Counted from the first letter of the stretch, positions 1-64,000 are shown. The stretch is 64,000 nt of DNA from Amoebophrya sp. A120 (GCA_905178155.1 CAJINV010000003.1:5671985-5735984), one strand, 5' to 3'. The notes: generated by a model not told the origin, from the sequence alone. Made by a program: numbers and translations.

Positions 1-421
1 CGACAAGCGTAGCAAGTACAATCGTAAAAAATGTTCGACCCGTTGTGGTCGTGGAAATTGTAATCATAGAATCTGTGGGTGACGAAAACAGTGCAATCGT
101 GCGGAGCTTCTCCGTTGCAGCGGTGATCCTCGAAACAATACGCACATAAATTGGAAAAAACAGAACGAAAGACCATAACTCCCCGCTATTTGCTCATTTG
201 CTCCAGATATGAACCTACTTTTCTACGTTGGCACAGCGGTAGTGCGTTCTTTCTAAAAAGCAAAAAGAACGATCATGACAGTGAGTTGTTAGATTCTCAT
301 TTTATCGTCATCTTTCCTTGTCTTCGGTCCATCCATGTTTTATCTATTTTAGTACTTGCACTTCTTCATTTCCATCAGCATTATTTGCTAAGGATACGTA
401 TCGTCTCAGAACACGACCGGC

Positions 422-3126
422 TTAGGACGAGGTGCTTGCAGCAGCTGCGGATGCAGCCTGCTGTGGTTGGATTCCGCCTGGGGGCTGGGCGACTGGGATT
501 CCTTCTTGACCTGGAGGCTGGGCGCTCGCTTGTTGCTGAGCCGGCTGAAACGTGACTACTTGTTGCGGAACAGCAGCTGTTACCGACGTACCAGGCGTCA
601 TCGCTTGCGTTTGCCCAGCTGCACCTTTTTTTTTCATTTTATTCGCCGCCGCGCTTCCTGCCAACATAGCACCACCCATCATCCAGTGTAAAAACCGCCT
701 CACTTCTTCATAACTACAAGCTTTCAGCGTTTCTCGTTTATTTGGGTTCAAAAAAGGCGATAATGCATTGCCAGAGCCAGCAGACGAGCGCCTCGGCCTC
801 TTATCTAAGTCTATCTGTCATCTTACTGCGAGGGAGTGTGACATGTACTCGCACTTTTGCGCACTAAAATCCCAGCGTGCAGTACGCAGACGCCGGAGAT
901 GTCAACCTTGTCCTTGTCAGAGAGATACTTATGGCATCGGCATTGAAGACATCGTCGGCGCCGATGAATGCACAAGCTTGACGTGTTGGGGAACATAAAT
1001 ACATCTCGTTTGCAGAGCGGCAAGGTTTTCACACCGGATAGCCACCGCTCCCATCGTCGCCAAGCCTTGCATCGAGTTGGCTCTTATCGAAGTCAAATGT
1101 GCCCTGGGTCCAGAATCACGAAAAATTAGTTTCTCATGACACACTTTTGAGCAAAGGAAAGGTGGGGAGCGAGATACGACTGCCGAACACAGCTCCGGAC
1201 TTTAAACTGCTCATAGATATGCTCTTAGTACGGTGAGAACTACACACAGCAACTGTTCGTGTTCCTGGAGCAGGGACCCTTTCAATATGATAGCCTGTGG
1301 GGGAGTGTATGCATTGCAAGGATATTAGGGTCAGAGATGAGTGTGTAAAGTGACCTATCAAGCTCCATGTAAACGATACAGAAGTCAGAGTGATTACGCC
1401 AGTGTCGTCTTCTTTCCATGCAGTTGAAAGAAGACCGGAGTAACGCAGACTAGGCAATCAAGAGACGTCGCGATGCCAGTGCGCCCTCGGCCTGCAGCAA
1501 ACAAAGTTTAAGGCTCTCTAGTACACTATGATCCCCTACAGCGCAATCAGCACTTTCAATGACCCGAATATACATACTTGCATTGGTTAGGGGGTTGCAA
1601 CCACCAAAGCACTCGCAAGATCCTGTTGCAGTCCTGTATCGAGACGACGAACCACCCCTCCATTCACTACCCCAAAGCAGCTCGTCTATCCTATGCCACT
1701 GATGATCTCTTGGTTACAACAAGTGTGGCATGTATAGAAGAATCTCAATCTGAAAGCTTATTTCGAGGTGGCTCAAGAGAGTCTCAATTTACATCTTTAT
1801 TAGCCACCTGCGCCTCGCAAATTTTGCGCTTAACGCGATTCGCATATATACAAATCAAGCATGGCTGTTTCGCTTTCTCTGCGTATCAAGTCGATGGGCA
1901 AGTGTAGGAAGTCCCGGCATGCAAAGTACGTGAAAATCGAAATCCCGCCTAAAATAGGCATTGCTTTTGGGTGCGGGATTTTTTGGGGACGTTTGCGTTG
2001 CGATATCCCCAAGCTCTTGGTCTTTTTCACTTCCAGCACGGATTTCGCTCCCGTCGCGGCACCGTCTTCGCAAGCCACAGGTTCATCGGGACACTCGCAC
2101 GCTTCGCCGGTCGGCGTCTTCCCGGTTCTTCCTTGCGACGTCGGAGAAGCAGCGTCATTGTTCTGCAGCGATCCCTGCGTGGAGTCCCCAGTCTGCGTGT
2201 GCTGCACGAAAGTGGCGGATGCAGACTCCTTGCTTTTTTCCGTGCCCCGGTGGGAGTGATGGATTCCCAGGCTGCGCTCCTCCACATTCCCACCGGCACC
2301 TGCTGCGGTTCCACTTGCGTCGGCAGCTGCGTTAGTGCCAGTTGCACTCTCGGTGACCCCTGTGGGCACCGAAACAGCCGGCGCTCCTGGCTGAGCACTA
2401 TCATCTTGAAAAGGGCCCGGACCACAGAAGAAAGTTAAAGTAAGTCAACAAACTGCGAACAATACATTCATTCACCGCCTATGTGCTGCTGTAGTCAGCA
2501 ATGCAAAATTTCAATGCAGAATAGCGGAGACTCGTGCGGTTACCGGAGCCGAGCGAAACTGCAGAAGATATATATGTGAGTGTGATATCAAATGCGCAGG
2601 TGTTCTATTTGTCATAGTAAACAAAACAAAGCGCTGTAAATTTTGCGCTATACCCCTGGCATAGGCAAGGCTAAGTTCCTGATCCTGGTTCAGATTCTCA
2701 TACAAAGATCGTCCCGTTTCTTGCGTCCCTTTTGGTGGAAAGCTTGCGATAATTCTAGATCTCAATTCTGGAGCCCGCTCGCTTTTCATTTGATAAATAC
2801 CCGCGAATGACGACGAGGACGATGATGTCCTGTGCAAAAACACCCCCACATCGAATTCAAAAGTAGGCTGTCCTGCGCAGAACCGATGAATTTAACCTCG
2901 TCATGCGTACCAGACTGCCGGGGTGATTCAAATTTGTCTAGCGCGATCATATTTGAACGGAAAACTTTGAAACTCGATGACACTGTACATTAGAGCTCAC
3001 AATGGAATATTTTTGGATATATGGGGTGAGGGAATTTTTGAACGGATACACGAGGAAGAAGACGAAGAAGATGAGGAGGAGGACGACGAAGCGGCGCTGC
3101 TGCTTGCGCCCTGTGCTGGTGCTTGC

Positions 3127-3172
<46 letters not shown>

Positions 3173-5730
3173 TAAGCTGCGGCTGCTGCTGCTGCCCCAA
3201 ACGGTTATTCTCCATTTCTTTTGTCAAGGTTGCAAAGCCCGGAGTTTTCTGTTGCAATTTATTTTCGGCTGCCATTGCACCACCGGCCAGTCCGACGTTC
3301 ATCAGTTGCTTCGCTGCCCCTTGTTATGCATTGCAAATATGTCTGGGTCCGGAGACTTGTAACGCAATTCTGTGAATGGTGGGCGCGCCGCGATTATACG
3401 CAGCCAGGCATGACTAGTTTTTGAGCTGCTATGTCTTTAGTTTTCCGCATGGCAAACTGCGTTTTTGCATCACAGACAAGAGGCTCTTTTCCTGCTCATG
3501 CTATGCATCACAAATTTAAGACTCATACCAGACCACAAGCATGAAAAACTTGCAGTCTTCCAGACCTAGACACTCTTGCATTTGATACTTGTTCCGCAAT
3601 CATGGTAGCAGTGGGTGGTGCCCCGCACGAGCCACCGGCACACGATCCTGTCAGGTCCGCGGGATAAGAACCGCACCCCAAGCCGCCTCCTCCCATGCAG
3701 GGCGTCCCGACGCATTCCAGAAAACTCTCACTTCCCAATATCAAGTCGGGAACATCATACGTTCTCTATCATCTCCAGCAAACACTATGTTTGCTTATCT
3801 ATGTAACACACCAGAATGTGAAGCAATTCCGTCGACGGCTTCTAGGGAGGATGCTTCTCTTTTCTCTCAATACAATTATCTGCAAACCGCCATGTTGCAG
3901 TGCGTCCATATGAATACTCGGTGAAAAAATAGTGTTCGGAATTGCTCCCATTGATGCGGGTAGCAGTAGGATAAAGATCCAAACGCAAGAATTTCAGTCA
4001 ACAAAACAGTGGGCATTTCTTACCTGCACTAGTAGCATGGTAGTTTCTACTGGACGAGATAGAAAGCAAACTCTGGAGGATGAAGGTAGAGAACAATATG
4101 TTCTTCACATTGATACCCGGCTCGCCACAACCGTTTCCGCCCGCCGCGGCACCTTGCAGAGACAACATGGAGTCGGCCGCTTCCTCCTCCTCGGCCATGT
4201 TCGTTTTCCCAACCGCAATCTGCGTCCTGCCGGGGACATTTTCCAGCGGTGTAGTTGAGGAACGCCTTCCTATGCATTGCAAACCTCTCAGCTGCGTCGG
4301 GACGAATAGAAGTCCTTGGAATGCGGCATTCTGATTCTTGTGCCTGTGGCTTATGCGTTGTACCAGCAGTAGGCGCAACACTCGTCAATACGACCAGTAC
4401 TAAGCTGCCAATATTAGTAAAAATATGCAAATCCATATCCAAGCAAATTTGACGAAAAGTCGACCATTTCAAACTCGACTTGCTCATGTATTCAAGGGAT
4501 TTCCGCCACATGAATTGAACAACACCAGTCTCGCACTTCTTTTCCCGAATGCGCAACATTTGCAGTACATAGCGGATCCCGAAGCGTCGGGGGAAGACGT
4601 CACACCATCTTTTACCAAAGGCGGCTGCGCCTCCGCACTTTCTGGTGCTGTCCGATCGGTTTGTTTCGCGGTGTGTGCCGTGTCATCGAGAAACGAAGCC
4701 GCGGTCTGCGCCGCGTCACCGCCTGCGGGAGTTAGTGGCGTCGCCTCCGGGCCCGGTGGCTGCGAATGCTGCGACTGAGACAGGTCCGACGGCTGCAACG
4801 TGCTCTGCGACTGCTGGTGCTGCAACGCGCCCTCCAGCTGCTCGGCGGCCTGCTGCTGACTGGCCCATGCGACAGCCTTGTCGTGCTCAATCTGAAGCCG
4901 CTGCGCTTCCCATAGGTTGTAGTTGTGAATCCCGTATTTCAACGGACAGCCCGTTTCGTAGTACTCGAACCCTTCAGCAAAAAACAGATCATCCGGCAGT
5001 GTGAGAGATTCCCCAAACTCCAACTGGCGCTGGAATCCATCCATGTACCTCAGAGAGGACGTAGAATTGCTCACGTCATTTCTTTTTTGCTTTGGCACAT
5101 CATGCGTTATGGAATACGCCGTTTCATGGCCTGGAAATACGCACACAATAAACAAGTCCTATAAAACCGAAGTTTCTCGCAATCAACGCAAAAAAAAGCC
5201 TCGTCGAATCCTTTCGTCAACATATACATAAGAATGAATGATATGTAGTAAAACCGGGTTGATGAATACAACAAATTGATGTTCTTCCTTAGTAAACAAA
5301 CTGGAACCAACATTGGTAATTTCGTATTTGTGATTTACCTGATTCGCAGCAAGCAAGCTTCAAATTTTTTCCATGTCTTGTAAACAACGCCCCCTTTTCT
5401 TTCTTTTTCTTCGTCCCCCAGCTTGTCCAGGACCACGGAAGAAAAGTGTTCAGCTCTGACCATGCAGCCATATCCCTTGGAGTGAAAACCCTCGACGACT
5501 GGGTCTGTGGCTTCGGTAGGACGCAGCTGCCCCTGAACATCAAAGCCTTCCAGCGGACTTATTTGATGTTTCTGTTGATGGGCTTCGCAAATTTCTTGGA
5601 TGTCCATCTGCTTCACTTTTTTTTGGTCCAACCAGGCTCCGGTTTTTCCGAGGTCAGGGAACACCTGAAGAGGAAAATAAAGAAAAGGAACGTCGCCCGA
5701 TATTTTCAACCATGTGATCGGCATTCGCAC
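422..5730 (-). CDS. Multi-exon hypothetical low-complexity (Q/S/A/G-rich) protein; may be more than one gene
   Basis: Series of GC-rich minus-strand exon-like ORFs (5335-5730, 4572-5050, ~4100-4270, 3588-3720, ~3040-3324, ~1950-2370, 422-~690). Removing the element at 3325-3587 joins MIAEQ to GAAKQLMNVG in frame. No domain recognised. Confidence 0.45.
3127..3194. repeat. (CTG)n/(CAG)n microsatellite encoding poly-Q on the minus strand
   Basis: Visible ctgctg run; minus-strand ORF reads QQQQPQLNQQQQQQQQQQQQQP. Confidence 0.9.
3325..3587. mobile_element. Introner-like TIR element, family A
   Basis: Left end TATGCATTGCAAATATGTCTGGGTCCGGA, right end TCCAGACCTAGACACTCTTGCATTTGATA, flanked by CTTGT/CTTGT. 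Removal restores the host frame. Confidence 0.9.
4271..4571. mobile_element. Degenerate introner-like element
   Basis: TATGCATTGCAAA ... TTTGCAGTACATA inverted termini. The direct repeat is not preserved (CTTCC/GCGGA), but removing element + 5 nt gives in-frame DASGSA-RSSTTPLENV. Confidence 0.5.
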
Positions 5731-8700
5731 TTACGTACAGTAGCGCTCAGAGCTTGCCTAGCTGTTACTTTCGAAGCTTCGTCCGTGCGAAGCAGCAGTC
5801 CGGACGCACGTACTATCATCGAGGCTATTAGAAAAACCCCGGTGTTCAGAAGGGGACGAGAGCAACTACTGTATATACTAGCCGGCCAAAAAGCAATGTG
5901 AAGCAAGCTTCTTCGGCACTGTATAAGCTGCCAAGGCGAGCCAGAAACTGCCATCCAACTGCCTAACTTTCCTGAAGGTAAGTTATTGCTGTCCGGCCAA
6001 AAAACAAGTTTTGCAATGCTTTGGTCCACGTCGCCTCGCATGTCTTTGCGAAAATCGAAATTCTAGTCTGGTTTTCGTGCGTCTCGAGAAACACACCAAG
6101 GCAGGACATTCACGAAATCCGAAATATTTCCGCGGCTAAGCGCGGCTGTCCCACAGCAGCACCGTGTGACACCGTGGCCGCGAGCACCTTCATCTGACGC
6201 AGAGATTTACTAGGCTCGGCACCGGGAAGAATATCACTAGTATTCCCTTATGATTCCTCGCAACCTTGAATAGCATGCAAAACAGAAGTTGCACGGCCTA
6301 CATAGAGTTGTCAAGAGCACACATGCCGTCGGTGTTGTAAAAATGGGTGCCTGAACCAGCTGGATCCAACACCCAAGTATGGGATTTGTCACGACGAATC
6401 ACCTACGTCCCAATCAGAATGAGAAAATGAACGACGTTCCTGCTAGAGGCAGCATCGGGCACAAGATATCTATTCTTCTAACCGCGAGAAGACCTTGGCC
6501 TGGTCAGGCCGATTAAAAGGCCAACCCTCGTGTTCGTCAATCACTTCAGACACTATAAAAAAAACGGCAGGACTTCCGAAATTGCCACAGCAAGACGACC
6601 CCGGTTGTGTCGCGGAGTATCCTTTTTTTCGCCCGCCTCAGGCCGGCTCCGTGCGCACGGCCAGCGCTTCCGGGTGATGTGCGCACGCGGACGCCACAGC
6701 GAGCCGCAGGCAAGAGCTCGGGTCGCGTTATCACGGCGCTTCAGCCCTTTCTTTACGCCACCGGTAGACCCTCCATGGGAGAGGACTCACGACAGAAGCG
6801 GCTTCTGCGCCTTCTTTCAGCGTCCTTGTTGTTCTGGCGCGCAGAGGTCCAATGACCCACAAATGAGGATGACCTTCCGGCCACTGTTTTACTTCTTTCG
6901 AAATCTCCCGCGTGGTCTGCCGTAATTTCTTTTCACGTCTGCCGCCCTTTACCTTTTTCCTGCATCAAGACTACAATATTTGTAAAAAAAAATCTCGGAG
7001 TCTGGAAAGGACCAAGAAACGGAACCTGTCCGGGGCAGGGGGGGGGTCCAGGAGCCCCCCTTGGTCGGGCCCTTGGGGCGTCTTGGGGGCGCTTTTGAAG
7101 GCCGCTGCACCTGCCGCGTTGGCATGGAAAAAACCCTTAGGGCTTGTTTTATCATTCCACCCTGCCCGGGATGCGAGCCTAGGTCAGCAAGAGGGTTACC
7201 CTTCAGTGCGACCCAAGTCTTGTAAACATAAAGGCAGTAGTACCCTTGTGCGGTTTAAATGTAATACGCTTGTGCGGTTCTTTCTTCAAAATTAATCTTC
7301 TTTCTCTTTGACTGCAGGTGAGGCGATGCATTAAAACTCTTTGGGGGGAGGGCGTGTGACCGACAACGTGCGCGAGCAAAATTAGTATTGGTATACAGTG
7401 TCGTGGGGAAATGAAATAATGCAGGCAGGATTCTAAAGCAATTCGATGAGGCACACAAGTGTCAACATACGGTGGGGGGCCAACGAACCTGTAATATGAA
7501 TTTCTTCGAGACTCGGCTAACTTTTACCAAAAAAAAAAACTGTATTCAAATACCCGAATCTTCCTTCGGAAGTCATGTCGAGTCTGCAGGTGATTCCAAC
7601 GATGCTCGCACATATTGGCATGATGCCACCGCCGACCACCACCGTTTCCTTTACCTTCACTGACCTGGAAAACAATCCCAGAGAGTGCATTCCACCATTC
7701 CTCCATTTTCGAATTCTCCCACCCGTTACTGAAGGCGAAGACGTTACCAATGACCTTAGAAAATGAAAATGATGCGACTTGAAAACAAACTAGCTCTGCT
7801 GCATAAAGAGCTGAACACAACGGGGCCGGGAAATTTGCTTGCAGGGGCCCGCTGTGAAAATTCATCCGCCAATGTCTTTGTTGCGGAACATGAAGAAGGC
7901 GCTCCTTTACACGGCCGCTCGCACTTCATTTTGCTTTGTCAACACAGAGCACTAGATTAAACGCCCGCCTAGTTGTTACTGTTCTGCCCTTAGTCCGTTT
8001 GCGGATGTCTGACGAGCTTCATAGGGCTGCATCCTCTCCGCGGATTGCCCGTCGCGGCTACGCCATGAAAGGTCTGGCCTTCGTGGCAGCGCCTTGCCCG
8101 GGGTCCAGTCCTGGCCCCCGGATGCGTTTCGACGGTTCAGCTGCAGTCTTTTGCTGGAGTCGCTGCTAGTTCATCTCGCCGGCGGGCACCGGCTGCGATG
8201 ATTCTTGGAGCGAAAGAAACAGAAGGCTGAAGGCCGTCGTGGGGGTTTCCCCGGCGACCAAAAAACTATGCACGCGCCACGGTACGACTTGAGCGTGTCT
8301 CCTAGCTTACTCCTACAGGCGCCGGTAGCTGCGCATTCATCTTTTTTCCGTTTTTCATGGTGGCCCTCTCCCTTCTGCAACTCTTTCATTGGACCCCTTC
8401 AGGAAATCCTGAAGAGGCCCGGAAAGTGTTCTGAAAACTTTCGTCGCACAGCCTTTGCGCAAACGGTGCGAGGGGCTCTCGGGATTCCCACCCCTTTGTC
8501 AACTCTTGTCACGCAGGCCTTCCGAACGCCCCGGCGGAGGGGCTCCGCCGCTTCTTTCTTCTCTATGTGGGAGTAAGTGCACGCGCGGACCCTTTGGTCT
8601 TGACGGCTGAACACTTAGCGCAGCTTTACTAGTTTCGGCAGTCATGCGCGAATAGGGTCCCGCGACTGGGAATCGTCCGGTAATTCCAGACGCCCTTTTT

Positions 8701-9644
8701 TAGATAAAAAGCTATCGCCGGAGTTGTGGGCACGAGTGTGGGAAACCAATAGCTGGACGACCACGGTGCAGCGAGCGCCGGAGGGCAGAAAGGGAGGGCC
8801 TGAAATTAATCGCGTCGCCAGGCTCGCTCATCGTCGCGGTGCAGTGTTCGTGCCTCCTGTCGTGCCCTCCCGAAACGCGCGAAATTGCGGGTAGCCTTGC
8901 CCTTTCGTACTCCACTAAGACGAAAGGCAGCCTCCCCGGGGTGCCGAGAAAAAACCGAGCATACTGGCTGTGGACATTGTTCCCGCTCGGTTCTGGAAGC
9001 GTGCGCGGCACACACAAAGATCCGCCACGTCGGCAAAAGAATTTTCACTGCGCAACCCTTCAGAGTCAGACATTATCTTTTAGGACAATATAATCTCCTA
9101 GGAGATTCGCTGCACACAGACATAAGGCACCACACCGGCTTCGTATGTCTTGTGAAAAAGAACCTTGCCTTGTCGCTCAGAAAAAGCGCTTCTTCCGAAC
9201 TTGAAAACTTCTACTTGCAGCTCATTCTATGTATGTTGTATAAGACAAACTTAATAAAATATGATTATAATGAACCTCGTGCTCGATCGGGTCCCCCGAC
9301 ATCACTACCCCGGTATTGACTTTTATACCACCACTATTCGCGTCGCCCTTCACCGTGAAGAGTAGTGTTGCCTCGCCTCTGGTATCGACCAGAGAATCAA
9401 ACGGATACTGGTTACCGGCTTCGAGGTACTTGTAGATAGTTTTGTGTTGAAATTCGAGATGCATGTCCTGCTGTGAGCACAATATCAGTCTTTTACTTCT
9501 TATTTTTCTTGGTGGTGGTCCTCAGACTTCAATATCCAAATCCATTCTTGATCCTTTCCAAAGTTGTAGAGCATCAGGCAGCACACCCCACAATATTCGC
9601 ACACACGATCGTGCTAGAAACCCAAGAATAAGAATGAGAGCGAG

Positions 9645-9900
9645 TTCGGCCTTGGAGTTTCGGGTTTGGGTTGTTTGGGTTTGAGTTTCAGCTTCGAGCT
9701 TGGATTTATGTTTCAATTGTGGACTCGGTTCTGAGTTTCATCGAGCTTGTGTTTGGGTTTCGGCTTTGACTTTGGTTTTGCATTTCCGCTTCGAGGTGAG
9801 GTTTGCGTCTCGCCTTGCTTTGGATTTGGGTTCCCACTTTGGGCTTAGGTGTGGGCTTCAGCTTCGAGCTTGGGTTTGCGTTTCAAATTCGAGCTTCGCA
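9645..9900. repeat. Degenerate hexamer-like tandem repeat (GGGTTT/GAGTTT/GAGCTT/CAGCTT)
   Basis: Repeated units such as tttgggtttgagtttcagcttcgagcttgg with strong T/G skew; ttcagcttcgagcttgg occurs at ~9686 and ~9857. Confidence 0.6.
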
Positions 9901-12429
9901 CAGGAGACAAACACCGACGCAGCACGCAGATGCACTTAATATATATTGCAAAAGCCAGCACAACACGCGGGCGAGAGAGAAACCAACTCGCGCCACAATA
10001 CTAGGGCGAAACCAAACATCAAACGCCGACGGCGCGCACTACAGTTCCGGGCTAGACGTAGCTGCTGTGGCGCATTAGCTGCCACCACCTTTTTCTCTGT
10101 TTGAGCTTTGGCGCTTCTTTTTTCCTCTCCTTGCTTCTAGATCTAGCTAAATGGATTTCGTAACTTCTCGAAACCATCCTACAGGCGAAGCTGGCGCTGC
10201 CAGTAGATTGATAAACCTCGTAGTTTCTTAAAGAGGGAAGGAGGCTATCACAAACCAGCGCCGGCCCAGACAGACACGTCACAAAGGATTTGAGTGTAGG
10301 TGCCATCAGGCCCACGGGTGGAGTCAGAAGCCGTCGGTCTAAGGGCTTCACACCGGCCGGGTTCACATTGGAGGTCCGCCGCCGGCGGCTCGCGTTTGCA
10401 CTAGAATCCTACGTACGTACTGCCTTCCTATACTCATGATAAGCTACTCAAAATGTCAAAAGGGCGGCCCCTGCTCGGTTCGTAGTAGGACGAGTGGCAT
10501 TCTTTTCAAAAAAACGCCGCTCATTGATTTCTTCCAAGATGAAACAGATGCTTTTTACCATGAATTGATATCATGCATTTCCAAGATCTTCAGGTCATCA
10601 GTATTTCCACAAATCTGGATTGCTGTTTTCCTCATTGACGAAACAATTTTCATCTGAATGTTGCGATTGATTTGCGTCACAGAACTTCATCTTAGTTTTC
10701 ACGGAATACATCATATCTGTGAACTGTCTCCCGGCACCAGTCATCACTAAGCGGCCGGCGCTGGGAGGATGTTTTAAGATATGCTCGAACAGCGAGTTTC
10801 CCCACAGCCACGCTATGTTCTGATTTTCAACCGGTTTTGGGGCGACGAAAGGCTCGGCAATTTTAAAATGTCTTATCTTACCCCTGTCGGTAAGGTAGTC
10901 ACATTAGCAGTCAATTAAACCCATTCTCCACTGCATTCCGGAAATACTTGTTTGGCCCAGCTCTTGCGAAAGCTGCACGCTAGGGCGATGCGGTGCACAG
11001 ATTCGGCAGTCCGCATCGCAGAGACCTGCACGCATTCACACTCAGCGAAGAAAGCGGACAAGCAATCCCCTCGCTGTCAAAGTCAATAGACAGCTAACGG
11101 CTTTTCGGCATGCGCGCTTTTGGGGACCGTATCTGAGTGTGCGGGGCAGCAAATCTATTGTTGCAACACAAGCATCAAACTCAGAATTTGCTCTGAGTGC
11201 ATGCGCCGCTAGCGCTACAAACACCATTAAAGTAAAAAATAAAAAAATGCCAAGAACAGCCGCCTCAGTCCGTGGGGAGAGCGAGATCGCAGCGGTTTTT
11301 GTGTCTTGGGAAGACCAGTCGCAGGCATTCGATGAAAACATGGCAACTTTCATTCCCGACAGCGTGGCGGCTGATGCAAATCATGGCTCAAGGTCAAGGC
11401 GCGGCCTTTTTAGGTTCACATAAGAAAGGATTTTCCAAATCCATAGCATGGCCCCGCCTGGCCCTGGGCGCCCCCCAAGAGCTGCCCACTGGAGGCCCAG
11501 GTGCGGCCGTTAGACTGCGGGCTGGCTTTCGGCACTTTTGGTCATCGCAAGCGCGCAACGTCGGGCCTGCTGCCCGCCTTACAACGGGCCACCTTTGGTG
11601 GCGTTTTTTTTGTCCTTAAAAATTGGACCAGAATGCTACCCGCGCCATCGCCATGCTGGCTAGCTGGTTTTTTCGCCGGACCGGCTTCCTGGCGTCCTTT
11701 TTGGGCGACCAACATTGGCCCACTCTGAGGCGGTGCACGCCCAACAAGGGCGCCGCTTTATCCGGCTGCCCTGCGTCATTTTTTTCAAGCGGTAATCAAT
11801 AGAATCGAGGCTGGCTTGTTTGACGACAACGCCCAGGCCGCTTAGAAACGGAAACTATTTGCGCGAAAAGCCCCTTCGTTCTGGGCGCTTCAAAACTGCC
11901 GGTCGTTTTGCTGCTGTCTGGCTGTCAAAAAAAACCGCCAGACTAGAACGCTCGCGACCTGTCTAGATGCTACGTACTCCTCGAAAAAATCCATGCGGAC
12001 AAACTTACTTTTCGTGCTTGCTCTTCGTGTTGTTATGAAGTTAGCGCCAGCTACTTTTTTTGGAAGTTTGCTCAAACGGGTCCGAGCAATTTCACCGTTG
12101 CAAGGAGCTCGGAAGCGAGTAAATTCGTCCCAGCGATTTTGCGTGGCCGAGGAAATAATCGGCCACGCAAAATTGCTACACCTAGGGGGTTATTTATATT
12201 TCCCCACGTAGCAATGGAATTGCCCGGCGAGTCGAGTAATAATTCGCTGTTTCTTTAGAGGTACAAGCCTCCATTTTCCTCTTCCTGTGCCAACGCTTTC
12301 CATCTGATGCCACAGCCAGCACGGGTTTTGCCTCTATCGCAGCGCGATGGACTTTCCCGCACTCAAATTGCAAGACTCACGAGAAAAGTGTATTTTCAGA
12401 ATGTTTGGAAGAATGCGTTGACTCTACCC

Positions 12430-14374
12430 TTAATCACACAGACGCACAGTGACGGGTAACATTTTCGGCTTGGAGGTCGACACGCCTTGATCATCCACAA
12501 GGCGTCCAGCAGTGTCTACTGTGCCGGATGTTGCGTCAACATGTAGAAAGAGTGGCTGCACACTCCGCGGCGTGCTCCTCTCCGCGGACGCAAATGCTGG
12601 CTGCACTACCTGCTGCTGCGCCGGGGCTGCTACTAGCTACTCATCAATTGTCAAACTGTACCCATACCGCTCACGCTGCTGATATTAAACACGAAGAAAA
12701 AAGTTGAAAACAGTTGCCAGACAGCCAATGAAAACAGTTGCCCATTCGTTATCGTCTCGGTATGTCAAGTCATGCTTTATTGTGCAACAAGAAGGCAAAC
12801 ACCATGCCCGCCGTATGGGTACATTTCTCCATGCCATACCCCTGCGACTGCTGATACGCACCGGCTTGGGCAGCTAGTGGATGAGCTTGACCAGCAGCTT
12901 GTTGTTGAGCTTGTAGTTGTTGTTGAGCTTGTAGTTGTTGTTGTTCCAGTTGACGTTTAGGACTCGGTAGCGGCGGTCCTGCAGTTGGCGGCGACCCCCC
13001 GCAGCTTACGCATGACAGCTTCTTCTCCACGAAACTATCGGAACCGGAAGGAGCTGCCGCGGCGGTTCCAGGGGACAGTTCCGTTACGGGTAGGCCAGTC
13101 GTGGTTGCGCCACCATTTTCAGTCGCAGTGGCGCCGGTGCCCTCGCTGTGCTGCAGGGGTTTTTCTTCACTCATCGGCGAGGTACGCACGGAGCTGGAAC
13201 CACTTGTCACTCCGGTTTCATATGGACTGCGCAGTCATGACATTAATATCAACTGTAGCAATACAAACCTGATTATAAACTACAACTCAATCACTTCTAC
13301 ACCATATAGCATATACGAATTCAATTCGTATGTACGACAGCAAGAAAGAACAGAGCTGCAACTTTATTGTTTTAGTGCATGCAAAAGGTTTCTGCGGATG
13401 GTTTCTGCGGATTTCGCTGTCCTGCTATCGGGAGAGATGGGAATCCCGATCCCGAACAGTCGAAAACAACACAAAAAACGAGACCACGACGAGGAAAAGG
13501 GTCCCAGTCGAGAGCCGTCACATCTACGAAGTCCATATGTCCGCCGAGGTACTACTCTGCGACGGAACGATGTCCGCCCCGTGCAGCTTCCGATCACTGC
13601 CCAAGGCCGTCCCCGGCTCCTGGTGTCCCGCGTCGTTGTTCCCGGCACCTTGTACCGCATCCTCGAGAAACGTCGGATGCTTGTGGTGAGCATCCTCCTC
13701 CTCCGCGTCGTCATCGTCGTCATCGTCGTCGTGGGCCTTGCCGACGTGGTGATCATCCTCGTCGACCTCCCCCTCTCCGTCAGACTCCTCTTCCTCCCCC
13801 TCGGATTCCCCGTCTTCCTCCTCGTCTTCGTTCAGCGGCGGGCGACGCCGCTCCAGAAATCCCGGACGATTGCTCGGCTGGGAGTTTTCCTCGATCCACC
13901 GCCCAATGAACTCGAGCCACGATTCGGGTTCTGGTTCTTGCTCGGCATCTGGTTCGATCGCAACCCGCGCGTTGCCGTCCGCGGAAATGTATCACACAGA
14001 AAAAACAGCAACCTACCACTGCATCATCTTCTGTAATGCTAATCATTGATTCACGAAATTAAAAACATAACCACTCATGGCCTGGCCCACAAGCGAGGCG
14101 CACAGACCATGGAAGATTCAGATTGAGAAGGCTCGGCCTGTGGTTTAGCGTGCACGTCTCTGATTTACAGATATGGCACAACTGCTTTTTCCTCCCGGAT
14201 ACGATGTCGCGGGGGGTCTTCACTGCGAAGCACACTTGTGCAGTCCAGTTCGACAGAAGCGGCACTGCAAATGCTCCGCACAGGAGGCTTCGTTTCCCCG
14301 GAGTCGCGACTGTCATCGAGACTGTCATTGTGCGAGAGCAGCTTCTGATGGCATTGATTTTCGATGGTGGTCAC
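12430..14374 (-). CDS. Multi-exon hypothetical protein with an acidic (D/E) tract and a Q-rich region
   Basis: Minus-strand exon ~13530-13980 reads PLNEDEEEDGESEGEEEESDGEGEVDEDDHH...DDDDDDDDAEEED; exon 12770-13210 has QQQLQAQQQLQAQQQ. Ends uncertain. Confidence 0.45.
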
Positions 14375-16169
14375 GACGCTGTTCAGAAAGATGCGTATTG
14401 TGCTCTTTGCAAATTTTGGTGTGGAAACGAATGTTAGTTATCCGAATTCATCTAACCTGATCGGAATGAATCCTCTCCGGTTTTACTTTTACAACCATAC
14501 ATAGTTTAACAGAATCCTGAAGATTTTGATATTTTTGCGAGGCTGCAGCCACCCTTGCAGCAAAAAAAAAGTCTCTGTTGAAGTGTTGTTTTGGTGCATA
14601 TTAATTGGTCATTAAGTCTTTTCTACGAAGAATCAGGAAGTACAAAATTTTCAAAATCTAACGACCAGCGAGCCAGCGGAGTATCCGCGTAGGTGCAGTG
14701 GTACTTCTGAATCTAAGACCTTTTCAAAAATACAAACTCGAAAGCATTCAACGATTGACGAAGATACGACGATACGATGCACGACCGCGATCATCTCCTG
14801 TATAGATTTCATACCGGCAGAGCATCTCATTTGTAGATACGAAACGCGCGAGAGCTGATGTTCTCGATGGGCTTTCTCTTTCCTAAAGTTTTTAGCACGA
14901 GACAAGAAGCGCCTGCGGTTCATCTTCTGCGTCGACAGAAAGATCACTAAAGCACAACGATGAGCTAGACACGGGAATGGGTTTCGGCAGCTGTTCCTAT
15001 TCTTCGAAAGTTCAGGAACTACACCCCTGTTGAGGAGCACAAAGGGCACCTTGACCCGTTCAGACGCCTAAATTACTAGTCGGTAGCTTGCCACGACACT
15101 AGTTCCCGGGTACTTGTAGTCGGACACACAATTTGCACGGTGCTGATCTCCAAGTTGAGAAAAACGACCCGGTCACGAAGATTGCAGACACTTTTTGACT
15201 ACATGGATTTGCCAGTTCTAATAGATACCAGTAATTCACTGCCTAAATGCAGGCTGGGGCTGAGAATGCTCGATCGAACCGAACGAACGTATTAAGAGAC
15301 CTGGCATGCGAGCGTGGATCATAGCTGTACCAGCCTAGGCAGTACTGTCGACAGAGAGAAGCTCATCTCTGTCTCATTTCACATCATCAACTGCGTTCCT
15401 TGGCCACGGTGGGCTGGTATCGTCAATCTCTTTTTTTACAAAACCATCAGTTTATTCAATATTCCGTGGAAACCCGAGCCCGACTTTTTCAGCATATTGA
15501 AGTACAGGAATTCTGTTTCTGAGACAGGGTCGTTCTTAGAGGCTTGATACACATAAGTACAAGAGAGCAGGCAGTAGTGTGAACCACCCGCGTCATCAAT
15601 TTCATTTTTTTTTTAGGCAGAATATATCACTTTCGTACAGACGCACACTCATACGCTGTGGCCATCAGCCCAGCGAGGTAAAGTCAAACTACAATAGGCA
15701 GTGTTCTATTTAGGTTTTCCACGACCATTAGTGGCTGTCTGCATGCGACTGGTAGAAGAGTAAAATTCTCCCCTAGTTACGTAATTTTTCGAGAAATTTT
15801 TTGTACATCTATTTTCAAGGGAAGGAAAATGCCACTTCTCTTCTCGCTGCTGTCGCTATTGATTCTTCCGCTTCCAGTATCGTGTCGCCCTACTCCGAAC
15901 AGATTTCATCCCTGGGAAGAGAGGCGGTCCGCCTCTGCCTCCGTCGAAGACGCAACGCGGTCGGCGGGTGCGGTCGACGGTGCCGGTTTCCACGGACGAA
16001 AGTATTACAGTGAAAAGTGCCCCACGACCAGAAGACTGAACAGCCTGCGTTGCCAACTTTCCATACGGAAAAATTTTGCATTGCAAGAAGGCGACGCATT
16101 TTGTTTCAGAATCCAAGCCAGCTAAAGAAGTTTCAACATGACAGGCATCGCTTCTACTGTGGCGCTGCG

Positions 16170-18449
16170 CTATACAGGCTTTTTTGAAAATTTGCAATGC
16201 TGATACACGCAGAGTGGCAAATATTTCCATCGGGAGCTTTCCAATGCAAACACTTCCACATTCTGGGGTCGTGGGGGAGATTTTCGATACGATAGAAACA
16301 GAGGCTCGACTTGGAAGACGAGCGCTTGGCGTTCCTCGGTGTGCTATCGACTGCAAATATGTCTGGGTCTGGAAAGATTTTGAAGCTATCGACTGCAAAT
16401 TTTTGAGCTACTATATGGCTCGTATTCCGCATGGCAAACTGCGTTTCTGCATGACAGGTAAGAGGACCTTTCTTAGTGCTCATCCATCACAGATTCTCGA
16501 GTCATGTCAGACATGCATGACAAATGTAGCAAGCCTCGTCCAGACCCAGACATATCTGCACTCGATAAGTGCAGAGCACCTGATGCGTGAAATGTCCCGA
16601 CTGGAAATCTGTCAGCGTGAAGGTCTCGGTAGTTGGTTGCGCGGTCTTGCTCCAGCTCCTTCATTTTTTCGCTGTGAGTGCCTTCCTCAGCGTCGCGGTG
16701 CTGGACATGCTTCTTCATTTGGTCGATCGCGTCTTGGCGGGACGGCCGCAGGTAGATCGGTCGCCACATGCGGTGTCGCGCGCTCATCGACTCGCAGGCG
16801 AGTGTGCCCTGGAAGCAACTGAAGCACAGCGCGGCGATCGCCACTGCGAACGCCAGGTGCCCGATGGGGCTCGCGCCGATAATCTGCTTCCCCAGGTAAA
16901 CCCACACCTGCACGATCGGCTGAAACACCGTCTGCGGGTTGAGGAGGAAGACCACCGCGTGCAGCAGGAATTCGACGCTCTTCTTCACGTAGATCACCAG
17001 GTAGGCCAAGCCGGTGTAAAACGCTGTCTGCACCTTCAACGCCACGTCGTGCACGTCCATCACGTCGTTCAACACGGAGCCCTCCAGCATCTGTTCGGCA
17101 CTGTTTTTTTGCGCCGCGGCCGCCGCGTCGCTCGCGGCACGTTCCGCGGCCTCGGCCTCTTCGATCTGCTTTGCGGTTCCGAGAAAGAAGGCCTCCATGC
17201 TGCCCTCGGCAAGTTCCTCGGATGGAAAGTATAGTGCTGACAAAAATCATTGTGGTCCCCGGCTGTGAACAAAGCCCAGCATACGATATTCATATTGCAT
17301 CAGAATCCGCAGTGACGTCTAGTCACTCCTTTCTTGACAGTGCTCTTCACGAGACACACAAGACAGAGCAGAGCACGGCCGTTTTTTCTAACGCTGTTTC
17401 ACTGAACGATTTTCCAATCTCTAACGGGTTCTAGTGTACTTTGCAAAACAGGTTGATGTCACGAAAGACCCAGACGAAAGACAAGGCGAGACCAAGACCC
17501 AAAGAAATAGACACGAAGACAATGAGAAACAAACTTTGGCATGACCAATCGCTTCGTATTAGACCGGGATGATGTGGCAAATTTCCGTCTACATACTCCA
17601 TTCACACCAGACGCTTCATTGCTCGTCGAGTCGGCACTACCAACCGCGACGGAGGAGGGTGTCGCAACGGCGTTCTCCGGACCGCCTGTCGCTCCTTCTG
17701 GCACTGAATCTGTGTTTGGTGAACAAGTTGTGTCAGAGTTAGTTTATTCTTCGTGGGCCGAAACTAGAAAGAGAAACCAAAGACTTGGAGGTATTGAGGT
17801 TGTCATGCAAGTACACAAACGGAACGAACCAGCATCAGGAACCAACGCTTGCTTCCGGGAAAGGAAAACTTTAGTAAAGTTTTCCTTTCCCGACGGCAAG
17901 AGAACACTTACCTTCAGAATCATCCAGTGTGGCGGGCCCCCGCATGAAGGTGCCTTGCATTATCTGCTTCGCGCTCGGAGCAAGTTATCATCATGAAAAG
18001 TGACCCAAACTCCCTATGAAATACCGCAACTACTTGATTGTACATACTTATTCCCGTGTTCTTGCAATCTTGTCCGACCACCGTGACACGTCTTTTTACC
18101 GCAGCATGCAAATAGGCCGGAACACTCGTGGCAGCGCCCACGGAAACTAAAAGCTTCACGTTCCTCCTTCTCTGACGGTTCACAACACGCAGGGCGCAGC
18201 ACTGTCCCTTTCTCATTCTCTGTCAGGGCCCCTTCACTATAATGGTGCATAGCGCTTACAAAGTATACATGACAAGGTCCGGGACAAACGGGCCTCGGCT
18301 CCATAGGTTGTCTGGAACAAATCTCCATCGAATACGAGCAGATCCTCATCCCGCTGGGCACGAAGGCGGCGCTCTCCGGTTCTCAAAGCTCGAGAAGACG
18401 TCGCTATGAAGACCCACGTCAACCTGAGCCACCAGAAACTGCAACTCAT
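16170..18449 (-). CDS. Multi-exon hypothetical membrane protein
   Basis: Large exon 16568-17243 with hydrophobic segments (AFYTGLAYLVIYV; HLAFAVAIAALCF); possible signal-peptide exon at 18449. The frame continues across the element at 16345-16567. Confidence 0.5.
16345..16567. mobile_element. Introner-like TIR element, family A
   Basis: TATCGACTGCAAATATGTCTGGGTCTGGA ... TCCAGACCCAGACATATCTGCACTCGATA; flanks TGTGC/AGTGC. Confidence 0.88.
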
Positions 18450-19517
18450 CTCGAAGTTATATTTCCTACGGTTTACGATTAAATTTTTTCAACAACTACG
18501 CCCATGGAGCAACGACGGTTCTGTTTCACCAGTATTACTGTTCTCGGACCAGAAGGTTTATACCGACGGTTAAAAGCTTGATCGCAGGTTTCTCAGCAAA
18601 CATTCGCTGATCAAGTCTATTAACGCGTCCTAACGACACAACTTCAAGATGCATACTGGTACCGGCATTCCTACCGCTAATTTTAGTACTACCACTAGTT
18701 ACAAGTGATGCAGCGCCGACCAAAAATGATGCGCCCAATGTGTACGAGACGACTTCGATTAAATACAACGATTTGACGCACAGGAACCACCTTCGATTTT
18801 TCCACGAATCAAGAAGCCGATCACAGGCCCACGACGACACGAACGGAACAAGTTCAAGTGTTCGACTTACTTGTGCCTTTCGAAATATCAAACTTCTTTA
18901 CGACTTTGCGAGCATCCTAGGCGACGAAACGACAAACTCACTCCGTGTCCGATGCCGTATACTCGTCTATCATTTCAACACTGCGACTAGTACGCGAACA
19001 AGGCAGCGCAACGCCCATTAAGCCCGCAAATATACTTACCTCTGTATTCGTCACCTTCAAGCCCACACATAAACGAATAAAAGGATCAGCATTTCATCCT
19101 GTCTACAGTTCCGTCATTAATTTTTGTTCGCCTGACTATCCTTTTTCAGAAGCCAAGCATAACTGTCGCCGAAGATCACGAGCGGCCGTTCTAGAGCCAG
19201 TACAGGAAGCTCGTCAAACAAATCGCCGCGAAGTGTCAGTAAGCGCCAAACCACGTGCCGGGTGCAGAACGATTCAAACCGCTAATCACCACATCTGTTG
19301 GGCGTGAAGGGCGGTGCTCAGCAATCCAGCAGGCCGCAAACAAGGTGTCGATCGGTCACGTATTGTCCCTATACAATTGAAAACACTACCTCCCGCCCAC
19401 TTCCACTGAGTGGCGATAAATCGAACTTAACTAATTTTGGGTGCGGAGCCTGACCGAACAATCTTTACCATCAGCTGGCATGGCTAGGACTACGCCACAA
19501 TTAGTATATCTTGTCGC

Positions 19518-22500
19518 TCACTCGGGATAGGAGCGCGAAGCAATATTTTCATTTTTGTAATGCTCGGCGGATGACAATGTCGTTGTGTGGCGGAAGGGCT
19601 GGAAGAGGTGGCCGTCGGCTCGGTAAAATTTTGATTGAAATTCGACCCAGTGCAGCCGAAGGGTGTGCAGGAAGCATTCGAGTGAGTCCATTGCCATCAG
19701 GACGGCACAAGTGACTGCAAACCACACAGCGAAGATATCAGAACGAAGACCGTCTCGCCTCAGAGAGTTCAAATGATAAACTGTATTCTGTTCGACGCTA
19801 TCGCCTTAGAGTTCCCTTTCTCGACCTCTCAGTCTCATGATCGCCTGCTCAGAGAGTTCATTGAAAATGCAAAAGTGTCAGTTAAGATTTTTTTGCCCCA
19901 AACGCGCACGACTGGCTCCTGTGTCTCTTATTTCATTCTCTGGGACGGTTTACTCTACTTCGATCCGGATGATAGAAGGCCACGAAAATGCTTATGCTCC
20001 GACCGACCCAGTTTCCGGCAAAGCTGGCCATGGCTACCTGCAGTGTGTACTGCAGAAAAACCTCGCTTAGCTGCGCGTGCGCGAGCGACAGGGCCCACTG
20101 CCGCAGGTATGACGCCGTGTGTGACACCGTGCCGAGCACAAACTCGATGGTCTCGATCACCTGGTGAATGATCACCTCGCCAGCGTCGAAATGAGGCTGA
20201 GCAAGCTCCTCGCTCGCCAAAGCAAGCTCCTCCTCGTCCCGGTTGGCTGCCAGGCGCCTGCATCAAAAATATTCAAGAAACAGTGCACATGAATGTCTCT
20301 GGGGACCAAGAAACCGAAATCGCAAACAAACTAAGACGATGAATGTCGGTCGGAAAACTTGCACAAGCGTAAGACTCAGCTTCGCGTTTATCACACCAAT
20401 TTACTACAACATGCGTGCTGTAGTGTGATTGCGCAAGAAGACAGAGAAAACAAAGATCGGAAGTACACTGCGACTGGGACTGCAGACGTTGACGTTGTTG
20501 CATTATTACCGCGGATACAGCCTACTTACACTTTTTGCTAAAAATGTGGCGATAGAAAACTGTGCTCTATACTCTATTCTGTGCTTCTCCCGCTTGTGTC
20601 GCAAGTAGAGCAGCGTTGGCTTGGGCACAAGAAGCACTGGCACGCAGAGAAGACAAGTCAGCATCAAATATCCTTCGTGCGCGAAAAAAACTCCGCGATT
20701 GTCATTGCCGAAGGCCAAGTTGATGAGGCAGTTGATGATCGACGGTTGCTCCGGCATAGTATGTACCCACTTCTGCAAAATCATGTAGTCCATATACCTG
20801 AAGAGAGTACAAAGACCAGTTTCGGTTCCGCGAATTATAAAAAACGCACAAACAAAATCATCCAGAAATCCATCCACGCGAAAACACGAAAAAAATGAAA
20901 AAACTCTGTACTTACCCGAAAAAGCATACTAGAAAAGTCATCATGGGCAGGCATTCAAAGAGAAAGTCAAGCGCGCTCCGGTCGTGCAGGGCGTTCGCCC
21001 AACGGAGCAGCACGCCGACGGCCATCTGCGATACACCAAATAGCACCGACAACTTCATTTTCAACGAGTGTAGTATGCAGAGAAAGATTCCGCCACGGGC
21101 CACATGGGGCTGACACTCTGGTGAAGTTGGTACTCGTTTCACCACTGCAAACTTGCATGTTGGTCCGACAGCAACATCGCAACATCACACTGCCCAGAAA
21201 TCAGACACTAGTAGCCCAAGCGATTTATTACTGCTGGCCAGTGTTCCGGACATGATTTGGCAGGGCTTCACCGCGTCCTCGGTAGCGAAAACTCTGAACT
21301 TTGGCGCTTTCATTTGCATAGTGAGAAACAGGAGTTTATTCTGCGCCACCGTCCAGGCTGGGTCGATCCCGAAAGGATAGGGGCCCGCGTAGGCGAAAGG
21401 TTTTGTTTGCGACGGGGCCGCCCCGTTCCACACATCGTAGCGTGGCACCATCGGCTCCGGCACCCGACTGCGAAGGGCACCGCGCTGCTCTTCGGGGAGC
21501 GTGTCCTTCTTTCGAAAATCCATCTTGACCGTGGTCCTGTCAGCGCTGTCTTTTGGCGCAGCCTTGCTCTCCTGTTGATCTCTTTCATTCTCCTGCCCTA
21601 CGCCGGTGCTGCGATTCTCCCCGTCCTGTTCGTGTTTTTCATCGTCCGGAAAGCCACCAGGAAATTCTGCCTCATCTACAGTTGCTGACTCGGCCATTAC
21701 TTGTTCACGTGGCAGCTTGTCCTCCGGTGACTGCTCCACTTCCGTCGTATCATGATCATTCCTCAACGGTCTTGTCTCTGCGCGCCGGTGATTGTGCCGC
21801 GGTGTCTCGTCGTCGCCGGCGGTTTTCTCACGGCTACGCATCGGAGGCGGGTGCCACTCGATGCGGACCGGGATACTACCCCCTTTGTGCTCCTTCTGCT
21901 TCACCTGGAGCAACATCGGCGGGTCAGCGTCTCGGTCATCCGCCATCGCGAGCTCGTCTTCGCTCAGAGCCTGTTTTCCGAATTCGCGCAAGTCCGCGGT
22001 TGCTTCAACCAGGGGTAGTGTCCCGTCGTTTTTCTGGTCCCAAGCGCTGCTAGGCCCGACCCGCAGCGGCTGCAGGTCGTGCGACCGCGGCAGCAGTGGT
22101 GCTGTCACGTCCTCTCGCTCGAGCGCAATGTTTCCCGGGGAAAACGTAGACCGTTTCTGCGGAAGAAGCTGCTGCATCACCGGCGCGCCGCTCCTGCTCC
22201 CGCCAAGCTCGTCGACCCGGCCGCTGCTCAAAGCGGCGGTCTTTCCGGAAGATGCAGATTGGCGAGGGCCCGCACTCATCGCAGGCTGCTCCCACCGGGA
22301 GCCGAACACGTTGGTCCCGACACCAAAAAAATCGTTGTACATCCACCCCGCGTAGAACGCGAAGACACCCATCAACAGGATCATGTAGCGGACCCGCAGC
22401 ACGGATTTCGGAAGGTTCAGCCCGCCGGCCCGATCCGCGTACACCAAGTACAGCCCGACCAGCAAGAGCAGCCCCCCATGTCCCACATCGCCGAACATCA

Positions 22501-25457
22501 CGCCAAACAGAAACGGAAACGTCACCACGCTAAACAGCACGGGGGAAACTTCCTGGTACCGCGGGATGCCGTAGGTGAACACGAGCTCCTGGAAAGGCCC
22601 GGTCAACTCGTTACTGCGAAAAAACGTGGGCGGCACCGGCAGGGGATCTAAACGAGGTGGACCACTTCCATATTTTCTACATCAATCTGCGGGCCGGTTT
22701 TTTTACAAGTAAGTTCTATGCTCGTCGGCTGCTCTAAAAAGAAATCTTAATATGCAGAGCTTGATTCACAAACTTTTACACTGCGCTGGTCGGTGGAAAG
22801 TAGTTCATTGAAAATAAACTGTGCACGAATAACCGTGAAGATACCAGGCGGGCGCAGCTCTGCTGTGGGCCCGTGGTGGTACTTTTCGTCGATCCAGTCG
22901 TTGACCAAGCGGTCGGACACCAGCATCGAGGAAACTTGGGAGGAGCTCGCCCTAAGCAGCAGCTGCCGGATGCGGTCCTCTTCCGCCACCGGATACCACA
23001 CGTCGCACCGCAGCAAGGCGCCCTCCCCCTGGAAGAAGTTCAGTGTGGCGTAGATCGCCTTCTCCTTCTGCAGAAACATCGCGTAGTCATCCAGCAGCGG
23101 GTTGTGCGACACCGGCTGGATGGCCTTCAGCCGCCGCACATCTTCGGCCAAAAACGTGGCGCCCGCCGCCCGCGCGGACGTGCGCTCGCGGATGTCGTCC
23201 CGCAGCGCCCGGAGGCGAGCGGGCGCGCGCTCCTCCTCCACGACATCGTACAGGTGGGCCCCGAATTGCTGGCACAGCCGCAGCATTTTCTCGCGCATGT
23301 AGCTGCCGCTGTGTCCTCGGGTATTGGCATTTTGATTTTGCGTGGACGGCCCCTGATCCTGGAAGTACAGTATGAACACCGTTCGCCGAGCCTCCTGCAT
23401 CCGCCCCGGCTTTTTCGGGTCTTCCAAGGGCGTTGGCAGGTCCTGAGTTGTACGAAGATCGAAGGCGCGGATAGTCGCCAAGTAGCATTTTTCTGCTACT
23501 TTCTTTATAGCCTTTGACTTTGAAACAGAAAGGAAAATCAAATGCCAGGAGCGCCTTGTAGTTTTCATACATGCGACTCTCCGAATAGAAACAAAGGATC
23601 TGCAATGCATGGCACCTACCTGAAACTGCGAGAAGGCGTTTCCGAGGGTGGCACGAAACAGGAACCGCTGAAATCGCTGGCGATCCAATTCGGATATGGT
23701 TCCAGTCACGCGCGTATCACAGGAAAATGTTTCAGGGAGAGGCGACGAGGAGTAGAGTAGCTGCGGGTGTGTTGCCGAACATGTCTGCAAAACATCCAGA
23801 GGAGCGAGCCAAAAAAATCTACGTCTACCGGGTCAGAGAAACCGCCATGCAAATTACCAGGACCCGCTCCTCTGCCGCCTGATACAAAACCGAATACATA
23901 CAACGGTCATCAATTTCCGTTACGAAGACAACAGGCAAAATTTCCGTCACTTGAACCATGCATGACCACACTATTTCATTTTTATCATTGACACCGCCCT
24001 TACCGCTGTGCATACCGCGTAAGAACGACCGGCCGGCCAACAACCACCACTTGTGGCAGCTCTGTTTCTATCAGAGTAAAACCTCGAAATACACCAACTT
24101 CAAACAAACCAACCTGCTTGCGAGACAGAATGTTTCGTACGACAGAATCTGTCACCGGGCCGAAGAAGTGCAGATATGATGCTAAGGTCAGATTTTCAAG
24201 GCAAGCATAAAGTTCAAGTTCCACTCCTGGGCCCTTACAAGGACGTCATCTTCCTGAGGAGGTTTAGGAGGTTGTATTTTCATTTTGTACTTCCGGTTCC
24301 GTCTCGGCTCCCCGCCGCGGACTCGGTCCTGCGCTCGCTGACCGGACTGCCGAGACCCTGCAGGTCCTCCAGGCCATAGCATCCTCCAGAAAATCACTAA
24401 TGCAAGTACAGACAAATCTGTCATCGGCCAGGGCTGGCAAACAAATAGTACATTACAAGAAAATAACGCGTTTTGAATCTAAGAAGTGCCGTACTGTCAA
24501 AGACTACCTAGCTCTTTTGTAGAGGATACGTACACCGTCTGTAGCACGTGTATTTCCTCGACCGCGGCATTCTTCGCCTGGACGAATCCGCTGTTAGTCG
24601 ACTGGAAACTAACAAAGTCTGCGTAAATACCGCGCAGGGCGGCCTCAACTTTGTCCAGCGTGTACCCGTCCACTGCCTCCGACTCGTTGTTCGCCAGTCC
24701 TGCGCTGCGTTCCCCTCGACCCGAACCAGAGCGAACGATGGACGACGAGCTGGCCTCGCGGCGGAGAAAGCTTTCGACGCCACCTGGCGGTCGCATGGCG
24801 GGGTCGGCACCACCGTCCCGCGCGAGCAGGGGTCCTTCTAGCTCGCTGGGCGAGCTGGGGACAATCAGCATGCCGGTCGACGTGGGGCCGTTATCAAATT
24901 TAAAAATTAAAATCCCCCCGCCGCATGCTCGAAAGGGAAATAAATTCGTTGCGCAGCTGATTTATGTACACAGATCTAGTATCTGCATCTTACACGACAG
25001 GAAGAACGCAGGCCTGTTTAAAAATTATGCAACCGTCTAGCAGCTGAGCATGGCTGCATCGTCTGCCGTCACCTAAGACGCACCACCGACTGCCTACAGA
25101 ATGTGCCTTGAAGTTCGTGGTGTTACAGTTCGTATATACAACTGCAGCATCAGAAATTCCCGTTTGCCAACTATCGGCGGGGGGGCGAGGATGGTATTTT
25201 TCCTCAGGATAGCTCTCCACATCGCCCGTGAACATCGAAGCGAGCTCCTCCCGCAGAAACCGGACTATGCGCTCCAGCTCCTCAATGCGCTGGGTGTACC
25301 TCTTGTACGGGCGGGCGGAAGGCAGCACGTGCCCCGCCTGCTCGTCGCGAAACTGCAGGTTGACTTCGTACCCGATTGCGTCCACCATCTGCCGGGCACC
25401 CTCCACCGGTAGTACAAGCGTGCCCGCACGCATGGGCTCGCTGCGCAAAACCCCCAT
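19518..25457 (-). CDS. ATP6V0A/VPH1: V-type H+-ATPase V0 subunit a, paralog 1 (multi-exon, with long luminal-loop insertion)
   Basis: MGVLRSEPM start; [31 protein letters not shown]; [16 protein letters not shown]; PYPFGIDP; [11 protein letters not shown]; [31 protein letters not shown]; [19 protein letters not shown]. Confidence 0.97.
19736..19974. mobile_element. Introner-like element (distinct family) in V-ATPase a paralog 1
   Basis: TATCA...TGATA termini with degenerate IR (ACCGTC..CAGAGA / TCTCTGGGACGGT); flanks GAAGA/GAAGG. Removal gives [13 protein letters not shown]. Confidence 0.75.
21074..21320. mobile_element. Introner-like element (distinct family) in V-ATPase a paralog 1
   Basis: Left TATGCAGAGAAAGATTCCGCCA vs reverse complement of right end TATGCAAATGAAAGCGCCA; direct repeat eroded. 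Removal restores QNKLLFL(T/H)SLKMKLSV. Confidence 0.75.
23715..24014. mobile_element. Degenerate introner-like element in V-ATPase a paralog 1
   Basis: TATCACAG ... CTGTGCATA termini; flanks GCGCG/CCGCG. Removal gives [18 protein letters not shown]. Confidence 0.65.
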
Positions 25458-26543
25458 AGCGGAGATGTTTGCCTACCGGTGTAGAAAGGGGACCTCCGCT
25501 CACCACAAAATCAGATGCGCACTAGTAATGCGAAGACCTGCGGCAGCACGGATGAGATGTTCTTGCGCGGTCAAGTCACAGTGCACTGGCGTCCACGGAC
25601 CTCATCATGGATAGGCATTTCATCCTTTTTTTCCGCAACTCGATTTGAATTTGTTCCATTGGTGAATCATGCGGCGGGAAAATAAGATGCTGCTTAAACA
25701 ATATGACCAACCCGCTCATGCATCCTTCGTTGTTTGCAGATTTTCACTTCTGCCTGATAAGGACAGCGGCCTGGATCCAGTGCTACAATTTGCGAGTCAC
25801 TCCTGAAGTCATAGCTGCTACTTACCCGCCCATATCAACACTCCATCGACACTCGTAAAAACAAGTTTTACATTCCAAGTGGAAACCAAACAATCCACTT
25901 CAGAAATAACCCGCAGAACAAGCGAGCAGCAGAATGGGCATCTCATGGTCATGCAGCTGCCTCAAGTAGCAGCGCTGTCTTTCCGTTTGGGTAGTTACCA
26001 CGACTGTCCGAGGCGCTTTCGCGCCTTGCGCGTTAAACTGCAGGGACGCAAAAAGAAAAAGCTCGGCGGTGCATTTTTGTTTTTCATTCACCCCGGCGAT
26101 TCATAGGGGAGGCACCACATCTGTAGTGTACTAGAATACAAAAACCAAATAGCGTGACGAGTCGGAGCGCGCCGGCGCTATAGCTCTAGCTCATCGACGT
26201 AGCGAGAGCGACCATGGCACAGACCCGCAAGGCCGGATGTTAGCGGTCCATCGCGCCAGCGGTGCGATTAAAACATATTCTGTTGACAATGTACTAATTT
26301 CTCACGGTAGTGTTGTTTCTCCGCTCCCTCGACAGAGGGAGGCAACAAAGCACTGCATCTAAATTGCAAGTATCTTATTCTTATCGGTGATGAAGATGAT
26401 CAATCTCGATGATGATCTGGCTCTGGGTCAGAGTAAAAACGAAATCAATACAACACGGGGGAGAAGTAGAGAGGAGGGTACAACTACTTACAATGGGGGA
26501 GCATAATTTTAGCACTTTGCGCCCTCGATACACGTACTTCATC

Positions 26544-29500
26544 CTAGCCGAAGAGCCCGCCTTGCCGCTTTTTCAGGAGCTGCGATGAGTTCGCGCCCCG
26601 TGCTTCCAATTCCCGTCGCAGGGCTTCGATGCTCTCTTTCAGCACGGCAATTTCCTCTCGTCTCTTCAAACAGCTTTCTTCGATATCTGTGCAATAAGTG
26701 AGTACTAGACGAGTTATTTTCTGATACTTAATCAAACAAATCATAAGGAACTGACATCAACAGAAACAAAGAAGAGAACCGGCAAAAAGAATTCTTTACA
26801 AGTCGATTCGCTGTTGAGACGCTCGATGCGCCGGCCGACCATTTGCTTTCTCACTTCTGCGGACTCACATTTCATTTCGATGTATCGGAAACTGGTCTCC
26901 ATGCTCCGTGTAAAGTGCCTTCTCAGCTGACTTATGTCTAGCACAGAGGCCGGGTTTTGTGGTCGCGTTTGGATAACCTGTAGAGAAAACATTAGCGGCA
27001 CGTGCGAAATCATATACTTAGCATAAAACCGACGCAGTTCATCATGACAGATCTTCATGCTTCGCGACGTACAAAGTTCCTCGACCAAAACGACTGCACA
27101 CCAGAGCAGGAACTGAATGCCATCCTGCCCAGGAGGTCGATACGAGAAAACGAGAACGAAGCAGTACCAGAGTCAGCAGATCAACAAACTACCGCTTTCA
27201 TAAAAACTCTATATGCGCGTCATGAGTATGATGGGATGGTGATATGCAATTCCAAAATGAAAACCGTGAAAACATCAATCAAGATACGAATCGCAGGAAC
27301 TCGATGAACGAAATCTCCTTGCCCTTTGTGACTTCATCCGTGTCGCCCCCACTGTCCGCGGTTTCATTGTCCTCAGTTTCGAATAGTGCGTCCGCCAGCA
27401 GTGCTAGATGCTTCTATGGAATGCAAAAATGTCTGGGTCTGGAAGATTTCGAGATTTCTCATGCTAGTTTGGCATGACTCTGAACTCTGTATTGCGTGGC
27501 CACGAAGACCTCCTCTTGTCTGTCATGCAAAAACGATGTTTCTCATGCGGAATACGCAACAGAGAGCCACGAGAAAATCTGTCATGGTTGGCGGTGCATT
27601 ACAAGGCGCTTTCTGTTCACTGACATGCATCACAAGTTTCCAGACCCAGACATTTTTGCATTTGATAGCTTCGGCTGCACGCCAATTTCGATCAGATTTT
27701 CCCTGACCACGGAGTCACTCAACATTTCGTCGAACTCCCATCGGGAAATAAAACCCGTCTGTCCACGGCAACAGTGCCGCAGTTGCGCGACTACTTGCTT
27801 CTTCCAACCAGCAGCTACTTTAAAAAAACGTACCGATCCCTCTCTACGCCCTTTTCCAATTTCATGTTCTAAACGTCAAGATAATTTTGTCGATCCTACG
27901 ACAACATCGAGTCGTGATGCGTCGCAAATGGTGCTGGGTACTGTAACTCCTATTTCAGGCACAACTGAGGCACTGTTGCATTTGATACCGAGCCGTCCAC
28001 GTCGATCTCTCGGAAAACTTGCGATAGCTTGTATCCCAGAAAAACACTGTGCGGGTAGTCGTGTGAATCTGTGTAGTTAAATAACACAGCGAGCAGAAGA
28101 ACGCAGACATGCATAGTACATTCACATGCTGATGCAGTAGAGTTGACTTTGTCTCTGTCTCAACGTTCTTCGCGTTTATCAATTTGCGTTCTTTCACATG
28201 CAAAAAGTAACCAGTTCCACTGACGCGCCGCTGTTTTTTCGTCGATAACTGGTCTGCTACGTTGCTGATGACGGCTTTTTCCTTCTCTCCGACGGAAACA
28301 GAACTGACGACCTGCCGAGTTTATCGAGTTTGCCATCGCTTCATGTAGTTCTCGTTGTAGGACGACAATCCTGACGCGGAAGACACAATCACGGGTTTTC
28401 ATCTTCCTGATGTAGCAAAAGGCACAGCAACTAGATTTTATTCACGTAGTTGTACCTCCACGAGCACACCGATAAGCATGTTGAGAATGGTGAAGGAAGA
28501 GATCAGGATGTAGAGGAAGAAAGCGAGCAGGTCCCCACCGCTGCCGCCGTCTTTCATTCTGTACAGCAAGTCAGAAACGTCGTCAATCACAGTCCCCGCG
28601 GAAAACAGCGTATACCTTTGTGCGATTCAATAAGAAGTTGCAGCGCAGATCATGAACCCTTAAGCTACACCGCACAGTACGCTCCCGGAAAGACGACTGC
28701 GTTCTTCGTAGTTTTGAAAAATATCGAACTTACTACAAAGAAAAATGTCCAGTTGGTACGCCGCTTTGGAGATGCTCCCGAAATCGTCAAAGAAGTCGGG
28801 GTTGTTTGACCCGATATTTTGGCGGAAGATAATCGCAAACACGTACAGGGCGATGAATAAAAGGAGCAGCGTGCTTCCGACTGCCTTTGTTGCGGTGGAA
28901 ATACCTGTCGTGATTCCAGAAAACAACATCGAGCCGAATGTACTTTTAGACTTCATCTGAACTACAACCTAGATACATCAACAACAACAGGGATAAGGCT
29001 ACATTCTTTTTTTATATCAAAAACGTGTCGGCGGTAACAAAGTGATGCGAACTTACCCTTGAGAAGGGTCAGCAACTCAGGCACGGACCGCATCAGCCGT
29101 ACCAAACGCGTAAGACGGATCAAACGGAGGAGACGTAAAATCGCGAGGTTTCCCGTGCCGCTCCCGCTACCACCGCCCTCCGGGCCTTGTATGAGGGGCA
29201 TGATCCAGGTCTCCAGGATCATGCAACCTACTAAAAAGCTGTCAAACTTGAACCTGACGTAGTGACATTCTGGATTTTGACAATCAAACAGGAGCGCTTC
29301 AGCCGGGAAAGAGCATAGCACTGGTGGTCCTGACTTTACTACACTCAAGACTAAACACATTACAGGCCGACACACTGCAGTCGCATCTTGATCAATGCAT
29401 AATGAATCAGCCAAGAGTCAGAATCGAAACAATTCATCTTACCAGAAATCATTCAAGCAATTCCTCTTCTTCTCGAACGCGACAAAGCGTATCAATACTT

Positions 29501-30487
29501 CACAAATGGTATCCCCCGAAAAAGACCACCCGTGCAGCATTTCCTATGGTTACTATCCTGCTAGTAGCAGCATGCTCCCTGCGCCGCTGGTCAAATTAGT
29601 TCAGTTCGGTAAACAGTAATTATCAGTATGCCTGTACTATGTGCCAAATAGTGACGGCGCGATGTCAACATGTTTGCGAAGTTGATTGACACACGAGCGG
29701 GAAGAGACGCAGTTGCTAGCGGTAATGCTGCTACGAGCAAGAAAAGAGCGCAGTCTGCAAAAAATATCGCACGGGTGCGGCGGATAGGTGAAATAAAGGC
29801 AGAAAAGGTTCTCCATCACGACGAAGTCAATCTCACTGGCACCCAGAGACTCCGTCGCCTTCCCCGACTCCTGCACATTATTGTCTGTGTCGTATCCCAT
29901 CCACAGACCTGTCGTGTATTGACGTTTGATTCAACGACTCCACCTCTATGTCGATCAATTCACATCAAAAATTCAAAAATTTTGGTTCATCTCGTTCTCA
30001 CAAAATAAAGACGCAAAGATTAAATACCATTGAAGACGATGACCGCGAGTGTAAAAAATTCGAAGGTTTGATTTCTGGCAATCATGGCGGAGTAGGATTC
30101 CGTTTCTGACTTGAAGTAGTCACCGCTGTTGTCGGCTGGAGTGCATTGATCAAAGTTGCAAACATTTGGTTCCTCGACACGGAGATCGAGATCCATGTAT
30201 GTGAGACAGAAGGAAAACACAGAGCACACTCATCTTCAGAAAACACTAAAAATAGGCGCTCGTCTAGTACTGTCGCCCATAAGATCAGCAAATCCGGCGT
30301 CATTTTTCAGCTGCTCCTCAATGTCGACCTTCTCGAGGGCCTTTATGTCGGTAAACAGAGCTCCTGGTGGCTTATCTCCCGGTGCCGGACTTGCCGCCTG
30401 CTGGGTCGTCGCGTCGGCCGCCCCCTCCGCACGGTAGCCCCCTCCGCGGACCTCGGGCCGCGGGCTATCTGGCGTTACCTTCGACAT
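26544..30487 (-). CDS. Single-domain (6TM) voltage-gated cation channel with EF-hand-like and coiled-coil C-terminus
   Basis: S1 FEFFTLAVIVFNGLWMG; S2 ENLFCLYFT-EVLIRF; S3 WFKFDSFLV; S4 LRLLRLIRLTRLVRLMR; S5 LLLLFIALYVFAIIF; pore FGSISKAAYTLFSAGTVIDD; S6 YILISSFTILNMLIGVLVEVV; later TGFISRWEF and EISFIEFL. Confidence 0.9.
27415..27667. mobile_element. Introner-like TIR element, family A
   Basis: TATGGAATGCAAAAATGTCTGGGTCTGGA ... TCCAGACCCAGACATTTTTGCATTTGATA; perfect GCTTC/GCTTC flanks. Removal gives EIGVQPK-HLALLADALF. Confidence 0.92.
29510..29786. mobile_element. Introner-like element (distinct family) in the channel S2 exon
   Basis: Left TATCCCCCG..CACCCGTGC vs reverse complement of right end TATCCGCCGCACCCGTGC; direct repeat eroded. 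Removal gives LYFT-CEVLIRF. Confidence 0.65.
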
Positions 30488-31269
30488 GATACTTACTGGG
30501 GACGAGCTACAAGAACAAGTATTGGCGCCACTTCTAGATCCGGCTCGCACACACTCTCGTCCTGCAGGTCCCGAAGTACTGCCTCTGCCGAAACCGATCG
30601 AGAAAGGCAGGCAAGTTGCTGGGGCAGGAGCCTCAGTTCTAGCAGTACCAGACGCTCAACATATTCTTCCAAACCGGATCTGCGCAAGACCTCGTCCCGC
30701 TGGACGCGTCTGTGCAGCCGCAGATCTACACTAGTTTTTGTTCGAATTTTTGTTTTGGGTTAGTGAAAATTCGCATCCGAGGATTTTATCGATCCCTCGC
30801 CCCGGAAGTGGAGCTTTTTCAAAATAATGCAGTTTTCAGAAGCGTTTTTTTGCTCTAGAACGCTCGCTCAGGCAGCAACCTCTTCTCACAAAGAAATGCA
30901 ATTTGTATGTGGCATCAAAGTAGTCGCTCATCATTTTATTTTCTCGAATCCATCAAAGAAGCTTTCCAACATTATTTCTCTTCACTCCTATCCTACCCTC
31001 TGCTCACGAGAGGCTCTCCCGTTTGTCTTACCGCTGTTATGCATATCGGGAATCATCACATTTACTGGCATACGAGTAGGAGAACGCTTTTCAACCTACA
31101 AATCAGCAGAGTACTACTTCTAGCCGAGAGTCGCCTGCACGTAAGTATCTCGAGCATCATATGAAAAAGCGAAACTTTTCCGGACAAATGCTTTCTGCAA
31201 ATAGATCATCGCGACTAGTACTTATAGCGCACTTCGATCTAGCCTCCAACGGGCAAACGCATGAAAAGG

Positions 31270-33581
31270 TCACGCGGCCGTGGAAAAGAGCGTGTCCGCT
31301 CGTCCTGTTTCACGCAGCACGTGCTTGTACTCAGACAGGAGTTGGTGGTAGCGCAAACCAACTTCGTGAAAGGTACTCGCCATGAGCTGCTGCTCCTGTT
31401 GCCACTGCTTCCGCTCGGATTCCAGTTGATCGCGTGCTATGGGAGATAAAAGCGCCGGCGCTCTCTGACAAGCCATTCTCCCTGCCAACCAAAAGGTACA
31501 AACAGCGACAATTCAAAATGGAGAGAAGTGAGTTCGCATCCTTACGCCCGAGAGATGAAAACAGTGTACTCACAGAGATGCTGTGCTGTTCTTGCTGGGG
31601 ATCTACCCAGAAACAGCATCCATGCAGAACAACAGAAGGGTTCTGACGAGAGAGGTAGAAGAGTCAGACAACTGAATGCTTTTAGTCTTCTTTCATACGC
31701 AGCAGGTCCAGCGCATCCGCGTGCTCCACGAGTGATACGGTCGTCCCAGCCGCACCCTCCTTATCCTGCGCGTTACCCTCCTTGTCCTGCAGGAGTTTCT
31801 CGAACTTCGCAACTCTCTGCTCATACTCGCGGTTCTGGTCTTGGGTTTTCGCCAGCGCCGAAGACAAATCGGCGGCGTCACCCATGGCCTTCAGTGCCTT
31901 CTCCCGTTCCGTCACGCTCTGATTGTAGGCGTCCATCAGCTTTTTCTGCAATTCGGCATTCTTGTCCTGCAGCGCTGTTATGTTCGGGTCCTCGTCTTGC
32001 CCGGCTCTGGTCCCCTCCTTCTTCTCGAGCAGCTGCTGTTCGTTTTCCAGCAGTTGCGCCTTGACGCTCTCAAGGGCCTGCTTCAGCGCTGCGACCTGCG
32101 CTCGGTAGCGTTTCAGCTGGTCCCGCAACGCCTCTTGCTGGAGACTCTCGTCGTTACTACTACTTTCCCCAGCCTCTCCTTGCCGCAAGCGCGTCACCTT
32201 TATTTTTTTCGACGTTCTCATTGCCGTTTTATCGACCTGAGGAAAAAAAGTGAAAGCACATGATTCGTCGGTAATGAATAAGGGCGCAATTTTTTTTCCT
32301 AAAAAAGTTCATGTCATAGTAAAAAATAATTCACGACCAGGCTGCACCTCTGTCTCGAGCATTTCCTTCGCGAGTTGATTCTCTCGTAGGTTTTGCTCCA
32401 CGTCTTGTTGCTTTTTCTGTGCGAGAACCAACTTTTCCTCTGCGCGTGCCCGCTCCACTTCGGCCCGCTTTACTTGTTCCCGCAACTTTTCCACGTCGGC
32501 CCGTAGCTGCTGCGCGATGCCGTCCGAACGTCCTGGGTTTTTTTATGTGACGAGAATACGACTTCTTGAAAAAACCTGCGCGGCTCGAAAGCGCGAAAAT
32601 GCTGCTGACCGGAACACAGGCATGAGATCCATTAATAGCACACAGTAGTAAAGAAAACAAAAATCTCAACGCACCCCCGGCGGCGGTGTCCTTCGTGGAT
32701 TCGTAGAGCAGCCGCATTTCCTCAAACCTCTCGCGCCAATCCTCGCTGTCACTCTGCTGCTTCTTAAGCGCCTCGTACTTCTTCTGCACCTTTTGCAGTT
32801 CCTCCACCCGCGCGCGCAGCAGGTCGCACTCGTCCCGCAGCGTGGTCACCTGCGACTGCAGCTCCTGCTCGCGGTCCTGCGCTCGCGTTTTGTCCCGTTC
32901 ACGCTCGGACGCGTGTTCCACCGCTACTTCGTGAAGCGCGTCGTCGCGCTCGCGCTCGGTGCGTCGCAGGTCGGTGCGGGCCTGCTCCAGTTGCCTCTGC
33001 AGCTGCTCGCAGCGCTCCTCCAGCACTTGGCGCTGCCGCTGCTCGCTAGAAGTAGCGGCACCACTGCTGCTCGAGGAGGAACCACCTTGCTGGAGCCGAG
33101 GCGCCGCCCTGGTCCCCCCGGGGTCCTCCCCGTCCAAAACGTATGTGCCGGGCGCGGACGCGGCGGCCGCCTGCTGTTGCTCGACGCCCTCGTGCATCTT
33201 CTGGATCAGCTGCATTATGACGCGCTGCGTGCTCGAGGAGAGCTTCATGATGCGGGCAATGAAGGTGTTCTTTTCGCTGCACTCCACCGCCACCAGCAGG
33301 ACGAAGCCCAGCAGCTGCAACAGCGCGGCTTCCGTTGGCTTTTCGAAGCCGCGCAGGTCGCTGGCGCGGAAGAGCCGCCGTCGAGGCTCATCTCCTAGTG
33401 CGTCGGCGATCGCACGGTTGGCGTCTGCAAAGTCTTTCACGGGCCGCGGACACCCGGTCACCTTCGCCACCACCTGCCGCACGACTCCCCCGTCCACGAG
33501 TTCGCTGAACTGCCGAACGCTACCCAGCCCCAGATCATTGATCCATTCCACCAACGCAGCTTTCTCAGCCACCTGTGCCAT
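31270..33581 (-). CDS. HOOK: HOOK-family coiled-coil microtubule/dynein cargo adaptor
   Basis: N-terminal HOOK/CH-like domain (ALVEWIN...ELVDGG...LLGFVLLVAVECSEKNTFIARIMKLSSSTQRVIMQLIQ), long coiled coil, C-terminal EQQLMASTFHEVGL motif. Confidence 0.85.
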
Positions 33582-34329
33582 GATTTGAGAAAGGATGTTG
33601 TGAAAACTCAAATTATAATCAACTGGGTGAGCTCTGCGGTATATGGAAATTTTCAAGCTTGGTTAGTCTTAGTTTTCTTTTCATGCACTACTACTGCGAG
33701 CAGGAGGTCGCTCATCTAATTTCTTATCTGGTACTATCGAAAGCTAGTTACATATTGCGGACGTTCTCGACGCTTCAGCCGATCTCAGGCGTTGCGGGTT
33801 TTTACCCAGAAAAATGAGGCTTGTTCCAGCCGTAGTACAACTTTCTTGACTAAGACAGATCTTTCCTTGTCAGATTCTTCTGATGCCATCAAGACGACAA
33901 GAACGATCGAAGATGAAACTCAAGCTTCACGAAAAGGTAGTAGATCTTTTCGTACAAACAGGAAGACGACCAAAGTGCAAACGACAAAAAAACGATACTT
34001 GACTTGACTAAGCATTCTGAACAGCGGAGGCTATGGACCGGAGTCCTGCAAGGTCGGTGAACAACTGCGCGCTCAAGAATCGAGGAGTGAGACTTCGCCT
34101 TCCGAAGTACTGCTTTGGCGAAGACAGGACCTCCCGCTGACGTGGCCGTGATTTGAGGTAAAGCTTGAAACACACAGCGAGCGCCTTCATAAAGAACAAA
34201 GGAGCAAGAGTTTTGAAGTTTCATTGGTTGTAACACATCCTCTTTCGAAAGAAACGAGACCAAAGGGAAACAAATTTGCAATTGCAGTTTATTCAGAAAC
34301 CACTTGTCATCCGACACGAAACGTCATTT

Positions 34330-35921
34330 TTACTCCATGCCTTCCATGGCAACAGCCTCGACCTTTCCCCGTCGCCACTGTTGGTAGAAGTCCTTCAGTT
34401 TTTGCTCTGTCTCGCCGGGCTTGCCCTCCGCTAGGCCCTTGCCGTACAGTGGAAAGTATACCCCTTTCCGGATGTCCAGAATGCAGGCCTCCGCCTTGCC
34501 CGCCTCCTGCGGCACCTTGCAGAGCGCGCGGACCTGGGGGGAGGCCCCGCCCGGCATCACGGCGCAGTAGACCGGCAGCGTGCCGAGGGTGTCGGTCGAC
34601 GACCCCCGCGCTGCCTCCTCCGTGCGAATGAACTCCGACAGCCCCACGAGGGAGCCGGCCAGCCTCTTCTTGCTCTCCGGGTCCTGGACCGACTCCAGAA
34701 ACAAGCAGAAACAGGGCTCCAGGTTGATCTCCTGTCCCGGCGCCGCCAGGTTCTTGACCGGCTGCGCCGCGTCGCGGGCCCGGCGCTCCACCTGGTGCAG
34801 CATGACACCTCGGCGCTCCGCCTCGCCGCGGCTGGGCTTCTGCACGTATCGTGTGTAGTCCGCGTCGTGCGTGTAGCTGAGACAGAGCGGGTCCGGGTCC
34901 CCGGTGCCGCGGCGCGCGCGGTCCTGCCGAAACTGGTCCGACACCCGGTACTTGGCGTTCAGCGACCACAGCAAGCAGTATGAGAGTGCACAACTTTTCT
35001 CCCCCTCATTTGTAGTGCATGAACAGCAATACAAGTGCTGGTAAAAGTGCAGCTTTTGCATGACAAATCCACACAGGATTGTTGTAGTGCTGTTTGGGCT
35101 GCCAGATGAACCTGTCCTGTAAACAGTGCCAAGAGGGAAACAATAACAAAGCCTGGAATTGGCTTTTTACATGACAAAGGAGGGGAATGCGAAATCGTGC
35201 AGTCTCATAAGAAGTTGACGCGCTCGCCCGAGGCAATGTCGTCGGCCCCGTGGCGGTGGCGGCCGAGGTGAAGTATCGCGCGGCCCTTCAGGTGCTCGTA
35301 GGTGAAGCCCTCCTTCCGGTGTTCGGGGGCGTCAATCAGATGGCAGAAGGATAGTGTCGCCCCCGTGAACTCCTTGCCCAGGCACACGTTCAAGGTCACG
35401 TCACTGTCGTCCTCGTGCATGTCGAGGCCGCTGTCGCTGTCCGCGCTGTACCGCACGCAGAAGCAGTGGTGGTCGTCGAACCCCTCCGCCTCGACGGGGA
35501 ACACCTCCTTCGCCAGCGGGTGCACGTAGTGCGTCTGCAGGTAGGAGGCGAAGGGCTCCAGCCCGAGCTGGTTCAGCACGATGCCGTACCGGTTCATGCC
35601 GTTGGGCCGGTCCAGGTACCCGTCCAGGCTGCCCTCGTCCCGGTCGTCCGCGTTGGCCAGCTTGGTGGCGTGGTCGATCTCCGCCACCAGCTGGTCGCAA
35701 AGGGCGGGCGAGAAGCAGGGGAAGGAGTACACACCCGGCATGTGCTGCTGCAGGAACGGGGCGGCGAAGTTCTTCGTCTTCACCGCCTCCACAAACGCCG
35801 GGTCCAGCCACTCACTGTCGAACTTCTCCGAGAACTTCCCGCTCTCAAACAGCGGCGCCTGCTTCCCCCCGTACACGCCCTGCTTGTACAGGTCCCCGAA
35901 GAAAAACCTGCGCGTGCCCAT
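34330..35921 (-). CDS. 2-oxoglutarate/Fe(II)-dependent oxygenase (OGFOD2/PLOD-like)
   Basis: RPNGMNRYG, FCVRY, LDMHEDDSDVTLNVCLGKEFTGATL, GRAILHLGRHRHGA, GERVNFLLW (HxD...H...R motif); two exons split by the element at 34979-35209. Confidence 0.9.
34979..35209. mobile_element. Introner-like TIR element (distinct family)
   Basis: Left TATGAGAGTGCAC..TCCCCCTCATTTGT vs reverse complement of right end TATGAGACTGCAC..TCCCCTCCTTTGT; flanks AGCAG/AGAAG. Removal gives GERVNF-LLWSLN. Confidence 0.88.
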
Positions 35922-36745
35922 CCTTCGAGATTTACGGTACGATAATTTTTACACTTTGACACAAATTATAACGGGAGCACTAGTAGCAGCGAAAAGCGTG
36001 CTTGAGAACTCTAGAAGATGAAAGCAGCATATACGTACTTGCGTGCCTCATCTCGAGGCTTTGAAATTTTCTTCGAAGATGGGAAATGCCTCCGTAAGGG
36101 GTAGGATATGGAATTGAATAGCCGGGGTACATGCTGAACAGAACGAAAAACTATTCTGCAGCTGGGTCGTGGTGCCTGGGGTTTAATTCCTGCTATGTGA
36201 AAAAAATGAAATAGCCGGGGTTTGTAAACGAAACCAGATTCAACGCCCCGTGGCCTCTGAAGTGCGTCCCCGTACAAAACCAGTCGCTAACACTTAGCTC
36301 ACAACTAAGTACAAAACACCCTCAGAAACACTCTGAACAAGCCCAACAAGAGATCTCACATGAGTTTTCGTGGCCCAGATTGATTCATGATTTCAAAAAA
36401 TTTTACATACAGTTGCTCCAGTACATGTACAACCAACCTCCGTGCGAAAATCCCCCGCCAAGCTTGTTCGCGAATGAAAAACTCTACGTCATGTCCGGCT
36501 TTCTGAACATATGCCGACGGGGCGCTCCTTCTTTTAGCAAAGTAATCAGCAAAGTAAGTACTCAAATAAGTGGTGTTTGTACTGTTTGAAATTTCGGGTT
36601 TTTAATAAAGTATCTCGCGTTCTTGCGTCAGACGCAATAAAATTTTTAACTTCCAACTCACTAAGTTCTGATGTACAAGTAAACTTTACAGCAGCTGCTG
36701 CCCCAACCAAAAGTTCCCAGAGAACTACCTGTCCTTTCATCCCAG

Positions 36746-39700
36746 TTACGTTCCGCGATCCGCGCTCAGCAATTTCTCGTGCCGGAACGGCAGGAATTCG
36801 TGCCCGTCGGCGCGGTAGAATTTGGACTGGAACTCGACCCAGTGGAGACGCAGCGTGTGCATGAAACACTCCATCACGTCCATGCCAAGGAAAATGGCTA
36901 CCGTGACCAGCATGAAGCTGAAAAAGCTCACGTAAATCTTCACCGCTTTTATCAAGATAAAATTGTCCGCCGCGAGGCTGCTTGCGAACAACATCTTGAA
37001 GAAGACCACGCTCAGCTGTTGGTGCGCCAGCGACAACGCCCAGAGACGGAGGTAGGACGCCGTGTGCGACACGCTCCCTGTCGTGGTGGAGTGTTCCGTT
37101 CGGAGGATTGAAATGCAGGAACATATATGAAATCATTGATTTCCATGCAACAACACAAGCGGCGATGAAGGAATATGATTTGAATGCGTCAAGAAATGTT
37201 TCTTCGGCAACAAGGACAAAAAAAAACGCGAAGTACCGAGCACGAATTCGATCGTTTCGATGATTTGGTGGATGCAGGTTTCGCCGAAGTCGAATTTGGG
37301 CTCCTTCTCCGGCTCGTAGGCGACGGCGGAGGATTCCGAGAGTGGCATGAAGCTTTGGCCGGCCCGGTGCTGGTTCGTGCGGTGCTTGGCGAGCGCCCAC
37401 AGGATCAGCGGTTTGGGTATCAGCAAAAGCGGCACGGAGACGAGCATGCACTGGAAGAGGAACCACTGGGTCTCCTTCGCGTGTTCGTACAGTGGCAGCT
37501 TGTTCTCCGTCTGCATCACCATGCAGATCAGCGTGTTGATGATGCTGGGCGGGTCGCGCATGGGCGTCACCCACTTGTAGAGAATCATGTAGTCCATGTA
37601 GCCAAAAAAGGCCACCATGAACATCATCATGGGCACAAACTCGAAGCAGAAGTCGATCCGGTTGCGCTCAAAAATCACGTTCGACAAGCGGAGAAACAAG
37701 CCGAGAATCATGTGCGCCACCCCGAGTAGCACGGAGATCTTCATTTTCATGCTATTCATGAAATTCAGCTCGTTCTGCGCCCCCTTCCAAGCGGGGTCCA
37801 CGCCAAAGGGGTAGGGGCCCTGGTGGTCTGCTACGTACTGCCGACCCTGCTCGCCCTCGACCATGGTCTGCCCTCGGTTCTTAGGATCAAAGTTCGGAAC
37901 CCAATACCTGGATTGGTGCTGAAAAATGTTTCGACCCCTGTTCCCAGATGCGGTGTGGGAGGTTTCGCAAAAAACAGTATCACAAATGATCAAACTGATG
38001 TCTTGACTGAAATAGTACTGTGTTCGATCACTTTCGTGCCCGGGATTTCTCCATCTCGACCCTAGCAAATTCACACCGAGTGAGAAAAAGTCGTTGTAAA
38101 GCAACCCCGCGTACACTGCAAAAAAACCCATCATGACGAGCTGTGTATTTTTTGAATTTCATCACAATATGCACGAAAAAAAAACAAAGGGCCTCCAGCA
38201 TTCACAATCACGATGCTGCAGATGCAGTGGATGCCAATGGACCTCATTTGTGATGAGAAACAAAGAACATACGTACTTCTTCTTACCATGTAGCGGAAGT
38301 CCCAGATCGCTGGGTACTGGAACTTAATCAAGTGCTCGTGCTGCGTGATTCCGATCCCTATTGCGAAGAGCATGAGCCTATCAACTGTAAAAATGTCTGG
38401 GTCTGGAAGAATGCAAGTTTGTCATGCTTGTCTGGCATGACCTGAGAATCTGTGTTGCATAGGCACGAAAAGGCCCTCTTACCTGTCACGCAAAAGCGCA
38501 GTTTGCCATGCGGAATACCTAAGACATGGGAGCCAAAAAATTTGTCATGCGTAGCTGCGTATTGCAGTCCGTCTACCATTCACTTTTAGCATCACAAGTT
38601 TCCAGACCCAGACATTTTTGCATTTGATAGAGCCCGTGCCCGATGTCCCCAAACATAACGCCGAAGAGAAACGGGAAGGTCACCGCGGAAAACAAGACTG
38701 GCGTCATTTCCTGATATCTGGGCACACCGTAGGTGTTCACCATAGTTTGAAACGGGGACAGAAATGCATTCGTCTTAAAGTATGTCGGCGGCCCGGATTT
38801 TTGCTCGCCCCCATGATGTCCGCCCACCGAGAAACTGGAACCTAGAAAGTTGCATGAACGCAGCTGCGTTGTAGTGAAGTGCCGCTGCCTCGTGCGGTAA
38901 GCGGGTAAAACATCATCGCCTAAAGAACGAACGTCTTCCCGCTATCTAGCGTCTTCTTATTTTCAACTTTGCTGTATAACAACAAAACTCTTCCCTTTCT
39001 GCCTGCAACACTTTATGAATTTCCCAATACGGTCGGTGATGAGCATTGCAGAGCAGTGCGTGGTCCGCGATTCGGCTATCAAAACGCGGCGAACGTAATC
39101 TTCTTCGTAGGCGGGATACCACACCTGTGCCCGCAACGTCGTCCCTTCCCCCTCGCACATATCCAGTACCGCGTAGATGCCTGCATAGATTGAATCGAAA
39201 CAATAGGTCGTACTACCTACTACCATCGGTGCTCCACAACGCGCCTTCAACCACGCGTGAGTAATGAGTACTACACTGATAACGACAAAATGAGAAAGCT
39301 CCTCGTCCAAGCAGTATCATTTTTAAGTACCTTTCTCCTTCAACAGGAACAGGCGCCAGTCCTCCAGCAGGCTGTTGTAGCTGCCGGACTGGCGCTCCAG
39401 AATGTGCAGCAGCTCGTCGCGGAGTAGGCGCTCGCTGGCCATGAGTGCGCGCTCCTTCTCCGAGGCCTCGACGGTCACACTGCGCAGCTTTTCGCGGGCT
39501 TGCTGCGCCGTGGTGACCCAGGGGTAGGTGTTGGCGCCAAACTGGTTGCACGCCCTCAAAATCCGGGCGTGCATGGCGGAGCTGGAGTTCCCCTGGTAGT
39601 AGATCACGAACACGCTCTTCTGGCAGTCCTCCCCGGTCTTCGGATCCGTCAGGGGCTCTGTGATCTGCCGGAAGTGCGTGAAGGCGTTGCCGCGCGTGGA

Positions 39701-41116
39701 CCGGAACACGAACTTCGCAAACCGCTCCTGGTCGAGTTGGTTCACCACCCCGGCGGCGTTGTTGAACATCATACTGGTGGCGGCCCCGCCGGTTGACCCG
39801 AAGGATCCCCCGCCCAGCAGGTGCTCGTCCGGCCGGTTCACCAACTTCTGCGCCTCCGCGAAGGTCGTGTCGGGGTGGTGGGCCTCGCTCACCAGCGGGC
39901 TACCGATCACGACGTCCGAGAGCAACGCGGAGCCGGAGGCTGCCCCGGGGCCGACGCCCGGGCCGGCGAGGCCGCCGCCGCCCTGGAACAAAGCCATCGA
40001 CGCGGACTCCACCACGTACCGCTCCTCGATGCTCGCGTTGCGCGCAGCCAACAACTGTTTCTGGTTTTCGTCCAGGGCCGCAATGTTTCGGAAAGTTTGG
40101 CGCACCTCCGCTTCGACCTGATCCAGCTTTAGCGGCGAGCTACCTTGCGCAGCGAGGCGAGTATGGAATTCGCGTCTTCGATTGAGCCAAACTGCACCTC
40201 ATTTGTGCTCCTTGCAGCATGTGATTAAGAATTAATGCATGCTGTAGTTGCAAGGCCAATAAACCATAGGTCGGCCTCACATGGGCTTGGGCATCGTCGG
40301 GGAATAAAATCGAAGAGTAGCTAGATTCTTCTTGCGACGTCCCACGGATGTGGTGCCGAATTTTTGTCACATTTCTTCAGAAATCATCTCTATCTACTGA
40401 GAAATGGAAACTCAAATCTGCAGCCGACTCAACTAAAGCCCAGCCTGGATAAAAGCCTTCCACATCGTTCTGGAACATCGTCAATTCGGCCCGGCGGCAC
40501 TTCTCCAAGAGAAAGCGCACCTCCCGCTCCACTTCCTCAATGCGCTGGATAAACTTCTTATACCTGGTATTTATTATTCATCGCTTCGATGGCGTCATTC
40601 TCATCTGTAAGTGAACGCACCACGCTTTGTTTCTTCATGCCAAAAATGACGAAATTATAATTATCAAAAACTGACGGCAGACCAATGCAGCTTGGAACGA
40701 AAACAAATAGTACGGTCTCTGCGGGGCGACGGTGGCCGCGTGAAGGTCCTGAAACTGCAAGTTCGCGTTCGAACCCAGCACGTCCACGAAGTGGCGAGCC
40801 TTCTCGACGGGCAGTATCAAATGCAAATATGCCTGGGTCTGGAAACCTGTGATGCTGAACTGAGCACGATTGAAGCGCTCGCAATGGCAGCCAAGCATGA
40901 CAAGTTTTTGAGACGCCTGCTGAAGCCTGGCACGCATCACAAATTGCGTTTTTGCATGACAAAGGACGCTCCTCTTTCGCTGCTCATGGAACACAGATTT
41001 TCCAGGACTGCAAGACACGCATCACAAATTCCACTCTCCCAGACCCAGACATTTTTGCAAACCATAGGTAGCACCAGGGTGCCACTGCACATGGTCTCTG
41101 ATCGAAAGAGCCCCAT
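36746..41116 (-). CDS. ATP6V0A/VPH1: V-type H+-ATPase V0 subunit a, paralog 2 (multi-exon)
   Basis: [17 protein letters not shown]; [28 protein letters not shown]; [15 protein letters not shown]; PYPFGVDP; NSMKMKIS; [20 protein letters not shown]; [19 protein letters not shown]. Confidence 0.97.
38379..38629. mobile_element. Introner-like TIR element, family A
   Basis: TATCAACTGTAAAAATGTCTGGGTCTGGA ... TCCAGACCCAGACATTTTTGCATTTGATA; GAGCC/GAGCC flanks. Removal gives [14 protein letters not shown]. Confidence 0.93.
40815..41066. mobile_element. Introner-like TIR element, family A
   Basis: TATCAAATGCAAATATGCCTGGGTCTGGA ... CCCAGACCCAGACATTTTTGCAAACCATA; GGCAG/GGTAG flanks. Removal gives [13 protein letters not shown]. 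Confidence 0.93.
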
Positions 41117-42117
41117 GTTGACGCAGCAGAGACGAGAAGTACTCCGCGCACGTCGTCCCCTGCCCGACCTGGAGTCCCCGCGCTCTCAGCCGTAACGCTT
41201 CCGCACTCGCGGCAGGTTGCCGGTGGTCGGCAGCGCCCCGGCCATAGTCGGCCCGACGGATTGTTTTCAGACGAACTACCGCGGCTCCCGCACCCTGCTG
41301 GCTACGACTTGCGGCGCCGGACGGTAGCAAATGCAAGACGCACAAACGAGGCGCTACTCGATATTTTCGTTTTCGTCAAACTCATGAACTTGTTTTCGCT
41401 TCGACAATGGCGTGTTTCGATAGTAAAACAATATATACAGCACAAAAGTGAATCAACCCCAAATTGAAAAACGGTGGTGTTTCTTTCTCTGGCGGCGGAA
41501 AGAAGATAGAGCGCATCTTCAACAACCCTCAGATTACACAGCCCACACGACACACACAGAAGACCCGAAGCAGCGTCGAACACACGATGCGACGTTTTCC
41601 ACCCTTTCCATCCAGACGACAGCTGTGAAGTATTTCTTTTTCTTCCCAGACCCGAAAATTGATAACAGGTGTCTGTGTTTCTGTCTTCTCAGTGAGAAAT
41701 CAAACAATCAGTCCTCAAGAACTTTGCTGTGGCTCGCTGAAAAACATCAGCGCGCTGGAGCATAAAGGAGTGCTCATGCAATCGTAAAAGAATAGTGAGT
41801 AGAATCATGAAAATCCAAGTTCGGTCGTGAAAAAATCATATGCAGCACAACGCAGCGCGGTCATGTTGTACTCTCGTTTTCAGTGCACGAGAACAAACCA
41901 GCCTGCCCCGTCCCAGGTAAAAGTAGTTGAAAGGCAGTTTATCCGCTTGTCTCTCGGTTTAGAAGAGAAAGACCGTGCACCGCGGACATGAAAAGTGTGG
42001 TCGGAGAAAGTAAGTAAGTATCAATCTCCTCTGCGCCACCTCCAGCCGCAGCGCACTTCTCCCATCTGCACACGAAGGCGCCGTAGGTTTCTGTATATTC
42101 ATTGACCGCGCGGGGGC

Positions 42118-45100
42118 CTATGAAGACGTGTCGATGGACAGTAGCTGCTTGTGGTTGTAGGGTTCAAACAGCTGCCCGTCGGCGTGGAAGAACTTAGACT
42201 GGAACTCGACCCAGTGCAGACGCAGCGTGTGTAGGAAGCATTCCAGAGAGTCCATGCAGAGGAGCACCGCGAAGGTGACCATCAGCCAGACTGCGAAGCC
42301 GAAGAAGACCGCCAAAGGGTTGCCGCTGGTGATGGCGCCGGCCAAGGTCTTCTGAAAGAAAACCAGCGACAGCTGCTGGTGCGCCAAACTCAAGGCCCAC
42401 ATACGCAGGTACGAAGCAGTGTGGGAGACCGTCCCCAGGACGTATTCAATCGTGAAAATGATCTGCAGTAGTTTCATTTTTTGCACACGACGACCGGGTT
42501 GCTTGTTTTCATTGCAACAAATAAACTGTGCAAGAACATCGCGCTCCTCCTTCTGGCGTTCATCTTTCTACTCAAGGAGGACAACAAGAACTACCGAGGA
42601 CCTACTTGGAGCAATGATTATTTTGGTAGACATTTGATATATACTTGTTCAATCGCCTCTTCTGAGAATGGTGGGTGTTCCTCGACTTCCTCGTGGCCCG
42701 CCTTGTCGGGCAGCGCGGCATGCTCTTCGTGGGCCTTGGATCGGTAGTAGAGCACAACCATCTTCGGAAACAGCAACCAGGGCACGGAGAGCAACGTCAT
42801 GCCGAAGAGCGCACCTTCCAACGCGATGCTGCCGTCCCACAGCGGCGCGGGGTCCGGCTGGTGCATGGCCATGCTGATCAGCGAGTTGATCAGCGAGGGC
42901 GGGTTGTCCAGCGGGGTGACCCACTTGTACATGATCATGAAGTCCATGTACCCAAAAAAGCTGAGCATGAACATCAGCATCGGAATGCACTCACAGCAGA
43001 AGTCCACGACGGACTTTTCGTAGATGGCGTTGCTCCACTTCAGAAACACCCCCACCAACATCTGCGACACGCCAAACAGCACCGCCATCTTCATCTTCAG
43101 CGAGTTCATGAACAGCAGTTCGTTTTGTGCGCCGGCCCAAGCCGGGTCAATGCCTTGGATTTTTTGTTGGGCGTACTTGTTTTTACTCCTTAGCTCGACG
43201 AACTCAGTTTGCAAAACTTCACACCGTGAAAAGCGGTTAAGTACCTTCAGGGGCGGGAGACAAAAAACAATGCACCTGAATCAAGAGTGAAGTAGCGGGT
43301 AAAAATAAAGCCTTCATACCGAACGGAACAGGTCCCGGCCCGCCTTCGTTTTTGACGTCGTACAGTGGATAGTAGTTCTGTATGGGATCTGTTTCTTTTG
43401 CGTCCGTGGCCCATTTTGTTCCGAACAGGTTCATACCCAGGGAAACAAAATCGTTGTACCTGCAAGTTGTATATGAGATGAATGTGGCTTCTTCGCCTGT
43501 CGCACTCGTCGAAGACTGGTAGCAATAAATTGAGGGATACAACGCAGCAGAAACTGATGATCCACATGCCTGCCCAGAAAGCGTGATAAATTTTTCTTCT
43601 GCGCTGCTCCTCTGGGATGAAACAAAATAGAAACACAATACAACAGGCCGGCGTAGACCGCGAAGATGCTCATGAGGAGCAGCATGAAGCGCGCACTGTA
43701 TAGCCCCGGTTGCGAGTACTGCAGGGAGCCGGCGTTGAAGCAGCACCAGAGGGCGAAGAGGAACATCAGGGTTCCGTGTCCAACATCTCCGTACATGATA
43801 CCAAAGATGAAGGGAAATGTCACCGCAGCTGTTTATTTTTGCTTGAATTAATACGGTTCTTTTCACCGCTTCTTGCCTTCGAAAACTTCTCAAAAACGTC
43901 GCGCAAGATGTCGGTGCGCGATAAAAAAGCCCGCGCTCTCGATGAATTCTCCCCAGCGTAGTAGTTGGGGAGGAAAATAAAGTCGAAATGCTACATTGCA
44001 GGAGCACTTTGCGCGATTGTTCGCCGACAGAAAAATAGCATTTTGATCTTTGTGTAGAGTACTGAACGGCACGGGACTGGCCTCTTTGTATCTCGGAACG
44101 CCGTAGGTGTTGACCAAGTCCTGGAAGGGCCCGAGGAAGTCGTTGGTTCGGAAGTAGGTGGGCGCGTTCTTCATGGACCGCGTTTTGTCGGAGATGAGGT
44201 AGGCCGTCCCATTCGCGTCGGAGTTCTTGACCAGCAGCGTGCGGATGGATTCCTCGTCCGCGGCTGGGTACCACACGTTGATGCGCAGGGTGGTCTCGCC
44301 CTCGCACTGGTTCAGAATGGCGTACACCGACTTCTCCTTCATGCAGAACAGCCGCCAGTTATTGTGAGGAAAAATATCCCCACCCCATAGTCAAGATGGG
44401 AAATCTGCAACACAAACGCGGAAGTTTTGGGAGTCACGCATGACATAAACAGACTGTGCAACTACGGGATGGCATTGTGTTTCGGGTGAGTTGATCAACC
44501 CAAAGACGCCGCCACCCCTCTGTATTGTAGTGCAGTTTCGCAAGGACAGCCGCATCGCAAAGCCATCTCCTCATCCTATTTGCAGCATCACAAATTCCAA
44601 AACACGATTGGAAATGGCTCTCATGGGGATGCGCATTACAAGTCTTCCTGTCTTTGCAAATCTGCATGACAACTCTGGGATGGGGACGCTTTTACTCAGG
44701 ATACCAGTCCTCCAGCAAACTGTTGCCGGTCTGCGTCTTCGACAGCAGGCGCGCGGACTCCCCGATCACATACGACTCGAAAGCCAGTTGGGCCTTTTTC
44801 TTATCCTGTGCAAAAGTATCGTACTCGTAGGAATTGCAGTCATGCATTACAAATCTTTTCTTTAAGGTACTTAAATCAGCATTGCAAATCTTCCTTTCTC
44901 ATGCTGAGGAAATTTGTAATGCATTTATACGAGTACGACACTTTTGCAATTCATATTTCTTGTCCGCCACCAACTGCGTCAACGCCGCCAACCGCGTGCG
45001 GGCGTCCTGCCCGGAGACTGGAGTGACGCGTTTTGGAAAGATTACAACATCGCAGGTAGAAGTTGTGGTACTACGCGTAGTTGATTTTTGTTTCAACTAT

Positions 45101-46764
45101 TCAAAAACGGGCTTCGCACAACAGACACTGTTGTAGCTAGAATATTAAATCTGCAAACATTATTCTACATGGCCATTCGTAGTTGTTCACGCCGAATTGG
45201 GCGCAGGCCTTCACAATCTTGTTGTACAGCACGCCCTCGGTGGCGCCCTTCACGTCCTGGAAGAACACCACAAACACGCTCTTCTTCACTTCCTTCCCTG
45301 TCTTGGGGTCGACGATCAGATCGCCGATGGGAGTGAAGTTGGTAAACGAGTTCCCACGCGACATGCGGAACAGGAACCGGGCAAACCGCTGCTGGTCCTC
45401 TTCGCAGATGGTCCCCGCGATGTTGGAAAACGTCATACCTATAAACGTGTCAGGTTTGCCAAAGAAAATCGGGAAAAGAAGTAGACGCAGACAACTATGA
45501 CATGTGGTAGCTGCTCTTTTACTTAGTTCTTTCTCTTTTGCGTTGTTGACGTCACTGAAAAGCATAACCACGTTTCTCAGTGACGCGCCCCGATGTTCTT
45601 TGACACTTTGATAAAAATAAAGAGCGCCAAGTACTATACCGCCTTCCACTTTGGCCGTATCCAGCAGCTGGTCCGTGGTTGCGCCTGTTCGCACCAAGGT
45701 CCCAAAGGTGCTCAGCGAAGTCTCCACCACCCATTTTTCTTCAATAGCCTGGTTACGCTCTGCAGTTTTAGGTGCAATGCAAAAGTAAGATAGGGTAGAG
45801 GCTGCGTTTTTGGATGGGTCTACTCATCTGCACCGACAAGTTTCATCAGACCCGTACGTACATGTTGATTGTGGTGAAGTAAATCTTTACATCATTCGTG
45901 AAGACGAGAATTGTTCCAGGTAAAAACAAAAACAATGACAAACACAAATAAACATTAACATTCTAAAAATAGTAAAACCAGTAATCAGAGCGGCGTTGTT
46001 CGCTTTGAAATCCACAAATTGCTTGTAAACCGCCTTCAAATCAGCTTCAACCGCGTCGAGTTTGTACTTATCAGCTTCCTCCAAAAAACCGTCAACGTCA
46101 TTCTTGTAGTACGCAAATCCGAACTTCGATACCTCCGCGATCAGGAACCTAGGCAGGTGAAAAAGAATTGCAAGAATAACGCTTTCTTTATTGCGCGTCT
46201 TCAGCTCCCGGGTTTTCCTTCATCTTCGTGTGCCAACAGTCGGTGTTTGCGCATGGCTAGCAGCAAATAAATGTTCCCTTACGGGACGATGCACAGTGGG
46301 ACATGTTGTTTATTGATTGAGGCAACAAAACAACCAAGCAAAAGAAGTAATCGGTGTATCAACTGCTCTCCAAAGAACTGCGCTTACCGCACAATGCGCT
46401 CCGCATCATCCAAGCGCTGCACGTACTTCTTGTAGGGCCGCGCAGCATTCACCTGACTCCCTTTCATATCCTGGAACTGGATTTGGGTGCCTGTATCCAT
46501 GCCAAATCTTGAGTCAAGCCAAAGACTTGCGTCAAGTCAACTAAACTTACCGCGCCACGAAGATCGATGCAACGCACCGGAAACTTCGGTTAGCGGAAGG
46601 TCGTTCTGGAAAACACCGTCAAGCGTTCCCGATTGAGGAAGATTGACTTGACTCAAGATTCGCAAATGATATCCCTTGCCAATCACGTTCATGAAGGTGG
46701 GTGCCTTTTCCGCAGGTAGCACCAGCACGCCCGGGGCCATGTCCTCCGAGCGAAGGAACCCCAT
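42118..46764 (-). CDS. ATP6V0A/VPH1: V-type H+-ATPase V0 subunit a, paralog 3 (multi-exon)
   Basis: MGFLRSEDM; [31 protein letters not shown]; TFPFIFGIMYGDVGHG; GIDPAW..NSLKMKM; [20 protein letters not shown]; [19 protein letters not shown]. Confidence 0.97.
44360..44703. mobile_element. Introner-like TIR element, family B
   Basis: TATTGTGAGGAAAAATATCCCCACCCCA ... TGGGATGGGGACGCTTTTACTCAGGATA; CCAGT/CCAGT flanks. Removal gives [13 protein letters not shown]. Confidence 0.9.
44802..44955. mobile_element. Introner-like TIR element, family C
   Basis: TATCCTGTGCAAAAGTATCGTACTCGTA ... TACGAGTACGACACTTTTGCAATTCATA; TTTCT/TTTCT flanks; internal IR ATGCATTACAAAT/ATTTGTAATGCAT. Removal gives VADKK-KAQLAFESY. 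Confidence 0.92.
46494..46671. mobile_element. Introner-like TIR element (distinct family)
   Basis: Left TATCCATGCCAAATCTTGAGTCAAGCCAA vs reverse complement of right end TATCATTTGCGAATCTTGAGTCAAGTCAA. Removal gives NVIGKG-TQIQFQD; can also be read as a GA-AG intron. Confidence 0.85.
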
Positions 46765-47385
46765 CTTGCGTGCAGTGTTTAATACAGTCAACACTAGTAC
46801 TCAAGCTACCTCAAAGATCTTTCTCCTAGTTCTGCTACTATCCATATCAAACGACGAGACGCATTAAAACCGGAACAAGGTATAGAAAATGCACGAAACT
46901 TCAACTTCATTTGACCATTGCATGAAATGTCCTCCGGACACAGAAGTTGCAGGCGCGAGCGGCACTTGCTTGCCACAAACGAAAAACAAAAACTGTAGTA
47001 CTTATGCAGAAGAAAGATGCACATGCCGCGACGCGTCTTCCAGCGCGCTGGCAGCAATGAAAAAATAGACTTACAAACCAGATGGTGAGTCAGAACGAGA
47101 AATAAATGATGGAATCACGACCTATCGTAAGGCAGCATCGAGACCGATGAGCTGCAAAAAATGGATAGTTCGAGAACACTGAGACGCCGGGTGCAATCGT
47201 CGAATCTGCCAGTGACAAGAGTAAGTCCATTTTTCTTCACGATAGAAGGAGTATAAAGCTGCGTATAGTAGCTTTGGATCCAATTCTCGAAGCAACAAGT
47301 TCGCGACTCAAGTTCCAGCGAATGCTGAAGAAAGTCCAGCCATATTTGCGCTTCTCATCCCGATTCGGCAATGTGTCGCGTCGTC

Positions 47386-50051
47386 CTAGCTCACGGTAAG
47401 CGTGCCAATGGAAGCGAATGCCGGCGACAGACCAGTGGGAAGATCAGTTCCGAGGGCCTCATAACTGCACCCCTGCGCATGCTGTGCGTACCGGCAGTAG
47501 CACACGGTAGCCGTCAGACCTGTTTTTTCCGTTGATGATCATGCTGCGATAGACAGAACACCTCAGGCTTAGCGCAAACAGGCAGAACACAAACCATACT
47601 TTAAGCGCCAAAAAAACGAGTTGTGCTTATTGCCCTCTTCAAGCATTTTCCTGGAGGTAGAAGAATCATGATCGGGGCAAAAATCAGATGATAGTTCCGC
47701 ATAGGTCCTTACTGCTGACGAGTGTCCCAACGTTGAAGACTTTCTTCTTGTCCGAGGGTCCGGTCAGTGGCGCGTAACTTTCTGCGCTGAGGTCTGGATG
47801 TCTGAAGGCGCAGTCAGTCGAGTTGGAGATTCGAAGGAAATCGGTGGCTTGCAAATTGCTGCCCTCCACCACGACAAAGCAAACCGAGCTCGCGGTGCAC
47901 GCAAAGCTCTGCTCTTCCACTGCCGTGGGGCACGAGCCGCTGTGCGGGTCAGTCCAGCAACGGAGCGCCTGGTAAGGGATGTTTGTCGAAAACTGAATGT
48001 TGAACCTCTACTATGACCTCACTACATACGATCCTTTCCTTGCGACTTTGTCTTTGAGCCGTGGGAGATGTGATACAGCATATATACCTCCGGCTTCATG
48101 AGGTGCAGCCTGGCGTGGTTTTCCGTGCCCTGCAGGTTTTGCAGCCATATGTAGTTGAACATGTTCGCCGTGGTCATGTTCGTGTTTTTTTGCACGGCCC
48201 GGTAACTGGTAATTTCGGCCCGCAGGTCCTGCGTCAGGATTTGCAGCGCTTTTTGCTTCTCATTGAACATTTGGCGCGCTTCGAATATCCTGCGTAAAAA
48301 CGTCCCCCCCCCCCCGAGCCCTGCTGTCATGCAATTCTGCAAGCCAAAAAAATCTCTCATGCGCAGCGGCCCCACGAGGATCATCAGGGTGCTGCGCTAG
48401 CTAAACACGATGACACTATACGCGGAAACTCGTCATGCGAGAGGGCCAAAGCTTCTGAAATTCTGTATGCAAAGTTCCCATTTTGAGTCTGGGTGGGGAC
48501 GTTAGATTCACTCTGAATATCGAACACCTTTTGATTTGTCTCCACCATCGCCTCGTCGAACATGCGCTGTCGCTTGTTCGCGGCCTTCACCTCGGCGTCT
48601 TTCACTTCGAACTCGACCTGTTCAATCTCTTGCCGGATCTGTTCCGTCGCCGTTAGTTCCTCTTCGAACGCCGTGGGTAGGTCGATGGTCAACAGCTGCA
48701 AGTCGTCGAGCAGCCCGCAGTGTGCATTGCAAACACGTCCTCGGCGTCTGGAAATTGTGATGCTAAAACAAACGCACTGACTGTTCCATCGCCCATTTTC
48801 ACCACGGAAGCAAGCCTCCGCAGGCGCTGGAACGGCATTGGGTCGGGACCGCGAAAACATGGCGCGCATCTCTTCATTCCCGGATACTCATAAGTACATA
48901 AGTATTTTCATCCTTACTCTGGAAATTGTGATGCAGGAGTCCCTGCCGGTCCAAAAACGTGCATCGCATGAGCAGCAAAAGCCGCACAGTTCTTGCCAGC
49001 AGACAAGACAAATCTCATGCGAAACAGGCATGGCAGGACCCCGGCAGAACCTGATATGCTAACTCACGCATTCTAGACGACCTCACCGGGCATACAAGAC
49101 TTGCATGACAAACAGTCGCATTCTTCCAGACCCGGACACGTTTGCAGTGGGTACGCCGTCCGCCTCAATCCGCTGCGTGAGGTGGGTCTGCATCGCGGCC
49201 GATATCAGGTGGAAAAGCATGGCACTCGTACCAATTGCAGTCACGCATGACAAAGTAGACCTTTCGCAACCTACACCTTCAGGAGCATTACGAAGTCTAC
49301 TTTCCTTGATGCAAAAAATTTTTGTGATGGAAATCTTTGTACTAGTACGATACTTTTGCGATGCGTAGCCTCAATCTCCGTACGGTTGTAGAAGAATTCG
49401 AAGGCGGTCCAGTTCGCTGCCGTGTCGCGCAGCATGTTCCGCGCCGTAAGAACGTAGGCGTAGTCGTACCGGAGCCCCCAGTCGTAGTAGATCCGTAAAA
49501 TGCTCGACATGTCCTCCACGAGCCGGTACTGGTAGTTCAGGTCCAGAACTACCTCCAGTCCGTCGTACGTGCGGGCCTCCAGATGCTTGTAGGTCGACCC
49601 CGGAAACTGCACGGTCTGCTGGTCTTTGGGGTACCTGGGGGATCAGGAGGGAAAGTGCGATAGAAACGCTATTGCGAGCGGTTCTTGAGCGGCGAAAATT
49701 TCCGTGCCCCCTCTGAAATAATCAATAAAAGTGCCGCGGATCGATCAGCATTTCTTGTAATCACGGAATGCGTTTTTTGGGATGGATGCGTGCTCTTTGT
49801 TCTGTGTGATGCACTGAGTTATACGGATTGAAGCAATCCTTATACACTTTGAAGCTGTGGCCGACTCCGAGCATGTGCCGCCCCGCTGGATAGAGCTTCT
49901 CCTCGGCCACGCTTTTCGACACGCTGGAGTAGTCGAGTCCCATCTCCGTGGCCTCCAAGACGGAGAAGGAGACGGCGATTAACACGATGCCGGTTATCAA
50001 CCCGGAACAGCAGCAACACGCTGCGCAATACCTCAAAGCACTGTCGCTCAT
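47386..50051 (-). CDS. SPFH/band-7 (prohibitin/stomatin-like) membrane protein with Cys-rich C-terminal extension
   Basis: N-terminal TM (LITGIVLIAVSF), ARTYDGLEVVLDLNYQYRL, ARNMLRDTAANWTAFEFFYNRTEIEAAM, LQLLTIDLP followed by coiled coil; three exon junctions are elements. Confidence 0.85.
48286..48519. mobile_element. Introner-like TIR element, family B
   Basis: TATCCTGCGTAAAAACGTCCCC (matches the reverse complement of the 44703 end) ... GGGTGGGGACGTT..GAATA; TCGAA/TCGAA flanks. Removal gives QKVFE-ARQMF. Confidence 0.88.
48721..49153. mobile_element. Introner-like TIR element, family A (enlarged, degenerate)
   Basis: TGTGCATTGCAAACACGTC..GTCTGGA ... TCCAGACCCGGACACGTTTGCAGTGGGTA; CGCAG/CGCCG flanks. 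Removal gives IEADGG-LLDDLQ. Confidence 0.85.
49203..49367. mobile_element. Introner-like TIR element, family C
   Basis: TATCAGGTGGAAAAGCATGGCACTCGTA..AATTGCAGTCA ... TACTAGTACGATACTTTTGCGATGCGTA, similar to 44802-44955; GCCGA/GCCTC flanks. Removal gives TEIEA-AMQTH. Confidence 0.8.
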
Positions 50052-50490
50052 TGCGGACCTGCAGCACCGATTCTACGTCGCAGAGAGGCTACGTCAAGTT
50101 GCTCAGTGGACCAAAAACCGAGTGCGTTCCAGCACTAAAGGCACTTTACGCGACCGCCCAGATGTGCTCCCGCTTTACTTCTTCCAGGTGGGAGCAAGCC
50201 AGACAACGACGCCTTCATTCTTTTGAAGCGACAAACGCAGCGCGCACCGCCGTCTCTTTCACAGACCCGCCTCTCTCAGCGACCATCATAACCCAGAAAG
50301 GAAAAAAAACAAGCGAAACCCTTTCAAAGTAGTGTACAAATTCGGGCACAAGACCAGCATGTGTGAACACTAGAACCGGCGTAGCAAAGAGGCGAAAAAC
50401 ACTTTGAAACAAGCGAATATATTCATTATAACACTGTGTCGCCTATCAGGTTAAGTACTGTTCTCGAGGAGGTGGAGGATCTTCCGAAAA

Positions 50491-51522
50491 TCATTTCATG
50501 CAAATGCCAAGGAGATCCAGCATATCGTGGCCTGACATTTTTGATGTTGAAAACTTCTCGCGTAGATGATTTTTCTGTGCCTCACTTCGCACGCCGCGCC
50601 AGAATGCCGGCCACAAGTCCTCCACGGAGTAAAACTCCTGCAATTTTCGCCGCATTTGTCGCCAGGCCAGGGGGTTGTGTTTGGGGTTTTGCGCGAAGAG
50701 GATGTACATGTTGGGATTCGTCTCGAACAGATCGGCAACGGTCTGGAGCAAAAGCGCTACATGCTCGGGGCTGTAAACCAAGTCGGCACACAAGCACAGA
50801 TCCACGTGAAGCACCGGAGTAGAGTTTTCTCCGGGCGTTGCGGCAGCGGTGGTCTCTCTGCTTCCCCAGGCAAGTGTCATATTCTCTATTCGCCGCAACC
50901 GCCTCACGCCTGTTCCGTGACTGCCCGCGTCCTCCGGTTGTGCCCCGCAGTGGTAGTTCCAGGAGAAGAGGAAGCTGTTGCGCGCGATGTTTTTCTGGAG
51001 CAAATCCTGCATCTGCGGCAAGTCGGTGAGAACAACGCTATCGCAGTCCACCGCTGCGGCTGCCACGAGGCCGCAGACTCCGGTGCCCGCGCCCAATTCT
51101 AGTACGTTCGGATAATAGTACCCCTCGAAAAAGTTCGCATGCAGCAAGAACTGGGCTAGCAATTCAGCAGACTCCCACACGGTGCAGCCGGTGTCGAGTG
51201 GATCGTCCTCGGTCCTTCGTGTCGTGTGTAGGAGTTGTACAGCTGTGGTCGTCGTGTTAGAACTGCGCTCCGTGCTCTCACTACTTTTCAAGTGTTCAGA
51301 CGGCGGGGAAAAATTTGCTGCCGCGTCGTTCTCGCTTGATATAATTCCATCACAGCTCTGTTCTTCTGGTTCGTCGGCAGTAGTCAAGGGACGAATCTCG
51401 GGGCGGCGCTGCAAAACCGAAATGCAGCACCCCTGTGGCGTCGCGATGTCGAACGTATCGCGAAACCGCGCCGCAAACGTCGCGTCCGCGCCGCGCTGTT
51501 GTGGATTTGGTCGTGACACCAT
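50491..51522 (-). CDS. Methyltransf_16 / METTL21-like protein-lysine methyltransferase
   Basis: TGCTVWESAELLAQFL, VLELGAGTGVCGL, VVLTD, LAWG, ADLVY motifs in one uninterrupted ORF. Confidence 0.92.
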   Translation of the reverse strand: MVSRPNPQQRGADATFAARFRDTFDIATPQGCCISVLQRRPEIRPLTTADEPEEQSCDGIISSENDAAANFSPPSEHLKSSESTERSSNTTTTAVQLLHTTRRTEDDPLDTGCTVWESAELLAQFLLHANFFEGYYYPNVLELGAGTGVCGLVAAAAVDCDSVVLTDLPQMQDLLQKNIARNSFLFSWNYHCGAQPEDAGSHGTGVRRLRRIENMTLAWGSRETTAAATPGENSTPVLHVDLCLCADLVYSPEHVALLLQTVADLFETNPNMYILFAQNPKHNPLAWRQMRRKLQEFYSVEDLWPAFWRGVRSEAQKNHLREKFSTSKMSGHDMLDLLGICMK

Positions 51523-52089
51523 CGGTCGTCATGCGTGCTTCTCACGGTAGAGTTTCTGGGTGGACATTTTGTCTTCTACTAGCAACAGGGGTCATCTCCG
51601 CCCTTGAGTTGACTTACGAAGCATGATGATGATTCTAAAATCCGGGTATCGTGTCGCGTGAAAGTGTACTTTTGCATCGTGTCGCTTCGTTTTGTGTCAC
51701 TGCTGCATGTATGTTGGCCGGGCCAGTGAAATCGTGCCCTGAGAGACGAGATCCGCTGCTTCTACAAAGCTTTTTTTTCGGAGCCTTCTGAATGTAGACG
51801 TTGAGAACCTGCATTTCCACATGCTGAGCCGCGGCAGAAGGATCTTTCCAAACTGTTTCGTGAAAAAAGCTGGCGCGGCAGAAGAACAGCGGTCGTGTCT
51901 CGCCCTGCCAAAAGCGCGGGTGTGTATGTTTATCGTAATTCTTGGAATGGTGTGACGACTCAATTTTGTTGATCTATCTTCAGCCTCGGTTTCATTGCGT
52001 TGAAAATTTCTCGTCGAGGGGCTTGAAGATCGCTGTGGTAGTGAAGATGAAGCCAATATTTAATGACGCGCAGCTGCGACAAAGCCCCT

Positions 52090-54560
52090 TTACTTTCCTT
52101 TTTTCCACCCTTTACTTGTTTTCGAACGGTCTCCTGGTCGCCCACCGAAACCTCCTCCGCCACCACCCGAGTGGCCTTTTTGATCATAGTAACTGCCGCC
52201 CCCTTTGCTACCGCCGCTACTCTTTTGGTCGTGGTAGCCGCCGCCACTCCCGCCTTTGCTGTTGTAGGATCGGCTGCTGTGCCCCCCGCTGCCTTTCTGA
52301 TCGTAGTAGCTACCGCCGCCGCCCTTGCCGCTGTTCTTTTGCTCGTAGTATCCTCCGCCGCCGCCTTTGCCCCAGTGGTTACCCCCTGTCGTGGAAATCA
52401 TAAAAGCAGCTCGAGCGTGTCATTGGCACGAGCCCTGCGCCACATGAATTAGAATCCTCTTGGAGACAGGGGCAACGGAACATCAAAAAAGCATAAAAGT
52501 ACTGCACCGGTGGCATGCAATGTAGCAAAGATACGACAATCAGAAACTGTGCGACTACTACTACTACTTGCCCGGAATACATAGATGGCGCTCCCAAAAC
52601 AAAAAGTACCTTCCCGCGAGGCGTTGCGGCTGCTCGGCCGGTACTCGTAGGAGCCACCGCCCTTGTTCCCCTTAGCACCCTTGTCCTTTGCCCGGCCGCG
52701 GTCGCTCTCAAGTGGCTGGTCGAGCCCCGAGCCCATTCCGGCGCCCGTCCACCGCTTCACCGTGGTTTGCACTTTGGCGCCCTGCATGTCCTTGGCCGAC
52801 AGCATCACATTATGGATTGCAAAAGTGTCTGGGTCTGGAAGATTGCCAGGTTTGTCATGCAGGTTTTCCATAACCCATGAGGTCTGGTATGTAGGACATA
52901 GCATGACAGATTGTGCGAAGCCTTTCCAATGCCTATCCTGCATGAGAAACTGCCTCTCGATTAGGTCAAAAGTGCACAACCTTTGGCAATCATGCAACAC
53001 AGTTTTTTGCCTTAGTCAGATTTAGCATGACGAGTTGCATTCTTCCAGACCCAGACATTTTTACATTTGATACACATTGGCCTTCGTCACATCCTTGCCG
53101 ATGTCTTCCACCGTGTAGCCCTCGGGAACCCCGCCACGATCCGGCACGTGTCCGATTAGGATGCTCTTCACCACCGACTGCACCGCGTACCGGCTGCTTA
53201 TCTGTGTTTCAGCAAGTAGCGGAAAGAAAATGGAAGGTCTTGCTCCGGCTTACATCCAGTCCAAGACCGGCCTGTGTTCGATCCAGTGCTATAGGAACGT
53301 GCGTCGTGAGATGAAACTGAGAGTACAAGTCAAAAGCCGTTGCTAAATGAAAGCAAAAATACTGCACCTTGTCCGTGTCAAATATAGCCCCGTCGGCCTG
53401 CAACAAATGCCACATTCCGACCTGCCGCGTGTCGTTTTTCCATCGCCGTTATCCACAACGAACATCGCCCTAAGACTTAAATGAAACCAAATCGTCATGC
53501 AGGAGCGCACAGCATCATGGAGAGATAGTGAGTAACGAATTTTCAAACAATTTGCTGTCAAGAAGTTGCACTTTAGTCATGTATGTTTCAGTATGAAACA
53601 GACGATAAGTAAATAAATCATGTCGTCCCGCAATTTCTATAGGAGTCCAATGCTAAGACGAGTTCGCTGGTGATAAACAGCTAGCAATCACTTGGTTGAT
53701 CTCCGCCTGGTTCTTCTCCACGGAATGTGACCGCAGAAACGCTTGAATGGTGACATCCAGCCTTCGCGATAAAACCGACCGGCGGACCTTGTACCTGCAG
53801 CCGGCGCAGTGGTAGTTTTTTCACTAAGTTTAAGCAGAGTACAATCGGTGTATTCGGTCAGTATAATTTCAACGGATCATGACAACCGGAATGACATTTC
53901 CTTGAAAAGAACAACAGGCATCTTTTTTCCTGTACTACAACAGCCATTTGCAATGTTCGCATCTCACCGCTTTGTTAACGAAATCAAAGCTGAATGTACT
54001 CATTATTCAAGTCGTCCATGACTTGCAGCAGCCGGGTGGTTTCGGCCATGCCCAAGTTCCAGGCCGGCATCAGCAAGTTGGGCGAAGGCGGCGGCAGCGG
54101 TCGGGTCCGCAGCTCCTCCAACTGGCTCGCGACGGAGCCGGGCGGGAGCGCCAGGTGCGTGGCAATGTCCTGCACCTGCGTGGCGATTTGCTGCACCGCG
54201 GGCGCGTGCTCCACGTCGGCCAGGTCCACGCTCGACCGGAGCGCGGCCCCCGCTTCGAGGCGGGCGCACTGCAGGTCCACGAGCAGTGCGTGCAGCAAGG
54301 CCTCGTTGTTTGGGGAGGATGACGAGGAGGAAGAACTGCTGCTGCTGCTGCCGAGGTAGCCCCGGTCCCGGATGAAATCCGTAACGGACGGCGCGAAGGT
54401 TGGCGCGGTGCTGGGTTCCAGCGCCAGGAGCTCGCTGATCACTTCTCGCGCCAGTGCCTCGAAATTCTCTGTGTTTGCCAGTAGCAACACCTCGTGTTTT
54501 TGCAGGGCGTTCGTCGGCCGCCCATTCCAGTGCTCGTACCGCGTATGCAACGAAACTCTG
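52090..54560 (-). CDS. FAM98: FAM98-family protein (DUF2465) with Gly/Tyr-rich C-terminal tail; 5' end not located
   Basis: Spliced reading gives LNNEYKVRRSVLSRRLDVTIQAFLRS and VVKSILIGHVPDRGGVP, matching FAM98 signatures (EY..RR..L..RLDVT.Q.F and KVL.G.VPDRGG.P), then a G-rich tail. Confidence 0.85.
52811..53072. mobile_element. Introner-like TIR element, family A
   Basis: TATGGATTGCAAAAGTGTCTGGGTCTGGA ... TCCAGACCCAGACATTTTTACATTTGATA; CACAT/CACAT flanks. Removal gives DVTKANV-MLSAKD. Confidence 0.93.
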
Positions 54561-55516
54561 CAGTTGAGTCTACACAGGGGAATTGCGTTTATTGCACCTT
54601 TCGTTCATCATGAATCTGGCACGGCAGCGGACCGGCTAACAAAAAACCTTGAGTGGTGCTTCAGCGGATGCAGAGTAGAGAACGCAATTCAGACTTCAAC
54701 TCGAAGTTTCGTCTGGATACAGAGACTGGAAGACAGACAACACTTCTTCCTGTGCCATTTTTTACTATCCAGTGACTTGTAAACGGAAAGTAAGTGAATG
54801 CTAGGCGGTGTACTTGCACATCGAAGACAACTCCAGCTTCAAAAATGTACGCTTAGTTAGTAAGCTACAGGGTATCGTGGACATGCAACTTTTAGGATTT
54901 TCGGTGTTTCGTCTGCAGGAAAAAAACTGAAAGAATGCTCGGTGTGCAAAGCAGGCGGAGGAAGACTGGTCCGTGAATGATAGCAACAAACGTCGACCAA
55001 TTTTTTACGCCAACGGTATGCGATGATCAGACGTTTCGATCTTCAGAGGGATCTCCGAGAAATTGTGGTACCTACTGGATCAGCACGCTTGCACCAAGCC
55101 GACCTGTTTCGTGCTGTTGCTTGATCGCTACACGTCGCAAGGAATGCCTTGGACTGTATCACACGAGGCATTGCTTTGAATATTGAACAGGCGCGCGAGT
55201 AGTCGCTCTACTTCGGTGAAATGTCTACGGGGAGCTCTCTTCTAAATTTATTTCGATAGCGACGAAGGCCAACGTCGCTGCGCTCCGCGGGGGTTCTTTC
55301 AGCTGTTTGAATTAGGTATCGTTCTGTTGCTTCCATCAAATTGCTCATGCGAAATGTAGATACCACCTCCGCCGCCGCATGTTTACCCCAGCATCCCTGT
55401 CCCGAGTAGATACTTTACCGCGCAACGTGCGCACCAAAGTAGAGTGCCAGGAGGGGATACATGAGCTGTCAGCGCGGCACTTGCCCGGATATGTTATCAT
55501 ATGTTGTGCGGTGCGG

Positions 55517-55755
55517 GGCCCCGGACCACCGCGACCCCGGACCACCGGCACCCCCCGGATCACCGGGACCCCCCGGACCACCGGGACCCCCCGGACGACC
55601 GGGACCCCCTGGACCACCGGGACTCCCCGGACCACCGGGACCCCCGGGAACACCGGACCTCCGGGAGCCCCCGGGGCCCGCCGGATCCCCCGAAGCGGCG
55701 GGAAACCAGGGCCCCGGGCCGCGGCGAAACCGGATCGCCGGGCCCCCGCGGACCC
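55517..55755. repeat. GC-rich 9-bp minisatellite (GGACCACCG/GGACCCCCC), collagen-like Gly-Pro-Pro in one frame
   Basis: ccccggaccaccgggacccc repeats; plus-strand frame reads [29 protein letters not shown], then shifts frame near 55655. Confidence 0.85.
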
Positions 55756-56214
55756 TCTTTGCGTTAGGTTCTGGAATGGATGCTGCGGGGCTAGGGTTGC
55801 TTTATGCAGTTCTGAAAACGGCGCGTGACCCGATCCTGCTAGCTATTCCAGGGGGATAATGCCCCCCTCTGGGATCCCAAGGATAAGTAATAAAAGGAGG
55901 GGGGGGGGGGAAATTCATAGGGGCTGCAGATGCCTGTGGTGCCCAGGTCCTGCAGGCTAGTTGAGAGGTATCCACATAGATCACTTGGCATATGCTTTTG
56001 CCCCCTCCGGGAAGTGACAACAACCAACCTGATCTGGTGCCTGGTGTTCCTCTCTTTTTGGAAAATAACAAAAAAACTAGAAAAAAAATCTCATTTGCCA
56101 ACTTGGCTCCATGACGCCCTGTGGAACGCTTGAAGAAGACTCTTTTACTGGTTTTCCAACGGAATCCGGGCTGGGAATATACACAAGATACCAACTATGC
56201 ACGTGCTCCACCAC

Positions 56215-57010
56215 TTTAGTAATTTTGTATAATTTCCCAAAATTCAAAATATCCAAAAATTAGCCTGATCTAAGGAAAGTAGCAACAAAGTATAGGCGTC
56301 ATCGAGCTACCTTTTCATCATTTTATCAGTTGAGCGCATACGAGTCCACATCCTGGGGATTTTTTCGATGGGATAAAATCTGAAAATTTTTCAAGAAAAA
56401 AACACTCTCGAAATTTTACTAATAATTACAGAAATAAGATTACTAATTTGCAGCGTTCAAAAAGTATTTGCGTTTAATCTATTTATCGTATTCAAATCAT
56501 CTCAATTTAATAAATTTGGTTCACTTTTTGAAAAAAATTGAAAAATTAAAAAAAGTCACTTTTTAAAATATTGCACAAATACACCGCCTCAGTTGATAGA
56601 AATGAGCACAGTTCGCATATTTCGAATGTGGTAAAGCACCTGGTGAGCTATTTTCTTTGACTTTGGCAGTTTTTTGATCATTTTTCAAGTTTGGAAAAAG
56701 TTCAGAAAATGTCACACCCGGTAAAAATACAGGAAAATTTTAACAATAACAAGACTAGCGGGCGTGTGTGATCTCATATTTGGAATTTGTCTACTCGGCG
56801 CAGTCGATTTTCTTTTATTTTACTGGTTTTTTGGTGATTTTTTCACTTTTTAAAAATTTAAAAATTTTCTAACACTGACAATCTCTGTCAAAAAAGAAGA
56901 TGATGAGTTGCAAAACGCGTCTCCAGTTTATTTTGGCGCGATCTTTCCATCCGCCAGAACCAGCACTCTTCTAGGTAGTAGATTTTATGTAATTTTGCAA
57001 AATGCAAAAT
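56215..57010. other. AT-rich, ORF-free block in the divergent strand-switch spacer
   Basis: Long A/T runs, visibly more AT-rich than the rest of the window; no ORF in the supplied track. Confidence 0.75.
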
Positions 57011-57899
57011 GGTGGGGAAATGGATGAGAGGGGATATGCCGGAGCTCCAGAATCTGATAGAAGACATGAATGGCGGGCGTCAGCCTTCCATCGTTCTAGG
57101 TTCTTCACATCGACGGAAAGCGATCAGCTCCGCACCAGTGCCCCCATTGTCATTTTTCAAAAATCCCGAAACTAGGCCCCAATTGGATGTGCCTGCCAGG
57201 ATGGTCCGGCGTCGGAGTCGTTGGCCGCATACCAGCGCGCGGCGCTCTTTCTTTTGCTCTGCGTCGACCTCTAACAGGAGAATGGCAGTGGCTTGCGCGT
57301 TTTCACTGCGTCGAATACTGCCGCGACGTGGCGCGGCCGGGGGACGCAACCCGATTACCAGAGGCGTTGGCACAGCCTCGGTTCCCGCCGGTCGACTCCG
57401 GGAAAATGCGCGGATGGGTTTTTGCACGGAGGAGGCCTCGACAGGCGGCGACTGTTCTCTTCCAGGGCGCAGAACTCTTCGGAGCGCGGCCCAAAATGCA
57501 GTGGCACGAATGGGCTGGAGCGGATCGAGTCAGCATATGCCAGCCCCTGAAAACGATATGCCGCGAAACCACAAACCCGGCGCCCCCCCCCCCCTCCGGT
57601 TGAGTGTTATTCTGACACTGATTCCGGAAGCTGGGTACTGGGACTGCATGCGCCCGCTGTCTCGGAAGGGTTTCGGACTTTGGAGACCCTCTTCACGCTC
57701 CCGCCCGCAGCATTCTCCTTGGCTTCAAGCAACTAGCGGGCGTAGGGGGTGCTCGGTGTCTCATCGGATTCCCGTGGCTGGTCGCCACAAGCTGCAGGCG
57801 TCGACTTAGCGAATTATTGTGCGGCCGGTGCAGGTTCAATCAATGCAAAAGCAACACAGAAGCATAAGCCGAGCGGCCTCTGTTGTTGTTCTTTCCCTC

Positions 57900-58261
57900 G
57901 TTCCAAGGCAGCGCTCTGGGCGGACATCGACAATAATCCGGACGAAGCAAAAATTCTCGAAGGTGCCGCGACCCTCGATACCGGAGTGGAACACTGCGAA
58001 GCACCCACACGGCCTTTCGGTTGAAACCGGAGCCAGGTGCTGCACATCGCAGTTCTTTCGAACTCCACACCGATGACAAAGATCTTGCTGAAAGCAGGGG
58101 TGAGCGCGAATTGGAAGGATGCAAGGGGATGCCGTGCGGTAGAATGGGAAGAAGATCTCGCGCGTCCGGCAGATGCTACGAATTTCGAAGCGAAGTATAA
58201 GTATCCTGTAACTTGTCGTGGAAAAGAATGCGAGTTGGTAGATCTAAACAGGGAGAGATGA
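57900..58261 (+). pseudogene. Ankyrin-repeat remnant, apparently frameshifted
   Basis: LHIAVLSNSTPMTKILLKAGVSANWKDARG is a recognisable ankyrin repeat; a weaker repeat (ALWADIDNNPDEAKIL) lies upstream in another frame. Confidence 0.5.
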
Positions 58262-58877
58262 AAGCTTTATATATCCACAAGAGCCTCAGTCTCAATCACG
58301 GCGAACGTGCTTTGACGTGCGTTAAATGCTCGATACGTTCACTGATGTTGAGCCACCATTAAGTAGGTCACTGTGTTCCCCAACACCTGAGTTGCAACAA
58401 GATTACCGCGGCGAGTGAGCTTTGGGATAGCCTTTTTTGAAGGTGTGAGGCAAATAAGTTTCGATTGTCCAGGGCCCTCATGACTGCTTCAACTCCATTT
58501 GGTAAATATCGTCCAAAGTAGTGCCTCTGCTGTGTAATTAGTTCCCTCGCATGCACGCATTGCAAAGTGGTCGGACGTCTCGAGGTTCTGCCATTCGTCA
58601 CTTGGCTGGCCAGTGTAGGTAGTAAAAACGTTACTTCTTCTAAAATGAGAGACGCACTTCTTGCGTCAACCTTATGCACGATGTTGTAGAGACGCATTCA
58701 TCGCAGTCGCACTTGTACATCTCCGGTTGGCGCCAGCAACTTGATACGCTGCTTCCCGCTAGTTTACATATCAGCCACAAAAACAAGTCACGTCCACCAC
58801 CGTAGCCGCGCCCAGGGTTATTTGCTAAGCTTGCGCCTTCTCTTTGTTCGCCGACCGAACGCGCAAACGCATCATGG

Positions 58878-61800
58878 ATGGACATGAAAAAGAACAACGC
58901 GAATGAAGACGGGCGGCTGGTGGAGGTCTTCGGAAGCGTCGATGCGGGTCCGGTGCGCACGCTCACGGTAGTGAGCACGCCAGTGGAGCTTCCGCCCGCC
59001 GAGGACCCGCCGTCCGCGACGGCTGCGAGCAGCTCTCGGGTAGTTTCCGACCGGCAGAAAGTGGTGCAGTTCGAGTCCTCGTCGGGCATCGTCATCCAAA
59101 ACGGCCTCGCGACTGTCCCCACGACCTCGACGTCGGCCAGCAGCGCGCCCGGTGTCGCAAGAAGCTCCTCCGAGGCATCTTCCATCTCCTCCAGCACTGC
59201 TCTGGTGCCCGGCCGAGGAAAAGCCGAACAACATGTGGTAGAAGGAGCACCAACGTCCACGCGACCGTCTTCGCCGCAACCAATATCCTCGGCGTCCGCG
59301 GGGGGCAGTAAGAAACTCGCGTCCGAGCTTGCGCCACCGGTCGCCGCGACAGTGTACGGGGTTCCGGTCGCGAACGCAGAGGAGCTCGATTTGCGAGGGC
59401 AGACGGCCGACGGGGTACTCGCACCTACCCCGATTGCTGCCGGTCTCGTCACCAGCCCACCCAGTACCACCTCCCCGGACCCGGGGTCCACCTACGGTGG
59501 CTCCCCTCTTATCAAGCGCGAGCTATTTCCGCCGGACACCTTGAACTCCGCGGCACCGCAAACCCGCACGGACGGGACGCTCGGACCGCACGCAACCGCG
59601 CTGGCTATCGACGGCGAGGAGGACCGGCAAACCATCACCGGTGAAGTAGTAAACGGCGATACAACTACCGGCGTGCGCGCTGCAGTTGCGCGATACTACC
59701 GCTGGGCCCGCGCCAAAGTGATGGGGCGCGACACCACCGGCTCCGTTCCCGAGGAATACGGGCTGCGACAGGTCGATGACTACTCCGGCCGAAGTCCCGA
59801 GCCGCCGGGCGAGCACGAAGCTTTCGGTTTGCTCGAGGCAAACACCAAGCGCAGCAGCAGCCTCGAAGACCGGCTCAGCGACGAGGAGAACAAGGGCGCC
59901 TCGCCACAGCTGACCATTCGCCTGGTGGCCGCCTGTTTGTTTCAGCTGCCGATGGGCATCATATGGAGCACCATTGGGCTCATCGTTTTGCCCTACGAGG
60001 CGGAAAAGTTCTACCCGAAGGCGCACTCCGGCTTTCTCGGCGTACTGCTCACGATCGCGGGCACGAGTCAGGTGATATCGCCGATCATCGGTCGCCTGTC
60101 CGATGACCACCGATCCATCTTCGGGCGACGCCGCCCCTTCATGATCTACGGGACGCTCCTGACTGCCATCGGGGTAGGGGGGCTCAGCTACTGCTCCGCA
60201 CACGTCTTGGTGATCATGTATGCAGTGTCGCTCTTCGTCTCGCAGGTACTTACTCCTCCTCCTTCTGATATCGGTGGTTGTTGAGTAGAGCACTTCTTTC
60301 TTTTCAGGTGGGACTGTGAATAGTTTTTCTCTAGTACTTCATCGTCCCTGCAAATTCTCACTGTCGAGGATTTTTCTCACGAACGCTGCACGACCTCTGC
60401 TAAATTTCGCACAGGTGGGACTGAACGTGATCTATTCCGCTACGGTGCTTGGGCTGGTGCCCGACACGCTGGAGGCGCAGGGGCTGGGTACCAACAACGC
60501 GTCAGCCAGTGGGATAATTGCCATTTTTCAGTTTTTGGGGAACTTACTCGGGATGTTGTTCATGATGGGCACCGCAACGATGGCCATGGAAAACGTGTAT
60601 CCATTTTACCTCGTGTCCGTGCTTTTTACCGCCGCCGTCGTCTGGATCTGCTGTCCCGAAGAAAGCAGTCTGGTACATCGTGAAGCTAGTTTTTATGTTT
60701 TCGCTCTTCATTCCATCAAAACCCTTTGGGTCAACATGCCAATACCAGAAGCTGTTTCTACTTGCGTTCTGTATACAAAAAGTCACTGCGCCTGCTGCGA
60801 CGAGCCGACTGGGGCAGTATCATCTAGGTGAAAACGTGCATCGTCTAAGTACTTACCGCTACAACTTTGTAAACTTTTTTTGGTTCTTTCTCGTAAAAAA
60901 AATTCCCCCTTTGTCCCTTAATCCAACAGGGCCGCAAGCGGACCCGGAAAGACGACGGTGGTGGCGCGGCCTTCTACAAGGCCCTTTTGTTCGACGCTAG
61001 CAAGGAGCCGGATTTTTTCTGGGTGTTCGTGGGACGCACGCTGTACTACTTGAGCATAAGTTGCCTCTCCTTCATTTACTACTTCGTACGCGACGTGGGG
61101 GGAGTGTCCGACGAAACGACACGGAAGTTCTACGTCGCGCTTATGACCTGCTCAAACGTTACAATCTCAAACGTTACTATAGAATCTGAGACTTGTCTTG
61201 CATGATCAACATGACCGACTCGGACAGCGTTCCACTTTTTGCAATACAAATTTCGCCAGATTGTAGTGCGGATTGGGACTCCAGAACTTGTCATGCGCAA
61301 TCCTGTGGGAGTAGGGTAGATCATGCGCTTCTTGCAACACAAATTCCAGACTCTATTGTAACGTTTGAGATTGTAACACCTGACCGGGTTATAGCGCTCA
61401 TCGTCGTCTGCGCACAGAGCACCGGCGCGCTTACCGCCTACCCGGCCGGGGTCTTGTCAGATTCCGTGGGCAGGAAACGACTTGTGTACAGTGAATTTGA
61501 ACAATAAGATTTTATTCTGGATGGTTTATATAGACAATACGTAACTGTGACTCCTGCTAGCAGCTGTATTGCTATTATGCACGATGAAATCGCAACAAGA
61601 TATTCATGAACACAGGTACCTGTCCTGCGTTATGATGGCGCTGTGCTACTTTTGGTACTTGCTGATACCATACCTGCCACGCATCGGCTCTCTGCACTTG
61701 CTGCTACTTGGATCGTGCATATACGGAATTGCAGCGGGATGCTACATGAGTGTCGATTACGCACTCGCGCTGGACTGCCTACCCGACAAAAGCTCCAAGG

Positions 61801-62227
61801 GCTCCTCCGAGGCACTTGGTAAGAAATAGATCATGTGAAGAACATCATGTGTGTCCTCGTTCTATAATATGCGCTGTGCAAATTATTTCTACGTTTGTCG
61901 CAGTGTCGCGCCATCAGGTTTGAAACATCTCGTGTTGACGACCGTGAAATCGGGTGGCATACGTTTATTCCCTGCGCGGTTCGAGTGAAGAGGACTTATC
62001 CCGCCTGAATACAACAATCAAACATTGTCGCAGGTCTTTGGGGCATCAGCGGGTTTATCGGCAGTTACATCGGGCCGATGGCCGGCGGTAGCCTGTTGGA
62101 AGTGTTCGGTGCCACGGCGAAGAAAGACCACTATTCCTACATGGGGTACTTTGCACTTCTTTCCGTCGGGGGACTCATGGCTCTCTTTTCCGCATGGGTA
62201 ACGTCTTTCATCAAAAAAGCCAGGTAG
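58878..62227 (+). CDS. Major facilitator superfamily transporter with long S/T/A/P-rich N-terminus
   Basis: SPIIGRLSDDHRSIFGRRRPF and YPAGVLSDSVGRKRLVY (MFS motif A twice), YMSVDYALALDCLP, multiple TM segments; last exon ends FIKKAR-stop. Confidence 0.93.
61142..61393. mobile_element. Introner-like TIR element (distinct family) in the MFS gene
   Basis: TATGACCTGCTCAAACGTTACAATCTCAAACGTTAC ... GTAACGTTTGAGATTGTAACACCTGACCGGGTTATA; GCGCT/GCGCT flanks. Removal gives KFYVAL-IVVCAQS. Confidence 0.92.
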
Positions 62228-63135
62228 CATTTGGTCGGGGTCCAAGACATGACAACTGCAGATGCACGCACTCTACTCGCACGCGCGCACAACGGGGTAG
62301 TAGGTGTTTCGGTATTTATGGAGTCGATAAGCGGCGACTCAGAACCTCCCTGCAGCGCGAGGTCGAGCAACAGTAGACTTGGCAGTGCGCCGAAGGCTGC
62401 ACGAGGTCGGGCTTCGGACTCTAAAAGTGGCGCCTTCCGGCTGCAATCAGTATCCATGAGAAACTGTCGCGGAAAGCAGAAATTGAAATGTACCAAACCG
62501 TCTTGAGCAGCACACCAACGAGATGTTGACCGAACGAACACCAGTGCCGAATAAATGCATCAGCAACGCGGGGTCAGGGCGACAGCAATAAAAAATGGCT
62601 CAAATGTACGAAGGACGAAGCAGACCCCGCACGACAGTCCCTGGGTGGTGACGGTAAAAGATCGGCACAACCATTATGTTGAGCAGCTTTTGAAAATTTT
62701 CCACCCTTAGCGTCGCGGACTGTCGTAGAGAAAGCACCGAATGCCCCCTGTAGCGGTTGGGGAAGCCTCGTATTTGCAAATGTACATGTGTAGGAAAACG
62801 AAAACGCGCAGAGAAAAAAGAAATCGACTGAGTCATCAACAGTTCTTGCATGTAAGACTTTTCAATCCGCCCTCCGACAGGGCGCTGTGACCACTGATCA
62901 TCTCAACGCCTGTTCTTCTTTCTCGTGTACTTACCTCAATTGATGTGGGTTCCGCTTTGTTTCTTTTGATTCCAGAAAGAATCTTTATCGCCGCACATAA
63001 TCTGCTTGCGGCTTGCGGACAATACGCGTTGGCACTTTCTGGATCTAATCAAGGGCAACGAGGCCCTTTTGGTCAAGAACGAAAATTGATGATCTTTCCC
63101 TACTTTGGTTCGTGTTTATCGCGTTTGCGACCGTA

Positions 63136-64000
63136 ATGTTTCCTCCGCGAGGACAGCTCGTCGATTGCGTTTTCCGAGGACTCTTCTTGCTCTCACTCGG
63201 AACAAGTGAAGTCTTTGTCGCAGCGTCCGACGGGGAAACGGAAGCACCGCACCATGAGACCCAAGCACACGGAGACCCCAGCACGGAGGAGGCTTCATCT
63301 CCTGCTGTTCCCGCACAGTATCTGGCCTGCGACAATCAAATTATCAAGGCGGGCGAAGTCGACTTCTGGGGCGAGTTTGTCGGCCCCGTCCGGCGATTCC
63401 ACCTGGACTCCGGTGTGGCGCTCAACGAGTCCCGGCAATATCACGGCTTCACGCAGAAGATCCTGGCCCTGGAAGGGCGGACCGAGCAGGTGGCGGAGGA
63501 ATGCCTGTCGGGCACCCTCGTCCTCTTTCTCCAATCCCTCGCGGCCGCCGAGCACGACTTCGGGTTGCCGCACGCGCGCGACCTGCTCCGCCTGGCACAG
63601 GATCTGTTCGCGCAAGTCGCGGGCTCCGCTTGGTTTGGTCGGGAGCTGTTTGGGTCCGGGGCGGACCACGAAACGCCGCAAAAAGGAACACGGGACTACT
63701 GGGACACGGCCGCGATCGCCCGCAGCCTGCGGCTCTTCGAGCGGGTTCTGCTCCCGGAAAGGACGCCACAGCCTGTCCTAGTCCCCGCGCCAGCAGCGGC
63801 GCTAGAGAGACGCGGTCGGCCGCTCCGCGTCTATGTCTACGAGCTACCGACGGACCCGGGAGGTGCGACGCCGAAGGAGCTGCTGCAGCAGGGACGCTAC
63901 CTTGAGGCGGTCGGACACGGGCTCAGCAACTGCCAGTTCGGCATGTACGGCACCGAGGTCGCCTTCCACCGCTACCTCCAGCAGGCGGTCGTGCGCGTGG
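63136..64000 (+). CDS. Exostosin / GT47-family glycosyltransferase (runs off the window end)
   Basis: Open frame from ATG at 63136 (absent from the ORF track because no stop is reached) with an N-terminal hydrophobic stretch, then RPLRVYVYELP ... FGMYGTEVAFHRYL. Confidence 0.8.
   Translation, partial: MFPPRGQLVDCVFRGLFLLSLGTSEVFVAASDGETEAPHHETQAHGDPSTEEASSPAVPAQYLACDNQIIKAGEVDFWGEFVGPVRRFHLDSGVALNESRQYHGFTQKILALEGRTEQVAEECLSGTLVLFLQSLAAAEHDFGLPHARDLLRLAQDLFAQVAGSAWFGRELFGSGADHETPQKGTRDYWDTAAIARSLRLFERVLLPERTPQPVLVPAPAAALERRGRPLRVYVYELPTDPGGATPKELLQQGRYLEAVGHGLSNCQFGMYGTEVAFHRYLQQAVVRV

What the first reader, a model, noticed from the sequence alone, without database searches (positions are those of the whole stretch)
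3325..61393. A multi-family system of transposon-like non-canonical introns (TAT...ATA termini, 5-bp duplication) inside conserved exons
Seen in sequence: 19 elements (3325, 4271, 16345, 19736, 21074, 23715, 27415, 29510, 34979, 38379, 40815, 44360, 44802, 46494, 48286, 48721, 49203, 52811, 61142), 154-433 bp long, all within coding sequence. Nearly all start TAT and end ATA, with ~10-35 bp terminal inverted repeats; 8 have a perfect 5-bp flanking duplication and most others are 1-2 mismatches off. Deleting element + 5 nt restores the frame each time, often inside recognisable motifs (GHG|L, LLEDW|R, SLKMK, RVNF|LLW). Sliding the junction across the duplication gives a GC-AG or GA-AG intron for only two copies (38379, 46494) and GT-AG for none. 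Established: IR/DR-bounded non-canonical introners are reported from Amoebophrya. Inference: at least 8 unrelated TIR families share one terminal grammar, implying one mobilising machinery and one precise excision route, at RNA or possibly DNA level.
Basis: partly seen in the sequence, partly recalled or inferred. Interest (0 to 1): 0.92.

Follow-up and report, generated by a model that had tools for sequence, protein, structure and literature searches.

The report
Transposon introns cut without GT-AG
These inserts are the already published transposon-like introns of the plankton parasite Amoebophrya A120; they are missing from its spliced transcripts, the junctions that can be read fit one fixed cut position, and three conserved bases suggest they are likely removed by a loosened ordinary splicing machine, which can be tested directly.

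Summary
Observation confirmed; class already published. The window is Amoebophrya sp. A120 (an exon is 100% identical to a protein so named). Farhat 2021 describes these TAT-ended, 5-bp-repeat introner elements. All 19 starts are real (one end corrected) and I found 5 more.

Spliced transcript contigs from one sample lack element+5 nt at 11 sites (6 listed, 5 new); a model reproduces three contig lengths exactly. For the 10 sites with a readable junction, only one register fits all: intron = N-TAT...ATA-NNNN. It is pinned exactly at two sites.

Terminal variants are strand-asymmetric: 14 of 14 fall at +4, -6 or -5 and none at U+2, A+3 or A-7 (8 of 8 in separate loci, P=0.004). Ten of the 14 break pairing. 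All 13 GT-AG introns checked also start GTA. Best reading: spliceosomal removal with relaxed G+1 and AG and a branch A at -7 (inferred, 0.55). A Euglena-like non-spliceosomal route is the rival; DNA excision is unlikely.

I found no such rule in the papers read, but this scan reported the fixed register and conserved UA/A-7 before, on other windows. No transposase was tested here.

The parts
3325..3587 (-). element, family 1, perfect 5-bp repeat; host gene inferred on - strand
   Evidence: no RNA lay
4271..4571 (-). element, singleton; flanks share 0 of 5 bases
   Evidence: frame opens on removing +5; no RNA lay
16345..16567 (-). element, family 1, 4/5 repeat
   Evidence: no RNA lay
19736..19974 (-). 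element in V-ATPase a gene; weak inverted repeat; removed in RNA (244 = 239+5)
   Evidence: joint 19730>19975; registers 1-5 allowed
21074..21320 (-). element in V-ATPase a gene; junction pinned exactly at register 4+1
   Evidence: joint 21069>21322, no ambiguity; only this register gives the Asn found in 119 of 120 homologues
23715..24014 (-). element, 300 nt, 4/5 repeat; removed in RNA; excludes 5+0
   Evidence: piece start 24016, plus contig lengths
24069..24289 (-). unlisted element (gene orientation TAC...ATA); removed in X3-X5, retained in one low-depth X6 contig
   Evidence: pieces; lengths
24380..24528 (-). unlisted element (TAT...ATG); removed in RNA; registers 4-5
   Evidence: pieces 24374|24529
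24892..25211 (-). unlisted element; removed in RNA (325 = 320+5); registers 3-5
   Evidence: pieces 24886|25212
27415..27667 (-). element, family 1, perfect repeat; removed in RNA (258 = 253+5)
   Evidence: joint 27409>27668
27760..27987 (-). unlisted element (TAT...ACA); removed in RNA (233 = 228+5); registers 2-5
   Evidence: joint 27754>27988
28032..28247 (-). unlisted element; removed in RNA (221 = 216+5); registers 2-4
   Evidence: joint 28027>28249
29510..29786 (-). element in channel-like gene; junction pinned exactly at register 4+1
   Evidence: joint 29505>29788, no ambiguity
34979..35209 (-). element in OGFOD2-like gene; removed in RNA (236 = 231+5), present in DNA contigs; registers 3-6
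   Evidence: pieces (X3, X6; X1)
38379..38629 (-). element, family 1, perfect repeat, in V-ATPase a gene (P0001)
   Evidence: public protein reads through; model matches the 573-nt contig gap
40815..41066 (-). element, family 1, 4/5 repeat
   Evidence: P0001 reads through; RNA joint not shown
44360..44703 (-). element, perfect repeat
   Evidence: RNA joint not shown
44802..44955 (-). element, family 2, perfect repeat
   Evidence: RNA joint not shown
46494..46671 (-). element, 2/5 repeat; spanned by one DNA contig
48286..48519 (-). element, perfect repeat
48721..49153 (-). element, family-1-related (gene orientation TAC...ACA), 4/5 repeat
49203..49367 (-). element related to 44802 (gene orientation TAC...ATA); spanned by one DNA contig
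52811..53072 (-). element, family 1, perfect repeat
61142..61393 (+). element, perfect repeat, long inverted repeat; host gene inferred on + strand

Best explanation
These are non-coding DNA-transposon-like inserts of Amoebophrya A120 with a 5-bp target duplication that are absent, together with 5 nt of the duplication, from spliced transcripts at every site where the RNA result could be seen, and they are likely removed by the cell's U2-type spliceosome at one fixed register set by their own ends. SHOWN: presence in DNA contigs and absence from transcript contigs; removal length = element+5; the only register common to 10 readable junctions keeps bases 1-4 of the upstream copy and base 5 of the downstream copy, so the intron reads N-TAT...ATA-NNNN; no G at +1 and no AG are needed; one family sits in both orientations in genes. 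INFERRED: U+2 and A+3 are read as in the genome's GT-AG introns (13 of 13 start GTA), the invariant A at -7 is the branch nucleotide, and the 3' cut falls a fixed distance after it. The symmetric ends supply these signals in either orientation, so any exonic insertion becomes an intron. The inverted repeat may help bring the ends together in young copies (U1 was not detected in A120, PMC7789003) but is predicted to be dispensable in old ones. INFERRED and untested here: spread by a cut-and-paste transposase in trans (hAT-like, 5-bp duplication) binding the shared internal motif.
For: Joints and pieces. A model removing six elements (+5 each) and four GT-AG introns gives 3510, 3713 and 3759 nt, equal to the X3, X4 and X5 contig spans, and a 1200-codon frame; keeping any one element, or removing it without the 5 nt, truncates it to 82-1143 codons. 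Register intersection = 4 only. Predictions for 21074, 29510, 28032, 19736 and 24892 were written in the same turn as the lay, before its output, and all five held. Terminal variants in gene orientation: window 6 of 6 (24 elements) and loci 8 of 8 (179 oriented elements) at +4, -6 or -5, none at +2, +3 or -7; P=0.004 for the loci alone. Ten of the 14 break terminal pairing, and both T>C and A>G occur, so a simple strand mutation bias does not explain it. 13 of 13 RNA-confirmed GT-AG introns start GTA. Six of 10 RNA-confirmed elements folded have near-zero predicted in-register pairing over positions 4-30 (0.00-0.05). Family 1 is 34 same and 39 opposite in orientation relative to a reference copy. 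Farhat et al. found 83 of 89 spliceosomal proteins and U2, U4, U5, U6 in A120.
Against: No lariat, branch point or inhibitor data: the spliceosome step rests on base conservation alone. A branch A only 7 nt from the cut, with no AG and any base at +1, departs from textbook chemistry (recalled). A at -7 is not significantly enriched in the GT-AG introns (6 of 13). In the window, G-U pairs outnumber A-C mismatches at positions 9-30 (49 vs 27, 23 elements), which leans towards a pairing role, though the loci show no excess (127 vs 149, 201 elements). The asymmetry rests on 14 variants; 6 further variants could not be oriented, and strand calls for the loci come from my codon model (23 of 23 right on window elements by region, partly trained on them; 14 local/regional conflicts among 297). 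All four RNA runs are one sample, are only guessed to be RNA by their record, and are contigs, which drop rare junctions. Only two sites pin the register exactly.
Confidence: 0.55

Rival explanations
1. RNA-level removal at the same fixed register, but by a non-spliceosomal nuclease/ligase that recognises the element's ends or hairpin, as proposed for euglenid nonconventional introns.
For: No G+1 or AG is required. The geometry resembles Euglena's N3CDG...CH'GN5-6|R rule, with a short 5' and a longer 3' overhang around inverted ends (PMC12501133). U1 was not detected in A120. G-U excess in window elements.
Against: Tolerated terminal variants mostly break pairing (10 of 14), whereas the Euglena paper concludes the inverted repeats matter. 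The invariant U+2/A+3 match the genome's own GTA donors. Several spliced copies have no predicted terminal stem.
Confidence: 0.33
2. Precise DNA-level excision in a life stage or in a share of nuclei, so that transcripts come from element-free templates.
For: Transposon anatomy (inverted ends, 5-bp duplication). X1's joint table was saturated by repeats and contigs drop rare variants, so rare empty sites would be missed.
Against: X1 DNA contigs run from flank into element at depth 41-46 and span 46494 and 49203 whole (X1 may be the source of the assembly). An X6 transcript contig keeps 24069 while both neighbours are removed, and transcript contigs carry family-1 ends with other flanks. A cut register and base constraint tied to the direction of transcription are not expected of DNA excision.
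Confidence: 0.04
3. Junctions are variable, or use cryptic GT-AG/GC-AG sites, and the common register is chance.
For: [quoted passage not shown] Eight of the 10 sites allow more than one register.
Against: All 11 removals equal element+5; two sites are exact at register 4, four exclude 5 and three exclude 3 or less. No GT-AG arises at any register of the 19.
Confidence: 0.05

Closest known systems
Introner elements among the non-canonical introns of Amoebophrya sp. A120 (Farhat et al. 2021, PMC7789003; also Gozashti et al. 2025, PMC12130899)
   Same: Same organism. Start TAT + 7 variable bases + AAA; inverted and 3-5-nt direct repeats (5 bp in the Fig S19 legend); about 240 nt; many families; RNA-supported; MITE-like; mechanism open.
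   Different: The paper leaves the border position unknown or variable and sees no splice signature. Here one register (N-TAT...ATA-NNNN) and strand-specific invariance of U+2, A+3, A-7 are found. Figures were not visible to me.
Euglenid nonconventional introns (Nomura et al. 2025, PMC12501133; review PMC11282704)
   Same: No GT-AG; inverted ends at fixed offsets from the junctions; direct repeats that make junctions slidable; coexistence with GT-AG introns; proposed transposon origin.
   Different: Offsets are 3 and 5-6 nt with CAG/CTG and a purine after the 3' cut, against 1 and 4 nt with TAT/ATA and no such purine rule here. Euglena introns are proposed to be non-spliceosomal and can form circles.
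Fritillaria borealis non-canonical introns (passages in PMC11282704 and PMC13326754)
   Same: Transposon-derived, with inverted repeats and target duplications; non-GT-AG; a conserved U2-type spliceosome is implicated.
   Different: Mostly AG-AC/AG-AT ends and a conserved U1; here the terminal dinucleotides are free apart from U+2.
Polarella/Symbiodinium introner-like elements (bioRxiv 10.1101/2020.10.14.339549)
   Same: Dinoflagellate TIR elements that create introns, some in either orientation, with classes of 3-8-nt duplication.
   Different: They recruit GT/GC/GA and AG from the duplication or the element; A120 elements need neither.
hAT5 transposons (5-bp duplication; passage in PMC12730594)
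   Same: 5-bp duplication, short inverted ends; a repeated internal motif is typical of hAT elements (recalled).
   Different: No transposase was found or tested here; membership is not shown.

Membership tests
Amoebophrya A120 introner elements | Located in the A120 genome | tested here: met
   Exon 37241-37903 is 100% identical to P0001, named Amoebophrya sp. A120 by its source; the next hit is A25 at 76%
Amoebophrya A120 introner elements | RNA-supported intron with non-GT-AG ends | tested here: met
   11 elements absent from transcript contigs; no GT-AG at any register. 11 of the 19 listed remain untested
Amoebophrya A120 introner elements | Ends TAT + 7 variable + AAA | tested here: met
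   46 window ends: T 46, A 44, T 43 at positions 1-3; A 39, 40, 36 at 11-13
Amoebophrya A120 introner elements | 8-20-nt inverted repeats and 3-5-nt direct repeats | tested here: met
   weak in 19736, 21074, 23715, 29510; no direct repeat at 4271
Amoebophrya A120 introner elements | Repeated, in families | tested here: met
   7 family-1 copies in the window; 11 of 23 elements hit the fetched loci; 13 of 24 are singletons by interior
U2-type spliceosomal introns | GT/GC donor and AG acceptor | tested here: not met
   +1 is C, G or T in RNA-confirmed copies; the last two bases vary
U2-type spliceosomal introns | U at +2 and a branch adenosine | tested here: inconclusive
   U+2, A+3 and A-7 are invariant, but branching is not shown
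U2-type spliceosomal introns | Lariat intermediate, dependence on U2/U6 | not testable with these tools
   No raw reads of this strain laid on exons (X9: 12 partial reads)
Euglenid nonconventional introns | N3CDG...CH'GN5-6|R signature | tested here: not met
   Signature here is N-TAY...AYR-N4, with one AGA variant
Euglenid nonconventional introns | Terminal pairing required | tested here: inconclusive
   Variants mostly break pairing and old copies lack a predicted stem; G-U excess in the window but not in the loci
MITE / TIR DNA transposon | Fixed-length target duplication | tested here: met
   Window: 8 perfect 5-bp repeats vs 0.03 in shuffles. Loci: 246 of 297 perfect, but candidates were selected for at least 4/5 at 5 bp, so this count is not a test of length
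MITE / TIR DNA transposon | Cognate autonomous transposase | not tested
   No genome held; candidates exist only in unchecked earlier notes
hAT5 | hAT-type transposase in a copy with these ends | not tested
   Only the 5-bp duplication matches

The most novel reading that the evidence does not exclude
A120 runs a spliceosome without U1, G+1 or AG for most of its introns: it reads only N-U-A at the 5' end and one branch A, and cuts exactly 7 nt on from it. Because the transposon's TAT...ATA ends carry these three bases on both strands, any insertion anywhere in an exon, in either orientation, is born as a perfect intron, with no need for a proto-splice site.
Probability: 0.4. Interest if true: 0.85.

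Novelty: already known. Interest (0 to 1): 0.5.

Why it matters
The intron class is published, but how more than 60% of A120's introns are removed without GT-AG or a detectable U1 is an open question (PMC7789003). A fixed register and three strand-specific invariant bases turn it into a sharp test: lariats branching at A-7 or not. If spliceosomal, this would be an extreme relaxation of splice-site chemistry and would explain how a transposon can create introns at any exonic site. The rule would also let A120 gene models be corrected to the base, including codons that straddle the duplication.

Tried and rejected
No whole genome is held, so no genome-wide count or transposase search was possible. 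No RNA holder is listed as such on record; X3-X6 are treated as cDNA because their contigs skip 13 GT-AG introns. The raw-read RNA run X9 laid only 12 partial reads, on repeats, and is uninformative. In one search the DNA run crowded out the joint table, so 8 listed elements inside that stretch, and 38379, have no visible joint. The family-1 end pattern found 0 matches in viral contigs. My GT-AG intron predictor recovered 1 of 13 known introns, so its output was dropped. A at -7 in GT-AG introns: 6 of 13, not significant. G-U versus A-C asymmetry gave conflicting results. Ten further window candidates (1085, 1308, 2399, 2826, 16003, 17986, 47003, 53638, 54544, 55803) had negative codon scores after joining; the eight from the profile scan scored within the shuffle range; none was accepted. 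A first length search for 37905-39329 gave no solution because of an edge error. The corrected one gave 6 solutions with the element removed (1 matching P0001) and 18 with GTA-AG introns only (0 matching), so length alone is not proof for 38379. End 23993 for 23715 was rejected (stop codon; RNA gives 24014). Roy et al. 2023 (Curr Biol) is not held; its preprint was read in passages instead. Literature searches listed no paper giving an A120 junction register; subscription journals and the figures of PMC7789003 (Fig 3, S19-S25) could not be seen and may bear on this.
Full report
OBSERVATION. All 19 starts are in the window, and each pairs with an end 154-433 nt away. Seventeen read TAT...ATA exactly. 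Eight have a perfect 5-bp flanking repeat, six have one mismatch, one has two, three have three, and 4271 has none left. TAT...ATA pairs with a perfect repeat and at least 15/30 terminal complementarity number 8, against 0.03 on average in 30 dinucleotide shuffles. No register gives GT-AG; GC-AG arises only at 38379 and GA-AG only at 46494 among the 19. BLAST groups the 19 into one family of 7, one pair and 10 singles (run with a provisional end for 23715).

ORGANISM AND PRIOR KNOWLEDGE. An exon at 37241-37903 is 100% identical to a protein its source names Amoebophrya sp. A120. That protein reads through elements 38379 and 40815, so the public model already splices them. Farhat et al. 2021 (PMC7789003; I read the abstract, sections 10, 11, 12, 16 and 32, and supplement legends; figures not visible) report that more than 60% of A120 introns are non-canonical. 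They count 29,850 repeated ones in 1,954 families, with ends starting TAT, seven variable bases and AAA, direct repeats of 3-5 nt, no detected U1 and no transposase in A120. They state that the border position is unknown.

RNA TEST. Runs X3-X6 are one sample and are only guessed to be RNA by their record, but their contigs skip 13 GT-AG introns. In 19400-30100 they skip 19736 (244 nt), 21074 (252), 27415 (258), 29510 (282) and two unlisted elements, 27760 (233) and 28032 (221); each skip equals element+5 (15 of 22 joints shown). Contig pieces add 23715 (true end 24014) and three more unlisted elements (24069, 24380, 24892). A model that removes six elements (+5) and four GT-AG introns from the first V-ATPase gene gives 3510, 3713 and 3759 nt, the spans of the X3, X4 and X5 contigs, and a 1200-codon frame; retaining any element or omitting the 5 nt truncates it. 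In one search, X3 and X6 skip 34979 (236 nt), while DNA contigs of X1 contain it. In total 11 removals are seen: 6 of the 19 listed and 5 new. Of the other 13, 38379 has indirect support, 40815 has the public protein only, and 11 are untested.

JUNCTION REGISTER. Where the two 5-bp copies differ, the transcript shows which bases are kept. At 21074 and 29510 there is no ambiguity: bases 1-4 of the upstream copy and base 5 of the downstream copy are kept. Across 10 sites the allowed registers are 1-5, 4, up to 4, 4-5, 3-5, 0-5, 2-5, 2-4, 4 and 3-6; only 4 is common. I wrote this rule down in the same turn as the lay, before its output, because only it gives the Asn found before S.KMK in 119 of 120 homologues. 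The intron is thus N-TAT...ATA-NNNN. Its first base is C, G or T in confirmed copies and its last two bases vary.

WHICH BASES MATTER. A pattern scan returned 130 loci (380 kb; the 80 listed come from one other assembly, strain relation unknown). They gave 297 candidates, 273 of them TAT...ATA. I kept 263 by a stated rule, 179 with a strand call. All 8 terminal variants lie at +4 (2), -6 (3) or -5 (3), none at +2, +3 or -7 (P=0.004); the window's 6 variants follow the same pattern. Six variants could not be oriented. Ten of the 14 break pairing between the ends, and four keep a G-U pair. All 13 confirmed GT-AG introns begin GTA, so both classes share U+2 and A+3. Six of 10 confirmed elements folded show almost no predicted in-register stem. 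G-U pairs exceed A-C mismatches in the window (49 vs 27) but not in the loci (127 vs 149). Family 1 occurs in both orientations in genes (34 vs 39).

MECHANISM. Removal is at RNA level with high probability. The elements sit in DNA contigs at even depth, one transcript contig keeps 24069 while its neighbours are gone, and the register follows the direction of transcription. I favour a U2-type spliceosome that has relaxed G+1 and AG, reads U+2 and A+3, branches at A-7 and cuts at a fixed distance (0.55). This step is inferred from conservation only; A-7 is not significantly enriched in GT-AG introns (6 of 13). The main rival is a Euglena-like non-spliceosomal route (0.33). For mobility, the 5-bp duplication and a shared internal motif (272 of 308 elements, 23 of 34 clusters; chosen after seeing the data and prompted by earlier notes) fit one transposase family acting in trans. 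hAT5 elements make 5-bp duplications (passage), but no transposase was tested here.

COMPARISON. It is a member of the A120 introner class. It works most like Fritillaria's transposon-derived introns if spliceosomal, or like euglenid nonconventional introns if not (passages of PMC11282704, PMC13326754 and PMC12501133), and it fails the defining end motifs of both. Polarella and Symbiodinium elements still recruit G-H and AG (passages). Gozashti 2025 assigns A120 introners to several transposon kinds (passages). Another Amoebophrya has U1 and mostly GT-AG introns (passages of PMC12005148).

NOVELTY. The class is already known. The register and the strand-specific invariance were not in the sections I read or in five searches. 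This scan's unchecked notes report a fixed register (e1-10671409, e1-10626068) and a conserved UA and A-7 (e1-10589777) on other windows of this genome. I reached the register before and saw the window's asymmetry; the test on the loci came after. Interest 0.5: known system, but with a concrete rule that makes its open splicing question testable.

Noticed in passing
window 19500-25560, 36700-41120, 42100-46770 (- strand): Three V-type ATPase subunit a paralogues (PF01496) in one window; the first is long (about 1200 codons in my model) and carries six elements.
   Followed up: partly
window 24069-24289: A low-depth X6 contig retains this element while both neighbouring elements are removed; it may be a splicing intermediate of a slowly removed copy with a TAC start.
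   Followed up: partly
window 21070-21321: This exact intron reads GT...AG on the antisense strand, so a strand-blind aligner could count it as canonical; this may inflate the published share of canonical introns with repeats.
   Followed up: no
elements in the window and in L001-L130: Internal motif TGYSATGC, leaning inward from each end (537 vs 288 hits): 34 hits in 5,993 element bases vs 7 in 58,007 other window bases; 11 of 22 singleton elements vs 0.8 shuffled; absent from 12 of 24 window elements. Motif chosen after seeing the data.
   Followed up: partly
window 4271-4571: Clear TAT...ATA element whose flanks share none of 5 bases, yet removing element+5 opens a frame; it would be a third site that pins the register if RNA were laid.
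   Followed up: no
window 19561: All four transcript runs show the same 255+ nt loose end before 19561, whose printed letters resemble sequence near 19350; possibly an unshown joint in the 3' end of the gene.
   Followed up: no
L012:2441-2881: A different inverted-repeat element (CATG ends, 23/27 complementarity, 4/5 flanks), outside coding-like sequence.
   Followed up: no
window 55516-55714: 9-bp-period GC-rich repeat, collagen-like or proline-rich coding.
   Followed up: no
window 26500-30300, 34300-36000, 50490-51530: Channel-like gene (Ion_trans, below Pfam cut-off), OGFOD2-like gene and lysine methyltransferase-like gene.
   Followed up: no
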